From Haliotis cracherodii (lineage: Eukaryota): a stretch of DNA of 64,000 bases. Each line of letters starts with the position of its first letter. Within the stretch, counting starts at the first letter, position 1. The notes under the pieces were generated by a model, which ran no database searches, had not been told where the DNA came from, and saw nothing but the letters and a program-made list of their open reading frames with translations. The stretch spans positions 51,832,001-51,896,000 of the forward strand of contig NW_027266275.1 in NCBI RefSeq assembly GCF_022045235.1. The letters run 5' to 3'. The translations under genes were made by a program, and so were the position numbers. Shown here piece after piece: positions 1 through 64,000 of this stretch.

Positions 1-629
1 TGAAAATATCGACTTTATTAGGTACCAACAATTCACTAAAAATCTACCTCTGCGTTTCTTTTTTTGAAGAGTGTATGTAAGTCAAAAGGAATGTGTGCAT
101 CGTGAGAAAGAAATGCGAACATTAGCGACTTGTGGTGTAACCACTGAGTTATAGTGAGTTTTTGTCATCAAACAATATATAGCGTGACCAACCACGGGTC
201 CGGGTAGTACTGTGGGTACCCGGGTCCTACTCAGGACCCACCCAACCCGAGTACCCGAGTTACCCGTCCCAGCCCCACGAGTCACGCTTGCTTCAGATAA
301 AGCACACTGTGTACAATGTCGCTAAAGAAAACGTGTACTCTGAAGAAACCATGCCCATGGTAACATTGACAACGCAGATGGAGATGTAGACTAACATATA
401 TAGTTCCGGAAATGAACTATCTAGACTTGCCAAACATTACAGACTTGCATGGGCTGTTATGGATATATTTGTTTTAGGGTCTTTTTGACAAACAAATGGA
501 GATATTCAGAGCTATTTCTTATTTTCTTGTTCAAAAGGCCTGTGTTTTCTGTAGTTGAGCTCTGCTAAGCGGATTAGTATAAGTAAAACGCTTTGTAGTT
601 ATTACTCATTAATGTTTTGATTAATTATT

Positions 630-890
630 TAATTTGCCGAACACGTTCAAAACAAAAACAGAGACTGAAAATTGTAAATGATGCAAATAAATTAACAGGC
701 TTTTCTGTTTGTCTCGGTATGTATTATGCAGAACAAATTATAAAAAGTACAGAAAGAATATTAAGTCACAATAGTCATCATGTAATGTTCTCTGAATATG
801 AGTTCTGACATCGGTTGAATATGCCGAAAATGAGAACAAACAGGTTCCGCCAGTCTTTCATACCGATTACTGTTAATCTAACTAATCACT
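630..890 (+). mobile_element. 3' remnant of a non-LTR retrotransposon (Rex1/Babar- or L2-like ORF2 C-terminus)
   Basis: Degenerate peptide ..ILSHNSHHVMFSEYEF*..MPKMRTNRFRQSFIPITVNLTN resembles the H-P-L..RT.R...SF.P....L.N tail of these LINE proteins. Confidence 0.6.
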
Positions 891-891
891 C

Positions 892-955
892 GTCACGATA
901 TGGCTGCAATATTGCCGATGTGACGTTAAATATTAACTCACTCACTTACTCACTA
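892..955 (+). mobile_element. SINE/LINE 3' tail fragment ending in (ACTC)n
   Basis: cacgatatggctgcaatattgccgatgtgacgttaaa..actcactcact; the same tail occurs at 36508-36558. Confidence 0.65.
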
Positions 956-1044
956 ACCAATCAACATTTCATGTACGATGACATGCATCAACCAAGTCAG
1001 CGAGCCTGACCACCCATCCTGTTAGTCGCCTCTTACTAAAAAGT

Positions 1045-1250
1045 GACTATGCTTGTCGTAAGAGGCGACTAACGGGATCGGGTGGTCAGGCTCGATGACT
1101 TAGTTGATTCATGTCATCGTATCCCAATTGCGTGGATCGATGCTCATGATGTCAATCACTGGATTGTCTGGTAAAGACTCACTTATTTACAGACCACCGT
1201 CATATAGCTGGAATATTGCAGAGTGCGGTGTTAAACAACAAACAAACAAA
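1045..1250 (-). mobile_element. Interspersed SINE-like repeat, family A
   Basis: Homologous to copies at 30326-30545, 39910-40155 and 53100-53350 (gatacgatgacatg..tcagcgagcctgaccacccgatcccgttagtcgcctcttac). Confidence 0.8.
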
Positions 1251-1422
1251 CTGTAAACACTCCTCGCTACAGTGTTTGTCACAGCCATTATTACGCATAG
1301 TCTTCAGAACTTGACATAAAGGGGGAATACTCTCGGTCTTCTACCTGGATGTCTAACACTGTCCGCTAGGGCTAACTAGTGGGTCGATTTGCTGGGTAAT
1401 CAACTGAACATGATAAGAGACT

Positions 1423-1847
1423 CAATCTCATTAAAATCAGATCTTAGTTCTCTCTACCGCTAAACAAAGATCTGAGGACATCCCATTACGTGTCACGTCA
1501 GACTGACCTTGCGTGTACTTTGACAGACCAATGGAATGTCCAATCAGAAGGTAGCTTTCTCGTGCTTTACGGCACTAATTTCAAATTGGCGACTACGCTT
1601 CGAAACATATTTTGACAAATTCTCGATTACAAATTTGAAACCCAAGCAAAAGAACATTCTGGAATGGCTAATAGATGGTCTAGATTGTATGGATTCAGTC
1701 GTTAAACCCGTAACTATCGTTTGGAATACCCCGTGTTAAAGTTTTCGAAATTGCCCGATTATAAATCACATTCCGACTGTCACTTTCATAATTGGTAAGC
1801 GATGCTCCGATTGGTCGGATGAAAGGTCGTTCTGACGTGACCCTAAT
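1423..1847. mobile_element. Truncated foldback/MITE element (left arm and centre), cut by the start of the array
   Basis: Aligns to 53513-53938, but the right arm is absent. Confidence 0.75.
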
Positions 1848-2294
1848 TATACGACAGACTGTTGAACAAAAGGAACATGTCGGCCACCAAAAATAAATTG
1901 TTGTAAGAAATGTTTTTACAAAAAAGATTTTTTTATCTGGGTCCATAGTTTATATCTGGTTTTGCATCCGTAGATGAAAAATATCTAGTTTCCCTCACAT
2001 TCTTACTAGCCCACTAGCCCGTGTCAGTTTGTCGAATGTAAAAGGTATTGTGGAGGCTGGTATAATAGAGGGTTCTTATATGATATCGCTATTCGGCCCA
2101 GCCAACGTTTAAGGTTAATGTCTACAAGTGATGATCCATATGAAAATGAACAAAATTCACCCAGTTTCACCAGCACGTTTTTCAAACTCTAAACTGATGT
2201 ATGCAACGTTTCAGTTGTAAGTTACAACTTAAGCCTGGTGTTCAGACAAAACAAATCCGTCTGTTTTCAGCCTCTGCAATGCCATTAGGCTTGA

Positions 2295-2605
2295 CCACAC
2301 CGGAAGCTGTCGATGAGCCTCGTTCTGAGTCCTCGAACTCGGTAACGTAGTTACCGTTGCCGTTACCGACGTCCCTTCTGTTTACAACAGAAAAACGATC
2401 GCTTTTGCTCCGCTGACCTCTACGTTTCACTCACTGCTGTATCTTTCCAAGTGTGCCTTCTTCCAAGATGAACACAAGGCTTCACATTCAAGGTATTTAA
2501 GGTCACAATTATTCCACTTAACAGTATTAAGATGTTAAATTAGATGTGAAATTGGTCGTTGTTAGGCAGCAGTATCGGGACTGAAGATGGCGGCCGCCAT
2601 TTGCA
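2295..2605 (+). promoter_or_regulatory. Putative promoter and first-intron elements of the array gene (repeated in every unit)
   Basis: ETS-like CCGGAAG at ~2300-2306; four RFX-type half sites in GGTAACGTAGTTACCGTTGCCGTTACC at 2341-2367; back-to-back YY1-like sites AAGATGGCGGCCGCCATTTG at 2584-2603. The segment is CpG-rich relative to its flanks. Confidence 0.5.
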
Positions 2606-3456
2606 ATTGTCTTAATTGAAAATTTTTGATTGTAAACTTGACATGTGGTGCTTAGAAGAAACCTGTTCGTTCATTATAGTGTCAAGCGATGTAGTACAGA
2701 TGTAAGATAACCTGTATTACGTGAAAAGCAGCTGTTTGGCCCATTTTATTGGTTAATGGTGGTCTTGCAGCACAGCCTGTAAAGCCCACATACACTTGGA
2801 ATTCGCATTGTCAAAAGGCCGAGGTCTAGTGACATATTGTAGTTGTCAGAAGACGTAAGTTGTGATTTTGTAAACGCAGCCGCCGGCGTACATTTAACTG
2901 AACCTAGCTTTCGTTTTTCTTTTTCAGCTCGGGAGGACATAATTCGCTATTATGGCACTCCTGCGGCTGTGAGTTTGTGGCCGTCTCAGGATGAGGAGTC
3001 CGACTGTGTATGTAGTTTTACATGCCCTCACTGTCACTTCTTCCTTCTATTATAGCCCCTGTTTTATTGTACATTAAGTCTGCCCAGTCCCTATAATAAA
3101 CTGTGATTCGTTTTCTTTGCAAACGTATCCCGTATTCTGTCTCACATGCCTCCCTTTGTCCCTCTCTCCACCCCCTCGATGTGTAGCGTTCCCTGGCTGT
3201 GTCCCCTTCCCGTTGTCCCGACCCCCTGAGCGTCTTCACTCCGTTCTGGGCCCGCCCTGTCTACGGTGAGACGCTCCCTGCCCCCGTCACCATTAACCAC
3301 GCTGATCACTACCCTGCCCCAAGTGACGACGATGACAGTGACTACTGGGTGTACGAGGATGAGGACGACCACAGCTTTGTGGATGACAGAGAGATTCATC
3401 CCTTTAGAAAGGCGCTGACGAGAGCTGCTGCCTTCTTTAGGAAGATCTTCTCTTAG
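2468..3456 (+). CDS. Array gene copy 1: 3-exon gene, 111-aa protein of unknown function
   Basis: Exons are 2468-2492 (ATG..CAAG|gtattt), 2928-2968 (tttttctttttcag|CTCGG..GCT|gtgagt) and 3187-3456 (pyrimidine tract..tgtgtag|CGT..TAG). Phases 1 and 0 join in frame: MNTRLHIQAREDIIRYYGTPAARSLAVSPSRCPDPLSVFTPFWARPVYGETLPAPVTINHADHYPAPSDDDDSDYWVYEDEDDHSFVDDREIHPFRKALTRAAAFFRKIFS*. AATAAA at 3970-3975 is followed by a GT-rich tract. Confidence 0.72.
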
Positions 3457-3489
3457 ACTCCTTATCTTTTTAATGTCTGAATGTGTTCG

Positions 3490-3708
3490 AGTGAGTGAGT
3501 GAATGAGCATGTGTGTATGTATGTGTGCGTATGTGAGAGTAAATGAAAGATTGAATGAGCATGTGTTCGTGTAAGTGTGTAAGTGTGTGTGTGTGTGTGT
3601 GTGTGTGACTGAATGAATAAGCATGTATGTATGTGTGTGTGAGAGGAAGAAGGTATGTATGTTAGAGATGAGAGTTAGAGTGAATTAACGAGTACATATA
3701 TGTCTGTA

Positions 3709-3779
<71 letters not shown>
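3490..3779 (+). repeat. Compound (GAGT)n/(GT)n/(GA)n microsatellites in the 3'UTR of the array gene (present in each unit)
   Basis: Directly visible; tract lengths differ between units. Confidence 0.95.
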
Positions 3780-3781
<2 letters not shown>

Positions 3782-3969
3782 CTTTCCACATAACCGCTCT
3801 TTGCCCATTTTGGCGTATTTTTAGGCACATACATTTTGGCCCAACTTTCACTTTCGTTTCGGCAAACCTCTTGGCTTATTGGAATCGCACAAGACTATAC
3901 GTTCTATACAATTTTGGCCCGTTTTTGGATCTCTCTTGGGGCATATTTCTTTCGGCTTTCTGTTATCTG

Positions 3970-3975
3970 AATAAA
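3970..3975 (+). terminator. Putative polyadenylation signal of the array gene (conserved in all units)
   Basis: AATAAA ~515 nt after the stop, followed by the T/GT-rich sequence tgtttctg..ttgtctgctttgtc. Confidence 0.55.
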
Positions 3976-4248
3976 TGTTTCTGTAATGTATACACAAGTT
4001 GTCTGCTTTGTCTACAGTGCTTCATCCTTACAGCTAATAATATCTGGGCGACAGCAGCATCGCAATATAGGCATCTGGCCAAATCCCAAGGTTCCCGAAC
4101 ATGAGACATAAATTCATATGGATATAGTTAATCAGTGAATGTTGCCCCTATATTGCTGTTCTGCTGTGTCCCAATGTCATGATCTGTACTGAGCAGAAGA
4201 TTTCTGAATAGGTGGGGGCTACCTTAAGATTTGACACTTCTAAGTTTT

Positions 4249-4437
4249 TATGTGGCGACAATTGTGACACGGGATATTTTCCGAGGATAGCTCTCTTGGA
4301 CACTTTGTTATTGAAGAATTTTAATATTCCAATAAACTAGCTAATCATTTCTAATGAAACAATGATTGTGGCTTCCTACTGATGGAGTTCGAATCGAGAA
4401 TTGCCTTTCTTCTCTAAAACACAAGTGTCGCCACATA
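4249..4437. mobile_element. ~190 bp MITE-like element in the spacer of each array unit
   Basis: Terminal inverted repeat TATGTGGCGACAATTGTG / CACAAGTGTCGCCACATA (17/18 match) with TA at both ends, as in Tc1/mariner-type MITEs. Confidence 0.5.
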
Positions 4438-5554
4438 GGATATATTACGAGCACTTCACCATCTAATACCGGTAGTCGGACAAGGGATTGAGAGTGATCT
4501 CCCTTCGCCCCAGACAATATTGGATTCCACTCGTCTCTTCATTGTGGCCTTCCAGAAATCGACTTCACTGCTGTTCCTTTGGCCCGTGATCTTCAGAAAA
4601 AGCAGAGGGCATGCTTTTATACCTAGGCTGTCGCCAGGTGCAAGTAAAAAGCCTATGTTGACACCTACTTGTATGCAAGAGTAGATTAATACAAATATGA
4701 CGTAATATTCGTATCTGGCATTCTACAAAAATACATAAATGATAGGAGGGGTCTGAATTCGTCCCCTGTACGTCCACATCAGCGTTTTCAAAATGGAACG
4801 GACAATTGGATTTCTCTGACTGTGAGTGTGTGGGTGGGAAGGATTTTATCAGAAAAAAATAAATTGTCTCAGAAATTGATTGAAAAATAATTATGCTTCA
4901 GACTGTTGAACAAAAAGAACATGTCGGCCACCAAAAATAAATTGTTGCAAGGTGTGCTTTTTTTAAACAAAAGTTTTATTTAGGCTCATAGTTTATACCT
5001 GGTTTTGCATCCGTAGATGAAAAAATATATAGTTTCCCTCACATTCTAAAAATACTAGCCCACTAGCCCGTGTCAGTTTGTCGAATGTAAATGGTATTGT
5101 GGAGGCTGGTATAACAGAGGTTTCTTATATGGTATCGCTATTCGGCCCAGCCAACGTTTAAGGTTAATGTCTACAAGTGATGATCCATAGGAAAATGAAC
5201 AAAATTCGTCCTGTTCCGAGTAATGGAGGCACGAAAAACACCCAGTTTCACCAGCACGTTTTTCAAACTCTAAACTGATGTATGCAACGTTTCAGTTGTA
5301 AGTTATAACTTATAATTAAGCCTGGTGTTCAGACGAAATAAACCCGTCTGTTTTCAGCCTCTGCAATGCCATTAGGCTTGACCACGCCGGAAGCTGTCGA
5401 TTAGACTCGTTCTGAGTCCTCGAACTCGGTAACGTAGTTACCGTTGCCGTTACCGACGTCCCTTCTGTTTACAACAGAAAAACGATCGCATTTGCTCCGC
5501 TGACCTCTACGTTTCACTCACTGCTGTTTCTTTCCAAGTGTGCCTTCTTCCAAG

Positions 5555-6544
5555 ATGAACACAAGGCTTCACATTCAAGGTATTTAAGGTCACAATTATT
5601 CCACTTAACAGTATTAAGATGTTAAATTAGATGTGAAATTGGTCGTTGTTAGGCAGCAGTATCGGGACTGAAGATGGCGGCCGCCATTTGCAATTGTCTT
5701 AATTGAAAATTTTTGATTGTAAACTTGACATGTGGTGTCTTAGATGAAACCTGTTCGTTCATTATAGTGTCAAGCGATGTAGTCCAGATGTAAGATAACC
5801 TGTATTACGTGAAAAGCAGCTGTTTGGCCCATTTTATTGGTTAATGGTGGTCTTGCAGCACAGCCTGTAAAGCCCACATACACTTGGAATTCGCATTGTC
5901 AAAAGGCCGAGGTCTAGTGACATATTGTAGTTGTCAGAAGACGTAAGTTGTGATTTTGTAAACGCAGCCGCCGGCGTACATTTAACTAAACCTAGCTTTC
6001 GTTTTTCTTTTTCAGCTCGGGAGGACATAATTCGCTATTATGGCACTCCTGCGGCTGTGAGTTTGTGGCCGTCTCAGGATGAGGAGTCCGACTGTGTATG
6101 TAGTTTTACATGCCCTCCCTGTCACTTCTTCCTTCTATTATAGCCCCTGTTTTATTGTACATTAAGTCTGCCCAGTCCCTATAATAAACTGTGATTCGTT
6201 TTCTTTGCAAACGTATCCCGTATTCTGTCTCACGTGCCTCCCTTTGTCCCTCTCTCCACCCCCTCGATGTGTAGCGTTCCCTGGCTGTGTCCCCTTCCCG
6301 TTGTCCCGACCCCCTGAGCGTCTTCACTCCGTTCTGGGCCCGCCCTGTCTACGGTGAGACGCTCCCTGCCCCCGTCACCATTAACCACGCTGATCACTAT
6401 CCTGCCCCAAGTGACGACGATGACAGTGACTACTGGGTGTACGAGGATGAGGACGACCACAGCTTTGTGGATGACAGAGAGATTCACCCCTTTAGAAAGG
6501 CGCTGACGAGAGCTGCTGCCTTCTTTAGGAAGATCTTCTCTTAG
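5555..6544 (+). CDS. Array gene copy 2 (exons 5555-5579, 6016-6056, 6275-6544)
   Basis: Same splice sites and frame as copy 1, with two synonymous changes in exon 3 (TAC>TAT, CAT>CAC). Confidence 0.72.
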
Positions 6545-6789
6545 ACTCCTTATCCTTTTAATGTCTGAATGTGTTCGAGTGAGTGAGTGAATGAGCATGT
6601 GTGTATGTATGTGTGCGTATGTGAGAGTAAATGAAAGATTGAATGAGCATGTGTTCGTGTAAGTGTGTAAGTGTGTGTGTGTGTGTGTATGTGACTGAAT
6701 GAATAAGCATGTATGTATGTGTGAGAGGAAGAGGGTATGTATGTTAGAGATGAGAGTTAGAGTGAATTAACGAGTACATATATGTCTGT

Positions 6790-6841
<52 letters not shown>

Positions 6842-8615
6842 CTTTCCACATAACCGCTCTTTGCCCATTTTGGCGTATTTTTAGGCACATACATTTTGGC
6901 CCAACTTTCACTTTCGTTTCGGCAAACCTCTTGGCTTATTGGAATCGCACAAGACTATACGTTCTATACAATTTTGGCCCGTTTTTGGATCTCTCTTGAG
7001 GCATATTTCTTTCGGCTTTCTGTTATCTGAATAAATGTTTCTGTAATGTATACACAAGTTGTCTGCTTTGTCTACAGTGTTTCATCCTTACAGCTAATAA
7101 TATCTGGGCGACAGCAGCATCGCAATATAGGCATCTGGCCAAATCCCAAGGTTCCCGAACATGAGACATAAATTCATATGGATATAGTTAATCAGTGAAT
7201 GTTGCCCCTATATTGCTGTTCTGCTGTGTCCCAATGTCATGATCTGTACTGAGCAGAAGATTTCTGAATAGGTGGGGGCTACCTTAAGATTTGACACTTC
7301 TAAATTTTTATGTGGCGACAATTGTGACACGGGATATTTTCCGAGGATAGCTCTCTTGGACACTTTGTTATTGAAGAATTTTAATATTCCAATAAACTAG
7401 CTAATCATTTCTAATGAAACAATGATTGTGGCTTCCTATTGATGGAGTTCGAATCGAGAATTGCCTTTCTTCTCTAAAACACAAGTGTCGCCACATAGGA
7501 TATATTACGAGCACTTCACCATCTAATACCGGTAGTCGGACAAGGGATTGAGAGTGATCTCCCTTCGCCCCAGACAATATTGGATTCCACTCGTCTCTTC
7601 ATTGTGGCCTTCCAGAAATCGACTTCACTGCTGTTCCTTTGGCCCGTGATCTTCAGAAAAAGCAGAGGGCATGCTTTTATACCTAGGCTGTCGCCAGGTG
7701 CAAGTAAAAAGCCTATGTTGACACCTACTTGTATGCAAGAGTAGATTAATACAAATATGACGTAATATTCGTATCTGGCATTCTACAAAAATACATAAAT
7801 GATAGAAGGGGTCTGAATTCGTCCCCTGTACGCCCACATCAGCGTTTTCAAAATGGAACGGACAATTGGATTTCTCTGACTGTGAGTGTGTGGGTGGGAA
7901 GGATTTTATCAGAAAAAAATAAATTGTCTCCGAAATTGATTGAAAAATAATTATGCTTCAGACTGTTGAACAAAAAGAACATGTCGGCCACCAAAAATAA
8001 ATTGTTGCAAGGTGTGCTTTTTTTAAACAAAAGTTTTATTTAGGCTCATAGTTTATACCTGGTTTTGCATCCGTAGATGAAAAAATATATAGTTTCCCTC
8101 ACATTCTAAAAATACTAGCCCACTAGCCCGTGTCAGTTTGTCGAATGTAAATGGTATTGTGGAGGCTGGTATAACAGAGGTTTCTTATATGGTATCGCTA
8201 TTCGGCCCAGCCAACGTTTAAGGTTAATGTCTACAAGTGATGATCCATAGGAAAATGAACAAAATTCGCCCTGTTCCGAGTAATGGAGGCACGAAAAACA
8301 CCCACTTTTCACCAGCACGTTTTTCAAACTCTAAACTGATGTATGCAACGTTTCAGTTGTAAGTTACAACTTATAATTAAGCCTGGTGTTCAGACGAAAT
8401 AAACCCGTCTGTTTTCAGCCTCTGCAATGCCATTAGGCTTGACCACTCCGGAAGCTGTCGATGAGCCACGTTCTGAGTCCTCGAACTCGGTAACGTAGTT
8501 ACCGTTGCCGTTACCGACGTCCCTTCTGTTTACAACAGAAAAACGATCGCATTTGCTCCGCTGACCTCTACGTTTCGCTCACTGCTGTATCTTTCCAAGT
8601 GTGCCTTCTTCCAAG

Positions 8616-9605
8616 ATGAACACAAGGCTTCACATTCAAGGTATTTAAGGTCACAATTATTCCACTTAACAGTATTAAGATGTTAAATTAGATGTGAAAT
8701 TGGTCGTTGTTAGGCAGCAGTATCGGGACTGAAGATGGCGGCCGCCATTTGCAATTGTCTTAATTGAAAATTTTTGATTGTAAACTTGACATGTGGTGTC
8801 TTAGATGAAACCTGTTCGTTCATTATAGTGTCAAGCGATGTAGTCCAGATGTAAGATAACCTGTATTACGTGAAAAGCAGCTGTTTGGCCCATTTTATTG
8901 GTTAATGGTGGTCTTGCAGCACAGCCTGTAAAGCCCACATACACTTGGAATTCGCATTGTCAAAAGGCCGAGGTCTAGTGACATATTGTAGTTGTCAGAA
9001 GACGTAAGTTGTGATTTTGTAAACGCAGCCGCCGGCGTACATTTAACTGAACCTAGCTTTCGTTTTTCTTTTTCAGCTCGGGAGGACATAATTCGCTATT
9101 ATGGCACTCCTGCGGCTGTGAGTTTGTGGCCGTCTCAGGATGAGGAGTCCGACTGTGTATGTAGTTTTACATGCCCTCCCTGTCACTTCTTCCTTCTATT
9201 ATAGCCCCTGTTTTATTGTACATTAAGTCTGCCCAGTCCCTATAATAAACTGTGATTCGTTTTCTTTGCAAACGTATCCCGTATTCTGTCTCACATGCCT
9301 CCCTTTGTCCCTCTCTCCACCCCCTCGATGTGTAGCGTTCCCTGGCTGTGTCCCCTTCCCGTTGTCCCGACCCCCTGAGCGTCTTCACTCCGTTCTGGGC
9401 CCGCCCTGTCTACGGTGAGACGCTCCCTGCCCCCGTCACCATTAACCACGCTGATCACTACCCTGCCCCAAGTGACGACGATGACAGTGACTACTGGGTG
9501 TACGAGGATGAGGACGACCACAGCTTTGTGGATGACAGAGAGATTCATCCCTTTAGAAAGGCGCTGACGAGAGCTGCTGCCTTCTTTAGGAAGATCTTCT
9601 CTTAG
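8616..9605 (+). CDS. Array gene copy 3 (exons 8616-8640, 9077-9117, 9336-9605)
   Basis: Intact ATG, splice sites and stop; protein identical to copy 1. Confidence 0.72.
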
Positions 9606-9855
9606 ACTCCTTATCCTTTTAATGTCTGAATGTGTTCGAGTGAGTGAGTGAATGAGCATGTGTGTATGTATGTGTGCGTATGTGAGAGTAAATGAAAGAT
9701 TGAATGAGCATGTGTTCGTGTAAGTGTGTAAGTGTGTGTGTGTGTGTGTGTGTGACTGAATGAATAAGCATGTATGTATGTGTGTGTGAGAGGAAGAAGG
9801 TATGTATGTTAGAGATGAGAGTTAGAGTGAATTAACGAGTACATATATGTCTGTA

Positions 9856-9912
<57 letters not shown>

Positions 9913-11685
9913 CTTTCCACATAACCGCTCTTTGCCCATTTTGGCGTATTTTTAGGCACATACATTTTGGCCCAACTTTCACTTTCGTTTCGGCAAACCT
10001 CTTGGCTTATTGGAATCGCACAAGACTATACGTTCTATACAATTTTGGCCCGTTTTTGGATCTCTCTTGGGGCATATTTCTTTCGGCTTTCTGTTATCTG
10101 AATAAATGTTTCTGTAATGTATACACAAGTTGTCTGCTTTGTCTACAGTGCTTCATCCTTACAGCTAATAATATCTGGGCGACAGCAGCATCGCAATATA
10201 GGCATCTGGCCAAATCCCAAGGTTCCCGAACATGAGACATAAATTCATATGGATATAGTTAATCAGTGAATGTTGCCCCTATATTGCTGTTCTGCTGTGT
10301 CCCAATGTCATGATCTGTACTGAGCAGAAGATTTCTGAATAGGTGGGGGCTACCTTAAGATTTGACACTTCTAAGTTTTTATGTGGCGACAATTGTGACA
10401 CGGGATATTTTCCGAGGATAGCTCTCTTGGACACTTTGTTATTGAAGAATTTTAATATTCCAATAAACTAGCTAATCATTTCTAATGAAACAATGATTGT
10501 GGCTTCCTACTGATGGAGTTCGAATCGAGAATTGCCTTTCTTCTCTAAAACACAAGTGTCGCCACATAGGATATATTACGAGCACTTCACCATCTAATAC
10601 CGGTAGTCGGACAAGGGATTGAGAGTGATCTCCCTTCGCCCCAGACAATATTGGATTCCACTCGTCTCTTCATTGTGGCCTTCCAGAAATCGACTTCACT
10701 GCTGTTCCTTTGGCCCGTGATCTTCAGAAAAAGCAGAGGGCATGCTTTTATACCTAGGCTGTCGCCAGGTGCAAGTAAAAAGCCTATGTTGACACCTACT
10801 TGTATGCAAGAGTAGATTAATACAAATATGACGTAATATTCGTATCTGGCATTCTACAAAAATACATAAATGATAGGAGGGGTCTGAATTCGTCCCCTGT
10901 ACGTCCACATCAGCGTTTTCAAAATGGAACGGACAATTGGATTTCTCTGACTGTGAGTGTGTGGGTGGGAAGGATTTTATCAGAAAAAAATAAATTGTCT
11001 CAGAAATTGATTGAAAAATAATTATGCTTCAGACTGTTGAACAAAAAGAACATGTCGGCCACCAAAAATAAATTGTTGCAAGGTGTGCTTTTTTTAAACA
11101 AAAGTTTTATTTAGGCTCATAGTTTATACCTGGTTTTGCATCCGTAGATGAAAAAATATATAGTTTCCCTCACATTCTAAAAATACTAGCCCACTAGCCC
11201 GTGTCAGTTTGTCGAATGTAAATGGTATTGTGGAGGCTGGTATAACAGAGGTTTCTTATATGGTATCGCTATTCGGCCCAGCCAACGTTTAAGGTTAATG
11301 TCTACAAGTGATGATCCATAGGAAAATGAACAAAATTCGTCCTGTTCCGAGTAATGGAGGCACGAAAAACACCCAGTTTCACCAGCACGTTTTTCAAACT
11401 CTAAACTGATGTATGCAACGTTTCAGTTGTAAGTTACAACTTATAATTAAGCCTGGTGTTCAGACGAAATAAACCCGTCTGTTTTCAGCCTCTGCAATGC
11501 CATTAGGCTTGACCACGCCGGAAGCTGTCGATTAGACTCGTTCTGAGTCCTCGAACTCGGTAACGTAGTTACTGTTGCCGTTACCGACGTCCCTTCTGTT
11601 TACAACAGAAAAACGATCGCATTTGCTCCGCTGACCTCTACGTTTCGCTCACTGCTGTATCTTTCCAAGTGTGCCTTCTTCCAAG

Positions 11686-12675
11686 ATGAACACAAGGCTT
11701 CACATTCAAGGTATTTAAGGTCACAATTATTCCACTTAACAGTATTAAGATGTTAAATTAGATGTGAAATTGGTCGTTGTTAGGCAGCAGTATCGGGACT
11801 GAAGATGGCGGCCGCCATTTGCAATTGTCTTAATTGAAAATTTTTGATTGTAAACTTGACATGTGGTGTCTTAGATGAAACCTGTTCGTTCATTATAGTG
11901 TCAAGCGATGTAGTCCAGATGTAAGATAACCTGTATTACGTGAAAAGCAGCTGTTTGGCCCATTTTATTGGTTAATGGTGGTCTTGCAGCACAGCCTGTA
12001 AAGCCCACATACACTTGGAATTCGCATTGTCAAAAGGCCGAGGTCTAGTGACATATTGTAGTTGTCAGAGGACGTAAGTTGTGATTTTGTAAACGCAGCC
12101 GCCGGCGTACATTTAACTAAACCTAGCTTTCGTTTTTCTTTTTCAGCTCGGGAGGACATAATTCGCTATTATGGCACTCCTGCGGCTGTGAGTTTGTGGC
12201 CGTCTCAGGATGAGGAGTCCGACTGTGTATGTAGTTTTACATGCCCTCCCTGTCACTTCTTCCTTCTATTATAGCCCCTGTTTTATTGTACATTAAGTCT
12301 GACAAGTCCCTATAATAAACTGTGATTCGTTTTCTTTGCAAACGTATCCCGTATTCTGTCTCACGTGCCTCCCTTTGTCCCTCTCTCCACCCCCTCGATG
12401 TGTAGCGTTCCCTGGCTGTGTCCCCTTCCCGTTGTCCCGACCCCCTGAGCGTCTTCACTCCGTTCTGGGCCCGCCCTGTCTACGGTGAGACGCTCCCTGC
12501 CCCCGTCACCATTAACCACGCTGATCACTACCCTGCCCCAAGTGACGACGATGACAGTGACTACTGGGTGTACGAGGATGAGGACGACCACAGCTTTGTG
12601 GATGACAGAGAGATTCACCCCTTTAGAAAGGCGCTGACGAGAGCTGCTGCCTTCTTTAGGAAGATCTTCTCTTAG
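11686..12675 (+). CDS. Array gene copy 4 (exons 11686-11710, 12147-12187, 12406-12675)
   Basis: Intact; synonymous CAT>CAC shared with copy 2. Confidence 0.72.
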
Positions 12676-14730
12676 ACTCCTTATCCTTTTAATGTCTGAA
12701 TGCGTTCGAGTGAGTGAGTGAATGAGCATGTGTGTATGTATGTGTGCGTATGTGAGAGTAAATGAAAGATTGAATGAGCATGTGTTCGTGTAAGTGTGTA
12801 AGTGTGTGTGTGTGTGTGTGTGTGTGACTGAATGAATAAGCATGTATGTATGTGTGTGAGAGAGGAAGAGGGTATGTATGTTAGAGATGAGAGTTAGAGT
12901 GAATTAACGAGTACATATATGTCTGTATAAGAGAGAGAGAGAGAGAGAGAGAGTACCTTTCCACATAACCGCTCTTTGCCCATTTTGGCGTATTTTTAGG
13001 CACATACATTTTGGCCCAACTTTCACTTTCGTTTCGGCAAACCTCTTGGCTTATTGGAATCGCACAAGACTATACGTTCTATACAATTTTGGCCCGTTTT
13101 TGGATCTCTCTTGAGGCATATTTCTTTCGGCTTTCTGTTATCTGAATAAATGTTTCTGTAATGTATACACAAGTTGTCTGCTTTGTCTACAGTGTTTCAT
13201 CCTTACAGCTAATAATATCTGGGCGACAGCAGCATCGCAATATAGGCATCTGGCCAAATCCCAAGGTTCCCGAACATGAGACATAAATTCATATGGATAT
13301 AGTTAATCAGTGAATGTTGCCCCTATATTGCTGTTCTGCTGTGTCCCAATGTCATGATCTGTACTGAGCAGAAGATTTCTGAATAGGTGGGGGCTACCTT
13401 AAGATTTGACACTTCTAAATTTTTATGTGGCGACAATTGTGACACGGGATATTTTCCGAGGATAGCTCTCTTGGACACTTTGTTATTGAAGAATTTTAAT
13501 ATTCCAATAAACTAGCTAATCATTTCTAATGAAACAATGATTGTGGCTTCCTATTGATGGAGTTCGAATCGAGAATTGCCTTTCTTCTCTAAAACACAAG
13601 TGTCGCCACATAGGATATATTACGAGCACTTCACCATCTAATACCGGTAGTCGGACAAGGGATTGAGAGTGATCTCCCTTCGCCCCAGACAATATTGGAT
13701 TCCACTCGTCTCTTCATTGTGGCCTTCCAGAAATCGACTTCACTGCTGTTCCTTTGGCCCGTGATCTTCAGAAAAAGCAGAGGGCATGCTTTTATACCTA
13801 GGCTGTCGCCAGGTGCAAGTAAAAAGCCTATGTTGACACCTACTTGTATGCAAGAGTAGATTAATACAAATATGACGTAATATTCGTATCTGGCATTCTA
13901 CAAAAATACATAAATGATAGAAGGGGTCTGAATTCGTCCCCTGTACGCCCACCTCAGCGTTTTCAAAATGGAACGGACAATTGGATTTCTCTGACTGTGA
14001 GTGTGTGGGTGGGAAGGATTTTATCAGAAAAAAATAAATTGTCTCAGAAATTGATTGAAAAATAATTATGCTTCAGACTGTTGAACAAAAAGAACATGTC
14101 GGCCACCAAAAATAAATTGTTGCAAGGTGTGCTTTTTTTAAACAAAAGTTTTATTTAGGCTCATAGTTTATACCTGGTTTTGCATCCGTAGATGAAAAAA
14201 TATATAGTTTCCCTCACATTCTAAAAATACTAGCCCACTAGCCCGTGTCAGTTTGTCGAATGTAAATGGTATTGTGGAGGCTGGTATAACAGAGGTTTCT
14301 TATATGGTATCGCTATTCGGCCCAGCCAACGTTTAAGGTTAATGTCTACAAGTGATGATCCATAGGAAAATGAACAAAATTCGCCCTGTTCCGAGTAATG
14401 GAGGCACGAAAAACACCCACTTTTCACCAGCACGTTTTTCAAACTCTAAACTGATGTATGCAACGTTTCAGTTGTAAGTTACAACTTATAATTAAGCCTG
14501 GTGTTCAGACGAAATAAACCCGTCTGTTTTCAGCCTCTGCAATGCCATTAGGCTTGACCACTCCGGAAGCTGTCGATGAGCCACGTTCTGAGTCCTCGAA
14601 CTCGGTAACGTAGTTACCGTTGCCGTTACCGACGTCCCTTCTGTTTACAACAGAAAAACGATCGCATTTGCTCCGCTGACCTCTACGTTTCGCTCACTGC
14701 TGTATCTTTCCAAGTGTGCCTTCTTCCAAG

Positions 14731-15720
14731 ATGAACACAAGGCTTCACATTCAAGGTATTTAAGGTCACAATTATTCCACTTAACAGTATTAAGATGTTA
14801 AATTAGATGTGAAATTGGTCGTTGTTAGGCAGCAGTATCGGGACTGAAGATGGCGGCCGCCATTTGCAATTGTCTTAATTGAAAATTTTTGATTGTAAAC
14901 TTGACATGTGGTGTCTTAGATGAAACCTGTTCGTTCATTATAGTGTCAAGCGACGTAGTCCAGATGTAAGATAACCTGTATTACGTGAAAAGCAGCTGTT
15001 TGGCCCATTTTATTGGTTAATGGTGGTCTTGCAGCACAGCCTGTAAAGCCCACATACACTTGGAATTCGCATTGTCAAAAGGCCGAGGTCTAGTGACATA
15101 TTGTAGTTGTCAGAAGACGTAAGTTGTGATTTTGTAAACGCAGCCGCCGGCGTACATTTAACTGAACCTAGCTTTCGTTTTTCTTTTTCAGCTCGGGAGG
15201 ACATAATTCGCTATTATGGCACTCCTGCGGCTGTGAGTTTGTGGCCGTCTCAGGATGAGGAGTCCGACTGTGTATGTAGTTTTACATGCCCTCCCTGTCA
15301 CTTCTTCCTTCTATTATAGCCCCTGTTTTATTGTACATTAAGTCTGCCCAGTCCCTATAATAAACTGTGATTCGTTTTCTTTGCAAACGTATCCCGTATT
15401 CTGTCTCACATGCCTCCCTTTGTCCCTCTCTCCACCCCCTCGATGTGTAGCGTTCCCTGGCTGTGTCCCCTTCCCGTTGTCCCGACCCCCTGAGCGTCTT
15501 CACTCCGTTCTGGGCCCGCCCTGTCTACGGTGAGACGCTCCCTGCCCCCGTCACCATTAACCACGCTGATCACTACCCTGCCCCAAGTGACGACGATGAC
15601 AGTGACTACTGGGTGTACGAGGATGAGGACGACCACAGCTTTGTGGATGACAGAGAGATTCATCCCTTTAGAAAGGCGCTGACGAGAGCTGCTGCCTTCT
15701 TTAGGAAGATCTTCTCTTAG
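14731..15720 (+). CDS. Array gene copy 5 (exons 14731-14755, 15192-15232, 15451-15720)
   Basis: Intact ATG, splice sites and stop. Confidence 0.72.
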
Positions 15721-15951
15721 ACTCCTTATCCTTTTAATGTCTGAATGCGTTCGAGTGAGTGAGTGAATGAGCATGTGTGTATGTATGTGTGCGTATGTGA
15801 GAGTAAATGAAAGATTGAATGAGCATGTGTTCGTGTAAGTGTGTGTGTGTGACTGAATGAATAAGCATGTATGTATGTGTGTGTGAGAGGAAGAGGGTAT
15901 GTATGTTAGAAATGAGAGTTAGAGTGCATTTACGAGTACATATATGTCTGT

Positions 15952-15995
<44 letters not shown>

Positions 15996-17766
15996 CTTTC
16001 CACATAACCGCTCTTTGCGCATTTTGGCGTATTTTTAGGCACATACATTTTGGCCCAACTTTCACTTTCGTTTCGGCAAACCTCTTGGCTTATTGGAATC
16101 GCACAAGACTATACGTTCTATACAATTTTGGCCCGTTTTTGGATCTCTCTTGAGGCATATTTCTTTCGGCTTTCTGTTATCTGAATAAATGTTTCTGTAA
16201 TGTATACACAAGTTGTCTGTTTTGTCTACAGTGTTTCATCCTTACAGCTAATAATATCTGGGCGACAGCAGCATCGCAATATAGGCATCTGGCCAAATCC
16301 CAAGGTTCCCGAACATGAGACAAATTCATATGGATATAGTTAATCAGTGAATGTTGCCCCTATATTGCTGTTCTGCTGTGTCCCAATGTCATGATCTGTA
16401 CTGAGCAGAAGATTTCTGAATAGGTGGGGGCTACCTTAAGATTTGACACTTCTAAATTTTTATGTGGCGACAATTGTGACACGGGATATTTTCCGAGGAT
16501 AGCTCTCTTGGACACTTTGTTATTGAAGAATTTTAATATTCCAATAAACTAGCTAATCATTTCTAATGAAACAATGATTGTGGCTTCCTATTGATGGAGT
16601 TCGAATCGAGAATTGCCTTTCTTCTCTAAAACACAAGTGTCGCCACATAGGATATATTACGAGCACTTCACCATCTAATACCGGTAGTCGGACAAGGGAT
16701 TGAGAGTGATCTCCCTTCGCCCCAGACAATATTGGATTCCACTCGTCTCTTCATTGTGGCCTTCCAGAAATCGACTTCACTGCTGTTCCTTTGGCCCGTG
16801 ATCTTCAGAAAAAGCAGAGGGCATGCTTTTATACATAGGCTGTCGCCAGGTGCAAGTAAAAAGCCTATGTTGACACCTACTTGTATGCAAGAGTAGATTA
16901 ATACAAATATGACGTAATATTCGTATCTGGCATTCTACAAAAATACATAAATGATAGAAGGGGTCTGAATTCGTCCCCTGTACGTCCACCTCAGCGTTTT
17001 CAAAATGGAACGGACAATTGGATTTCTCTGACTGTGAGTGTGTGGGTGGGAAGGATTTTATCAGAAAAAAATAAATTGTCTCAGAAATTGATTGAAAAAT
17101 AATTATGCTTCAGACTGTTGAACAAAAAGAACATGTCGGCCACCAAAAATAAATTGTTGCAAGGTGTGCTTTTTTTAAACAAAAGTTTTATTTAGGCTCA
17201 TAGTTTATACCTGGTTTTGCATCCGTAGATGAAAAAATATATAGTTTCCCTCACATTCTAAAAATACTAGCCCACTAGCCCGTGTCAGTTTGTCGAATGT
17301 AAATGGTATTGTGGAGGCTGGTATAACAGAGGTTTCTTATATGGTATCGCTATTCGGCCCAGCCAACGTTTAAGGTTAATGTCTACAAGTGATGATCCAT
17401 AGGAAAATGAACAAAATTCGCCCTGTTCCGAGTAATGGAGGCACGAAAAACACCCAGTTTCACCAGCACGTTTTTCAAACTCTAAACTGATGTATGCAAC
17501 GTTTCAGTTGTAAGTTACAACTTATAATTAAGCCTGGTGTTCAGACGAAATAAACCCGTCTGTTTTCAGCCTCTGCAATGCCATTAGGCTTGACCACGCC
17601 GGAAGCTGTCGATTAGACTCGTTCTGAGTCCTCGAACTCGGTAACGTAGTTACCGTTGCCGTTACCTACGTCACTTCTGGTTACAACAGAAAAACGATCG
17701 CATTTGCTCCGCTGACCTCTACGTTTCGCTCACTGCTGTATCTTTCCAAGTGTGCCTTCTTCCAAG

Positions 17767-18756
17767 ATGAACTCAAGGCTTCACATTCAAGGTATTTAAG
17801 GTCACAATTATTCCACTTAACAGTATTAAGATGTTAAATTAGATGTGAAATTGGTCGTTGTTAGGCAGCAGTATCGGGACTGAAGATGGCGGCCGCCATT
17901 TGCAATTGTCTTAATTGAAAATTTTTGATTGTAAACTTGACATGTGGTGTCTTAGATGAAACCTGTTCGTTCATTATAGTGTCAAGCGATGTAGTCCAGA
18001 TGTAAGATAACCTGTATTACGTGAAAAGCAGCTGTTTGGCCCATTTTATTGGTTAATGGTGGTCTTGCAGCACAGCCTGTAAAGCCCACATACACTTGGA
18101 ATTCGCATTGTCAAAAGGCCGAGGTCTAGTGACATATTGTAGTTGTCAGAGGACGTAAGTTGTGATTTTGTAAACGCAGCCGCCGGCGTACATTTAACTG
18201 AACCTAGCTTTCGTTTTTCTTTTTCAGCTCGGGAGGACATAATTCGCTATTATGGCACTCCTGCGGCTGTGAGTTTGTGGCCGTCTCAGGATGAGGAGTC
18301 CGACTGTGTATGTAGTTTTACATGCCCTCCCTGTCACTTCTTCCTTCTATTATAGCCCCTGTTTTATTGTACATTAAGTCTGCCCAGTCCCTATAATAAA
18401 CTGTGATTCGTTTTCTTTGCAAACGTATCCCGTATTCTGTCTCACATGCCTCCCTTTGTCCCTCTCTCCACCCCCTCGATGTGTAGCGTTCCCTGGCTGT
18501 GTCCCCTTCCCGTTGTCCCGACCCCCTGAGCGTCTTCACTCCGTTCTGGGCCCGCCCTGTCTACGGTGAGACGCTCCCTGCCCCCGTCACCATTAACCAC
18601 GCTGATCACTACCCTGCCCCAAGTGACGACGATGACAGTGACTACTGGGTGTACGAGGATGAGGACGACCACAGCTTTGTGGATGACAGAGAGATTCATC
18701 CCTTTAGAAAGGCGCTGACGAGAGCTGCTGCCTTCTTTAGGAAGATCTTCTCTTAG
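17767..18756 (+). CDS. Array gene copy 6 (exons 17767-17791, 18228-18268, 18487-18756)
   Basis: Intact; codon 3 is ACA>TCA (T3S). Confidence 0.72.
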
Positions 18757-20796
18757 ACTCCTTATCCTTTTAATGTCTGAATGCGTTCGAGTGAGTGAGT
18801 GAATGAGCATGTGTGTATGTATGTGTGCGTATGTGAGAGTAAATGAAAGATTGAATGAGCATGTGTTCGTGTAAGTGTGTGTGTGTGTGTGTGTGACTGA
18901 ATGAATAAGCATGTATGTATGTGTGTGTGAGAGGAAGAGGGTATGTATGTTAGAAATGAGAGTTAGAGTGCATTTACGAGTACATATATGTCTGTATAAG
19001 AGAGAGAGAGAGAGAGAGAGAGTACCTTTCCACATAACCGCTCTTTGCGCATTTTGGCGTATTTTTAGGCACATACATTTTGGCCCAACTTTCACTTTCG
19101 TTTCGGCAAACCTCTTGGCTTATTGGAATCGCACAAGACTATACGTTCTATACAATTTTGGCCCGTTTTTGGATCTCTCTTGGGGCATATTTCTTTCGGC
19201 TTTCTGTTATCTGAATAAATGTTTCTGTAATGTATACACAAGTTGTCTGTTTTGTCTACAGTGTTTCATCCTTACAGCTAATAATATCTGGGCGACAGCA
19301 GCATCGCAATATAGGCATCTGGCCAAATCCCAAGGTTCCCGAACATGAGACAAATTCATATGGATATAGTTAATCAGTGAATGTTGCCCCTATATTGCTG
19401 TTCTGCTGTGTCCCAATGTCATGATCTGTACTGAGCAGAAGATTTCTGAATAGGTGGGGGCTACCTTAAGATTTGACACTTCTAAATTTTTATGTGGCGA
19501 CAATTGTGACACGGGATATTTTCCGAGGATAGCTCTCTTGGACACTTTGTTATTGAAGAATTTTAATATTCCAATAAACTAGCTAATCATTTCTAATGAA
19601 ACAATGATTGTGGCTTCCTATTGATGGAGTTCGAATCGAGAATTGCCTTTCTTCTCTAAAACACAAGTGTCGCCACATAGGATATATTACGAGCACTTCA
19701 CCATCTAATACCGGTAGTCGGACAAGGGATTGAGAGTGATCTCCCTTCGCCCCAGACAATATTGGATTCCACTCGTCTCTTCATTGTGGCCTTCCAGAAA
19801 TCGACTTCACTGCTGTTCCTTTGGCCCGTGATCTTCAGAAAAAGCAGAGGGCATGCTTTTATACATAGGCTGTCGCCAGGTGCAAGTAAAAAGCCTATGT
19901 TGACACCTACTTGTATGCAAGAGTAGATTAATACAAATATGACGTAATATTCGTATCTGGCATTCTACAAAAATACATAAATGATAGAAGGGGTCTGAAT
20001 TCGTCCCCTGTACGTCCACCTCAGCGTTTTCAAAATGGAACGGACAATTGGATTTCTCTGACTGTGAGTGTGTGGGTGGGAAGGATTTTATCAGAAAAAA
20101 ATAAATTGTCTCAGAAATTGATTGAAAAATAATTATGCTTCAGACTGTTGAACAAAAAGAACATGTCGGCCACCAAAAATAAATTGTTGCAAGGTGTGCT
20201 TTTTTTAAACAAAAGTTTTATTTAGGCTCATAGTTTATACCTGGTTTTGCATCCGTAGATGAAAAAATATATAGTTTCCCTCACATTCTAAAAATACTAG
20301 CCCACTAGCCCGTGTCAGTTTGTCGAATGTAAATGGTATTGTGGAGGCTGGTATAACAGAGGTTTCTTATATGGTATCGCTATTCGGCCCAGCCAACGTT
20401 TAAGGTTAATGTCTACAAGTGATGATCCATAGGAAAATGAACAAAATTCGCCCTGTTCCGAGTAATGGAGGCACGAAAAACACCCAGTTTCACCAGCACG
20501 TTTTTCAAACTCTAAACTGATGTATGCAACGTTTCAGTTGTAAGTTACAACTTATAATTAAGCCTGGTGTTCAGACGAAATAAACCCGTCTGTTTTCAGC
20601 CTCTGCAATGCCATTAGGCTTGACCACGCCGGAAGCTGTCGATTAGACTCGTTCTGAGTCCTCGAACTCGGTAACGTAGTTACCGTTGCCGTTACCTACG
20701 TCACTTCTGGTTACAACAGAAAAACGATCGCATTTGCTCCGCTGACCTCTACGTTTCGCTCACTGCTGTATCTTTCCAAGTGTGCCTTCTTCCAAG

Positions 20797-21786
20797 ATGA
20801 ACTCAAGGCTTCACATTCAAGGTATTTAAGGTCACAATTATTCCACTTAACAGTATTAAGATGTTAAATTAGATGTGAAATTGGTCGTTGTTAGGCAGCA
20901 GTATCGGGACTGAAGATGGCGGCCGCCATTTGCAATTGTCTTAATTGAAAATTTTTGATTGTAAACTTGACATGTGGTGTCTTAGATGAAACCTGTTCGT
21001 TCATTATAGTGTCAAGCGATGTAGTCCAGATGTAAGATAACCTGTATTACGTGAAAAGCAGCTGTTTGGCCCATTTTATTGGTTAATGGTGGTCTTGCAG
21101 CACAGCCTGTAAAGCCCACATACACTTGGAATTCGCATTGTCAAAAGGCCGAGGTCTAGTGACATATTGTAGTTGTCAGAGGACGTAAGTTGTGATTTTG
21201 TAAACGCAGCCGCCGGCGTACATTTAACTGAACCTAGCTTTCGTTTTTCTTTTTCAGCTCGGGAGGACATAATTCGCTATTATGGCACTCCTGCGGCTGT
21301 GAGTTTGTGGCCGTCTCAGGATGAGGAGTCCGACTGTGTATGTAGTTTTACATGCCCTCCCTGTCACTTCTTCCTTCTATTATAGCCCCTGTTTTATTGT
21401 ACATTAAGTCTGCCCAGTCCCTATAATAAACTGTGATTCGTTTTCTTTGCAAACGTATCCCGTATTCTGTCTCACATGCCTCCCTTTGTCCCTCTCTCCA
21501 CCCCCTCGATGTGTAGCGTTCCCTGGCTGTGTCCCCTTCCCGTTGTCCCGACCCCCTGAGCGTCTTCACTCCGTTCTGGGCCCGCCCTGTCTACGGTGAG
21601 ACGCTCCCTGCCCCCGTCACCATTAACCACGCTGATCACTACCCTGCCCCAAGTGACGACGATGACAGTGACTACTGGGTGTACGAGGATGAGGACGACC
21701 ACAGCTTTGTGGATGACAGAGAGATTCATCCCTTTAGAAAGGCGCTGACGAGAGCTGCTGCCTTCTTTAGGAAGATCTTCTCTTAG
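20797..21786 (+). CDS. Array gene copy 7 (exons 20797-20821, 21258-21298, 21517-21786)
   Basis: Intact; T3S shared with copy 6. Confidence 0.72.
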
Positions 21787-22031
21787 ACTCCTTATCCTTT
21801 TCATGTCTGAATGCGTTCGAGTGAGTGAGTGAATGAGCATGTGTGTATGTATGTGTGCGTATGTGAGAGTAAATGAAAGATTGAATGAGCATGTGTTCGT
21901 GTAAGTGTGTGTGTGTGTGTGTGTGTGTGTGACTGAATGAATAAGCATGTATGTATGTGTGTGTGAGAGGAAGAGGGTATGTATGTTAGAAATGAGAGTT
22001 AGAGTGCATTTACGAGTACATATATGTCTGT

Positions 22032-22087
<56 letters not shown>

Positions 22088-24564
22088 CTTTCCACATAAC
22101 CGCTCTTTGCGCATTTTGGCGTATTTTTAGGCACATACATTTTGGCCCAACTTTCACTTTCGTTTCGGCAAACCTCTTGGCTTATTGGAATCGCACAAGA
22201 CTATACGTTCTATACAATTTTGGCCCGTTTTTGGATCTCTCTTGAGGCATATTACTTTCGGCTTTCTGTTATCTGAATAAATGTTTCTGTAATGTATACA
22301 CAAGTTGTCTGTTTTGTCTACAGTGTTTCATCCTTACAGCTAATAATATCTGGGCGACAGCAGCATCGCAATATAGGCATCTGGCCAAATCCCAAGGTTC
22401 CCGAACATGAGACATAAATTCACATGGATATTGTTGATCAGTGAAAGTTGCCCCTATATTGCTGTTCTGCTGTGTCCCAATGTCATGATCTGTACTGAGC
22501 AGAAGATTTCTGAATAGGTGGGGCTACCTTAAGATTTGACACTTCTAAATTTTTATGTGGCGACAATTGTGACACGGGATATTTTCCGAGGATAGCTCTC
22601 TTGGACACTTTGTTATTGAAGAATTTTAATATTCCAATAAACTAGCTAATCGTTTCTAATGAAACAATGATTGTGGCTTCCTATTGATGGAGTTCGAATC
22701 GAGAATTGCCTTTCTTCTCTAAAACACAAGTGTCGCCACATAGGATATATTACGAGCACTTCACTATCTAATACCGGTAGTCGGACAAGGGATTGAGAGT
22801 GATCTCCCTTCGCCCCAGACAATATTGGATTCCACTCGTCTCTTCATTGTGGCCTTCCAGAAATCGACTTCACTGCTGTTCCTTTGGCCCGTGATCTTCA
22901 GAAAAAGCAGAGGGCATGCTTTTATACATAGGCTGTGGTCAGGTGCAAGTAAAAAGCCTATGTTGACACCTACTTGTATGCAAGAGTAGATTAATACAAA
23001 TATGACGTAATATTCGTATCTGGCATTCTACAAAAATACATAAACGATAGAAGGGGTCTGAATTTGTCCCCTGTACGTCCACATCAGCGTTTTCAAAATG
23101 GTACGGACAATTGGATTTCTCTGACTGTGAGTGTGTGGGTGGGAAGGATTTTATCAGAAAAAAATAAATTGTCTCAGAAATTGATTGAAAAATAATTATG
23201 CTTCAGACTGTTGAACAAAAAGAACATGTCGGCCACCAAAAATAAATTGTTGCAAGGTGTGTTTTTTTTAAACAAAAGTTTTATTTAGGCTCATAGTTTA
23301 TACCTGGTTTTGCATCCGTAGCTGAAAAAATATCTAGTTTCCCTCACATTCTTACTAGCCCACTAGCCCGTGTCAGTTTGTCGAATGTAAATGGTATTGT
23401 GGAGGCTGGTATAACAGAGGTTTCTTATATGGTATCGCTATTCGGCCCAGCCAACGTTTAAGTTTGAAAAGGGGCACTGATCTGAAGCAATTCCCTGGGA
23501 CTGGTTGTTGCCTTTGTTATTGTTTTTTACCCTTGAGTACCCGGATGATATAGCAGAAGTCTAGAAAAGTTCGCGACCTTTGCTTTGCAATTCGTAAGCG
23601 CATTTGTCACTTTTATTGATAGTTTTAGGGCGCATGGTAATATTGATCAACAAAATGAAAAATAGTTTTGGAAATGATAAGGAAATGTTGGCATCTTTGT
23701 GGGTAGTTTCGGTAATGGTGACGAAGTTTTGATAAGCTACATGCTAGGTAATTTTGCGATTTTCTTTTACACTCTTTTGACTTGCAACACAAAGTAAATA
23801 TTTCCCCTGAGCATTGCTTGTTGTATTGTGTTTATATTTTACAGCCAAAATGTGCAAAATTTTCACTTAGGAAATTTATTAAATACTAAAAAATTCAGTT
23901 ATTTTACAAACTGACGGAATAATGTCCATCTGTATTATTATGGTGACGAATTCCAAACATTTTTTAATGTTTAATATCATCACCAAGTGATTGAAAATGT
24001 TAGGATTAAAAGTACATTTGTATCTTGTATAGCTTCTAATCCAAGCATAATTATTCTATTGTGATATTTTTAATAATTTTGGTCAATCTGGTAAATAAAT
24101 TGACAGATTTTCAGTCAATTTGTAAAATGACTGAAATATTTTGACATTTGATAAATTGCCTGAGTGAATCACGTTTTACACATTGACTTAACATATACAC
24201 GCTTACAAAGGAAAAGACTTGTGAAAACAATGTCTATCACGCATCGAAGAACTTCCCAACAAAGACGTAGGGGAATAAGAATGATTTTGTTTAATGCTAG
24301 TGTCAACGCGCATGTTGACGAGGAATTAGCTCTTGGGGGAATAAAAGACAAAATCGGCATCACTGTCCCGGAACGCTTTATGCACAACATGTAAACAATA
24401 AACAACAATTGCACAATGAGCGGAATACCTGTTCTGACAACACAAACATGAGCGGACCTTCCAGCTCGGGGATACATGAGGTGAGCGGAGCTCCAGCTCA
24501 ACATCAAGACGTTTCCTACGAGCGGCACATCCTGCTCAAGGTCGTCCCTACACCAGCACTCTGA

Positions 24565-25109
24565 CATCTTCCCGAGGCAAGAGAGTTAACTGACTTTAAA
24601 AGTCCAGTTTCCACCCTTGCCGAACTTGGCTGGAATTCCTGGGCTCGATCGTAGCGCCACCAGTGGCTATTACGAGTTATGTCCTTACTATGCCTCTCCT
24701 ATTGACCAATAAGATTCTACGTCTCGTATCACTTGCATTTGCTTCAAACAAAACGGTGGCGCCCAGTCAAGACGAGCTGATTGATAATCAAGATCTACAT
24801 TGTGATAAAACGAGTCTTACATCGCGAAGTGTATCAAATTACGTGAGAACGTTGATTAAAAGCATGAAAAGATTTAGAAAATATCTGTTGACAACGAGTT
24901 AGCGGTGCACATGTTTTGCAAATACTGCAGTCGACCGAAATCTGCGTGACACTTTACGAACTGGATTTCGATTTCGGTGCGCGATTTTGATTGGACTATG
25001 CATAGACTCGTTAGTCCAGCCAAAATGTAACTCCATAATACCAGCCTAGTTCGGCAAGGGTGGAAACTGGACTTTTATAGTCAGTTAACTAACTTGCCTC
25101 GGGAAGATG
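24565..25109. mobile_element. Non-autonomous Mutator-like (MULE) MITE
   Basis: ~65 bp TIRs (catcttcccgaggcaag..aaaagtccagtttccacccttgccgaact) and a 9-bp TSD gcactctga/gcactcgga. Confidence 0.85.
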
Positions 25110-27664
25110 GCACTCGGAATACCAAGCTTGACTAACACCGTCGTAACAGTGTAATGGTAGCACATATATAGTAATGAACAACAATGGACAGACAATGATG
25201 TTGCTCTGGACATGGGACTTCTGGGGGTGATGAACCGACACAGCTGAACAATTAAGGCAATAAATGTCATACTATAAATAACAGTAATTTACGGGAAGTG
25301 ATATAGTAGCCCAGGTTGTCTGTCAGTCAATATACAATGAAATGTTGGTGAGGATTAACAACGGGGATTAGCGCCTAAAACGTAGTGACAATTAACCTAT
25401 GGAGACATGGCTACAAGGTAATTAGCCTTTGGAGTCAAATGTACTTCAGACAATGGTAGTCGTAAATCAGTCGCTATGACACTACAGCAAATGAATGAGA
25501 ACAAAATGCAAATATCATAATTACAACCTACCAAAGTTATACATATAATTTTAGGCAGCTTCCTTGTTCGAGGAATGTATCCGTGAATGTCCACATAAAG
25601 GAACAATATCCCACACGTCTCCAGCTGTACAAAGAAACTTATTCGATGTCGCGTGTCTCCGTAACAATCAAATATTCTAAAATATCATTTCGGGATGTCA
25701 TAACCCGTATTTGTTTCTCAACTGAGCACTTGGTTTGTTTCAGTTGTTTCACATAGGTGTCAAGTCTCAAAGGTCAGTTGAGAAAGCCCACGTGACAACT
25801 ATTTTCACAATGTCCACGGTTCTTAAAAAAAAATCTATAACAATGAGCAATCAATCAACGTATTATCGTTTAACCCTTTGAACAAAGTATGTTGTTTTTA
25901 CATCGGCACTTCACGCCATGATACTTACTTTTGACATATCCACTGTGTAAGATAAGATTGATTACCCAATCAACGTATTTTCGGTTGATCCTTTGATGGC
26001 TAGGAATAATCCATTGATTTACAAAAAAGCAAATCAACTGATCATTCATCTCTCGCTGGGCTGCCACGTGTAAAATGCATAACACACATTTCACCTCACT
26101 TCAAACCTGGACTTAGATTAAATAATTACCCCAGACCCAAGAAATGCCGAATGGGAACCTTTATCAGGTAATCTGAGTGGTGCTACCATTATACTTGTAA
26201 TAAATTCATTAACTGAGCAACAAGTGAATGACGACAAATACACATCAACAGGTTGTTGAAATAGTTTTAAAAATGCTAAACGAATATATTTAAACAATCT
26301 TTTTCATCAATATTCTGTTATTTATTTTACATGTGTAAGTGTTATTAGTTAGTTAGCAATTACCTCCAGTAAATAAAAAAAAAAAGATCTCTCCACCTTG
26401 AACTTGGATGTTGCAGAACTTGACCTCCATCACGGTTATCACACATCACAACAGTCGTTATGGCTGCCAATGTTTACATTCTCCGTGACTCAGCAGACAA
26501 GTTACAGGAAGCAAGATTACAACCCCTATCTATGATGTGGTTCAACATTAACCTGTAGATTTACTAGGACTGAGACTGCTGGTATAGTTTGTCATACAGA
26601 CCCTGAAACAAATATATCCAATACAGCCCATGTAAGTCTATAATGTTTGGCAAGTCTAGACTAGTGCAGTATATGAAAATGAAGAAAGTCTCTGGGCTCC
26701 TTTTTATATTATTTGATAGTTATAATTTAACAACCGTTTTTCTGTAAATTACTGTTTATTTCAGAGACTACTGCTAGTACAATGTGATTACCAATTTCGC
26801 GAGAGCCGTCGACTCGGTGTGTATTACAGACCCAACGTGTTATAGAGGAAATATGGATACGTTTTACATTTCATATGGGGGTGACCGATCGGCAGCAATT
26901 TTTTATGAATCGATATGTATTCATATGCACTTTATGTGTTAAAAGGCTTAATATATTTGAAAGGGGTTTCCCTGGCAAAAAGGAAACCTCTTTTTAATCA
27001 ATCAGAATCAAGCTTTCTTCAATGTCATGTTAGAATACGTTACGAAATGCAGTCAGGTGGTCACACAGCGACAAAATGAAACAAGGTAACAATTCGAAAT
27101 ACTTCGGCCAAATCAAACTGTTTAAATTTGTGGAAAAGGTTCCAAGCCGCATAGGTCTACAAGCACAGATATGGAAACAGATTCCGCTTGGCTAGTGTCC
27201 TGGAAAAATTGTTTCGCAATTCATATATCCAAAGCCAAAACTTGTAAGTTGCCTTGTCACAGTTAGACACTGATTTTCAGTATTTAGACTATTCTTTGAT
27301 AATGAGAGTGATTATCCCAGTAGTTTCTCCAGATTTCCGATGGTTAATTCTGACTCGATCGCTGAAAGACAATGGCGACGCCATGTTTGTTTACAAACAC
27401 TGAAAGTAGTCCCTACTTGACATTTGATATTTGCATCTCTATCCTCATATGACCCCCAACAGATATCGTTTATATCGGTTTGATATCCTGATCTCAAGTG
27501 TTTTTATCTGTTACCCTATTTATGTCTTTATTCTCCCCAGGAATATACTGTTATACCTGGGCATACCGGGCTGCTGGTGTCTTCCTTTCCTACACTCAGA
27601 CGTTTGTCGCTGGTACTTTGAGAGATCTGCAGATTACGGATGTCCGAGTGGTCTCCGAATGAGT

Positions 27665-27932
27665 GAGTGAGTGAGTTGGGTTGAACACCGCTTTTAACAG
27701 TATTCCAGTTATATCACGGCGTGTCAGCTTCATGTGGGAGGAAAGCCCGAAGTGATGCAGATCTCAGACATTTACCACTTCGAGCACGGGTATGGTGCTG
27801 ACAAACCTAGAAACATAATCGGGGCGAACCGGGATTCGAACCCACAATCATAGGTTTCTGGCGTGCGCAAGGGACGCAACTCTGCACAGCGTATCGCAGC
27901 GCCTTAGACGACTGGGCCACCCGTGCCCCCCA
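27665..27932 (-). mobile_element. tRNA(Leu-like)-derived SINE with TSD
   Basis: On the - strand: A box gtggcccagtcgtctaaggcgctg, B box gtgggttcgaatccc and an (ACTC)n tail. Perfect 14-bp TSD gtctccgaatgagt at 27651-27664 and 27933-27946. Confidence 0.8.
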
Positions 27933-28420
27933 GTCTCCGAATGAGTTGTGTCCCTGAGTCGTGATAGGATCCGCTGGCAGAAGGTATTATACCTCTTCTC
28001 CAGAAATATTCAATTTTAACTTCCCATCCCATTACAAGATAAATGAAACCATATAAGGTATATTTTGTCCTAACTAATATGTAGACTTCGAAAGTCAACT
28101 CATGCAGTGAAAGAAAATAACTCCATAAAATATGGCCATCCTTATCAATACAGAATAATTCGTGAGCAAAGCCATTATCTTTGACAGAGACATGACTATG
28201 AGAGACAGTATACCTGTAACCCTTATTCATTAATAATGATTTCAAATCTTTCATTTCAAGTGGCCATAAAAGTTGTTGACTGTGATGGGAAATGACCATT
28301 AAGCATCATATACCCTTACTTGGAAACTGACGAGCAACGAAGCGTTACCAATCAACATGGCTTGTTCCTTAAAACAGAACAGGAAGATATGGTCAAAAGA
28401 CACGAATTAACAACACCATT

Positions 28421-28760
28421 TCAAGTTACGCCATGAGAATCAAGTTGACCTAAAATGTACCCTATTGCAGTTTGAGATGCATCAGTTGTGAGGATGAAGG
28501 GTTTTTTTGGTCGGGATATGCCAGGATGGGGGCTGTTAGAAGGGCTTGCTTTAGCTTTTTGAATGCCTGTTGGCATTGTGTTTTTTCCCAGAAGGTTGTA
28601 TAGAGGGAACACGATGCCAGGTAGGTTTGCCACAAATTTGTGATAATACAAGACCAAATCTAAGAATTGACACACGTGTCTGAGTGACTAAATCTATTTT
28701 TGAAGGATCGACACAGATGTCATCTTTGCTGAAGATATGCATTAAGTATTTAGGGCAAGA
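28421..28760 (-). mobile_element. Ty3/Gypsy pol remnant (RT C-terminus to RNase H)
   Basis: Frameshifted peptides HIFSKDDICVDPSKID, QFLDLVLYYHKFV and KPFILTTDASQTAIGYILGQ. Confidence 0.88.
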
Positions 28761-29089
28761 CCCTTAATCCCCAGTGTTATCTTTTATAGTCAATTAATAC
28801 CTAATTACGTCGCTGGATCTTACGTATGGTCTTTTATTATATAATCATTCTTTATTATACTGCTATTTTCATTCCGTTTAAAAATTTCCATCTGTCAAGG
28901 TGTTATGTTCCAGTAAACAGTGAGAAATTTTTAACATTCTTTCCATAGGTTGAATTTGAAATGGGCAGTAAAAAAATCGCAGCTCTCTTTTCAGAAGAAA
29001 AGAAATTCCTGCTCCAAAATGTGAAGAAAAAGAACATGACTCAACCTCAAAACAGTCGTTGAGTTTGAAGAAGTTTGAAAGAATAAGAC

Positions 29090-29790
29090 AGATTCATAGG
29101 CATGCTTGAAACTGGAGCGACAGAACGTAACGTTGCAAACGTCTTCGGTGTCAAAGTGTGCAGCAGGGCATGGACTCGGTACCAGACGTTTGGATCAGCT
29201 ACGCAGTGAAAACAAGCTGGTCGACAGTGTCCCAGCATACAGCGGGAAGACAGCGATGATCACTTCAATTGAATAGACGTGGACTGGGCTCATGTACTTT
29301 TTCGCTGATGAATCGAGATACCGTCTAGACTTCACCGATTATGGTTCCCAACTGTGGCGTTGACAAGGAGAAAGATTTCAGGATTCCAACATAGCCACAC
29401 ATGACCAGTTTGGAGGGGACTCAATCATGGTTTGGGGTGGGATCAGTAGAGCTGGAAGAACCGATCTCCATGTCCTACAGCGGGACACGACAGGTGTGCG
29501 CAACAGGCACGACATTCTGGATGTGAACGTGAGAGGCCGTATGCGGGTACAATCGGACCGGACTTCATCTTCATTGACGATAACGCACGACCCAAACATG
29601 CCAGGGTCGTTGCTGCCAACATAAAGCAGGAGACCATGTTTGTCTGCATGGGAGTGGCCAGCCCGGTGACCAAACCCCACCTTAACGAACACGCGTGGAA
29701 CGATCTGCAGATCTCCCTCTCACACCGTCCTTCTCGGCAATGCTCGCACAGAAGCGTGGAACAGTCTACCTCAGACAACCTTCCGCTTCT
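29090..29790 (+). mobile_element. Degenerate Tc1-family transposase
   Basis: Fragments IGMLETG..VANVFGV, VLFADESRY, GGDSIMVWGGIS, FIFIDDNARP and EWPA..EHAWNDL, spread across frameshifts. Confidence 0.88.
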
Positions 29791-30325
29791 GGTTTGGTCA
29801 GATACTCATTTTGACTGGTGATCCGACTGATTATTTGTTCACCTGTTGCTTGTTGGCACTGAACGGTTCACAACAGACTTTTGTTCTCAAAACATGTCTT
29901 TACGCAATAATGTCTTTGGCCATTCAACAGATGCACACAATTTGACTCTTGAGTAGTATATTTCACAACAACCGTCTTCAGAAACCTGTACGTATGGATC
30001 ATCAGATAGTGTATCTTTTACAAATCACGATTCAAATGTGCAAATATCAATTATGAACTTTATCGCGGAATTGAAATATTTCATACAGCAAAAAATGTTA
30101 GATTTCTTGAAAGTGTTACGACATTATTTAATATCCTTTTATGTGAAAAATTTATGAAAAACCACAAGTCCCTGACCACCTGGACATATATGGTTTTCTG
30201 GAACAGCTTATTAAGGTTCTTATTCATGGTAATAAATATGCGGAAAATGCTGTTTTCTATTGGCTGTTGTTGACTTCATGCAAGTCATTTCATTGGTCAG
30301 TCACGTCTGTTGGTGACCTGAAATG

Positions 30326-30545
30326 TGTGTTTGTTGTTTAACACCGCACTAAGCGATATTCCAGCCATATGACGGCGGTCTGTCAATAGTAGAGTCCGAA
30401 CCAGACAATCCAGTGATTGACGTCATGAGCATCGACCCACGCAATTGGGATACGATGACATGCATCAGCCCCCTGATCCCGTTAGTCGCCTCTTACAACA
30501 TGCATGGGTTGCTAGACCTATTCTACCCCGGATCTTCACGGGTCA
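30326..30545 (+). mobile_element. SINE-like repeat, family A
   Basis: Reverse complement of the 1045-1250 family. Confidence 0.8.
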
Positions 30546-30944
30546 CCTGAAATGGGATATCAAATTTGTGTAGGAGTAGCCATAACCAAGACCGGATTTT
30601 AATAGGACTGATACTGTGGACAGTGTTCTCTTTCAATTTTCAGTATAATCTGCGACGTTCATATTCCCAGATATAAACTTGTCCAATCATAAGTATTTAC
30701 AGGGAATTGCTTAATGAGTTCATAAATGCACAGAGCTGGCTTACATCAAAAACTTGATACCATACTTTTGTGTAACTGGGGCCTGCTCAATATTTAGGCT
30801 TAGTGGAAGAAGTCTTCTGTATGATGTGACAAAATATATTTAATATCTCAAAACACTTTTTTTGTGTAGTAGCAAATGAGTATGTGGTTTGACACCTTAT
30901 AGTCAGCAATATGTCAAAACGTCTGTTTGGGAATGTCTGCATCA

Positions 30945-31100
30945 TGAGTGATTTGGGCTCAACACAGCTTTCAGCATTATTCCATCTGTATCATGGCTGG
31001 GGACACCAAGAACAGGTTTCACCCATTCTACTAATGTAGCAGTTCATACTTAAGTCTCAAGTGTGATGAGTGAATACTTTAACCATCAGGCTACCCCACA
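30945..31100 (-). mobile_element. Degenerate tRNA-SINE (same family as 35536-35701)
   Basis: ggggacacca..ttcacccatt..ctttaaccatcaggctacccca aligns to the 35536 copy. Confidence 0.55.
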
Positions 31101-31151
31101 GCCGTCTGCTGTAAAGTGAGTGTATATGTACATTGTTTTACGCTGCAATTT

Positions 31152-31489
31152 ATAACAAGTATTTGTCACAAAGTGACGAAATGTCCCCCGCCTGTATATA
31201 TACCATAGTTCCAAATATGAAGACAATCCAGCCATGAGTTCTGGAGTTCTTGAGATATTGCGGCAACACTGTTTTCCAACTCCAAAAGCAGATTGGCCTG
31301 CTGTGACCTTGAAAATGCAGTCAAGGTCACCAAAACCGACTGGTGTCTGCGGAGTCTGTATATACACCATAGTTCCAAATATAAAGACAATCAAGCGTTT
31401 AGTTCTTGAGATATCGCGGCAACAAACAGGTGGGACGTACAGACGGTCGTGAATACTGTATCCCCCGCTCCGCGCGGTGGGGGACAATG
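31152..31489 (+). mobile_element. Helentron/HINE-like non-autonomous element
   Basis: Starts aacaagt..tgtcccccgcc, carries two internal tandem subunits (ccatagttccaaatat.aagacaatc..gttcttgagatat.gcggcaac), and ends in the hairpin tcccccgctccgcgcggtggggga-caat. Confidence 0.6.
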
Positions 31490-32851
31490 ACAGGCAAACT
31501 AAGAGCCAAGTTGTATGAAACAATGATATGCAAATGATAAGAAACATATTGTAACCATCCAATCCTACTGAAGACTCTTAAAAGAAGCCTGCAGTACCGG
31601 GGTCGCAAGTGAGCCACTTGAACAGACTTCAGTCATGTCAGCTTGTGTGAAGAAAGCACAGAGTGACACATCATGGAAGTTGTGAAGCACTCTGGGGAAC
31701 CCACATGATCATAATCAACTGGAATCCGCGGACAGTGGTTCTTTGCTGAGAAATTAAACTGAACTGCAAATTGTGGCACCCAGGACCACCAATGCCACAC
31801 AAGTGTTTTGATCTTGATACAGATGCCAATTTGAGTAATTCACCATGAAACATGCTTATCACCTTAGTGTTGTTCTACAAATGATTTATATCGATCATGA
31901 AAGCAAATAATAACTTGTGATTGGACCAGGGCACAGCACAATTCAAAGTCCATCTTCTTATGAATGACATTTCCCATGATCAAGTGCAGTGGAGATTTTT
32001 AGTTTGTACCATCAGTTCAAGTTGCCAAATGTGTTGCAAAAAAACAACATGAAAATACGATGAGAGAATTTAATGGATGTCAATTGGAAATATGCTGTTC
32101 AAACAACATTCTAACAAGATCATAAAATATATCACCTAAAATGTAGAGACATGATAACAAGTATACAACAATTAATAAAATATGATTTTCCTTCACAATG
32201 GACAAAAATAATGGAAATCTGTTTATTGATACAGCTGGTGATGAATAATGGGTATATACAAATATGTTGACATAGATGGACATGTAATTCACATTTGTAC
32301 AAAAGCTGAAAAATATCTGATACAAAAAGACTAGACAATTGCTGCTTAATTACACTGAAAAACAAAATACTTTGTCCCACAGAATCATAGTGCCTGACAA
32401 TAGTGTTTGTGAATATGTTTCTACAACACTGCAACACAAATCAGGACTGAGGAAATACAATGATTATACACACATTGTTATTTCCAATTTACAAAATCCT
32501 GTGGTGATTACAAAATGCATGTGTATTAAATAGTGGTAGTGTGAGTTTTCAATGATACATGAATCAAGTCCAACCTTGTATAGCTGTTATAAACACATCG
32601 CTTGAAATATCCTATAATGCAGAATATCATACATAAGCACATTCATCACACATCATGAACAAACAGCAACATATGTTTTGGTTGTCTGTTCAACTTATTT
32701 TTCTTGTAATTCATATCCATTCTTTTCACAATATCACCAAATGAGGAAACTGATAAAATTCACATACTTGTCAGAAAATGCTATTTATCATACATGAACA
32801 CATCTGTGTGCAAACATCCTGACCAAACTACCCATTAAGACAACATTCCAT

Positions 32852-35800
32852 CTAGAATCTGCGGACTGTTCCTTGCTGCAAATAGCGTGCCTCTGGTTGT
32901 CTGGTTATTCCACCCATCATCATAAGGTTTGTGTTTTGTGGGGCAGTAGCCATGTACAGTCCTGGTCCCCCAATGTTGTTCATCAGATTTCCCCCCAAGT
33001 TGAACCCTCCTCCTCGGTCACTGTGTGTACTCTGGACGCCCATCCACCGGTCACCACCACTGGCTCCTCCTCGAGCTCCAGAGTTGTCCACAACACCATG
33101 GCCCCAGGACTGATCAATCTTGCTACGGTCTGTGGTATTTCCCCACGACTGACGCTGATTGGAATTAGCACCATCTGTAAATATAATAACTCATAAATAT
33201 GACAAACATGTTCAAAGAGTTGAGTGGGCTAATTATTGGTCTGTGTTTGATTGCAAATCGACAGTCAAATCTAACATGGCCAAACTCACTTGATATCATA
33301 CTAGATCCAGAATTATAATTCTTGCCACGTCTGTCATCTTGCACCCCAGAGCCACTTTGTCCCTGCCAGGTGTCACGTCCACTTGCTACAACCATCCTTG
33401 TGTCTGTAACCACAAACACTCATATTAGACTATAACAATGTTGTGGAATTGAAACAAGGCAGCCACATAAATACTGAAGTACATCTACCACCACCCCTCC
33501 AAATCCTTTATTTACATTCTTACCTCTATCTGATTTCCAGTCACTCCGAGAATCATGGCGTTGAGGTAATCTAGTGGTCCGTCTGTCATCATCTCTACCT
33601 TTGTTGAAATCTCGTCTGTTCTCATCCTGGCGATTGTGCGTCCGTGTGTCTCGTCTCTCATCTCTGGGGTTTCTAGTTTCAGAATATCTGAAGATAGGTA
33701 GATGCTCACAAATCCACATTAACCATAGCAGGTAGATTCACATAGATCTACATTTACTTAAGTTTAGTGGAATAACTAAACATCTGTACTTGATCCCCTG
33801 ATATTTCTTAAGGGTTAGTTATGAAATATCTTGTAAACAATCATTTGAGCCAGGCAAATCATTTGTTCATTGTACCAACAATTACTCAGGTCAATGGGGT
33901 ACGATGACACACAAAGTAACCACCCGACTGGAGTACTGTAGATCCCTACTTGGGCTATCCTTTAATAAACACAGAATTACCTCTGGGCTTCTCCAAAGCC
34001 GTCTCCATGTCGTTCTTCCCTCTCACGTCCATGTTGTGCTGGTAAATCCCTTCTATCATTTCGGTTAGAACCTCGAGTATCTGTATTACGACTATCTCGC
34101 CTCTCATACCGCTCCACTTTCCTATCTGCATTGCCACTGCGGTCAAAACGATTCTCTCGTCTGAAAAGAGGAAACAATCTTGATTGTTGTGCACTGAATT
34201 CCACTCATCAGAATAACACTTTCAAGTTGTTGTTTGCATACAAGGATGTTAAAATCATACATATGGTGACTTCATGTCAAAAGGACAACCAAGCTTTAAC
34301 TAATGAAAACTATAGGCTGTTTGTTACACACCTAGAATCACCGTAATTATCAAATCTATCTGACGTGGACCGTTTAGGGGGGCTGCTCCAGTAGTCGTCG
34401 TCATGCCGACCTCCACGACTGTCAAACGTTCTCTTTGCTGCTCTGCGTTGGTCATCTAATCTGTAAGTTGGAATCAACAAAATGTCTTTCACACTGGAAG
34501 CAGGGTGTTCAGTTAAATATCATGAATGATACATGAATGGCACATTAGAATTCTGTTTGTTCACATAGTAGTGAATATAAACAATAAAAAAAAAGAGTCC
34601 TATAAAACCTAACTTAGAGATAGACACCAGGGTCACTTATAATCATAAAAACTGATTAAGTCAGAATTTCCTACACACAAAAGGCCCCTTCTCTGTAAAA
34701 AAATCATTTATGGCAACCGTACTCATGATAATTATCTCATAGATAAGCTAACATCAGTACATTAAAATTTAAAAATATGACTTAATCATTCAAATAACTC
34801 ATAAACATCGTGAATATCAACAGTCTTTTCAATTCCCGGTTACTTATCAACATTTCCTGGCTGCTGCACATGGCAAGCACGCCGCCTTCTGACGGAAATA
34901 AATGTCTTAGTTTTTTATATTTACACAAAAGAGTTAACCTGGAACAATATTCATTGTATAATAATGAACATGATGAACTGTTGTGACTATTTGAAAATCC
35001 ACCAATAGTTCCTTCAATACTTTAAACATTACAGACAGAAAAAGAATTTTTTTTAAAATTTTTGCCAGCAACCTGTAACACTATTTACAACAGTTGCTAT
35101 TTTCATGATTTTATGTCTTATCACTTTGAATACCGTATTTTGATGTAATAATTAGAAATAGGGGGCTCTTATTAGAATATTATTTTGGTGATTTGAAAGA
35201 TAAATTTCATGGTTTATGCTGACAGCCTGAAATGTTTATATACAAGAGATACATTTTCCAGAATTTAATTGCCCATAATTAAGGGTGCATATAACACAAA
35301 AGTGTGTATTATACGCAAATAAATAAGTGTTGTGTACATTGATCAATCGGATGGGGTGCTTATTGGTATTGTGCACTAGCCAATATATTAGCAAATATCG
35401 CCGTGGGCGCTTATTACGTCGAATACGGTATATCTAATTATGATTAACACAAACATTGTCGAACACCTAGAAATCCGGTAACATCAGATTGTTGTCGCCT
35501 GCATGCCAATGAAATGAACAGCTGATCGTGATAAGTGAGTGAGTGACTATGGTTTTACGCCACTTTTAGCAATATTCCAGCAATATCACGGCAGGGGACA
35601 CCAGAAATGGGCTTCACACATTGTGCCCATGTCGGGAATCGAACCTGGGTCTTCGGCGTGACGAGCGAAAGCTTTAACCACTAGACTACCCGACCGACCC
35701 CCTGATCATGATAAGGTCTGCTAAACGAACTATAATTCTACACACAAATAATTCTTCCTGAACCAAACAATGAACAGAAATACAAAAATATAAATGTAAT

Positions 35801-38800
35801 CAGTATCTTATATTAGTTGACAATGCTCATTATCCAATAATATGAGGGCTGGTCAGCCTAGTTCTAAACCTAACAAACAAAACCAACAATTGTGAAAGTG
35901 TTTTTAATTTTATGTTTCAATATAATATCCCTGCATTTCAATACACTTCTCAAATTGACAGTGAAGCTTTTCAATTATAGTCATTCATGGCAGCTTTGAG
36001 GTCTTTGTTTTTGTCATAGCGCTTTCTACAGTTTAGGAAAAAGGTGAAATCATTTGGTGCCAGGTCTGGTGAGTTTGGAGGGTGAGGAATCTCTTCAAAC
36101 CCACATTCTCGCACAGCAGCCTTTGCAAGTCAAGGTGTGAAGGATGAGGCATTGTCATGAAAAAATAGAACTCCAGCAGTCAGCATTTTTCTTTGACAGT
36201 ATCTCTCAGGCGTTTAAGCAAATCAGCATAGTAGGCACCAGTAATTGTCTTTTGACTTTTTTAGTAATCAACAAGGATCACACCTTTTGCATCCCAGAAT
36301 ACATTATGCATGGCCATAACTTTCTTCACTAATCTTGAAGACTAGAATTTCTTTGATGCCAGCGAAGTGGACGTTTTGACTCGGGATTATAGTGGTAGAC
36401 TCATATTTCATCACCCGTTACCAATCTTTTCTTTCTATTTTTTTTAAATTTGACGAAATCCTCCTGCATTAGCTCTTTTCTGGCAATGAGAGTTCTTTTT
36501 TTCCTTAGTCACGATATGGCTGAAATATTGCCGATGTGACGTAAAGCATAAACTCACTCTTTTCCTTAAGATCAGAATTTAGAAAATTTAGCACCCAACA
36601 AGCAGATATCTTATTCATCTGTAAATGTTCATGAATAATAGTTTCAATGGATCCATGGCTTTGACCTGTGTCTTCCTCAAGTTCAGCAATGGTGATATGT
36701 CTATCTGACAGTATAAGTTTTTCTATTTCCTTGACTGAATCTTCATCGATGGAAGTTGAGGGACGTCCAAACCTACAGGCATCATCAAGGCTTGTCCTCC
36801 CAGCCTTTAACATAGCTGCCCAATGTTTAACTGTGGAATAGCTAGGGAACTTATCCTTGTACACTTGTGACATGTGGTCATGAATTTCTTGGGGAGTACT
36901 TCTCTCTAAAGTCAAAATCTTAATGACTGTGCGGTACTTGTTCTTTTCCATTTCTGGCTCCATTTGGACCCCTATCATGTTCAACTGGCTGTCACTAATA
37001 TACAAACAGCCTCAACAGACCAAATAACTTACAATGAACTACTCAAACAATGTACTACATGGACTAGTTCCCTTTGTTATGGCCCATTGTTGGCCCAAAA
37101 GTTTTGACCAGCTCTCGTATACACTTATTGTTAAATATTCACTCTGGAATAATTAAGTGTTCGAACATAGAATATGTGAGGATTTGTCAATGTATCCTAG
37201 CAACATTATTTGCAACATAATTTGAGTCACAACTAACGAAAATCAAATACGAAATATCTCTGACAATTAGCAAACTCTCATTGCTTTTTGACCAGGGGAG
37301 ATTTTCTCTCATAGGTAATTTTTTTTCAGGATAATCCAAGGATAAGCATGAAAAGTTGAATTCATGTAACATCATTAGTTTCTGAGAAAAATGTTGTCCC
37401 CAATGCTGACACTCTGCAATTAGTTGAAAACCACGGAGGAAAGGAACTCATCTATAAAAAGTGGCGGGGGACAATAAACCTACTTCGGCAGTGGGGCTGC
37501 TTACAAATGAAGTGTTCCTATCCAACCTTTATCTTGGCAAATCTTTTCAAATACTTGAGACTGTTGTATTTGTCTCCACACCAACACAATAGATGGCTAA
37601 CTCCTCCTCACCTTCGCTGTTCTAGCCTGAGTTGCTCAAGTCTCTCCCTCTCCAGTCTTTCTCGTTCCAGGCGCAGTCTTTCTGTTTCAATACGTTCTCG
37701 CTCAAGCTTCTCTCGCTCTTGTCTGTTTAAACAGATCAACACAGTAGTGTCATACACATTCAAAGAAGGAAAGGTGTGTGTTGGTTAATAAATAGGGCAG
37801 TTTACTGTCTATGTGTAGACACTGATAGCAACAGTAAGAACTCAAATACCCTACTTCTATTCCATGCACTATTTATAAATACCTCAGTTTATCTTTTTCT
37901 CTTTCAAGTCGAATAGCTTCCTCTCGCTGACGTAAGTGAATCTGCTTCTGTCTTGTTCGTTGTCTCTCAATTTCAGACAGTCTCCTTCTCTCCTCATCAC
38001 GTAGAGCACGCTCTTTTTGTCGGAGACGTTCTCGTTCTCTCTCAGCCTGGAACAGGAATCATGAAATGCATTATATATGTTGATGTCTTTAAATGAAATA
38101 CAACATTCTTCTTAAAATTTAACAGCAAACGAAGCAAGTTAAAAAATGGTGGGAACAAACCACATGCTACAAACTTACAGTGTACTTGACGACAAACATG
38201 TGAAAAAGAACAAACATATGTATGTAAGAATACCCAAGAAAATAAACACACCAATCTGTCATAAAACAAAAGAAAAGTTTGATAGCCACAACAAAGACAG
38301 AGAATAACGTTCAAAAACAACAGTGACGTGTAGGAACAGGTTTTCTTTCAAGGAATGATATTTCTAGTCATGTTATGGAAGGAAAACAGAAGGGAATGCA
38401 ATATATAATGAGGGTTTAAGTAAAAATTACTTTCTTTTTAAAATTTATATGGCAAATGTATATAATGAGCTTTTCACCTGTCAAATGATTGTTTTCATGA
38501 CCTACTTGCTGGGGACTAAACATATATTACAAAAGAGGAAAATTGCAGCAGAGGAGCTGTACCTTGATTTTCTCAAATGAAAGGATATCTTTTGGATCCT
38601 TGGACTGGGATCTGCCCAATTCAGATTTCTTCTCATCCTTTTCTGCACTTTCCTCTTTCTTCTGAGCTCCCTCTTCTGTCTTTGCAGTCTTCTCTTTTGG
38701 CTTCTCATCTTTCTTCTCTTCGGGTTTCTTTTTCTCTGATGAACAGATATTTGGGAGTATGAGAGTGAACGGTAAAACTATACAAGAATATGGCAGCAAT

Positions 38801-41800
38801 ATCCTGTTAAGCCAAATGCATCATGGCCTTATAGCTGAACTAGGTACTACACTTTTTGGGGTATGACGACATCAAATTTGAATGTTGCACTTCATGTGTT
38901 GGCCGATCAAAGATCCATCTATACCAAACATATCCTTGTGGATGTCATACCAGCATCTTGTGATCAATATAATTAGAACCTATGACATCCTGCTAGGAAT
39001 TATACAACTTAGACCATGACCTCTTCTTATGACTCTTCAGATCAACATCCACTGGTGACGAGTTGATGCAGTTTCCACATTTAGGGGCATCCTGGGCCCA
39101 CTTGCACAAAGCGATCTTAGTGCTAAGATGATTGTAACTCCCATACTATAACATAGGCTCATGGTAGTCTTGGCACTAATATCGGTTTGTGCAAGTGGGC
39201 CCTGAAGTCCTTCAGGTTTTCTCCTATGGTATTTGAATCCCCATACTCCCTCCCTCTATCATGACTTTTAACATAATGTATATGAGAGGGACCCTTTGAC
39301 TTACCAGCTTAATTTCAAACACTGTCAACAACATAACAACATATTTGGTCCTAATGAAAACATTCAGATCAACATCTGATAAAGAACAAACCTGCTGATT
39401 TAGGCGATGTTGTTGGATGTCTCTTTGCATCTGTGGTTGATGATCGTTTATCATCATGCTTCTTCTCGGGGCGTCTTGCTTCTTTTCTATCATGGTCATT
39501 ATGGTGTGGACGTCGACTGGACCGATTATCCCGGTTCTCAGGCTTCCTCTCATCTTTCTTCTCTACCTTCTTCTCTCCATCTTTCTTCTCCATCTCCTTC
39601 TTGTCTGCAAACAAACATGCTCTGTGTTGAGAGTAGCTTTTGTTTGCTTCTATATTCACTTGATGTTGATTACTGTCTGAAGGATGAATACCCAAGTATC
39701 ATCATACAAACACTGAATAGGAGAGTCCTAGGGAAGCTGACTTGGAAGTATTAACACCTACCTGCCGGTTTCTTTTCTTCAGTTTTTTTAACAACTGCCT
39801 TACTGGGTCCACCTGGTTCATTCTTTGCCTTGTAAAATAGAGGAGGTAATAATAAGACATACTGCTCAACTCTCAATTATGTTAGCTTTTATTCTTCCAT
39901 AGACCAAATTAAACGCCTCACTCAGCAATATTCCAGCTATATGACGGCAGTCTGTAAATAAGCGAGTCAGGTGCAGAAAATCCAGTGATTGACATCATGC
40001 GCATCGATTCACGCAATTGGAATACGATGACATGCATCAACCAAGTCAGCAAGCCTGACCACCCATCCCGTCAGTCGCCTCTTACGATAAACATAGTGGC
40101 ATTTTACGGCAAGCATGGGTTGCTGAAGACCTATTCTACCCCGGTTCTTCACGGGCATGTTACTGAACAATGTCACTGATTTCATATCGTCTACAGTTTT
40201 TTGGTGTTACTGACTAAATAAACAGTCTGAAGTTATTATTGCTGACTTATTTCTTTATAATTTACAAAACAATCAAAAAACAAAACAAAAAACAACAGTG
40301 TGAACACATAATGTAAAGCTATAAAAATTAACATTGTGCACACTGGATTTTACGTTTATACCTACATACACACATACATGAAAAATATGTTGAAGTCACG
40401 TCTTATTTAGATATATCGTAAGTAATCAGTGGGGTTCCGCATAGAGAATAGTAGAATAGTATATCTTTCTCAAGAAATTGGAGTAGAGGTATTCTTAAAA
40501 GTAACATGAGAATTGTAAGTTTCATATACTGTGTACTCTATACCCTTTCCACAGAGATCATCTTCCCATGCAGTTCGGTCCGATGTAAGTGCTGAATGCA
40601 CTTGGAGGCCTCTTCAGCTGATGACATTGTCACAAATCCATAGCATCGTGACCCTGGACTGCGAGCATTGGTCACAACCTTAGCTCCAATAACCTGCATG
40701 GTGAGAACAACATAGCCATTAATGTGTTCCTATTTTGTCAATATGGACGAGTGAGAGAGTAAATACTGCACTATCTATGTTGGTAATTTTACAAGCAGAA
40801 AATATCATGAAAGGTTCTGTAGGTAGCATATGTTCTTGACTTCGTGCACACTCAAATATAATGTGCCTCCCCTAGGGCATTCAGTATTTTTTTTAATACT
40901 ATGCGCAGAAAAGAAAATTGTATCCCTTCAGCGAATTCAGGTAAATGAACAGGTGATAAACTAGGCTAATAAAAAATTAAAATTTTAGATAAGACATCAC
41001 TAGACATACCGGTAATGATTTACCATTAAGATTGTATTTCTTGTTCTGATATGCATTGTTTTAAATGCTGAGATTAAGATTACCATGTGCTGTCTCATAA
41101 ACTTAGCCTGAAATCAATATGCTGTACCGTATTTTCTTGAGTATAGTGCGCACTTTTTTTTGAAAAAAACACAGCTGAGTAGAAGGGGGTGCGCATTATA
41201 CACGAATTATGAGTTTGGCATTATCACATTATGACATTACCGTGAGCACAAAACACCGGAAATACCATGTCAACAAATCCATACTGAAGTACGCAAAATA
41301 TTTATGTAATTACACTGTCTGTCTATAAAAAGTGTTCTTTGTATTTCTGGACTTATGTTTGTAACTTACTACATTAATTTTATTCAAAATTCCTTATAAT
41401 ATTGTTTTTATTAATTTCTGCGAAATCGTGTGTGAAGCGATCGGAAGATCGCGTAACTCACCGTTATTAACAGCAACCAAGGTCAGAATACCGCTATTGA
41501 TGCCTTGAAACGAACTTTAGTTGACAGAGAATGGATACATATATCATAAATGACACACTTTGACTCGTTAAAAGTCATATTTGTTTTTGTTTGATGATTC
41601 TATGTCAACATGAAATTCTCGCGCTCACATGATCACTTGGGCGTGAGCCTTGACGGTGACTGGTCAGACATGTTCCATGTAAAAAATAATACCCGGGAAT
41701 AGCAATCAGCTGCTTCGCTTAGGGTTATTATTATTTTAAATATGTTTAGTAAAGGCTGCATATAATTAAGAAAATAATGGAATATATTATTCCTGATAAA

Positions 41801-44800
41801 TAAAATAGTTTCAGATACAATTGTTGCCGATCCTTGCATTAAAAATCCTATAAAGTTATATCATTGGGTGTGTCTTGACCGAATCACCGGTCGATTCCAA
41901 GAAAACGTGTGTACAGCTGATTGCTGTTTCCGGCTTAGTTTACGAGAAAATACACACGGTAATCTTAATCCCTAGATATAAAATAATGCCTAGCAGAACA
42001 ATAATTACTATTTAAACGGTAAATAAACATGTCTGGTGATTTTTTATCTCAAATTTCGAATTTGTACTGACGAAGTAAGCATCCAAACTTCCATATGGAA
42101 CAATTTGACTCATCACCATCAAGGCTCCTGCAGTCGCAAAACCATTATGTAATAGTCAAACTACAATGTTTTTGATATATGTATTCATTCTGTCAACTAA
42201 AGTTTGTTTCAAGGCACCGGTGAGTTTGTGTGATCTGTCGTAACTTCACACACAATTTCACCGAAATTAATGTCAACAATATTAAATGAAATTTTGAATA
42301 AAATGAATAAAATAGATTTCGAACATTTCCAGACATAAAATCAACAATCATGACAATGATACTGAAAAAATATTCTCACCTTTCCATATTTGCTGAAAAG
42401 TGACTTGAGATCTGTGGCTCTAGTTGACGATGCCAGGCCACTTACCCACAGGTTGCGACTATGCTGGTTACCTAGGTAATGAAATTGAATTTCATAGTTA
42501 CTAACTTTTCCTTTTACAATTTCATCCTATCTTCAAACTCAAACAGTAAGTTATTCGCTACACACTAGAAATGTTACCCTTCCTTATCAACAACAATCAT
42601 GAACAAAGCATATGCATGTCACACTTACTCTTAATTGCTTTCTCCTTGCCTTCCTTGCCCTCAGAGCTACAATAGATAAAAGTGGGGAATCTATGTTGAA
42701 AATGATAACATGACAGAATAATTAGTGAAATGTATACAGAAGAATGAGCAAAGAAGTATGTACTTTGAAAGAAAACAGTGTAAAGACTGACAGGTCTTGA
42801 GAATTTATTCTTTTAACATGCTGAAGACCTTCATCCTGGTTATATTCTTTCAAGAATAAATTACATGTTACCGTTTTACTGTCAAGAACTGTCAAGAACA
42901 CGTTTCAAATGTCATGATATGAAAGGACTGGATAACAACTCCCTGCCAGGTAAATATTCCAGTGTACACTTTTCTCTAAGCATAATGCTGACTATATTGG
43001 GTATTCAATCAAAGCAAATCACCTTCAACCTCAAGTCAGACAGATTTTTCTGAGTTTAGCTTAAAACCAACAAATAAACTAATCATGACCCTTTACCGAA
43101 GTGAAATCAGTGATTGATCACTTATGTAAAATAGTAAATGAAGAGGAAGAATGTTTTTATCATTACAGGGAATGAAACAGAAAATCCCTTCACGGTGAGC
43201 ACCAGACAATAACACTCAATGAAAGCAAAGGGAACCTTGTGCAGCCAGACATCATTCCTAGGGAAGGAAACCAAATCTGATGACAATAAAAGCTGGTTTT
43301 CTGCTGTCACTTCGACAAAGACTTGCTCATGCTTGCTTCAGATGACCGAGATGATTATCTCACTCTTCAATTTCTTCATTTTACAAAAACCTTTTCTCTT
43401 ATAGATTAACAAATTAATGGCTCTGAATTTACTTCTCTTCAAAAGTATTTTTTTTAACTTGGGATGTTGCTGCTTTACATCCTGGATCGAGTGAAATGTG
43501 GAACACAGGAAACTTAGAAGCATCTAATGGAGGACAGCTAATGCCAAAGAATACCTTAACTCATTGGTGTAAGCCAACTTCAACATAACTGAAGCAGCTC
43601 AATTCAATGACAATCTCTTTCATCTGGTCGTTATGGCTAGTGAAAGCTGAGCGATCTTGCAGACGTTAGCATGATCAAGAAGACATCAATACAAACCAAA
43701 CCAACCTCTTGGCAGGTTTTGCATCTTCTTTTTTCTCTTCAGGTTTCTTCTCATCTTTTTTGTCAGCTAGCTTAGTTTTGTCTTCCGTCTTCACTTTGAC
43801 AGTCTCGCCTGCATCTCCCTTGGCCTCATCACTTGCTGTGGCATCAGCACCGGCAGCCTTCTCTCCTCCCTTTTCCTCCTTCAGATCTGCATCAATCTCA
43901 TTCACTTGAGTGTCATCAACACGCACATCAAAAGAATCATCCGTTGGTTCAAACAGGCCGATTTCATCCTTCGATGAGTCCTTTGCTGTAACCGTCTTTG
44001 TTGCTGCTGCTGGTGTTGCTCCTGCAGGTTTTACTGTTGCAGTTGATGCTGCTTTTGCTGCGGCAGCTCTAGGTGTGGATGACCGGGTGGCAGTCCTGGT
44101 CGGGGCCTTTTGGGCAGGTGTCTTAGCAGGTGTTGTAGTTTTGTCTGCCGCTCCACTCTTAGGTGCGGCTGCTGGCTTTGCTGCAGGGGATTTTGCTGCA
44201 GGCGTCTTTGCGGGTGTTGTCTTAGCAGTTGCCACCTTGGGTGTAGTTTTTGCTGCCACTGCTTTTGGTGTAGTTTTTGGTGCAGGTGTTGCTTTAGCTG
44301 CTGGGGTAGTAGCCTTGGTCTTTGCTGGTGTAGTGGGTTTAGTAGGGGATGGGGCAGGAACAGGGGCAGGAACAGGAGCAGGAACAGGAGCAGGAACCGG
44401 GGTGACTTCAGGAACCGTTACAACCTCAGTCAGTTCTTCAACAGTCTCGTCTTCCTCTGGTTCAGCCTCAGCCTCTGGCCCGGTTTCATCTATAATCTCA
44501 GTCTCCATCTCAGGCTCAGCATCTTCTTCAGGCCCAGGTTCACCTTCAGCTTCTTCCATCTCAACTTCACCTTCTGCTGTCCCTTCACCATCCCCTATAA
44601 ACTCCTCATCCAAGTCTACTATGGCATCATCCTCACCGACATCCATCGCCATTTCACCATCATCTTGAGGGGCTAGAGAAATTTTCAAGTTAAAACAAAT
44701 ATAGACCACATTACACAATGTCCATTTGATATCAAAACTCATACTCACCTTGTAATACAGAACTTACATCAGTTTTGTACAAGGAAACTGACATAAGACA

Positions 44801-47800
44801 GAAAGAATTAAACTAACTACTGATGAGTGGCCTTGAAGAAGTCCATATGGAGTCAATAAAATGTTCCTTCACTCATAGCTTCCCTTCCAGCTGAATCAAG
44901 TGTCTTGAGATGGAAGAAGAATACTCTTATCAGTCCATGCCAACAACAGTTGGTCTCAGGAACATCAGTTGATTCACAGACACAATCGTCTTCCCTGTTG
45001 TCTTTTACAAACTGTCCTGGCAAGACTACCAACTTGATCTTCTTTAAAAAGTCTGTTTCTTCACATACGATACGTCCATGTTTGTTGTTTCTAAGTGTCA
45101 GATCCATATTAAACACCACAGTAGCAGGACGTCCCATCAAGTCTTTCTCAGATTAAGTCTTTAATCTGTCCAAGTGATGTCTCAAATACTGTTCCTTCAT
45201 ACACAGTAATACCAATTGGTTACATGACAACCTAATGCCAAGGTATCCATCGGGTATGGTAGCTCCAGATTTCCCAAAGTCCAATGATAAAATAAAATAC
45301 CAGAGCCGATGATGCAGTTTGATGATGCCTTGTTCCATCCACAGCTGATACTATTTAAGATGTTTAAATATATGTGCATCTGCAAGTTATCACTTCTCTC
45401 AATTTAAAGACTACACTATCATTAAAAAGGTGTTAGAATAATTCTCTTTACGTACATAATCTCCTTTTTTATAAAGAACTTGACAAGCATTTATCCTGCA
45501 ATCTTCGGATAAAAAACATATGTTGTTGGTTAGTTATAAGAAGACTATTTGTCATTCTACTCTTTGAACCTGTCCCTCCCACTGATTGGCAGAAGCTTAC
45601 CTTCCCCTTCCACAGCCTCTGACACATCAACCTCATCCACTTCTCTGGTTACCTGAAACAAGTCCACAGTGTATATGGTGTATGTTAACAGGTGTTTACT
45701 TCATCCAACATGACTTGATACAGTGGAATAAACTGTCACATTTTACTGAGCTGAATTAACATAAGACTCCTAGTTCTGTTAATCACCATCAATCTTGACA
45801 CGAAGAAACCAAACAGGCCAATCTTCAGTACTTAAATATATCAATTCACTGTAATAAACACAGTTATGCTATCTCAGTAGTCAACCTGAGAGTAACCAAA
45901 GGTTTTCAAAAATTCATGTAGTTATGGCCAGAAACAGAATAGAGATTCAAAATGTTAAACATTAGCAGGCTGGTAGGAATGCTATAGAATGTAAAAATTA
46001 CACATTATAGTGTGAACAGTACATTCAACTGAACAACAAAAGGTCAGAAATGACAAACATTACAACAAATAAAAGTAAATGTTCAAGTAGTGCATTGGGC
46101 CTTAACAGCTGATGTCACCATCATAATCTCATGTCAGTGATTACGAATTACAAGTTCAGAAAAAGGATATCTAAAATTCAAAATTACCTCCGGTTCCACC
46201 AATTCTTGACCAGAAGTATTTTCAATTTCACTTTCTGTTTGAACCTCATTCTCAATGACATTATCTACTGTCTTGAGCTCTAGTTCATGTTCAACATGTT
46301 CAACTTGTTCAATGTCAGTCTGCAAGACAACAGGCAACATGCAATAATGAAGCGACATGTAAACCAGCAGATGGGACCTGATGAATATTCAGCTTCATCA
46401 GATCTATCAGTAAGCATATAACAATTAGAACTTCACAACACACATAGTCCTTGACATGCCCAATACAGTACAACTTGGATACAAAGTCAATCATGCTTCA
46501 TAATCGGTGTTGTACACAAGCTTTTATGTATGCTCAACTAAACACTGAGTGACCCTGACCATTGATGTCATCCAATAAACTACAGGAACTATACTTTGGT
46601 GGTGTCAAAAATGTCCTTATCAAACTGCCAATACTTTCTGAATGAAACTATTTACATGTCATAACATGAGGGAATTGTTTTCATATTGACTTTCAGCGAA
46701 CACTTTAAGCTGGGTTCTTTCCACGATATCTGATTTTCCCCATACTTTTTTGGCCTTGTTCTGACAACACTTCTAAACAAAGCCAGATGTTAAAAACAAA
46801 ATTTTAAGTACTTCACCTTCAATCTCAGCCAATCACTTACACTCAAGTTATCAAGTTAAAGCGAATCTGCAGCATCATGAAAAGTGTTTTCATGAGGGAC
46901 GACTGTATATAAGCTTCCCATAACATAGGCTAAGACTACAAGAACATGCAGTATTCTACTCAACTTATGATTGTGATGAGATATGTCTTCCTATTTAAAC
47001 AAACACTTGACATATTATGAGAATCAGTTTTGTGTATCATGGAGAGATTAAATTATCTCTATCAAAAGTGGAGTAGCATATCAATCTATGTCAGAAGAAC
47101 AGCAGCAGAACGACACGAAAATATATAAATATGTGCAAAGCAATTCAGCAAACAACATTTTACTAAATGCATATCTCCTATGCAACTAAAGCCAATAACT
47201 ATTTACGGGTGCATTCATAAAACAACATCTGTGAATTGTAAGTTTTCCTATTGTCTAACCAGTATCTGTTGTTTAACCAAAAATAGTTTCCCCAGGACTA
47301 GTAAACTGTAATGTCGAGTGAGTGAGTGAGGTGAGTGAGTGAGGTGAGTGAGGTGAGTGAGGTGAGTGAATCTTAAGTCACTGATCAACATACTAATGTT
47401 AGGCGTATAAGACACTTTAACATCTAAACAATGTACTCGAGGTCGTCTTCTACCCACATGAACATACTCTTTCAAGTATTACAGGTCTCTTATGAATGCA
47501 CCACTGACATCTCACACAACACATGCATGGTTAAAGAGTAACTCATCTTCCTGAGCCAAGGGAGTAAACTGATTGTAAAACTCAAGTTTCCACCCTTGCT
47601 GAACTAGGCAGGAATTCCGTTGCTTGATTGTAGCACCACCAGTGACTACTACAAGTTATGTCCCTCCTATTGACCAATCAGATTCCAGCTCTCATATCAC
47701 TTGCATTTGCTTCAAACAAAATGGTGCCCAGTCAAGGCGATCTGATCAATAATAAAAATCTTTATTGTAATATGATTTAAAATATTTAACTAAAAAAAAG

Positions 47801-50800
47801 TGAATGGGATTCGGTACAAGTTGTCCAACTTAGGACACCTCCTCCCAAGGGCCAATTATAATATATTGGGCCTTACCTAGCAAAGTGCATCCAGTCACCT
47901 GAGAAACATGAAAAGATTTGGAAAAGATCTGTCGATGCCCAATTGCGTACACATACTCTGCAAATCCTGCAATCGAATGAAATCTGCACGGCAGGCGCCA
48001 TGTTATTTATGAACTGGATGTCTATTTCGTTAAGCGATTTTGATTGGATTATGCATAAACTCGTTACTCCAGCCAAAGTACTCCATAATTCTGGCCTATT
48101 TTGGGAAGGGTGGAAACTGGATTTTTAAAGTCAGTGAACTCCCTTGCCTTGGGAAGATGAGATTAACTGGACACTCACCTTTTCCTCTGCTTCAGCATCC
48201 TCATCGATAACATCATCCACAATGTCCTCACTTTCATCTGGTTCACCCTCAATGTCCTCTTCATACATTTCTTCTTCTTCTTCTTCTTCTTCTCCCCCCT
48301 CCTCTTCCCCCTAATGCCAGGGCAAAATTTGTTGCTCAAATATTGATTCAAAATATATGCATAAATATGGATGAAACAAACTTTTTAGTACTTTCAACAA
48401 AGCTGAAATGTTTTGGAGTAATCCAGCTGTTCATCAATCATTTCTGTATCTGTCACAGAGTGAGTGAATGTTGTTTCCTTCCACATGCTGCATCATAACA
48501 TCTATAAATTATATAGTCTGAGCCAGTCAGACCAGTGGTTGGTAGCATGAACAACAATCCACACCTTACAAGGTATGATGAGACAAGATCAGCTTGGTCA
48601 CACATCTTAACCACCGGATCCTGCTTTGACTTTTGAAGTATTGGGAAGTCATTTTGGGGATGTCACAAAATATAGTATAGGTGCACCCTGTTTTAATTAT
48701 ATGGCGCTAAACAAGAGTCTTTGCCAAAAACAGCTGAGACTATCAGCCCTGAACATGGCTCATTTTCAATTAAATTGATTGTTATCAATAAGTATTATTA
48801 CTAAGCTTACAAGACCAAACAGATTTTTACTTGACTCAGACTTTGGACAAATGGCTAACGTCGCAGACTGAAAAAGCAATGTTTCAGTCAATAAAACAGG
48901 CTGGATGGAAGTTTCTTTTACTCACACAGCATAAACAGCCACTTTTTTTATGGTTGTTGAAATATTTTACTATTATCAGCCCTCTTGGTTATTTTTGTTC
49001 CTATTTAAAGGAGCCATTTGGCTTCTGCATGAAAAGAAAGAGCCAAAATAGTTTTCTTATGAGCCAACACAACTGACATTATAAAATGAACACTTCAGGG
49101 CTCAGATAAGTGGTAATGATGACAATTGCTTTTTGTTAAGGCTATTATAGTTTGAATATAGTTTGGTATCTGGACCAGTTTACTAGCTTAGATAGCATAC
49201 ACTGCAGCAGCTTCATGCATGTTTCTCACTTGAAATTGCAATTTACAGAAACATTGAATTCATTAAACAATAAGCTTGTTATTACATTGGGGTTGAAATA
49301 GAACAATTCAAATTCTTTTAGCCACGTGACAGTGTGTTTGTGATATTGCAGTGTTCATGCCAGACATGTGCTATGGAATATGGACATAACATCATTGTTC
49401 TCTCAAGTAGGTCTTGCCTATAACTTCCAGTTAATTCTACAGTAAAGATGAAAATACTTAGCATGCTTAGACAGCCAAAACAGCAACCAAATTTAACAAA
49501 GGCCCCAATGTTACCAGTAAAATCAGTTGTTCGAACATTCAGTCACTTATAAGAGGGTTGCTATTAAATACATTGTTAACTCTTTACTGAAGACTACAGT
49601 GTTTGGTCTCAACATACAACATCAAGAATGTTTTATCTTAATTTGCTGATTTGGACTAGGAATGGCAAGACAAATGATTGCTTTTAGATGTACCAGTTAG
49701 AAGGTCAACTTAGTATTTTAGCAATCAAACTGAATGGACAAATGTAATTTTGCACCATAGGTCAAGAAAATATTGTTTCAGAGGAAATTTTATAATGCAT
49801 GATGAAAGATGAAAACTTGATTATACTTGCCTCTCCCTTTGGTTTTCCTTTTAATCCTGCAATCATAAAAACAGAACATTGAAACCTCTTTTGGCTACTC
49901 AATAGTGCTCATTTAACTTGAATAGCTTGTGTCTTTGTCATCAAACAACCCGCCATGATATTGCTGGAAGATTGCTGAAAGCGGCGTAAAACCATACTCA
50001 TCTTTATCTATTATCAAAAGAGAGCATGTTCAGAAAATGAATTTTCTTCCTAAAGAGACCAGACGTGATCATGTGACTGTCAATGAATGTTCAGACACTA
50101 CATAGACTGAAGGAGCAGATCCACATATCTCCTCATGCTAACAATGACAATACAAATTCTAGCATCTACTGTATTAAGATCATAACCAAGATCTGGTCAT
50201 TGATGTCACTTACTTGCACTTTTGGGATCTTTCACTTCTTCTATCGTCTTTTTGGGTGTAGCGTCAGATACAGAAAATGTGTATTCATTTGGGTCATGCC
50301 CCTCATCCTCTAATGCCTGAAATACAAAGCAAACAAATAAACATTCAGACACAAACTTTTAATATTCTTCATGTATATAAACTCAACACCTGTCCTCTTA
50401 CATCTTTGACTGCCGACCAAACGTTTATCTAATGCTCGACCATTAAGTATAGGGATGCAATGTTTCGGGACAAAGGATGTTTCGAGTATTATGCATAGCA
50501 CAAATCTACATTGTATCACTGCAGGTGAACAAACAGGAAATAACAAACTTGATCAATAAAAATGTGAAAATTATATGCAGAGATAAGATACTGCAGCAAA
50601 ATAAAAATACCATAAAAGCTGAATTCCTGTGCAGAATAATGAAAATTAATGAGTTAAAAAACCCACATAATTCACTCTTTTAAATAAATATGAGGTGCCA
50701 TGGCAACAATGTTTACCGGGTGCAGATTCATCCTCTAGCAACTGCTCAACTATCGCACAAAAGCGCTACCGCTGTCTCGCTATACTGTTACCGTGGTTCA

Positions 50801-52368
50801 TGCTCGAATGCACTTGCACTCGTCTCAGGGAGCTGACATGCCTTGGCGATCCAACAACCCTTTTCGATCCTTAGGGTTAGCCTGGTTTCTGGCTAGGGTT
50901 AGACATCAATTCTTACCTTTTTACAGTGTTTCCAACACTTTTTAACATGTTTAGTTCCTCTATTTGTTACTCATTTTGATGAACAATGGCAGGCGTGGCT
51001 TCCTCAAAAAGAATGGAGAATGTGCGACGTCGGTAACACGAATGCACAATTCATTGTTTACTTAACTGTGCATGCGTGTTAATGAGGTTGAGGTGAAATT
51101 GTGAAAAACGTCACGTCCAAAATTATTGCACTTACATAGCGACGTGTGTGTGTGTCCAGATGCCGATTTATAGTGTTAGGCTGCTATCTCACTGAGATAC
51201 CATCTCGCAGTTCAACACGAATACCCCTCAGACACAGTATACTGATTCCGAGCTGACCCATCCTTGTTTTAGACCCTTATGCAGAGCGCCAGACAAGGTA
51301 ACAATGGTAACCATCTTTCAACATCTTTGGTATGAAGTGGCCGGGGATCTTAGGGAAAGTGACACGCCTTTACAATGCAACACCCCTTTTCGATCCTTAG
51401 GCTTAGCCTGCTTAGGGTAAGGGTTAACCATAAATTCTCACCTTTTCAAAGCGTTAATCCTGGTAATTTGATAAGAGTAATCATGATAGCGATCGCATTG
51501 AAAGTGATGCGAAACACATCATCATACACCAAGCGTTGCTCAACTGGTTTGTCATGTTGATAACAAACAATGGCAGGTGTGGCTTCAAGAAAAGATGAAT
51601 GGGTGGGCGAAGCTAGACGTCTAACGCATTCATTGTTTACTTAATTGTGCATGCACGTTAAGGGGGTGTCGGTCAAATGATTACGTCTCATAGCGCTCAT
51701 TGTCCAGTGGTTGAGCATCGGCTAATTAACGCATTAATTAGCAAATCCGGTGAGTCGGCGAAGGGCATTCCAGGCCTCACAGCGCTAATTGAATATGAAA
51801 AAGTGCGATCGATAATGTGCACTCCTCCCAAATCAGCTCCTGTGGTAAGTTTCATTCATCCAGTAAAAGACGAACCCCACGGGTTAACTCGACCGTTGAA
51901 ATATATGGCAGTCACTGTAGTGTAGGTCAGGTTGACAAAGACAAAGACAGATCGAGAACAGTATAAACATTAAGAAAACCATTTAGCGTTTCTATTATCT
52001 ACGCTAAGGAAATTGTTAACAGCAGCACAGAGCGCTAATTGAATCTGAAAAAGTGCGTCCGGTAAAGTGCACTACTCCCAAACAATTTTATAAACTTAGA
52101 AAACATCTTGTCATGGAAGAAACGCGAGTATAACTATAGTTTCCGGGACCATGCGGATTATCGCTCGGTTTTGTGTGTGGTTGCAAGTTTCTCAATTCTT
52201 AACGGTCCACTTAGCCATACCAAAACACATTATTCAATGTTTTACCTTTGCAAGCCTTTCGTGTAATACAGCCTTTACTCCAGCCTTATCTAAACCACGT
52301 ATCTCCAATTCCTGACGTAAATCAACAACACGCAGCTCTGCGAGCTTCTTGTCTGCTTGCGCCGCCAT
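32852..52368 (-). CDS. SAFB: Scaffold attachment factor B (SAFB/SLTM family) gene, 20 coding exons, ~1150 aa
   Basis: Hand-spliced exons: 52368-52246, 50316-50214, 49856-49831, 48310-48179, 46319-46188, 45652-45601, 44672-43706, 42666-42629, 42471-42380, 40693-40544, 39828-39762, 39604-39392, 38735-38563, 38046-37883, 37722-37612, 34460-34332, 34160-33981, 33687-33524, 33403-33290, 33174-32852. They sum to 3453 nt with all phases consistent. Domains: SAP domain [31 protein letters not shown]; [73 protein letters not shown]; R/E coiled coil; Gly/Arg-rich tail ending RRF*. Confidence 0.95.
35131..35430. mobile_element. Tc1/mariner/pogo-type MITE in a SAFB intron
   Basis: TIRs taccgtattttgatgtaataa / ttattacgtcgaatacggta with terminal TA. 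Confidence 0.7.
35536..35701 (-). mobile_element. Full-length tRNA-derived SINE with TSD
   Basis: On the - strand: A box tagtctagtggtt, B box ggttcgattccc and an (ACTC)n tail. TSD ctgatcgtgataag / ctgatcatgataag at 35522-35535 and 35702-35715. Confidence 0.88.
35841..37119 (-). mobile_element. Degenerate mariner transposon in SAFB intron 15
   Basis: TIRs tatgagggctggtca / tgaccagctctcgta with TA ends. ORF 36505-37005 has the mariner N-terminal HTH and GRPS motif, and [14 protein letters not shown] lies downstream. A SINE tail is inserted at ~36508-36558. Confidence 0.9.
39095..39201. mobile_element. ~107 bp PIF/Harbinger-type MITE
   Basis: TIR ggcccacttgcacaaa / tttgtgcaagtgggcc with a 3-bp TSD CTG. 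Confidence 0.75.
39910..40155 (+). mobile_element. SINE-like repeat, family A
   Basis: Aligns to 30326-30545. Confidence 0.8.
40544..42471 (-). CDS. SAFB: SAFB exons 9-10 encoding the RRM (42471-42380, 40693-40544)
   Basis: RNP2 LWVSGL and RNP1 RCYGFVTM in the SAFB-typical context. Confidence 0.96.
41125..41961. mobile_element. Probable Tc1/mariner/pogo-type MITE in SAFB intron 9
   Basis: Imperfect inverted ends with TA: taccgtattttcttg / cgagaaaatacacacggta. Confidence 0.5.
43706..44672 (-). CDS. SAFB: SAFB exon 7 (acidic region, Ala/Lys/Pro/Thr-rich linker, Lys/Glu-rich region)
   Basis: Lies inside ORF 43675-44748; acceptor ttttctctag, donor AG|gttggt; phases match the neighbouring exons. 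Confidence 0.92.
47317..47369. repeat. (GTGAGTGAG)n short tandem repeat
   Basis: Directly visible. Confidence 0.9.
47544..48159. mobile_element. Second copy of the MULE-type MITE, in SAFB intron 4
   Basis: Homologous to 24565-25109; TIRs catcttcc../..gggaagatg; 9-bp TSD agagtaact/agattaact. Confidence 0.85.
51140..51350 (-). mobile_element. SINE fragment, family B (central domain resembles MetaSINE type)
   Basis: Reverse complement aligns with 56735-56940 (catac.aaaga..aaagatggt..cagtatactgt..tctcagtg.g.tagc). Confidence 0.6.
52246..52368 (-). CDS. SAFB: SAFB exon 1 (start codon, SAP domain)
   Basis: caaaATGGCGGCG; [41 protein letters not shown]|gtaaaa. Confidence 0.95.
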
Positions 52369-52516
52369 TTTGTACACCGAATGATATTAATCATGCCCGG
52401 ATGCAGCAGGTGCCCCGGATGAACAAATATGGTTCATTTCTAAATACCAATTTTCAGCCGAGTCACACTCGCTTCTGATGAAGCACACTGTGACCAGTGA
52501 ATATGGCTAAAAAAAC

Positions 52517-52590
<74 letters not shown>

Positions 52591-52900
52591 TTATTGTCTC
52601 ATAATAACATCAGATCACTAGAAATAATATTGAAAATATGATACGGTCATTTCACATACCGATATATGGTCTCTGTACAATCCTGAGGCAAATCTCACAA
52701 CTGTCACCTTCTAAAATAAGTGACCAGCCCCTCAGCACGCAAGATTTGATCTTTCGACACTATTGAGCTGAACTGTTTTGATCCTTTCTCTCACGGACAT
52801 TGTTATTTAAAACAAACTATAATCAGTGTTTCTCCTGGCGGATGTGACCTTTGACAACAGGAAGTAAACAGTAAGGGCGGCATGCCTGAATGTTTACTGT
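52369..52900. promoter_or_regulatory. SAFB promoter region, possibly bidirectional
   Basis: Immediately upstream of exon 1. A YY1-like AAAATGGCG overlaps the ATG; ETS-like CCGGAT (twice, ~52397-52420) and CAGGAAGT (~52857) are present. Confidence 0.5.
52517..52586. repeat. (AT)n microsatellite
   Basis: About 30 uninterrupted AT units. Confidence 0.97.
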
Positions 52901-53099
52901 GACAACTCATAGTCGGAGATGAGATAACACTATCTTGGAGCTTGCATAATGACCGACAATTATGAACAGAGGGTAAGATGACATATGATATCGTTTACAC
53001 CGAGGTTGTCAGGAATTCAATGATCGATAACGGGTGGCCTAGTTAACAATTGGTTAGATCTTGTAATCAATATTGGTGAGATCTTGTAAACACAACACC

Positions 53100-53350
53100 A
53101 CCCCGTGAATATGTCTTCGACAGCCCATGCTTACCGTAAAATGCGACTATACTTGTCGTGAGAGGCGATTAAAGGGTCGGGTGGTCAGGCTCGATGACTT
53201 GGTTGATGCATGTCATCGTATCCCAATTGCGTGGATCGATGCTCATGATGTCAATCACTGGATTGTCTGGTAAAGACTCGCTTATTTACAGACCACCGTC
53301 ATATAGCTGGAATATTGCAGAGTGCGGTGTTAATCAACAAACAAACAAAC
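53100..53350 (-). mobile_element. SINE-like repeat, family A
   Basis: Closely matches 1045-1250. Confidence 0.8.
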
Positions 53351-53512
53351 TGTAAACTACAGTGTTTGTCACAGCCATTATTACACATAGTCTTCAGAAC
53401 TTGACATAAAGGGGGAATACTCTCGGTCTTCTACCTGGATGTCTAACACTGTCCGCTAGGGCTAACTAGTGAGTCGATTTGCTGGGTAATCAACTGAACA
53501 TGACAAGAGACT

Positions 53513-54254
53513 CAATCTCATTAAAATCAGATCTTAGTTCTCGCTGCTGCTAAACAAAGATCTGAGGACATCCCATTACGGGTCACATCAGACTGACCTT
53601 GCGTGAACTTTGACAGACCAATGGATTGACCAATCAGAAGGTAGCTTTCTCGTGCTTTACGGCACTAATTTCAAATTGGCGACTATGCTTCAAAACATAT
53701 TTTGACAAATTGTCGATTACAAATTTGAAACCTAAGCAAAAGAACATTCTGGAATGGCTAATAGATGGTCTAGATTGTATGGATTCAGTCGTTAAACCCG
53801 TAACTATCGTTCGGAATAGCCATGTTAAAGTTTTCAAAATTGCATGATAAGAAATCACATTCCGACTGTCACTTTTATAATCAGGTAAGCGATGCTCCGA
53901 TTGGTCGGATGAAAGGTCGTTCTGACGTGACCCCTAATGTGATGTCTTCAGATCTTTGTTTAGCTACAGGTTTAACGACTTAATCCATACAATCTAGACC
54001 ATCTATTAGCCATTCCAGAATGTTCTTTGGCTTAGGTTTCAAATTTGTAATCGACAATTTGTCAAAATATGTTAAGAAGCGTAGTCGCCAATTTGAAATT
54101 AATGCCGTAAAGCACGAGAAAGATGCCTTTTGATTGGTCATTTTATTGGTTGGTCAAAGGTAGCTCAAGGTCGCTCTGACGTGACCCGTAATGGGATGTC
54201 CTCAGATCTTTGTTTAGCGGTTGTGAGAACTAAGGTCTGATTTTAATGAAATTG
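53513..54254. mobile_element. Foldback/MITE element with ~280 bp inverted arms
   Basis: 53513-53797 is the reverse complement of ~53968-54254 (caatctcattaaaatcaga.. / ..tctgattttaatgaaattg). Confidence 0.85.
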
Positions 54255-55591
54255 TCATCCGGGTATCCACAGGGAAAACACAATAACAAAGGCACCAGCC
54301 AGTTCCAGTGAATCGTTAGAAATCACTGCCCCTTTAACTCTTCTGGCCCTCAATATTTGAGTCAAAGTTAAATGAAACCTAAAATGCTTTAAATTTTACT
54401 AAAGAATACTCAATTTCAATGATTGTGTCTGATGAGATGACTGGTTACTCACTGCTGTTATAAAAAAAGTGAGTATAAAAACGGACCCAAAACACATTAA
54501 ATAACTGCAACTTATTCAGTTATTGTGACAAATACACCAGTAGATATTTATTTCATTACCTCTAGATATGAATAGCTTGTTATCCTGTATAACCCCCATT
54601 CTCCATAACATAAATAATATCTACAGACAAATCTCTGTCTATAATTGCTTACCTCCAAATACGGTCATATCACATACCGATATATGGTCTCTGTACAGTC
54701 CTGAGGCAAATCTCAAGGGAAAAGGAGGTATGCTGGCTGCAGTCACTGGCTTCATACAAGATTTATTTCACAATGCAGCATTATCTATTGGTAATTTGCC
54801 ACCAGCCAGGCTGTCAGACTAACATGCAATAAATTCATTTCATAACTTAGCAAATATGTAACATGAGGCGTCATATGTGTCAGTGTTATACATGTATGTA
54901 CATTCAAGGATAGAAGTAGTCAACTAACACTGCCTACGTGGTTCAGTGGATAGAGCGTTTGTCCATAGAGTGGCAGGTCAGTGGCTCGATGGATTCCCTT
55001 GCCGCATAATGCAGAGCGCCTTTAGAATGCAGCACCTCAACTCGTGAGGACGATCTCTGCTGCAGGTCACATCCTCAGAGATGAGCAACCAGTGTTTGTG
55101 AGAATCTTATCAGATGTGAACTAGCAACCTTCAGATTGCTATCTCGTCTATAGCAAGTGATAACTTCATTGTGAGGACACTTGTAGTCTGTCTCCCAGGC
55201 CCTTGATCTCTGATGTGTCTAACTGGATGTGTCAATTTCCCGATTTCAAAAAGTTATCTGACTATGTTGCCATGTTAGCAGTGTTGGCGAACACCTAAGT
55301 TTCCTTTCGGCAGAATAAAATATATAGTGGTTTTTATTTTACAAATGTTTATTAATTTAGGGATTCAGTAAACCATTTTGAAATAAAGGTCTTGTCTGAC
55401 ATAAAGAACTGAGTGCGTAGACAGGATTTGAGAATATGCCAGAAATATGCTGGCTGTAGTCACAGCAAGAACACAGAGATAGATATGAGCATGGACCTGA
55501 AGCAAGGAGTTCCCTGGCTTTCACTAGCTCATGCAAATACTGGGATGAATGAAAGAGCTTTGTTATTATCTCTGATTTTTTCAAATGTCAG

Positions 55592-55690
55592 GTTTGAAGA
55601 GCTGTTTGTGGAACTAAACAACATCGTTGAAACCAAGAGGAAACAACTGGAGCTTCTAACCAAGGAGTATGCTGTACTGTTGAAACCATG
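55592..55690 (+). other. Exon-like segment (FEELFVELNNIVETKRKQLELLTKEYAVLLKPW) of an unidentified gene or pseudogene
   Basis: tttttcaaatgtcag acceptor, TG|gtgaga donor, 99 nt open with a helical/coiled-coil-like peptide. No full gene model could be built. Confidence 0.3.
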
Positions 55691-56724
55691 GTGAGATCTG
55701 CTGCCATGTCATGCTGGGTTGATACTGGCTGACATGCATGCATGTAGCAACACTACTGTATTTGCTGTTATAAGTGCCCTGGGTGCTTAGAAAAATGACC
55801 AAGGTGGGCACTTATTTCAACTATACCCAAAAGTTAAGTCCATTTTCAGAGATCGAGTGATGGTGACAAACTTTATAGTTCAAACGTCAAGGAAACTAAA
55901 ACTTTTTCAATAAAATAGTTACAGGGCAATTGTATATACCTGCACGGCTGTTGTTTGTAAAAAATCAGTATAAATATACACAAGAAAATATAGTCTGTCA
56001 GGGTTTTACTCGACGCACAACTGTGGGTCAAGTGCACACAAATGTTGCGATTGGACGCAGATAAAGAATACACTGTATCTCCAGGGACGCACAGTAATAT
56101 TCATTTTACCTCCAGTGCATCAAGAACAGTTATGGGTGACTGTCATTTTACCCATCAATCACGACCAGTGCCCACGTGATCATTGATTCATTGCAGGCTC
56201 TAAAGAAATTTCAAATGTACAGTACACGACACCATTTCATTACTTTAGAGGACCCTCATATTGCCTCAAAATTATTATTGGGTATCCCCTGGACACACAC
56301 TTCTGTAACAATCAAGGTAAAATGTGGCACACAGCCGTCTCGCATACAAGAGATTGTTGGCTATCTTGCGTACATGTTACATCTGCGACTGATAAAGATT
56401 ATATATACAGATTTGGCTTAAAGTTGGCCAGAGGGCATGCATTGGATCAGGCAGCTTTATATGGTGAATATGGTATACATGTATGCATGTGTAGAATAGG
56501 TTCCAAGTAATCTATGCTTTCTATTAGAGGCTGTTAAATGGATCAGGCTTAAGACTTGGTTGATTGTGTGTCATGGTAGGACATTGTGGGAGTGCGGTGT
56601 TAAACAACAAACGATTGGCATTTAAGCCTTTGTCTAGTCCCATACGTTTGGAGTAGTGTTCATCCTGTCTTGTTTGTAGTCTGGAACTATTAGAATGGGA
56701 ACATTATTTTTCAGGGTATTATCA

Positions 56725-57015
56725 AATGCAGGGGCCCCAGGTCTGCCATACTGAAGACGGTTAAAAGATGGTACTTGTGCCATGTGCCTGGTGCTCGTCA
56801 TTAAGGGGTTAAAACAAGGATTGGTCGGCTTGGAGTCAGTATACTGTGGCATTCACGTTAAACTGCGGCATGATATCTCAGTGGGCTAGCACAAAAAATC
56901 GGCATCTGTCCGAACTAGTACAAGCAGCCACACACACGTGCATGCACATCGCTATATAAGAGCTATAATCTTGGACGTGACATTAAACCCAATTTAATCT
57001 CACCTAACCCTAACC
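56725..57015 (+). mobile_element. SINE, family B
   Basis: Homologous to 51140-51350, with a tail ..gacgtgacattaaacccaat..ctaaccctaaccc. Confidence 0.6.
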
Positions 57016-57765
57016 CTTTGACTGCCCAATAAAGGAGGGCAATTGGACAGGCCGAGAGCTTCTGCAAATTATGATACCCTGAAATATGATTTTTATAGCT
57101 AAAATGGATAGAATCTGTAGCTAATCCCAAAATAAGCAAAAAAAACAGCACTAATTTAGTGGCTGTGTTATGAACCTTACAAAGTCATAGACTATAATAT
57201 AGGATGACATCACATAACAATAGAATAGCATAGAATAGCAGCCTGCGACCGGCTGCTATCTTGTTACAGTGGCCCACAGATCTCTGTTAACATGCAGGCA
57301 TTTTTATGAATATTCTAGCCATTTCCAGCAGCAGACCGTCACATTGTCATGAGGCAATGTTTATATGTTTTAACTTTGGCTATAACTATTTTAAACTGTA
57401 CAGCAGTACATCTTTTTTTAAAAGTGTTAAAGGAGCCCATTGTTAAGACTTGAGTCCCTTTATATTCAATAACTCCTCAACTATCTGAGTAACCTGCCCG
57501 ACCAAATATTGACTGACTTGTGGTCCTAAAGTTTATAGATGATCTGTAATTAGTTCTCAAGGTAACTCATCAAAACAAGTTTTAAAATACCGAGTATTGT
57601 TTTACCTATATAATCTAACAAGCCATATTACCTGCAATGAAAGTTTTCTTGTTTTCCTAACATAGACAAGCTATATATTGTATCACTATTTTAATCTTCA
57701 CTTGCATTGGAAAGAAAGTCACAATTAAATTACCTTTTTTGTCTTATGACATGTTTAATAATTTT

Positions 57766-58200
57766 GTTTATGAAGTAAATCGCGGGGCATACAGCGTTCC
57801 GTTCGTCCGTTCGTCTGTCCTTCCCGCCGGTCTGTCTGAGCTTTTGTAAGGCCCATAACTTTTTAACCATGCACCCTAGCTTCACCAAACTTGCTACACA
57901 CATTTACCACAATGAATTTTTTTATTTTTGCCGTTTCCATGGAATCATGGTGAAACATAAATTTTGGGTAGAGTTTTTGTACGATCCATGTTTACAATAT
58001 TATGTATCCTAGCTTCAGCAAACTTGCTACATTAACCACTATGATTGTTTTTTTATCTTTTATAAGATTCTGAAAGTTTTCTCTTTTGCTGTTTTCATGG
58101 AAACATGATGGAATTAAAAAAATTTGATGAGTGGTTTTGTTTAGCTAATATATTTTCCAAAATTGTTTCCACTCATGTAGATCATCCATCATAAGTATCT
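57766..58200. mobile_element. Degenerate Helentron/HINE-like repeat
   Basis: (cgtc/cgtt)n microsatellite followed by tandem subunits ccctagcttca.caaacttgctaca..tttccatgga. Confidence 0.45.
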
Positions 58201-60843
58201 GTGCTTTGTGTAAGTTTGAATTTATGAATTCTTTACCATATCTGTTAAGGCTAGATGGAAATTATTAATTTATTGATTTTCTTATATGATATTGTTCCAT
58301 TTTTTATGTGTTTTTATATCAACAATTTTTGGTCCTTTTGATAATTCTTCTTATGTAACTCCTCAATCAAATTTTTATTCAAAGGTGTTCATGGTGATCT
58401 ACTTCCTCGTAGTGAATACTGGTAACATGGGAGATGTAGAACACGGATAGAACGAACAAACAGATACAACAAACAATTACAAAATCCCTGAGTTATGCCC
58501 TCTACATTATCATATGACGAACACTTGACAGCAAACTAACATATATAGCAAACTAATATCTGATCCCCGACTAGCCCAAATACCACTAATTAGTGACATG
58601 TAGAAAGAAACTTAGAAATCTCACTCAGTGTCAGTGGCTTTTCACAATCAGTGGCGAATGAACTCAATTGGGATGATTCAACATTGTTAAACTTGCTTTG
58701 TGTTAATCTTACCTGTACTTTGACTAGTCTTGTCTGTAAAACAAACATTATTATTATTATCTGATACTTTGATGGATCTCAACGAAGTTTTCAGCAAAAC
58801 GAGGCTGTTATTAAATGTTTTTAATTGAATGCTATGAAGTGATTGCTGCTAAACAAGTCAATGCTGTAAGTGTTTTGTTTTAAAAGATTAAGGAGAAGAT
58901 TAGTTATATCTGACCTGTCTGATGGTGATGAACATTGTTCCATCCATATTGCCAAGCTCCATTTTTCAGACCAGTACAAATGAGTAAACAGGTTATACTG
59001 TTTCAAAGTAGTTTACACTGTGTCAGCTGCCCTTGATTTGAGTGTGCTACTGAGGTCTTGATTATATATGCAGTGTATGCCTAGTCAGTGATGGCGGTCA
59101 GCAGCTTGATCATGTATTATGAGAGTTTTATACATATTGAGCTGCTGTTGATGATTGCCTCTTAACAATGGGACAGCTGGTACATATCTTGGTTGGACTT
59201 CATGTTTATAGAGCTGTAATCATATACTTTGTCATGATGCAATATTTATCTTGCTTTTAAAATCATGAATCGACATGCATTATCTGGAAACTCGACACTT
59301 ATATAAAAGTTAAGGGGAAAACGTTATAGTCTGAACATAGGATAAATATGAAAATTGTGTCAATTTGACTAAATCGCTTGTGAACTTTTACAAATACTTT
59401 CAGAAATATTATATTTTTAAACTTATCCTACCGGTGTCTCACACTATGCATTTTTCTTCTTTCGATCCTTAGTAGAATGTTCCTAAACAAAGGTTTCTAG
59501 CTTCTGAAAAAACCCAATCCACCCGAACACACAAAGTATGGCCATGGTCAACTCCCAACAGTCTGGGTCATGCTCGCTTTTCATGCCGGTTGAGGTACAC
59601 GCGCTGAACATGTGATTTCCCCTGCCAACTCATTCTCTTTCTAATTGTCATTGTGTGGTTACGTGAACATGCCACACATTGACCTGGGTGCCTTACTTGT
59701 AGACATTTTTTTTCCCTTCCGACTCATGATGACGGATTGCTGCGGTCGCTGCAGCTCATCTGACCGTTGTTCACAGTGTGTTGACTTGGTCGACGAATCT
59801 TTCAGCATTTATCTTCACAAATGCCAGCTCAGAGAGCAAGACCGGCTTTCTAAATCTGCTGAAAAATTGATGAAAACTAAGAAAACTCTCACGAGGAAAT
59901 CTAAAAAAATTGACGAAACTACCAACATCTTTGATGATCAGGGAATAGTCTCCCCCCTCACTTCCTATCTTGACTGTCAATGATGATGGAGTATCTGACA
60001 GCTTTCTCTCTGAAGGCATTCCCGTGTTGACTGCTCAGCCAGGATAGCAGGACCTGCTCAGAGGCCGATATCCAGCCCCAAGTCTGGAGCAAATATGAGT
60101 AAAATATTCCCAAATTGGAATTTCCAGCCATATTAAAATCAAAATATATTTAAAAGTCTAACCTTGATGTGACCTTTGCACTTTGACCCTACTGAAAGCA
60201 GAAACTTCTTATGGCAATTACTCAGCCATTTGAATTCAAAATGTCATGAAAGTTGGTATACCATGTGTTGATAGCATATCTGTTCTGCTTTTTGTAATAT
60301 GATAAATCTTGACCTATTTTTGACCATGCAACCAAATTCTTTAAAACGTAATTCCTTGCACTGTGAACATGATTTCTTATGAAACCACTGGACCAATGAA
60401 GCTGAAGGTTCCCCAATTTGTTCAAGAGGTTCAAAATCTCATTAAACATGCTAAAATCAGATTTTACTGCTCGCTGCTGCTACACAAAGATCCTACTGAC
60501 TCAAGGTGTTCTCAAAATGGATAAGCATGCTCTGCTCTACCGGTAGCACCTGTCTTTCACATGATTCTTACACATAACGTCAGAATGATGAACAGGAAGT
60601 CATAATAGTAAATTTTGACCTTGATTTGACCTTTACACTTTGACCATGCTGAAATCAATGAAACTTCTTTTGGCCATCATTCCAATTTTGGGGGACAAAA
60701 TGTTGTGAAATTTGGTACATGTGTAGTTATAGTGGTGCTCAACACATATGTTCTGTTTGCAATATCTTATGTATTTTAGCAATATCTTGGTTGTTTGCAA
60801 TATCTTAGGATTTGGCCTCATATGACCATGCCCTTAGATTCTC

Positions 60844-63800
60844 TTAACCCCCTGGATGCCAGAGGGACATATATGTCCTTCCTCTACAACCCTCGCTTTG
60901 AAGTCGAATAAAATTCAAAATACATCACCCACACAAATACACGTCACAGTTTTGAATAAGGTGGGAAATTCCCTGCTCTGTGATATCATCCACTGCCATT
61001 TTAGTCCAAGCTAAATTATTGAAAATGACCTCTGAAAATTAGGCACATCGTAAATGTCGCCAATTTTTACACATTACTAAATCACCACTCACGGCGTTAT
61101 TTACAGCATGTTTTGAAATCAAAATTTAGGATATTTACTCGGAGAAATGAATTTCAAAAATAGTATATTAGTGATCACGGGTATCTGTATTTTATGAAAT
61201 CACCATTGATCATTCCAAAACGTCTCCGATAACACGAGAATCGTTTCGAATGTTTTGGAAAATACGCAAACATGAACGCCGAAGTGAACTTTCCGCCATA
61301 TTGGCTAGTGTTTACAAAATCACGTTTGAGGTACACCGGTTATGAGGCGCCTGTAACATCGTGTATATTTCAAACTTAGCTGCCATACACACATCCTTGA
61401 ATTCCTCATACATTTTAGAATCAAATGACCAATGGTCTTTGTCACCAATACAAAGTGGCTGGATGAAATCAAGCAAAATATGTCAGGTGTGAAAACGAAC
61501 ACTGTGCTCGAAAAACTGCACTTGTTTGAAATGTAAACAAAGCAAAATACAGATTTTACACAGTGTAGCATTTTCTCCAATTTAGAGCTATCCATTCGTC
61601 TAATCTTTCAAGACATTAGCTCAACATTTTCAGAATATGCACGGGAAGAGAATAGTATGAAAAATTAGGGTATTTAAAATAGATACATTGCAATGATTTG
61701 ATATTTTCAACAGAAATTGTCAAAGTTACCGTTCTGTGTGACGCCATGACTGACGCAAAATCACGCACAACGACAACGGTATTTATCGGAATTTCTGCCT
61801 ATTTCGGTTCTTTTCAATGAAGATTATAAGAACAAATAACAGTACATAGATTGTCAGAATGTTTCTGACTACTTACATGTCACATTTATGGCACATTTAT
61901 GTATATGCGATCCCTGAATCAACGAAAGTCCTCTCGTAAAATCCCGCGTACTGTTGACAGTGAACACGCCATTTTGTAAAAGTCGGTCACAGGTAGTGAT
62001 GTCATACGTCAACATTGTTGTACATATTTGGTAATTTCTTCGAGGTGAAGGTCCTTGAATGAGAGTGCACACGATCATTGTATCATGCTGTTTACAGTTT
62101 CAGTTATGATGTAGATTTTGCATATGTTTTATACATTTTTTCACACAATTAATTTCCCTTTGGATATTTGTCAATGTTCAAAATGATATCATACGCAAAT
62201 ATAAGCCACAACATGTATGAACGAATCTTTGATAATCTCCTGTTTGTTTGAACATTGTTTACATAACAATTGATATGTTTTTAGTGTCGAATACGATATT
62301 TCTTTCCTTTGGACAAGTGTTACAAGATGAAGCGTAAAGGTAACTGCAGCATGTACGTATTTCTTGGGATGTGTAATAGTCAATATCATAAATTCATATA
62401 GCCAATGTCTTTGAATAGCTGTTTCATTTTGTTTTATAACTAAAAATGAATAGTTCTATGTTACTTTGACAAAATGGATAATATTTTTCGTAAAAAGATA
62501 TGCACACATTTCTGAAATTGTCTTGGTCTTGGAATTTAAAAAAAATAAAATTGTCGTTTGATACACAGAGCCGTGATAGCTAATGTTTCGCCAGGTGCGT
62601 GTTAGCCACAAACAATTATTCCTCTTGTTTTGCATTATATAGTCAATGGGTTCATTCTTTTTTCAATATTGTGATCACAAGATATTAAACTGTTCACTTT
62701 ATTTCTCCAGGAATTGTAAAATGTATAAAATTAAACCCATGCCAAGTATCCTAGCTGTTGGTTCAACCGGATACGATTATCCTGATAATTCTATACCAAT
62801 AGAGCTTTCTTCGCATCTTTTAGTGTGTAATTCTGAGACAAGATGAAGAGAAATAATAACAATATCTGTCCAATATTGAATATAATTTGGTTGTTTTGAA
62901 ATATTATTTTGTGTATTTCATTACGTAAATTGATGCCAAACAGGTGCGTGTCTTGTCAAATTAAGACACACGATAAACTAGCTAATTGTTTACATATTCA
63001 AAACATTATTTAATTGGTAAAAGCAGTCATTTTATGTTGTGTCGAAAAAGCGCCACATTCCGTTTTACACATCGAGATTTTCCATATCATGAACGAAAAT
63101 TAGGGGAGATATATATTAATCAAAATACCAGAGTCATCTTTCTCCGACGTTATCAAAGACATAAAAAAAGCCATGACGTCAAATAGAACGGTGTTATTTT
63201 TGGGGGGTATTTCATTACATTTGATGATAAGGCTAGTGCTCCATTAATAATGGTGCAACATTAGTCAAATTACACTTACACATTCAGGAGAATGTTGGAA
63301 TCTAAGGACTAAGTTATAGGTTAGATAAGGCCATCCATTTCTCTTTTACCGCTTTTTTATGAAGCACGATTTCATCATTTCTTATGTTGTTGTTTTTACA
63401 ACTAAACGTTTACAGTTTCTTTATCTATATTTGTGTTGGAATAGTTTGGTTCCTCGTGAACAAAACACCACGAAAATATATTATCCTTACCCACAGCTAA
63501 TTCTCACCAAGTGACCTGAGTTACAATAAACTAGTGCTAAGCTTAGCGGAGTTATGCCTCCTTTTCTTTGTGCGTGTGTAACCTCTCTGTCGCCTTTTGA
63601 AGTCATAGAGAAAAATCAGTTTTCGTCATTTACGGCAAGCTATTTTTGGCATTGCATGTTTGTCGTTATACATACGCATATAACTGCATTTGGTATATAG
63701 TTATGTCGTTTAGATATTAGGCAGTATTTTGTTCGCTCACAGATTCCGTAAAGCATGTAAATAAAAAAAATCGTCGCACAGTACTTTTATCGGTGTACGA

Positions 63801-64000
63801 TAAAAAGCGGAGAAATTTACTGTTTTTCAAGGTAGAAAAAATTCTCGGGCAACACTTAGAAGTGTTTTTTTTAAAACCGGTTCAATATTTGCAGTTAACT
63901 TTACACCATCAAATAGGAAATTTAATATTCTCCACCTCTGCATAATTGTATAGCGAGAGGTTGATCAGGTGCCGCGTGAGCGCAATTCTCGCACAACCTT
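60844..64000. mobile_element. Possible left end and body of a TTAA-type DNA transposon
   Basis: TTAACCC terminus followed by the palindrome ggacatatatgtcc. No coding remnant or matching right end is seen in the window. Confidence 0.3.

What the first reader, a model, noticed from the sequence alone, without database searches (positions are those of the whole stretch)
1844..23462. A 3-kb 'satellite' that is really a 7-copy array of an intact, unrecognised 3-exon gene
Seen in sequence: every unit has ATG-exon1 (25 nt, AG|gtattt), exon2 (41 nt, strong pyrimidine tract + cag, GCT|gtgagt) and exon3 (270 nt). Both junctions join in frame to give one 111-aa protein, followed by a 3'UTR and AATAAA. 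All seven copies keep the start, four splice sites and the stop. The only coding differences I found are two synonymous changes and one T>S, although the copies are too similar for this to prove selection. The ORF track misses the gene because it shows only an 85-aa GTG-started piece. Inference: this is a recently amplified, dosage-expanded orphan gene, and I recognise no family for it.
Basis: partly seen in the sequence, partly recalled or inferred. Interest (0 to 1): 0.9.

Follow-up and report, generated by a model that had tools for sequence, protein, structure and literature searches.

The report
Abalone-only small gene in tandem arrays

Summary
Window 1844-23462 carries seven 3.05-kb units, each with an intact ATG, GT-AG sites and an open frame.

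The gene is real.
- Intron 1 (2492/2928) is spliced in contigs of three public runs.
- All 54 copies I examined from eight arrays keep the frame.
- dN/dS is 0.13-0.23 at dS up to 0.78.
- Between the two subfamilies only the exons still align.

Three points of the reading need correction.
1. Exon 2 most likely ends at 3007 (donor TGT|GTATGT), not 2968, giving 124 aa instead of 111.
2. The gene is already recognised. The genome is Haliotis cracherodii, and RefSeq lists 124-aa "uncharacterized protein" models. One (P0016) is identical to the product of copies 6 and 7.
3. It is not a young local orphan. The genome holds at least 185 copies in tandem arrays on seven chromosome-scale contigs. H. rufescens and H. 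asinina have relatives, and nothing turned up outside Haliotis.

A 5' non-coding exon lies in the preceding unit, so copy 1 lacks it.

The protein is acidic, predicted mostly disordered, and ends in a cationic amphipathic helix. Its function is untested. Intron 2 splicing was not seen directly.

The scan earlier noted other abalone-only gene arrays in this genome, probably of other families.

The parts
1844..23462 (+). Tandem array: seven full units of about 3.05 kb plus a 270-bp start of an eighth
   Evidence: blastn of unit 1 against the window. No homology to the unit lies left of 1844.
2271..3456 (+). Gene copy 1, exon B acceptor to stop. Exon B 2271-2492 (ATG at 2468), exon 2 2928-3007, exon 3 CDS 3187-3456. 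It lacks the upstream exon A because the array starts at 1844.
5358..6544 (+). Gene copy 2: exon B 5358-5579 (ATG 5555), exon 2 6016-6095, exon 3 CDS 6275-6544
8419..9605 (+). Gene copy 3: exon B 8419-8640 (ATG 8616), exon 2 9077-9156, exon 3 CDS 9336-9605
11489..12675 (+). Gene copy 4: exon B 11489-11710 (ATG 11686), exon 2 12147-12226, exon 3 CDS 12406-12675
14534..15720 (+). Gene copy 5: exon B 14534-14755 (ATG 14731), exon 2 15192-15271, exon 3 CDS 15451-15720
17570..18756 (+). Gene copy 6 (T3S): exon B 17570-17791 (ATG 17767), exon 2 18228-18307, exon 3 CDS 18487-18756. Its product equals RefSeq protein P0016.
20600..21786 (+). Gene copy 7 (T3S): exon B 20600-20821 (ATG 20797), exon 2 21258-21337, exon 3 CDS 21517-21786. 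Its product equals P0016.
4514..4637 (+). Upstream 5'UTR exon A of copy 2. Donor is CAG|GTGCAAGT at 4637/4638, with an alternative donor at 4643/4644. It is spliced to acceptor 5358, the equivalent of 2271. Its 5' end is not defined.
   Evidence: Back-joints 4634(+3)->2268(+3) in X5 and 4643->2271 in X4; sequence read
7574..7697 (+). Exon A of copy 3
   Evidence: 100% blastn copy of 4514-4645
10645..10768 (+). Exon A of copy 4
13689..13812 (+). Exon A of copy 5
16726..16849 (+). Exon A of copy 6
19756..19879 (+). Exon A of copy 7
22819..22942 (+). Exon A copy with no downstream gene. The eighth unit stops at 23462, before the exon B acceptor.
3457..4100 (+). 3'UTR of copy 1 with (GT)n and (AG)n microsatellites and AATAAA at 3970-3975. 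The 3' end is not defined: one RNA-like contig runs on to 4100.
   Evidence: (X5 record 29)

Best explanation
The 3-kb repeat is one array of a tandemly amplified gene family restricted to Haliotis. Each unit is a transcription unit of four exons. A non-coding exon A lies in the tail of the preceding unit. Exon B carries the ATG plus 25 nt, exon 2 is 80 nt, and exon 3 holds 270 nt of coding sequence plus the 3'UTR. The product is a 124-aa acidic protein (pI about 4.7), predicted mostly disordered, that ends in a +5 amphipathic helix. Shown here: the array, intact frames in all copies examined, splicing of intron 0 and intron 1, purifying selection on the protein, the family's size and spread, and identity to RefSeq models. 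Inferred: intron 2 is removed at 3007/3187. Arrays are kept uniform by unequal crossing-over or gene conversion while selection keeps the protein. The many copies serve high total output of one product. The molecular role is a guess: an intracellular disordered acidic protein that attaches to a membrane or a partner through its C-terminal helix.
For: Array and per-copy integrity. All 42 close copies from five arrays, plus 12 copies of the diverged subfamily, keep the ATG, exon lengths, frame and splice sites; the one exception is a single AG>CG. Window vs C78a copies: CDS 12/375 substitutions with 0 indels, introns 64/609 with 6 indel columns, Fisher p=1.3e-5. dN/dS is 0.13-0.23 at dS 0.54-0.78 between subfamilies, p about 1e-12. 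Between subfamilies blastn aligns only the exon B region, exon 2 (to about 10 nt past the 3007-equivalent) and exon 3. All 150 scored six-frame hits have open 88-89-aa frames with no stops. There are 185 exact FTPFWARP-coding motifs against 0 in the control. Spliced contigs were seen for intron 1 in X1, X4 and X5, and for the exon A to exon B joint in X4 and X5. The exon 3 peptide has no Met, so it can only be translated after splicing (ORF listing start codons). RefSeq 124-aa models: P0016 equals copies 6 and 7. AF2 predicts only helix 107-123, mean pLDDT 57. The C-terminal helix has hydrophobic moment 0.66-0.69 and charge +5.
Against: No contig in the four runs showed either exon 2/exon 3 junction. 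The two long RNA-like contigs (X4 record 21, X5 record 26) run unbroken through 2926-3481, so intron 2 is retained, and carry a 1-nt deletion at 3323 relative to the window; that source copy may be unspliced or broken. The runs are only guessed to be RNA, and contigs cannot give expression level, strand or tissue. Many copies descend from recent duplication, so the 150+ open frames are far fewer independent tests. No protein-level evidence exists. The dosage rationale and the role of the helix are untested.
Confidence: 0.85

Rival explanations
1. One reading: in this 124-type subfamily the strong GCT|GTGAGT donor at 2968 is the one used, and the RefSeq 124-aa form is minor or wrong.
For: GTGAGT matches the donor consensus better than GTATGT and is present in all 42 close copies. 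Both donors are in frame, 39 nt apart. I saw no junction read that decides between them.
Against: The 39-nt extension is coding-like between subfamilies (3 synonymous against 1 non-synonymous change, with only an in-frame 3-nt indel). It is kept in H. asinina proteins as SLWPSLDEESDC. The 2968 GT does not exist in the 122-aa subfamily, whereas GTATGT at the 3008-equivalent does. Alignment between subfamilies runs through to the 3007-equivalent. No 111-aa member was among the 15 of 26 RefSeq cluster members listed.
Confidence: 0.1
2. It is a non-coding transcribed macrosatellite or a transposon-derived repeat, and the open frame is an accident preserved by recent amplification.
For: Within the window alone the copies are too similar to prove selection: CDS vs introns is not significant, p=0.55. 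One run (X16) covers the whole unit, spacers included, with no spliced joint.
Against: dN/dS is 0.13-0.23 at dS up to 0.78, only exons are conserved, and there are no indels in the CDS. Relatives in a distant congener keep the frame. No Pfam domain reached significance in ten other ORFs of the unit, the unit has no inverted or long terminal repeats, and there is no Rfam match.
Confidence: 0.02
3. The amplification is driven by conflict and not by dosage. One version is a germline-expressed ampliconic family of the Stellate/Su(Ste) or Slx/Sly type. Another is an immune family whose acidic region masks a C-terminal cationic peptide.
For: There are hundreds of copies on several chromosomes, in arrays of both orientations. 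C78a and C78b lie about 600 kb apart in opposite orientation yet differ at only 3 of about 1,060 consensus sites. The family is restricted to one genus. An acidic body plus a +5 amphipathic helix is a layout seen in some antimicrobial-peptide precursors (the comparison is from general knowledge).
Against: The strong purifying selection (omega about 0.15-0.2) is unlike typical arms-race genes. By eye there is no signal peptide. No tissue or sex information could be obtained here.
Confidence: 0.12

Closest known systems
RefSeq 'uncharacterized protein' models of Haliotis cracherodii (e.g. XP_071106966.1 = P0016), H. rufescens (LOC125376035, LOC125372355 and others) and H. asinina (XP_067685017.1 and others)
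   Same: It is the same gene family. P0016 is identical to the product of window copies 6 and 7 under the 25+80+270-nt model. H. rufescens proteins are 95-99% identical and H. asinina proteins 78-82% identical to the 124-aa type.
   Different: These are automatic models with no name, no domain and no publication that I could find.
Tandemly arrayed multigene families under concerted evolution (sea-urchin early histone repeats, Drosophila Stellate/Su(Ste), mammalian TSPY and other ampliconic genes); comparison from general knowledge
   Same: The units are head-to-tail, a few kb long, and each carries a complete gene. Identity is much higher within an array than between arrays (97-99.5% against about 92%; dS 0.5-0.8 between subfamilies). 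Frames are intact throughout, and there are several arrays, some inverted.
   Different: The protein is unrelated to all of these. The gene has introns and a first exon that lies across the repeat boundary. Expression pattern and reason for amplification are unknown.
Satellite or macrosatellite DNA
   Same: It is a long tandem repeat with uniform period that contains microsatellites.
   Different: Each unit is a constrained, spliced protein-coding gene, so it is not a satellite in the non-coding sense.

Membership tests
Haliotis 'uncharacterized protein' family (RefSeq cluster of P0001/P0016 and P0002) | Full-length sequence identity to annotated members | tested here: met
   The exon 3 peptide hits P0001 at 97% (E 9e-52) and P0002 at 76%. 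P0016 equals the product of copies 6 and 7, compared exon by exon.
Haliotis 'uncharacterized protein' family | Same exon structure: 25 nt, then 77-80 nt, then 267-270 nt, with phase-0 junction before exon 3 | tested here: met
   Seen in 42 close copies and 12 copies of the 122-aa type.
Protein-coding gene (as opposed to non-coding repeat) | dN/dS well below 1 and exon-limited conservation between diverged copies | tested here: met
   omega 0.13-0.23, p about 1e-12; only exons align between subfamilies.
Protein-coding gene | Spliced transcripts covering all introns | tested here: inconclusive
   Intron 0 and intron 1 junctions were seen in contigs. The intron 2 junction was not seen, and intron 2 is retained in the two long contigs. 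The runs are only guessed to be RNA.
Concertedly evolving tandem gene array | Copies more alike within an array than between arrays or species | tested here: met
   Within the window 97-99.5%, against about 92% to the C78 arrays. H. rufescens copies share residues (SQAVSLSRF, DDDE, HPL) that differ from all H. cracherodii C12 copies. Recent independent amplification is not excluded.
Transposable element | Transposase, reverse-transcriptase or integrase domains, or terminal repeats | tested here: not met
   No significant Pfam domain in ten unit ORFs; no inverted repeats or LTR-like direct repeats in a unit.
Known RNA gene arrays (5S, snRNA, tRNA) | Rfam match in the unit | tested here: not met
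   0 matches at gathering score over the whole window.
Secreted antimicrobial-peptide precursor | N-terminal signal peptide | not tested
   The N-terminus MNTRLHIQAREDIIRYYG is charged and looks unlike a signal peptide by eye. No predictor was available.
Any Pfam or structural family | Significant profile or fold match | tested here: not met
   Best Pfam hit has E=1.1. Atlas best score is 0.78, within noise. The HMM scan of 1.84 billion representatives found only Haliotis entries plus repeat artefacts. The AF2 model is too poor for a fold search.

The most novel reading that the evidence does not exclude
The family of about 200 copies is not simple dosage amplification. It would instead be a conflict-type or defence-type ampliconic family peculiar to abalone. 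One form is germline-expressed and co-amplified in inverted array pairs. The other is a leaderless precursor whose acidic body masks a C-terminal cationic amphipathic peptide. Either would make it a new functional class of mollusc protein.
Probability: 0.12. Interest if true: 0.75.

Novelty: new member of a known kind. Interest (0 to 1): 0.4.

Why it matters
A stretch that looks like a 3-kb satellite is in fact about 21 kb of functional genes. The same family occupies more than 20 arrays, roughly 0.7-0.9 Mb at 185-242 copies and periods of 3-5.3 kb, in the black abalone genome. Repeat masking or satellite calling would therefore hide one of the largest gene families of an endangered species. 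The family is strongly constrained, limited to one genus and has no recognisable domain, so it is a clean case for studying how taxon-restricted genes are amplified and kept uniform. The practical gains are modest: a corrected gene model and a warning about chimeric public models such as P0029. The biology stays open until expression and function are measured.

Tried and rejected
- Pfam on the exon 3 peptide: only LTI65/LTI78 at E=1.1, rejected.
- ESM Atlas: best score 0.78, within the noise range.
- Profile HMM scan of 1.84 billion representatives: besides Haliotis entries, P0030-P0032 are unrelated internally repetitive proteins that match short motifs many times, rejected. P0029 is a chimeric model made of nine exon 3 copies.
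- Rfam on the window: no match.
- Pfam on ten other ORFs of the unit: nothing significant.
- Terminal or inverted repeats in a unit: none.
- AlphaFold2 with a 21-sequence alignment: pLDDT 57, pTM 0.17. I did not run a fold search because such a model gives meaningless matches.
- Literature: no paper with the LOC numbers, signature peptides, or a description of such a family in abalone. PMC12627906 only gives the general context of duplication-rich abalone chromosomes.
- The search of earlier findings by sequence was blank.
- The joined 111-aa and 124-aa models were never sent to a search tool. Searches used exon 3 by reference or database proteins, and joined translations were computed only inside scripts.
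- A 100-N gap in the C78 stretch was left untouched.
Full report
**Observation**

blastn of unit 1 against the window finds seven full head-to-tail units between 1844 and 23192 and a 270-bp start of an eighth, ending at 23462. Units 2-7 are 97-99% identical to unit 1, except that the first ~315 bp of unit 1 are only ~90% like the others. Tandem Repeats Finder cannot see a 3-kb period; it reports only the (GT)n and (AG)n tracts inside each unit.

The only differences in the 336-nt model are two synonymous sites and T3S in copies 6 and 7.

**Transcripts**

Only assembled contigs of public runs were available, and their RNA status is a guess. Laid on one unit, contigs of three runs from three studies (X1, X4, X5) skip 2493-2927 with GT..AG ends.

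The same contigs in X4 and X5 also join 4637 (or 4643) back to 2271. In a tandem array this is a normal intron of about 720 nt (4638-5357 in copy 2) running from a 5' exon in the tail of one unit to CAG|CCTCTG in the next (sequence). Two things follow.
- Copy 1 lacks the upstream exon, because the array begins at 1844. The exon A copy at 22819-22942 has no gene behind it.

Intron 2 was not seen spliced. The two long contigs run unbroken over 2926-3481 and carry a 1-nt deletion at 3323, so they come from another copy that may be unspliced or broken. The 5' and 3' ends of the transcript are not fixed. One contig continues upstream of 4511 into a ~530-bp insertion found in a C78 unit. Another passes the AATAAA at 3970 and reaches 4100.

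**The family is large**

A DNA search of the window's own genome found further arrays on C12 (38.29-38.35 Mb, 98% identical) and on C78 (three arrays, ~92%). A six-frame search with the exon 3 peptide, given by reference, had 242 candidates. All 150 that were scored have open frames of 88-89 aa with no stops, at 74-100% identity, on contigs C1, C12, C34, C45, C56 and C78, with tandem spacings of 3.0-5.3 kb. A degenerate pattern encoding FTPFWARP occurs 185 times against 0 for the reversed control, and adds C2. An exon 2 pattern of the diverged type occurs 136 times.

**Selection**

All 42 full copies from five arrays keep the ATG, the exact exon lengths, the frame and the splice sites, apart from one AG>CG. 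The main comparisons are:

| Comparison | Result |
|---|---|
| Window copy vs a C78a copy, CDS | 12/375 substitutions, 0 indels |
| Window copy vs a C78a copy, introns | 64/609 substitutions, 6 indel columns (p=1.3e-5) |
| Window vs C78 copies | dN/dS 0.13 |
| 124-aa type vs 122-aa type | dN/dS 0.14-0.23 at dS 0.54-0.78 |
| 124-aa type vs 122-aa type, non-synonymous vs synonymous | 29/282 against 39/81 sites (p about 1e-12) |
| Seven window copies, CDS vs all non-coding | 0.8% against 3.1% variable sites (p=0.007) |
| Seven window copies, CDS vs introns | not significant (p=0.55) |

Twelve copies of the diverged subfamily (C2 and C34; loci L028-L039) have the same layout, with exons of 25, 77 and 267 nt. 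Between the two subfamilies, blastn aligns only the exon B region, exon 2 and exon 3; the introns no longer align.

**Exon 2**

TGT|GTATGT, 36-39 nt downstream, is present in all 54 copies examined. Four further observations point the same way.
- The extra 39 nt encode VSLWPSQDEESDC in all 42 close copies.
- This stretch shows 3 synonymous changes against 1 non-synonymous change between subfamilies.
- The alignment between subfamilies runs through it and stops about 10 nt after 3007.
- H. asinina proteins keep it as SLWPSLDEESDC.

The product is therefore most likely 124 aa. The 111-aa form could still be a minor in-frame isoform in this subfamily. The exon 3 peptide contains no methionine, so a constrained exon 3 implies splicing to the upstream ATG even though I did not see the junction.

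**Identity**

The exon 3 peptide matches two protein clusters: 'uncharacterized protein' of H. rufescens and H. cracherodii (26 members of 124-145 aa) and of H. asinina (13 members of 120-122 aa). The contig lengths given for the H. cracherodii entries (82,358,895 and 61,937,186) equal those of C12 and C78, so the genome is black abalone. P0016 (XP_071106966.1 and XP_071106969.1) equals the product of window copies 6 and 7 under the 25+80+270 model.

The gene is therefore already annotated, but has no name or domain. I found no paper that mentions it.

A profile HMM of 21 members, scanned over 1.84 billion representatives, found nothing credible outside Haliotis.

The H. cracherodii 122-aa type is 87-93% identical to H. 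asinina proteins but only 76-78% identical to the 124-aa type of its own genome. The family, and probably the split between the two types, is therefore old. H. rufescens copies share residues that differ from all C12 copies of H. cracherodii, as expected under concerted evolution or repeated turnover.

**Protein**

The protein is 14.3 kDa with pI 4.7, 22 acidic and 12 basic residues, and 12 prolines. AlphaFold2 predicts only helix 107-123, with mean pLDDT 57. That C-terminal segment, FRKALTRAAAFFRKIFS, has the highest hydrophobic moment in the protein (0.66-0.69) and charge +5.

Conservation is high along the whole length, including the parts predicted to be disordered. This suggests partner binding rather than a mere spacer. 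Pfam, Atlas and Rfam gave nothing, and the unit has no transposon features.

**Mechanism**

- Shown: an array of complete genes, part of a family of about 200 copies under purifying selection, with at least two introns spliced.
- Inferred: arrays are homogenised by unequal exchange or gene conversion, and the copy number supplies a high output of one protein.
- Guess: the protein is an intracellular acidic disordered protein that docks through its amphipathic C-terminal helix.
- Not excluded: a conflict-type or defence-type reading (about 0.12).

**Limits**

- The runs were contigs only and coded, so they give no tissue, strand or expression level.
- The joined spliced models were not sent to any search tool.
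- Earlier scan notes report other abalone-only tandem gene arrays in this genome. Their period (about 2.6 kb for s1-823180) differs from this family's, so they are probably other families; I could not check.

Noticed in passing
G000 C78:53.32-53.37 Mb (minus strand) and C78:53.96-53.99 Mb (plus strand); also C1:34.88-34.90 Mb (+) and C1:35.28-35.31 Mb (-): Arrays of this family occur as pairs in opposite orientation a few hundred kb apart. The consensus gene regions of C78a and C78b differ at only 3 of about 1,060 sites, so either an inverted segmental duplication is recent or the two arrays exchange sequence.
   Followed up: partly
Protein P0029 (655 aa), from the public collection: A public gene model strings together nine exon 3 pieces of neighbouring tandem copies of the 122-aa type into one protein. 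This is almost certainly an annotation artefact caused by the array.
   Followed up: partly
L021 (G000 C78:55635001-55645000), about C78:55643181-55643712: One unit carries a ~530-bp insertion exactly at the start of exon A (window-equivalent 4511-4519), and the flanks overlap by 9 bp like a target-site duplication. An RNA-like contig in run X4 reads from this insertion into exon A, so the insertion may supply a transcription start for that copy.
   Followed up: partly
window 1844-2158 and 23193-23462: The outermost ~300 bp at both ends of the array are only ~90% identical to the internal units, while the rest is 97-99.5%. This is the pattern expected if homogenisation is weaker at array edges.
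   Followed up: no
window 3713-3778, 6793-6838, 9860-9909, 15955-15992, 22035-22084: The (AG)n tract in the 3'UTR varies from 19 to 33 repeats among copies and was not detected by TRF in two of them. The (GT)n tract also varies. These microsatellites account for most of the length differences between units.
   Followed up: no
Read-laying run X16 on window 1844-4900: In a 1.1-Gb run of 'organism B' every part of the unit, introns and spacer included, has summed word depths in the hundreds to thousands (about 140-16,000) with no spliced joint. This hints at a much higher DNA copy number in that organism or at an unusual library. It is unexplained.
   Followed up: no
window 36505-37005 (-): A 166-aa ORF looks, from memory, like the N-terminal helix-turn-helix part of a mariner/SETMAR-type transposase. 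It was not tested with any profile.
   Followed up: no
window 43675-44748 (-): A 357-aa open frame is rich in Glu at one end and in Pro/Ala/Thr/Lys repeats in the middle, and overlaps the 12-27-nt tandem repeats at 43999-44402. It may be a large low-complexity exon of a neighbouring gene.
   Followed up: no
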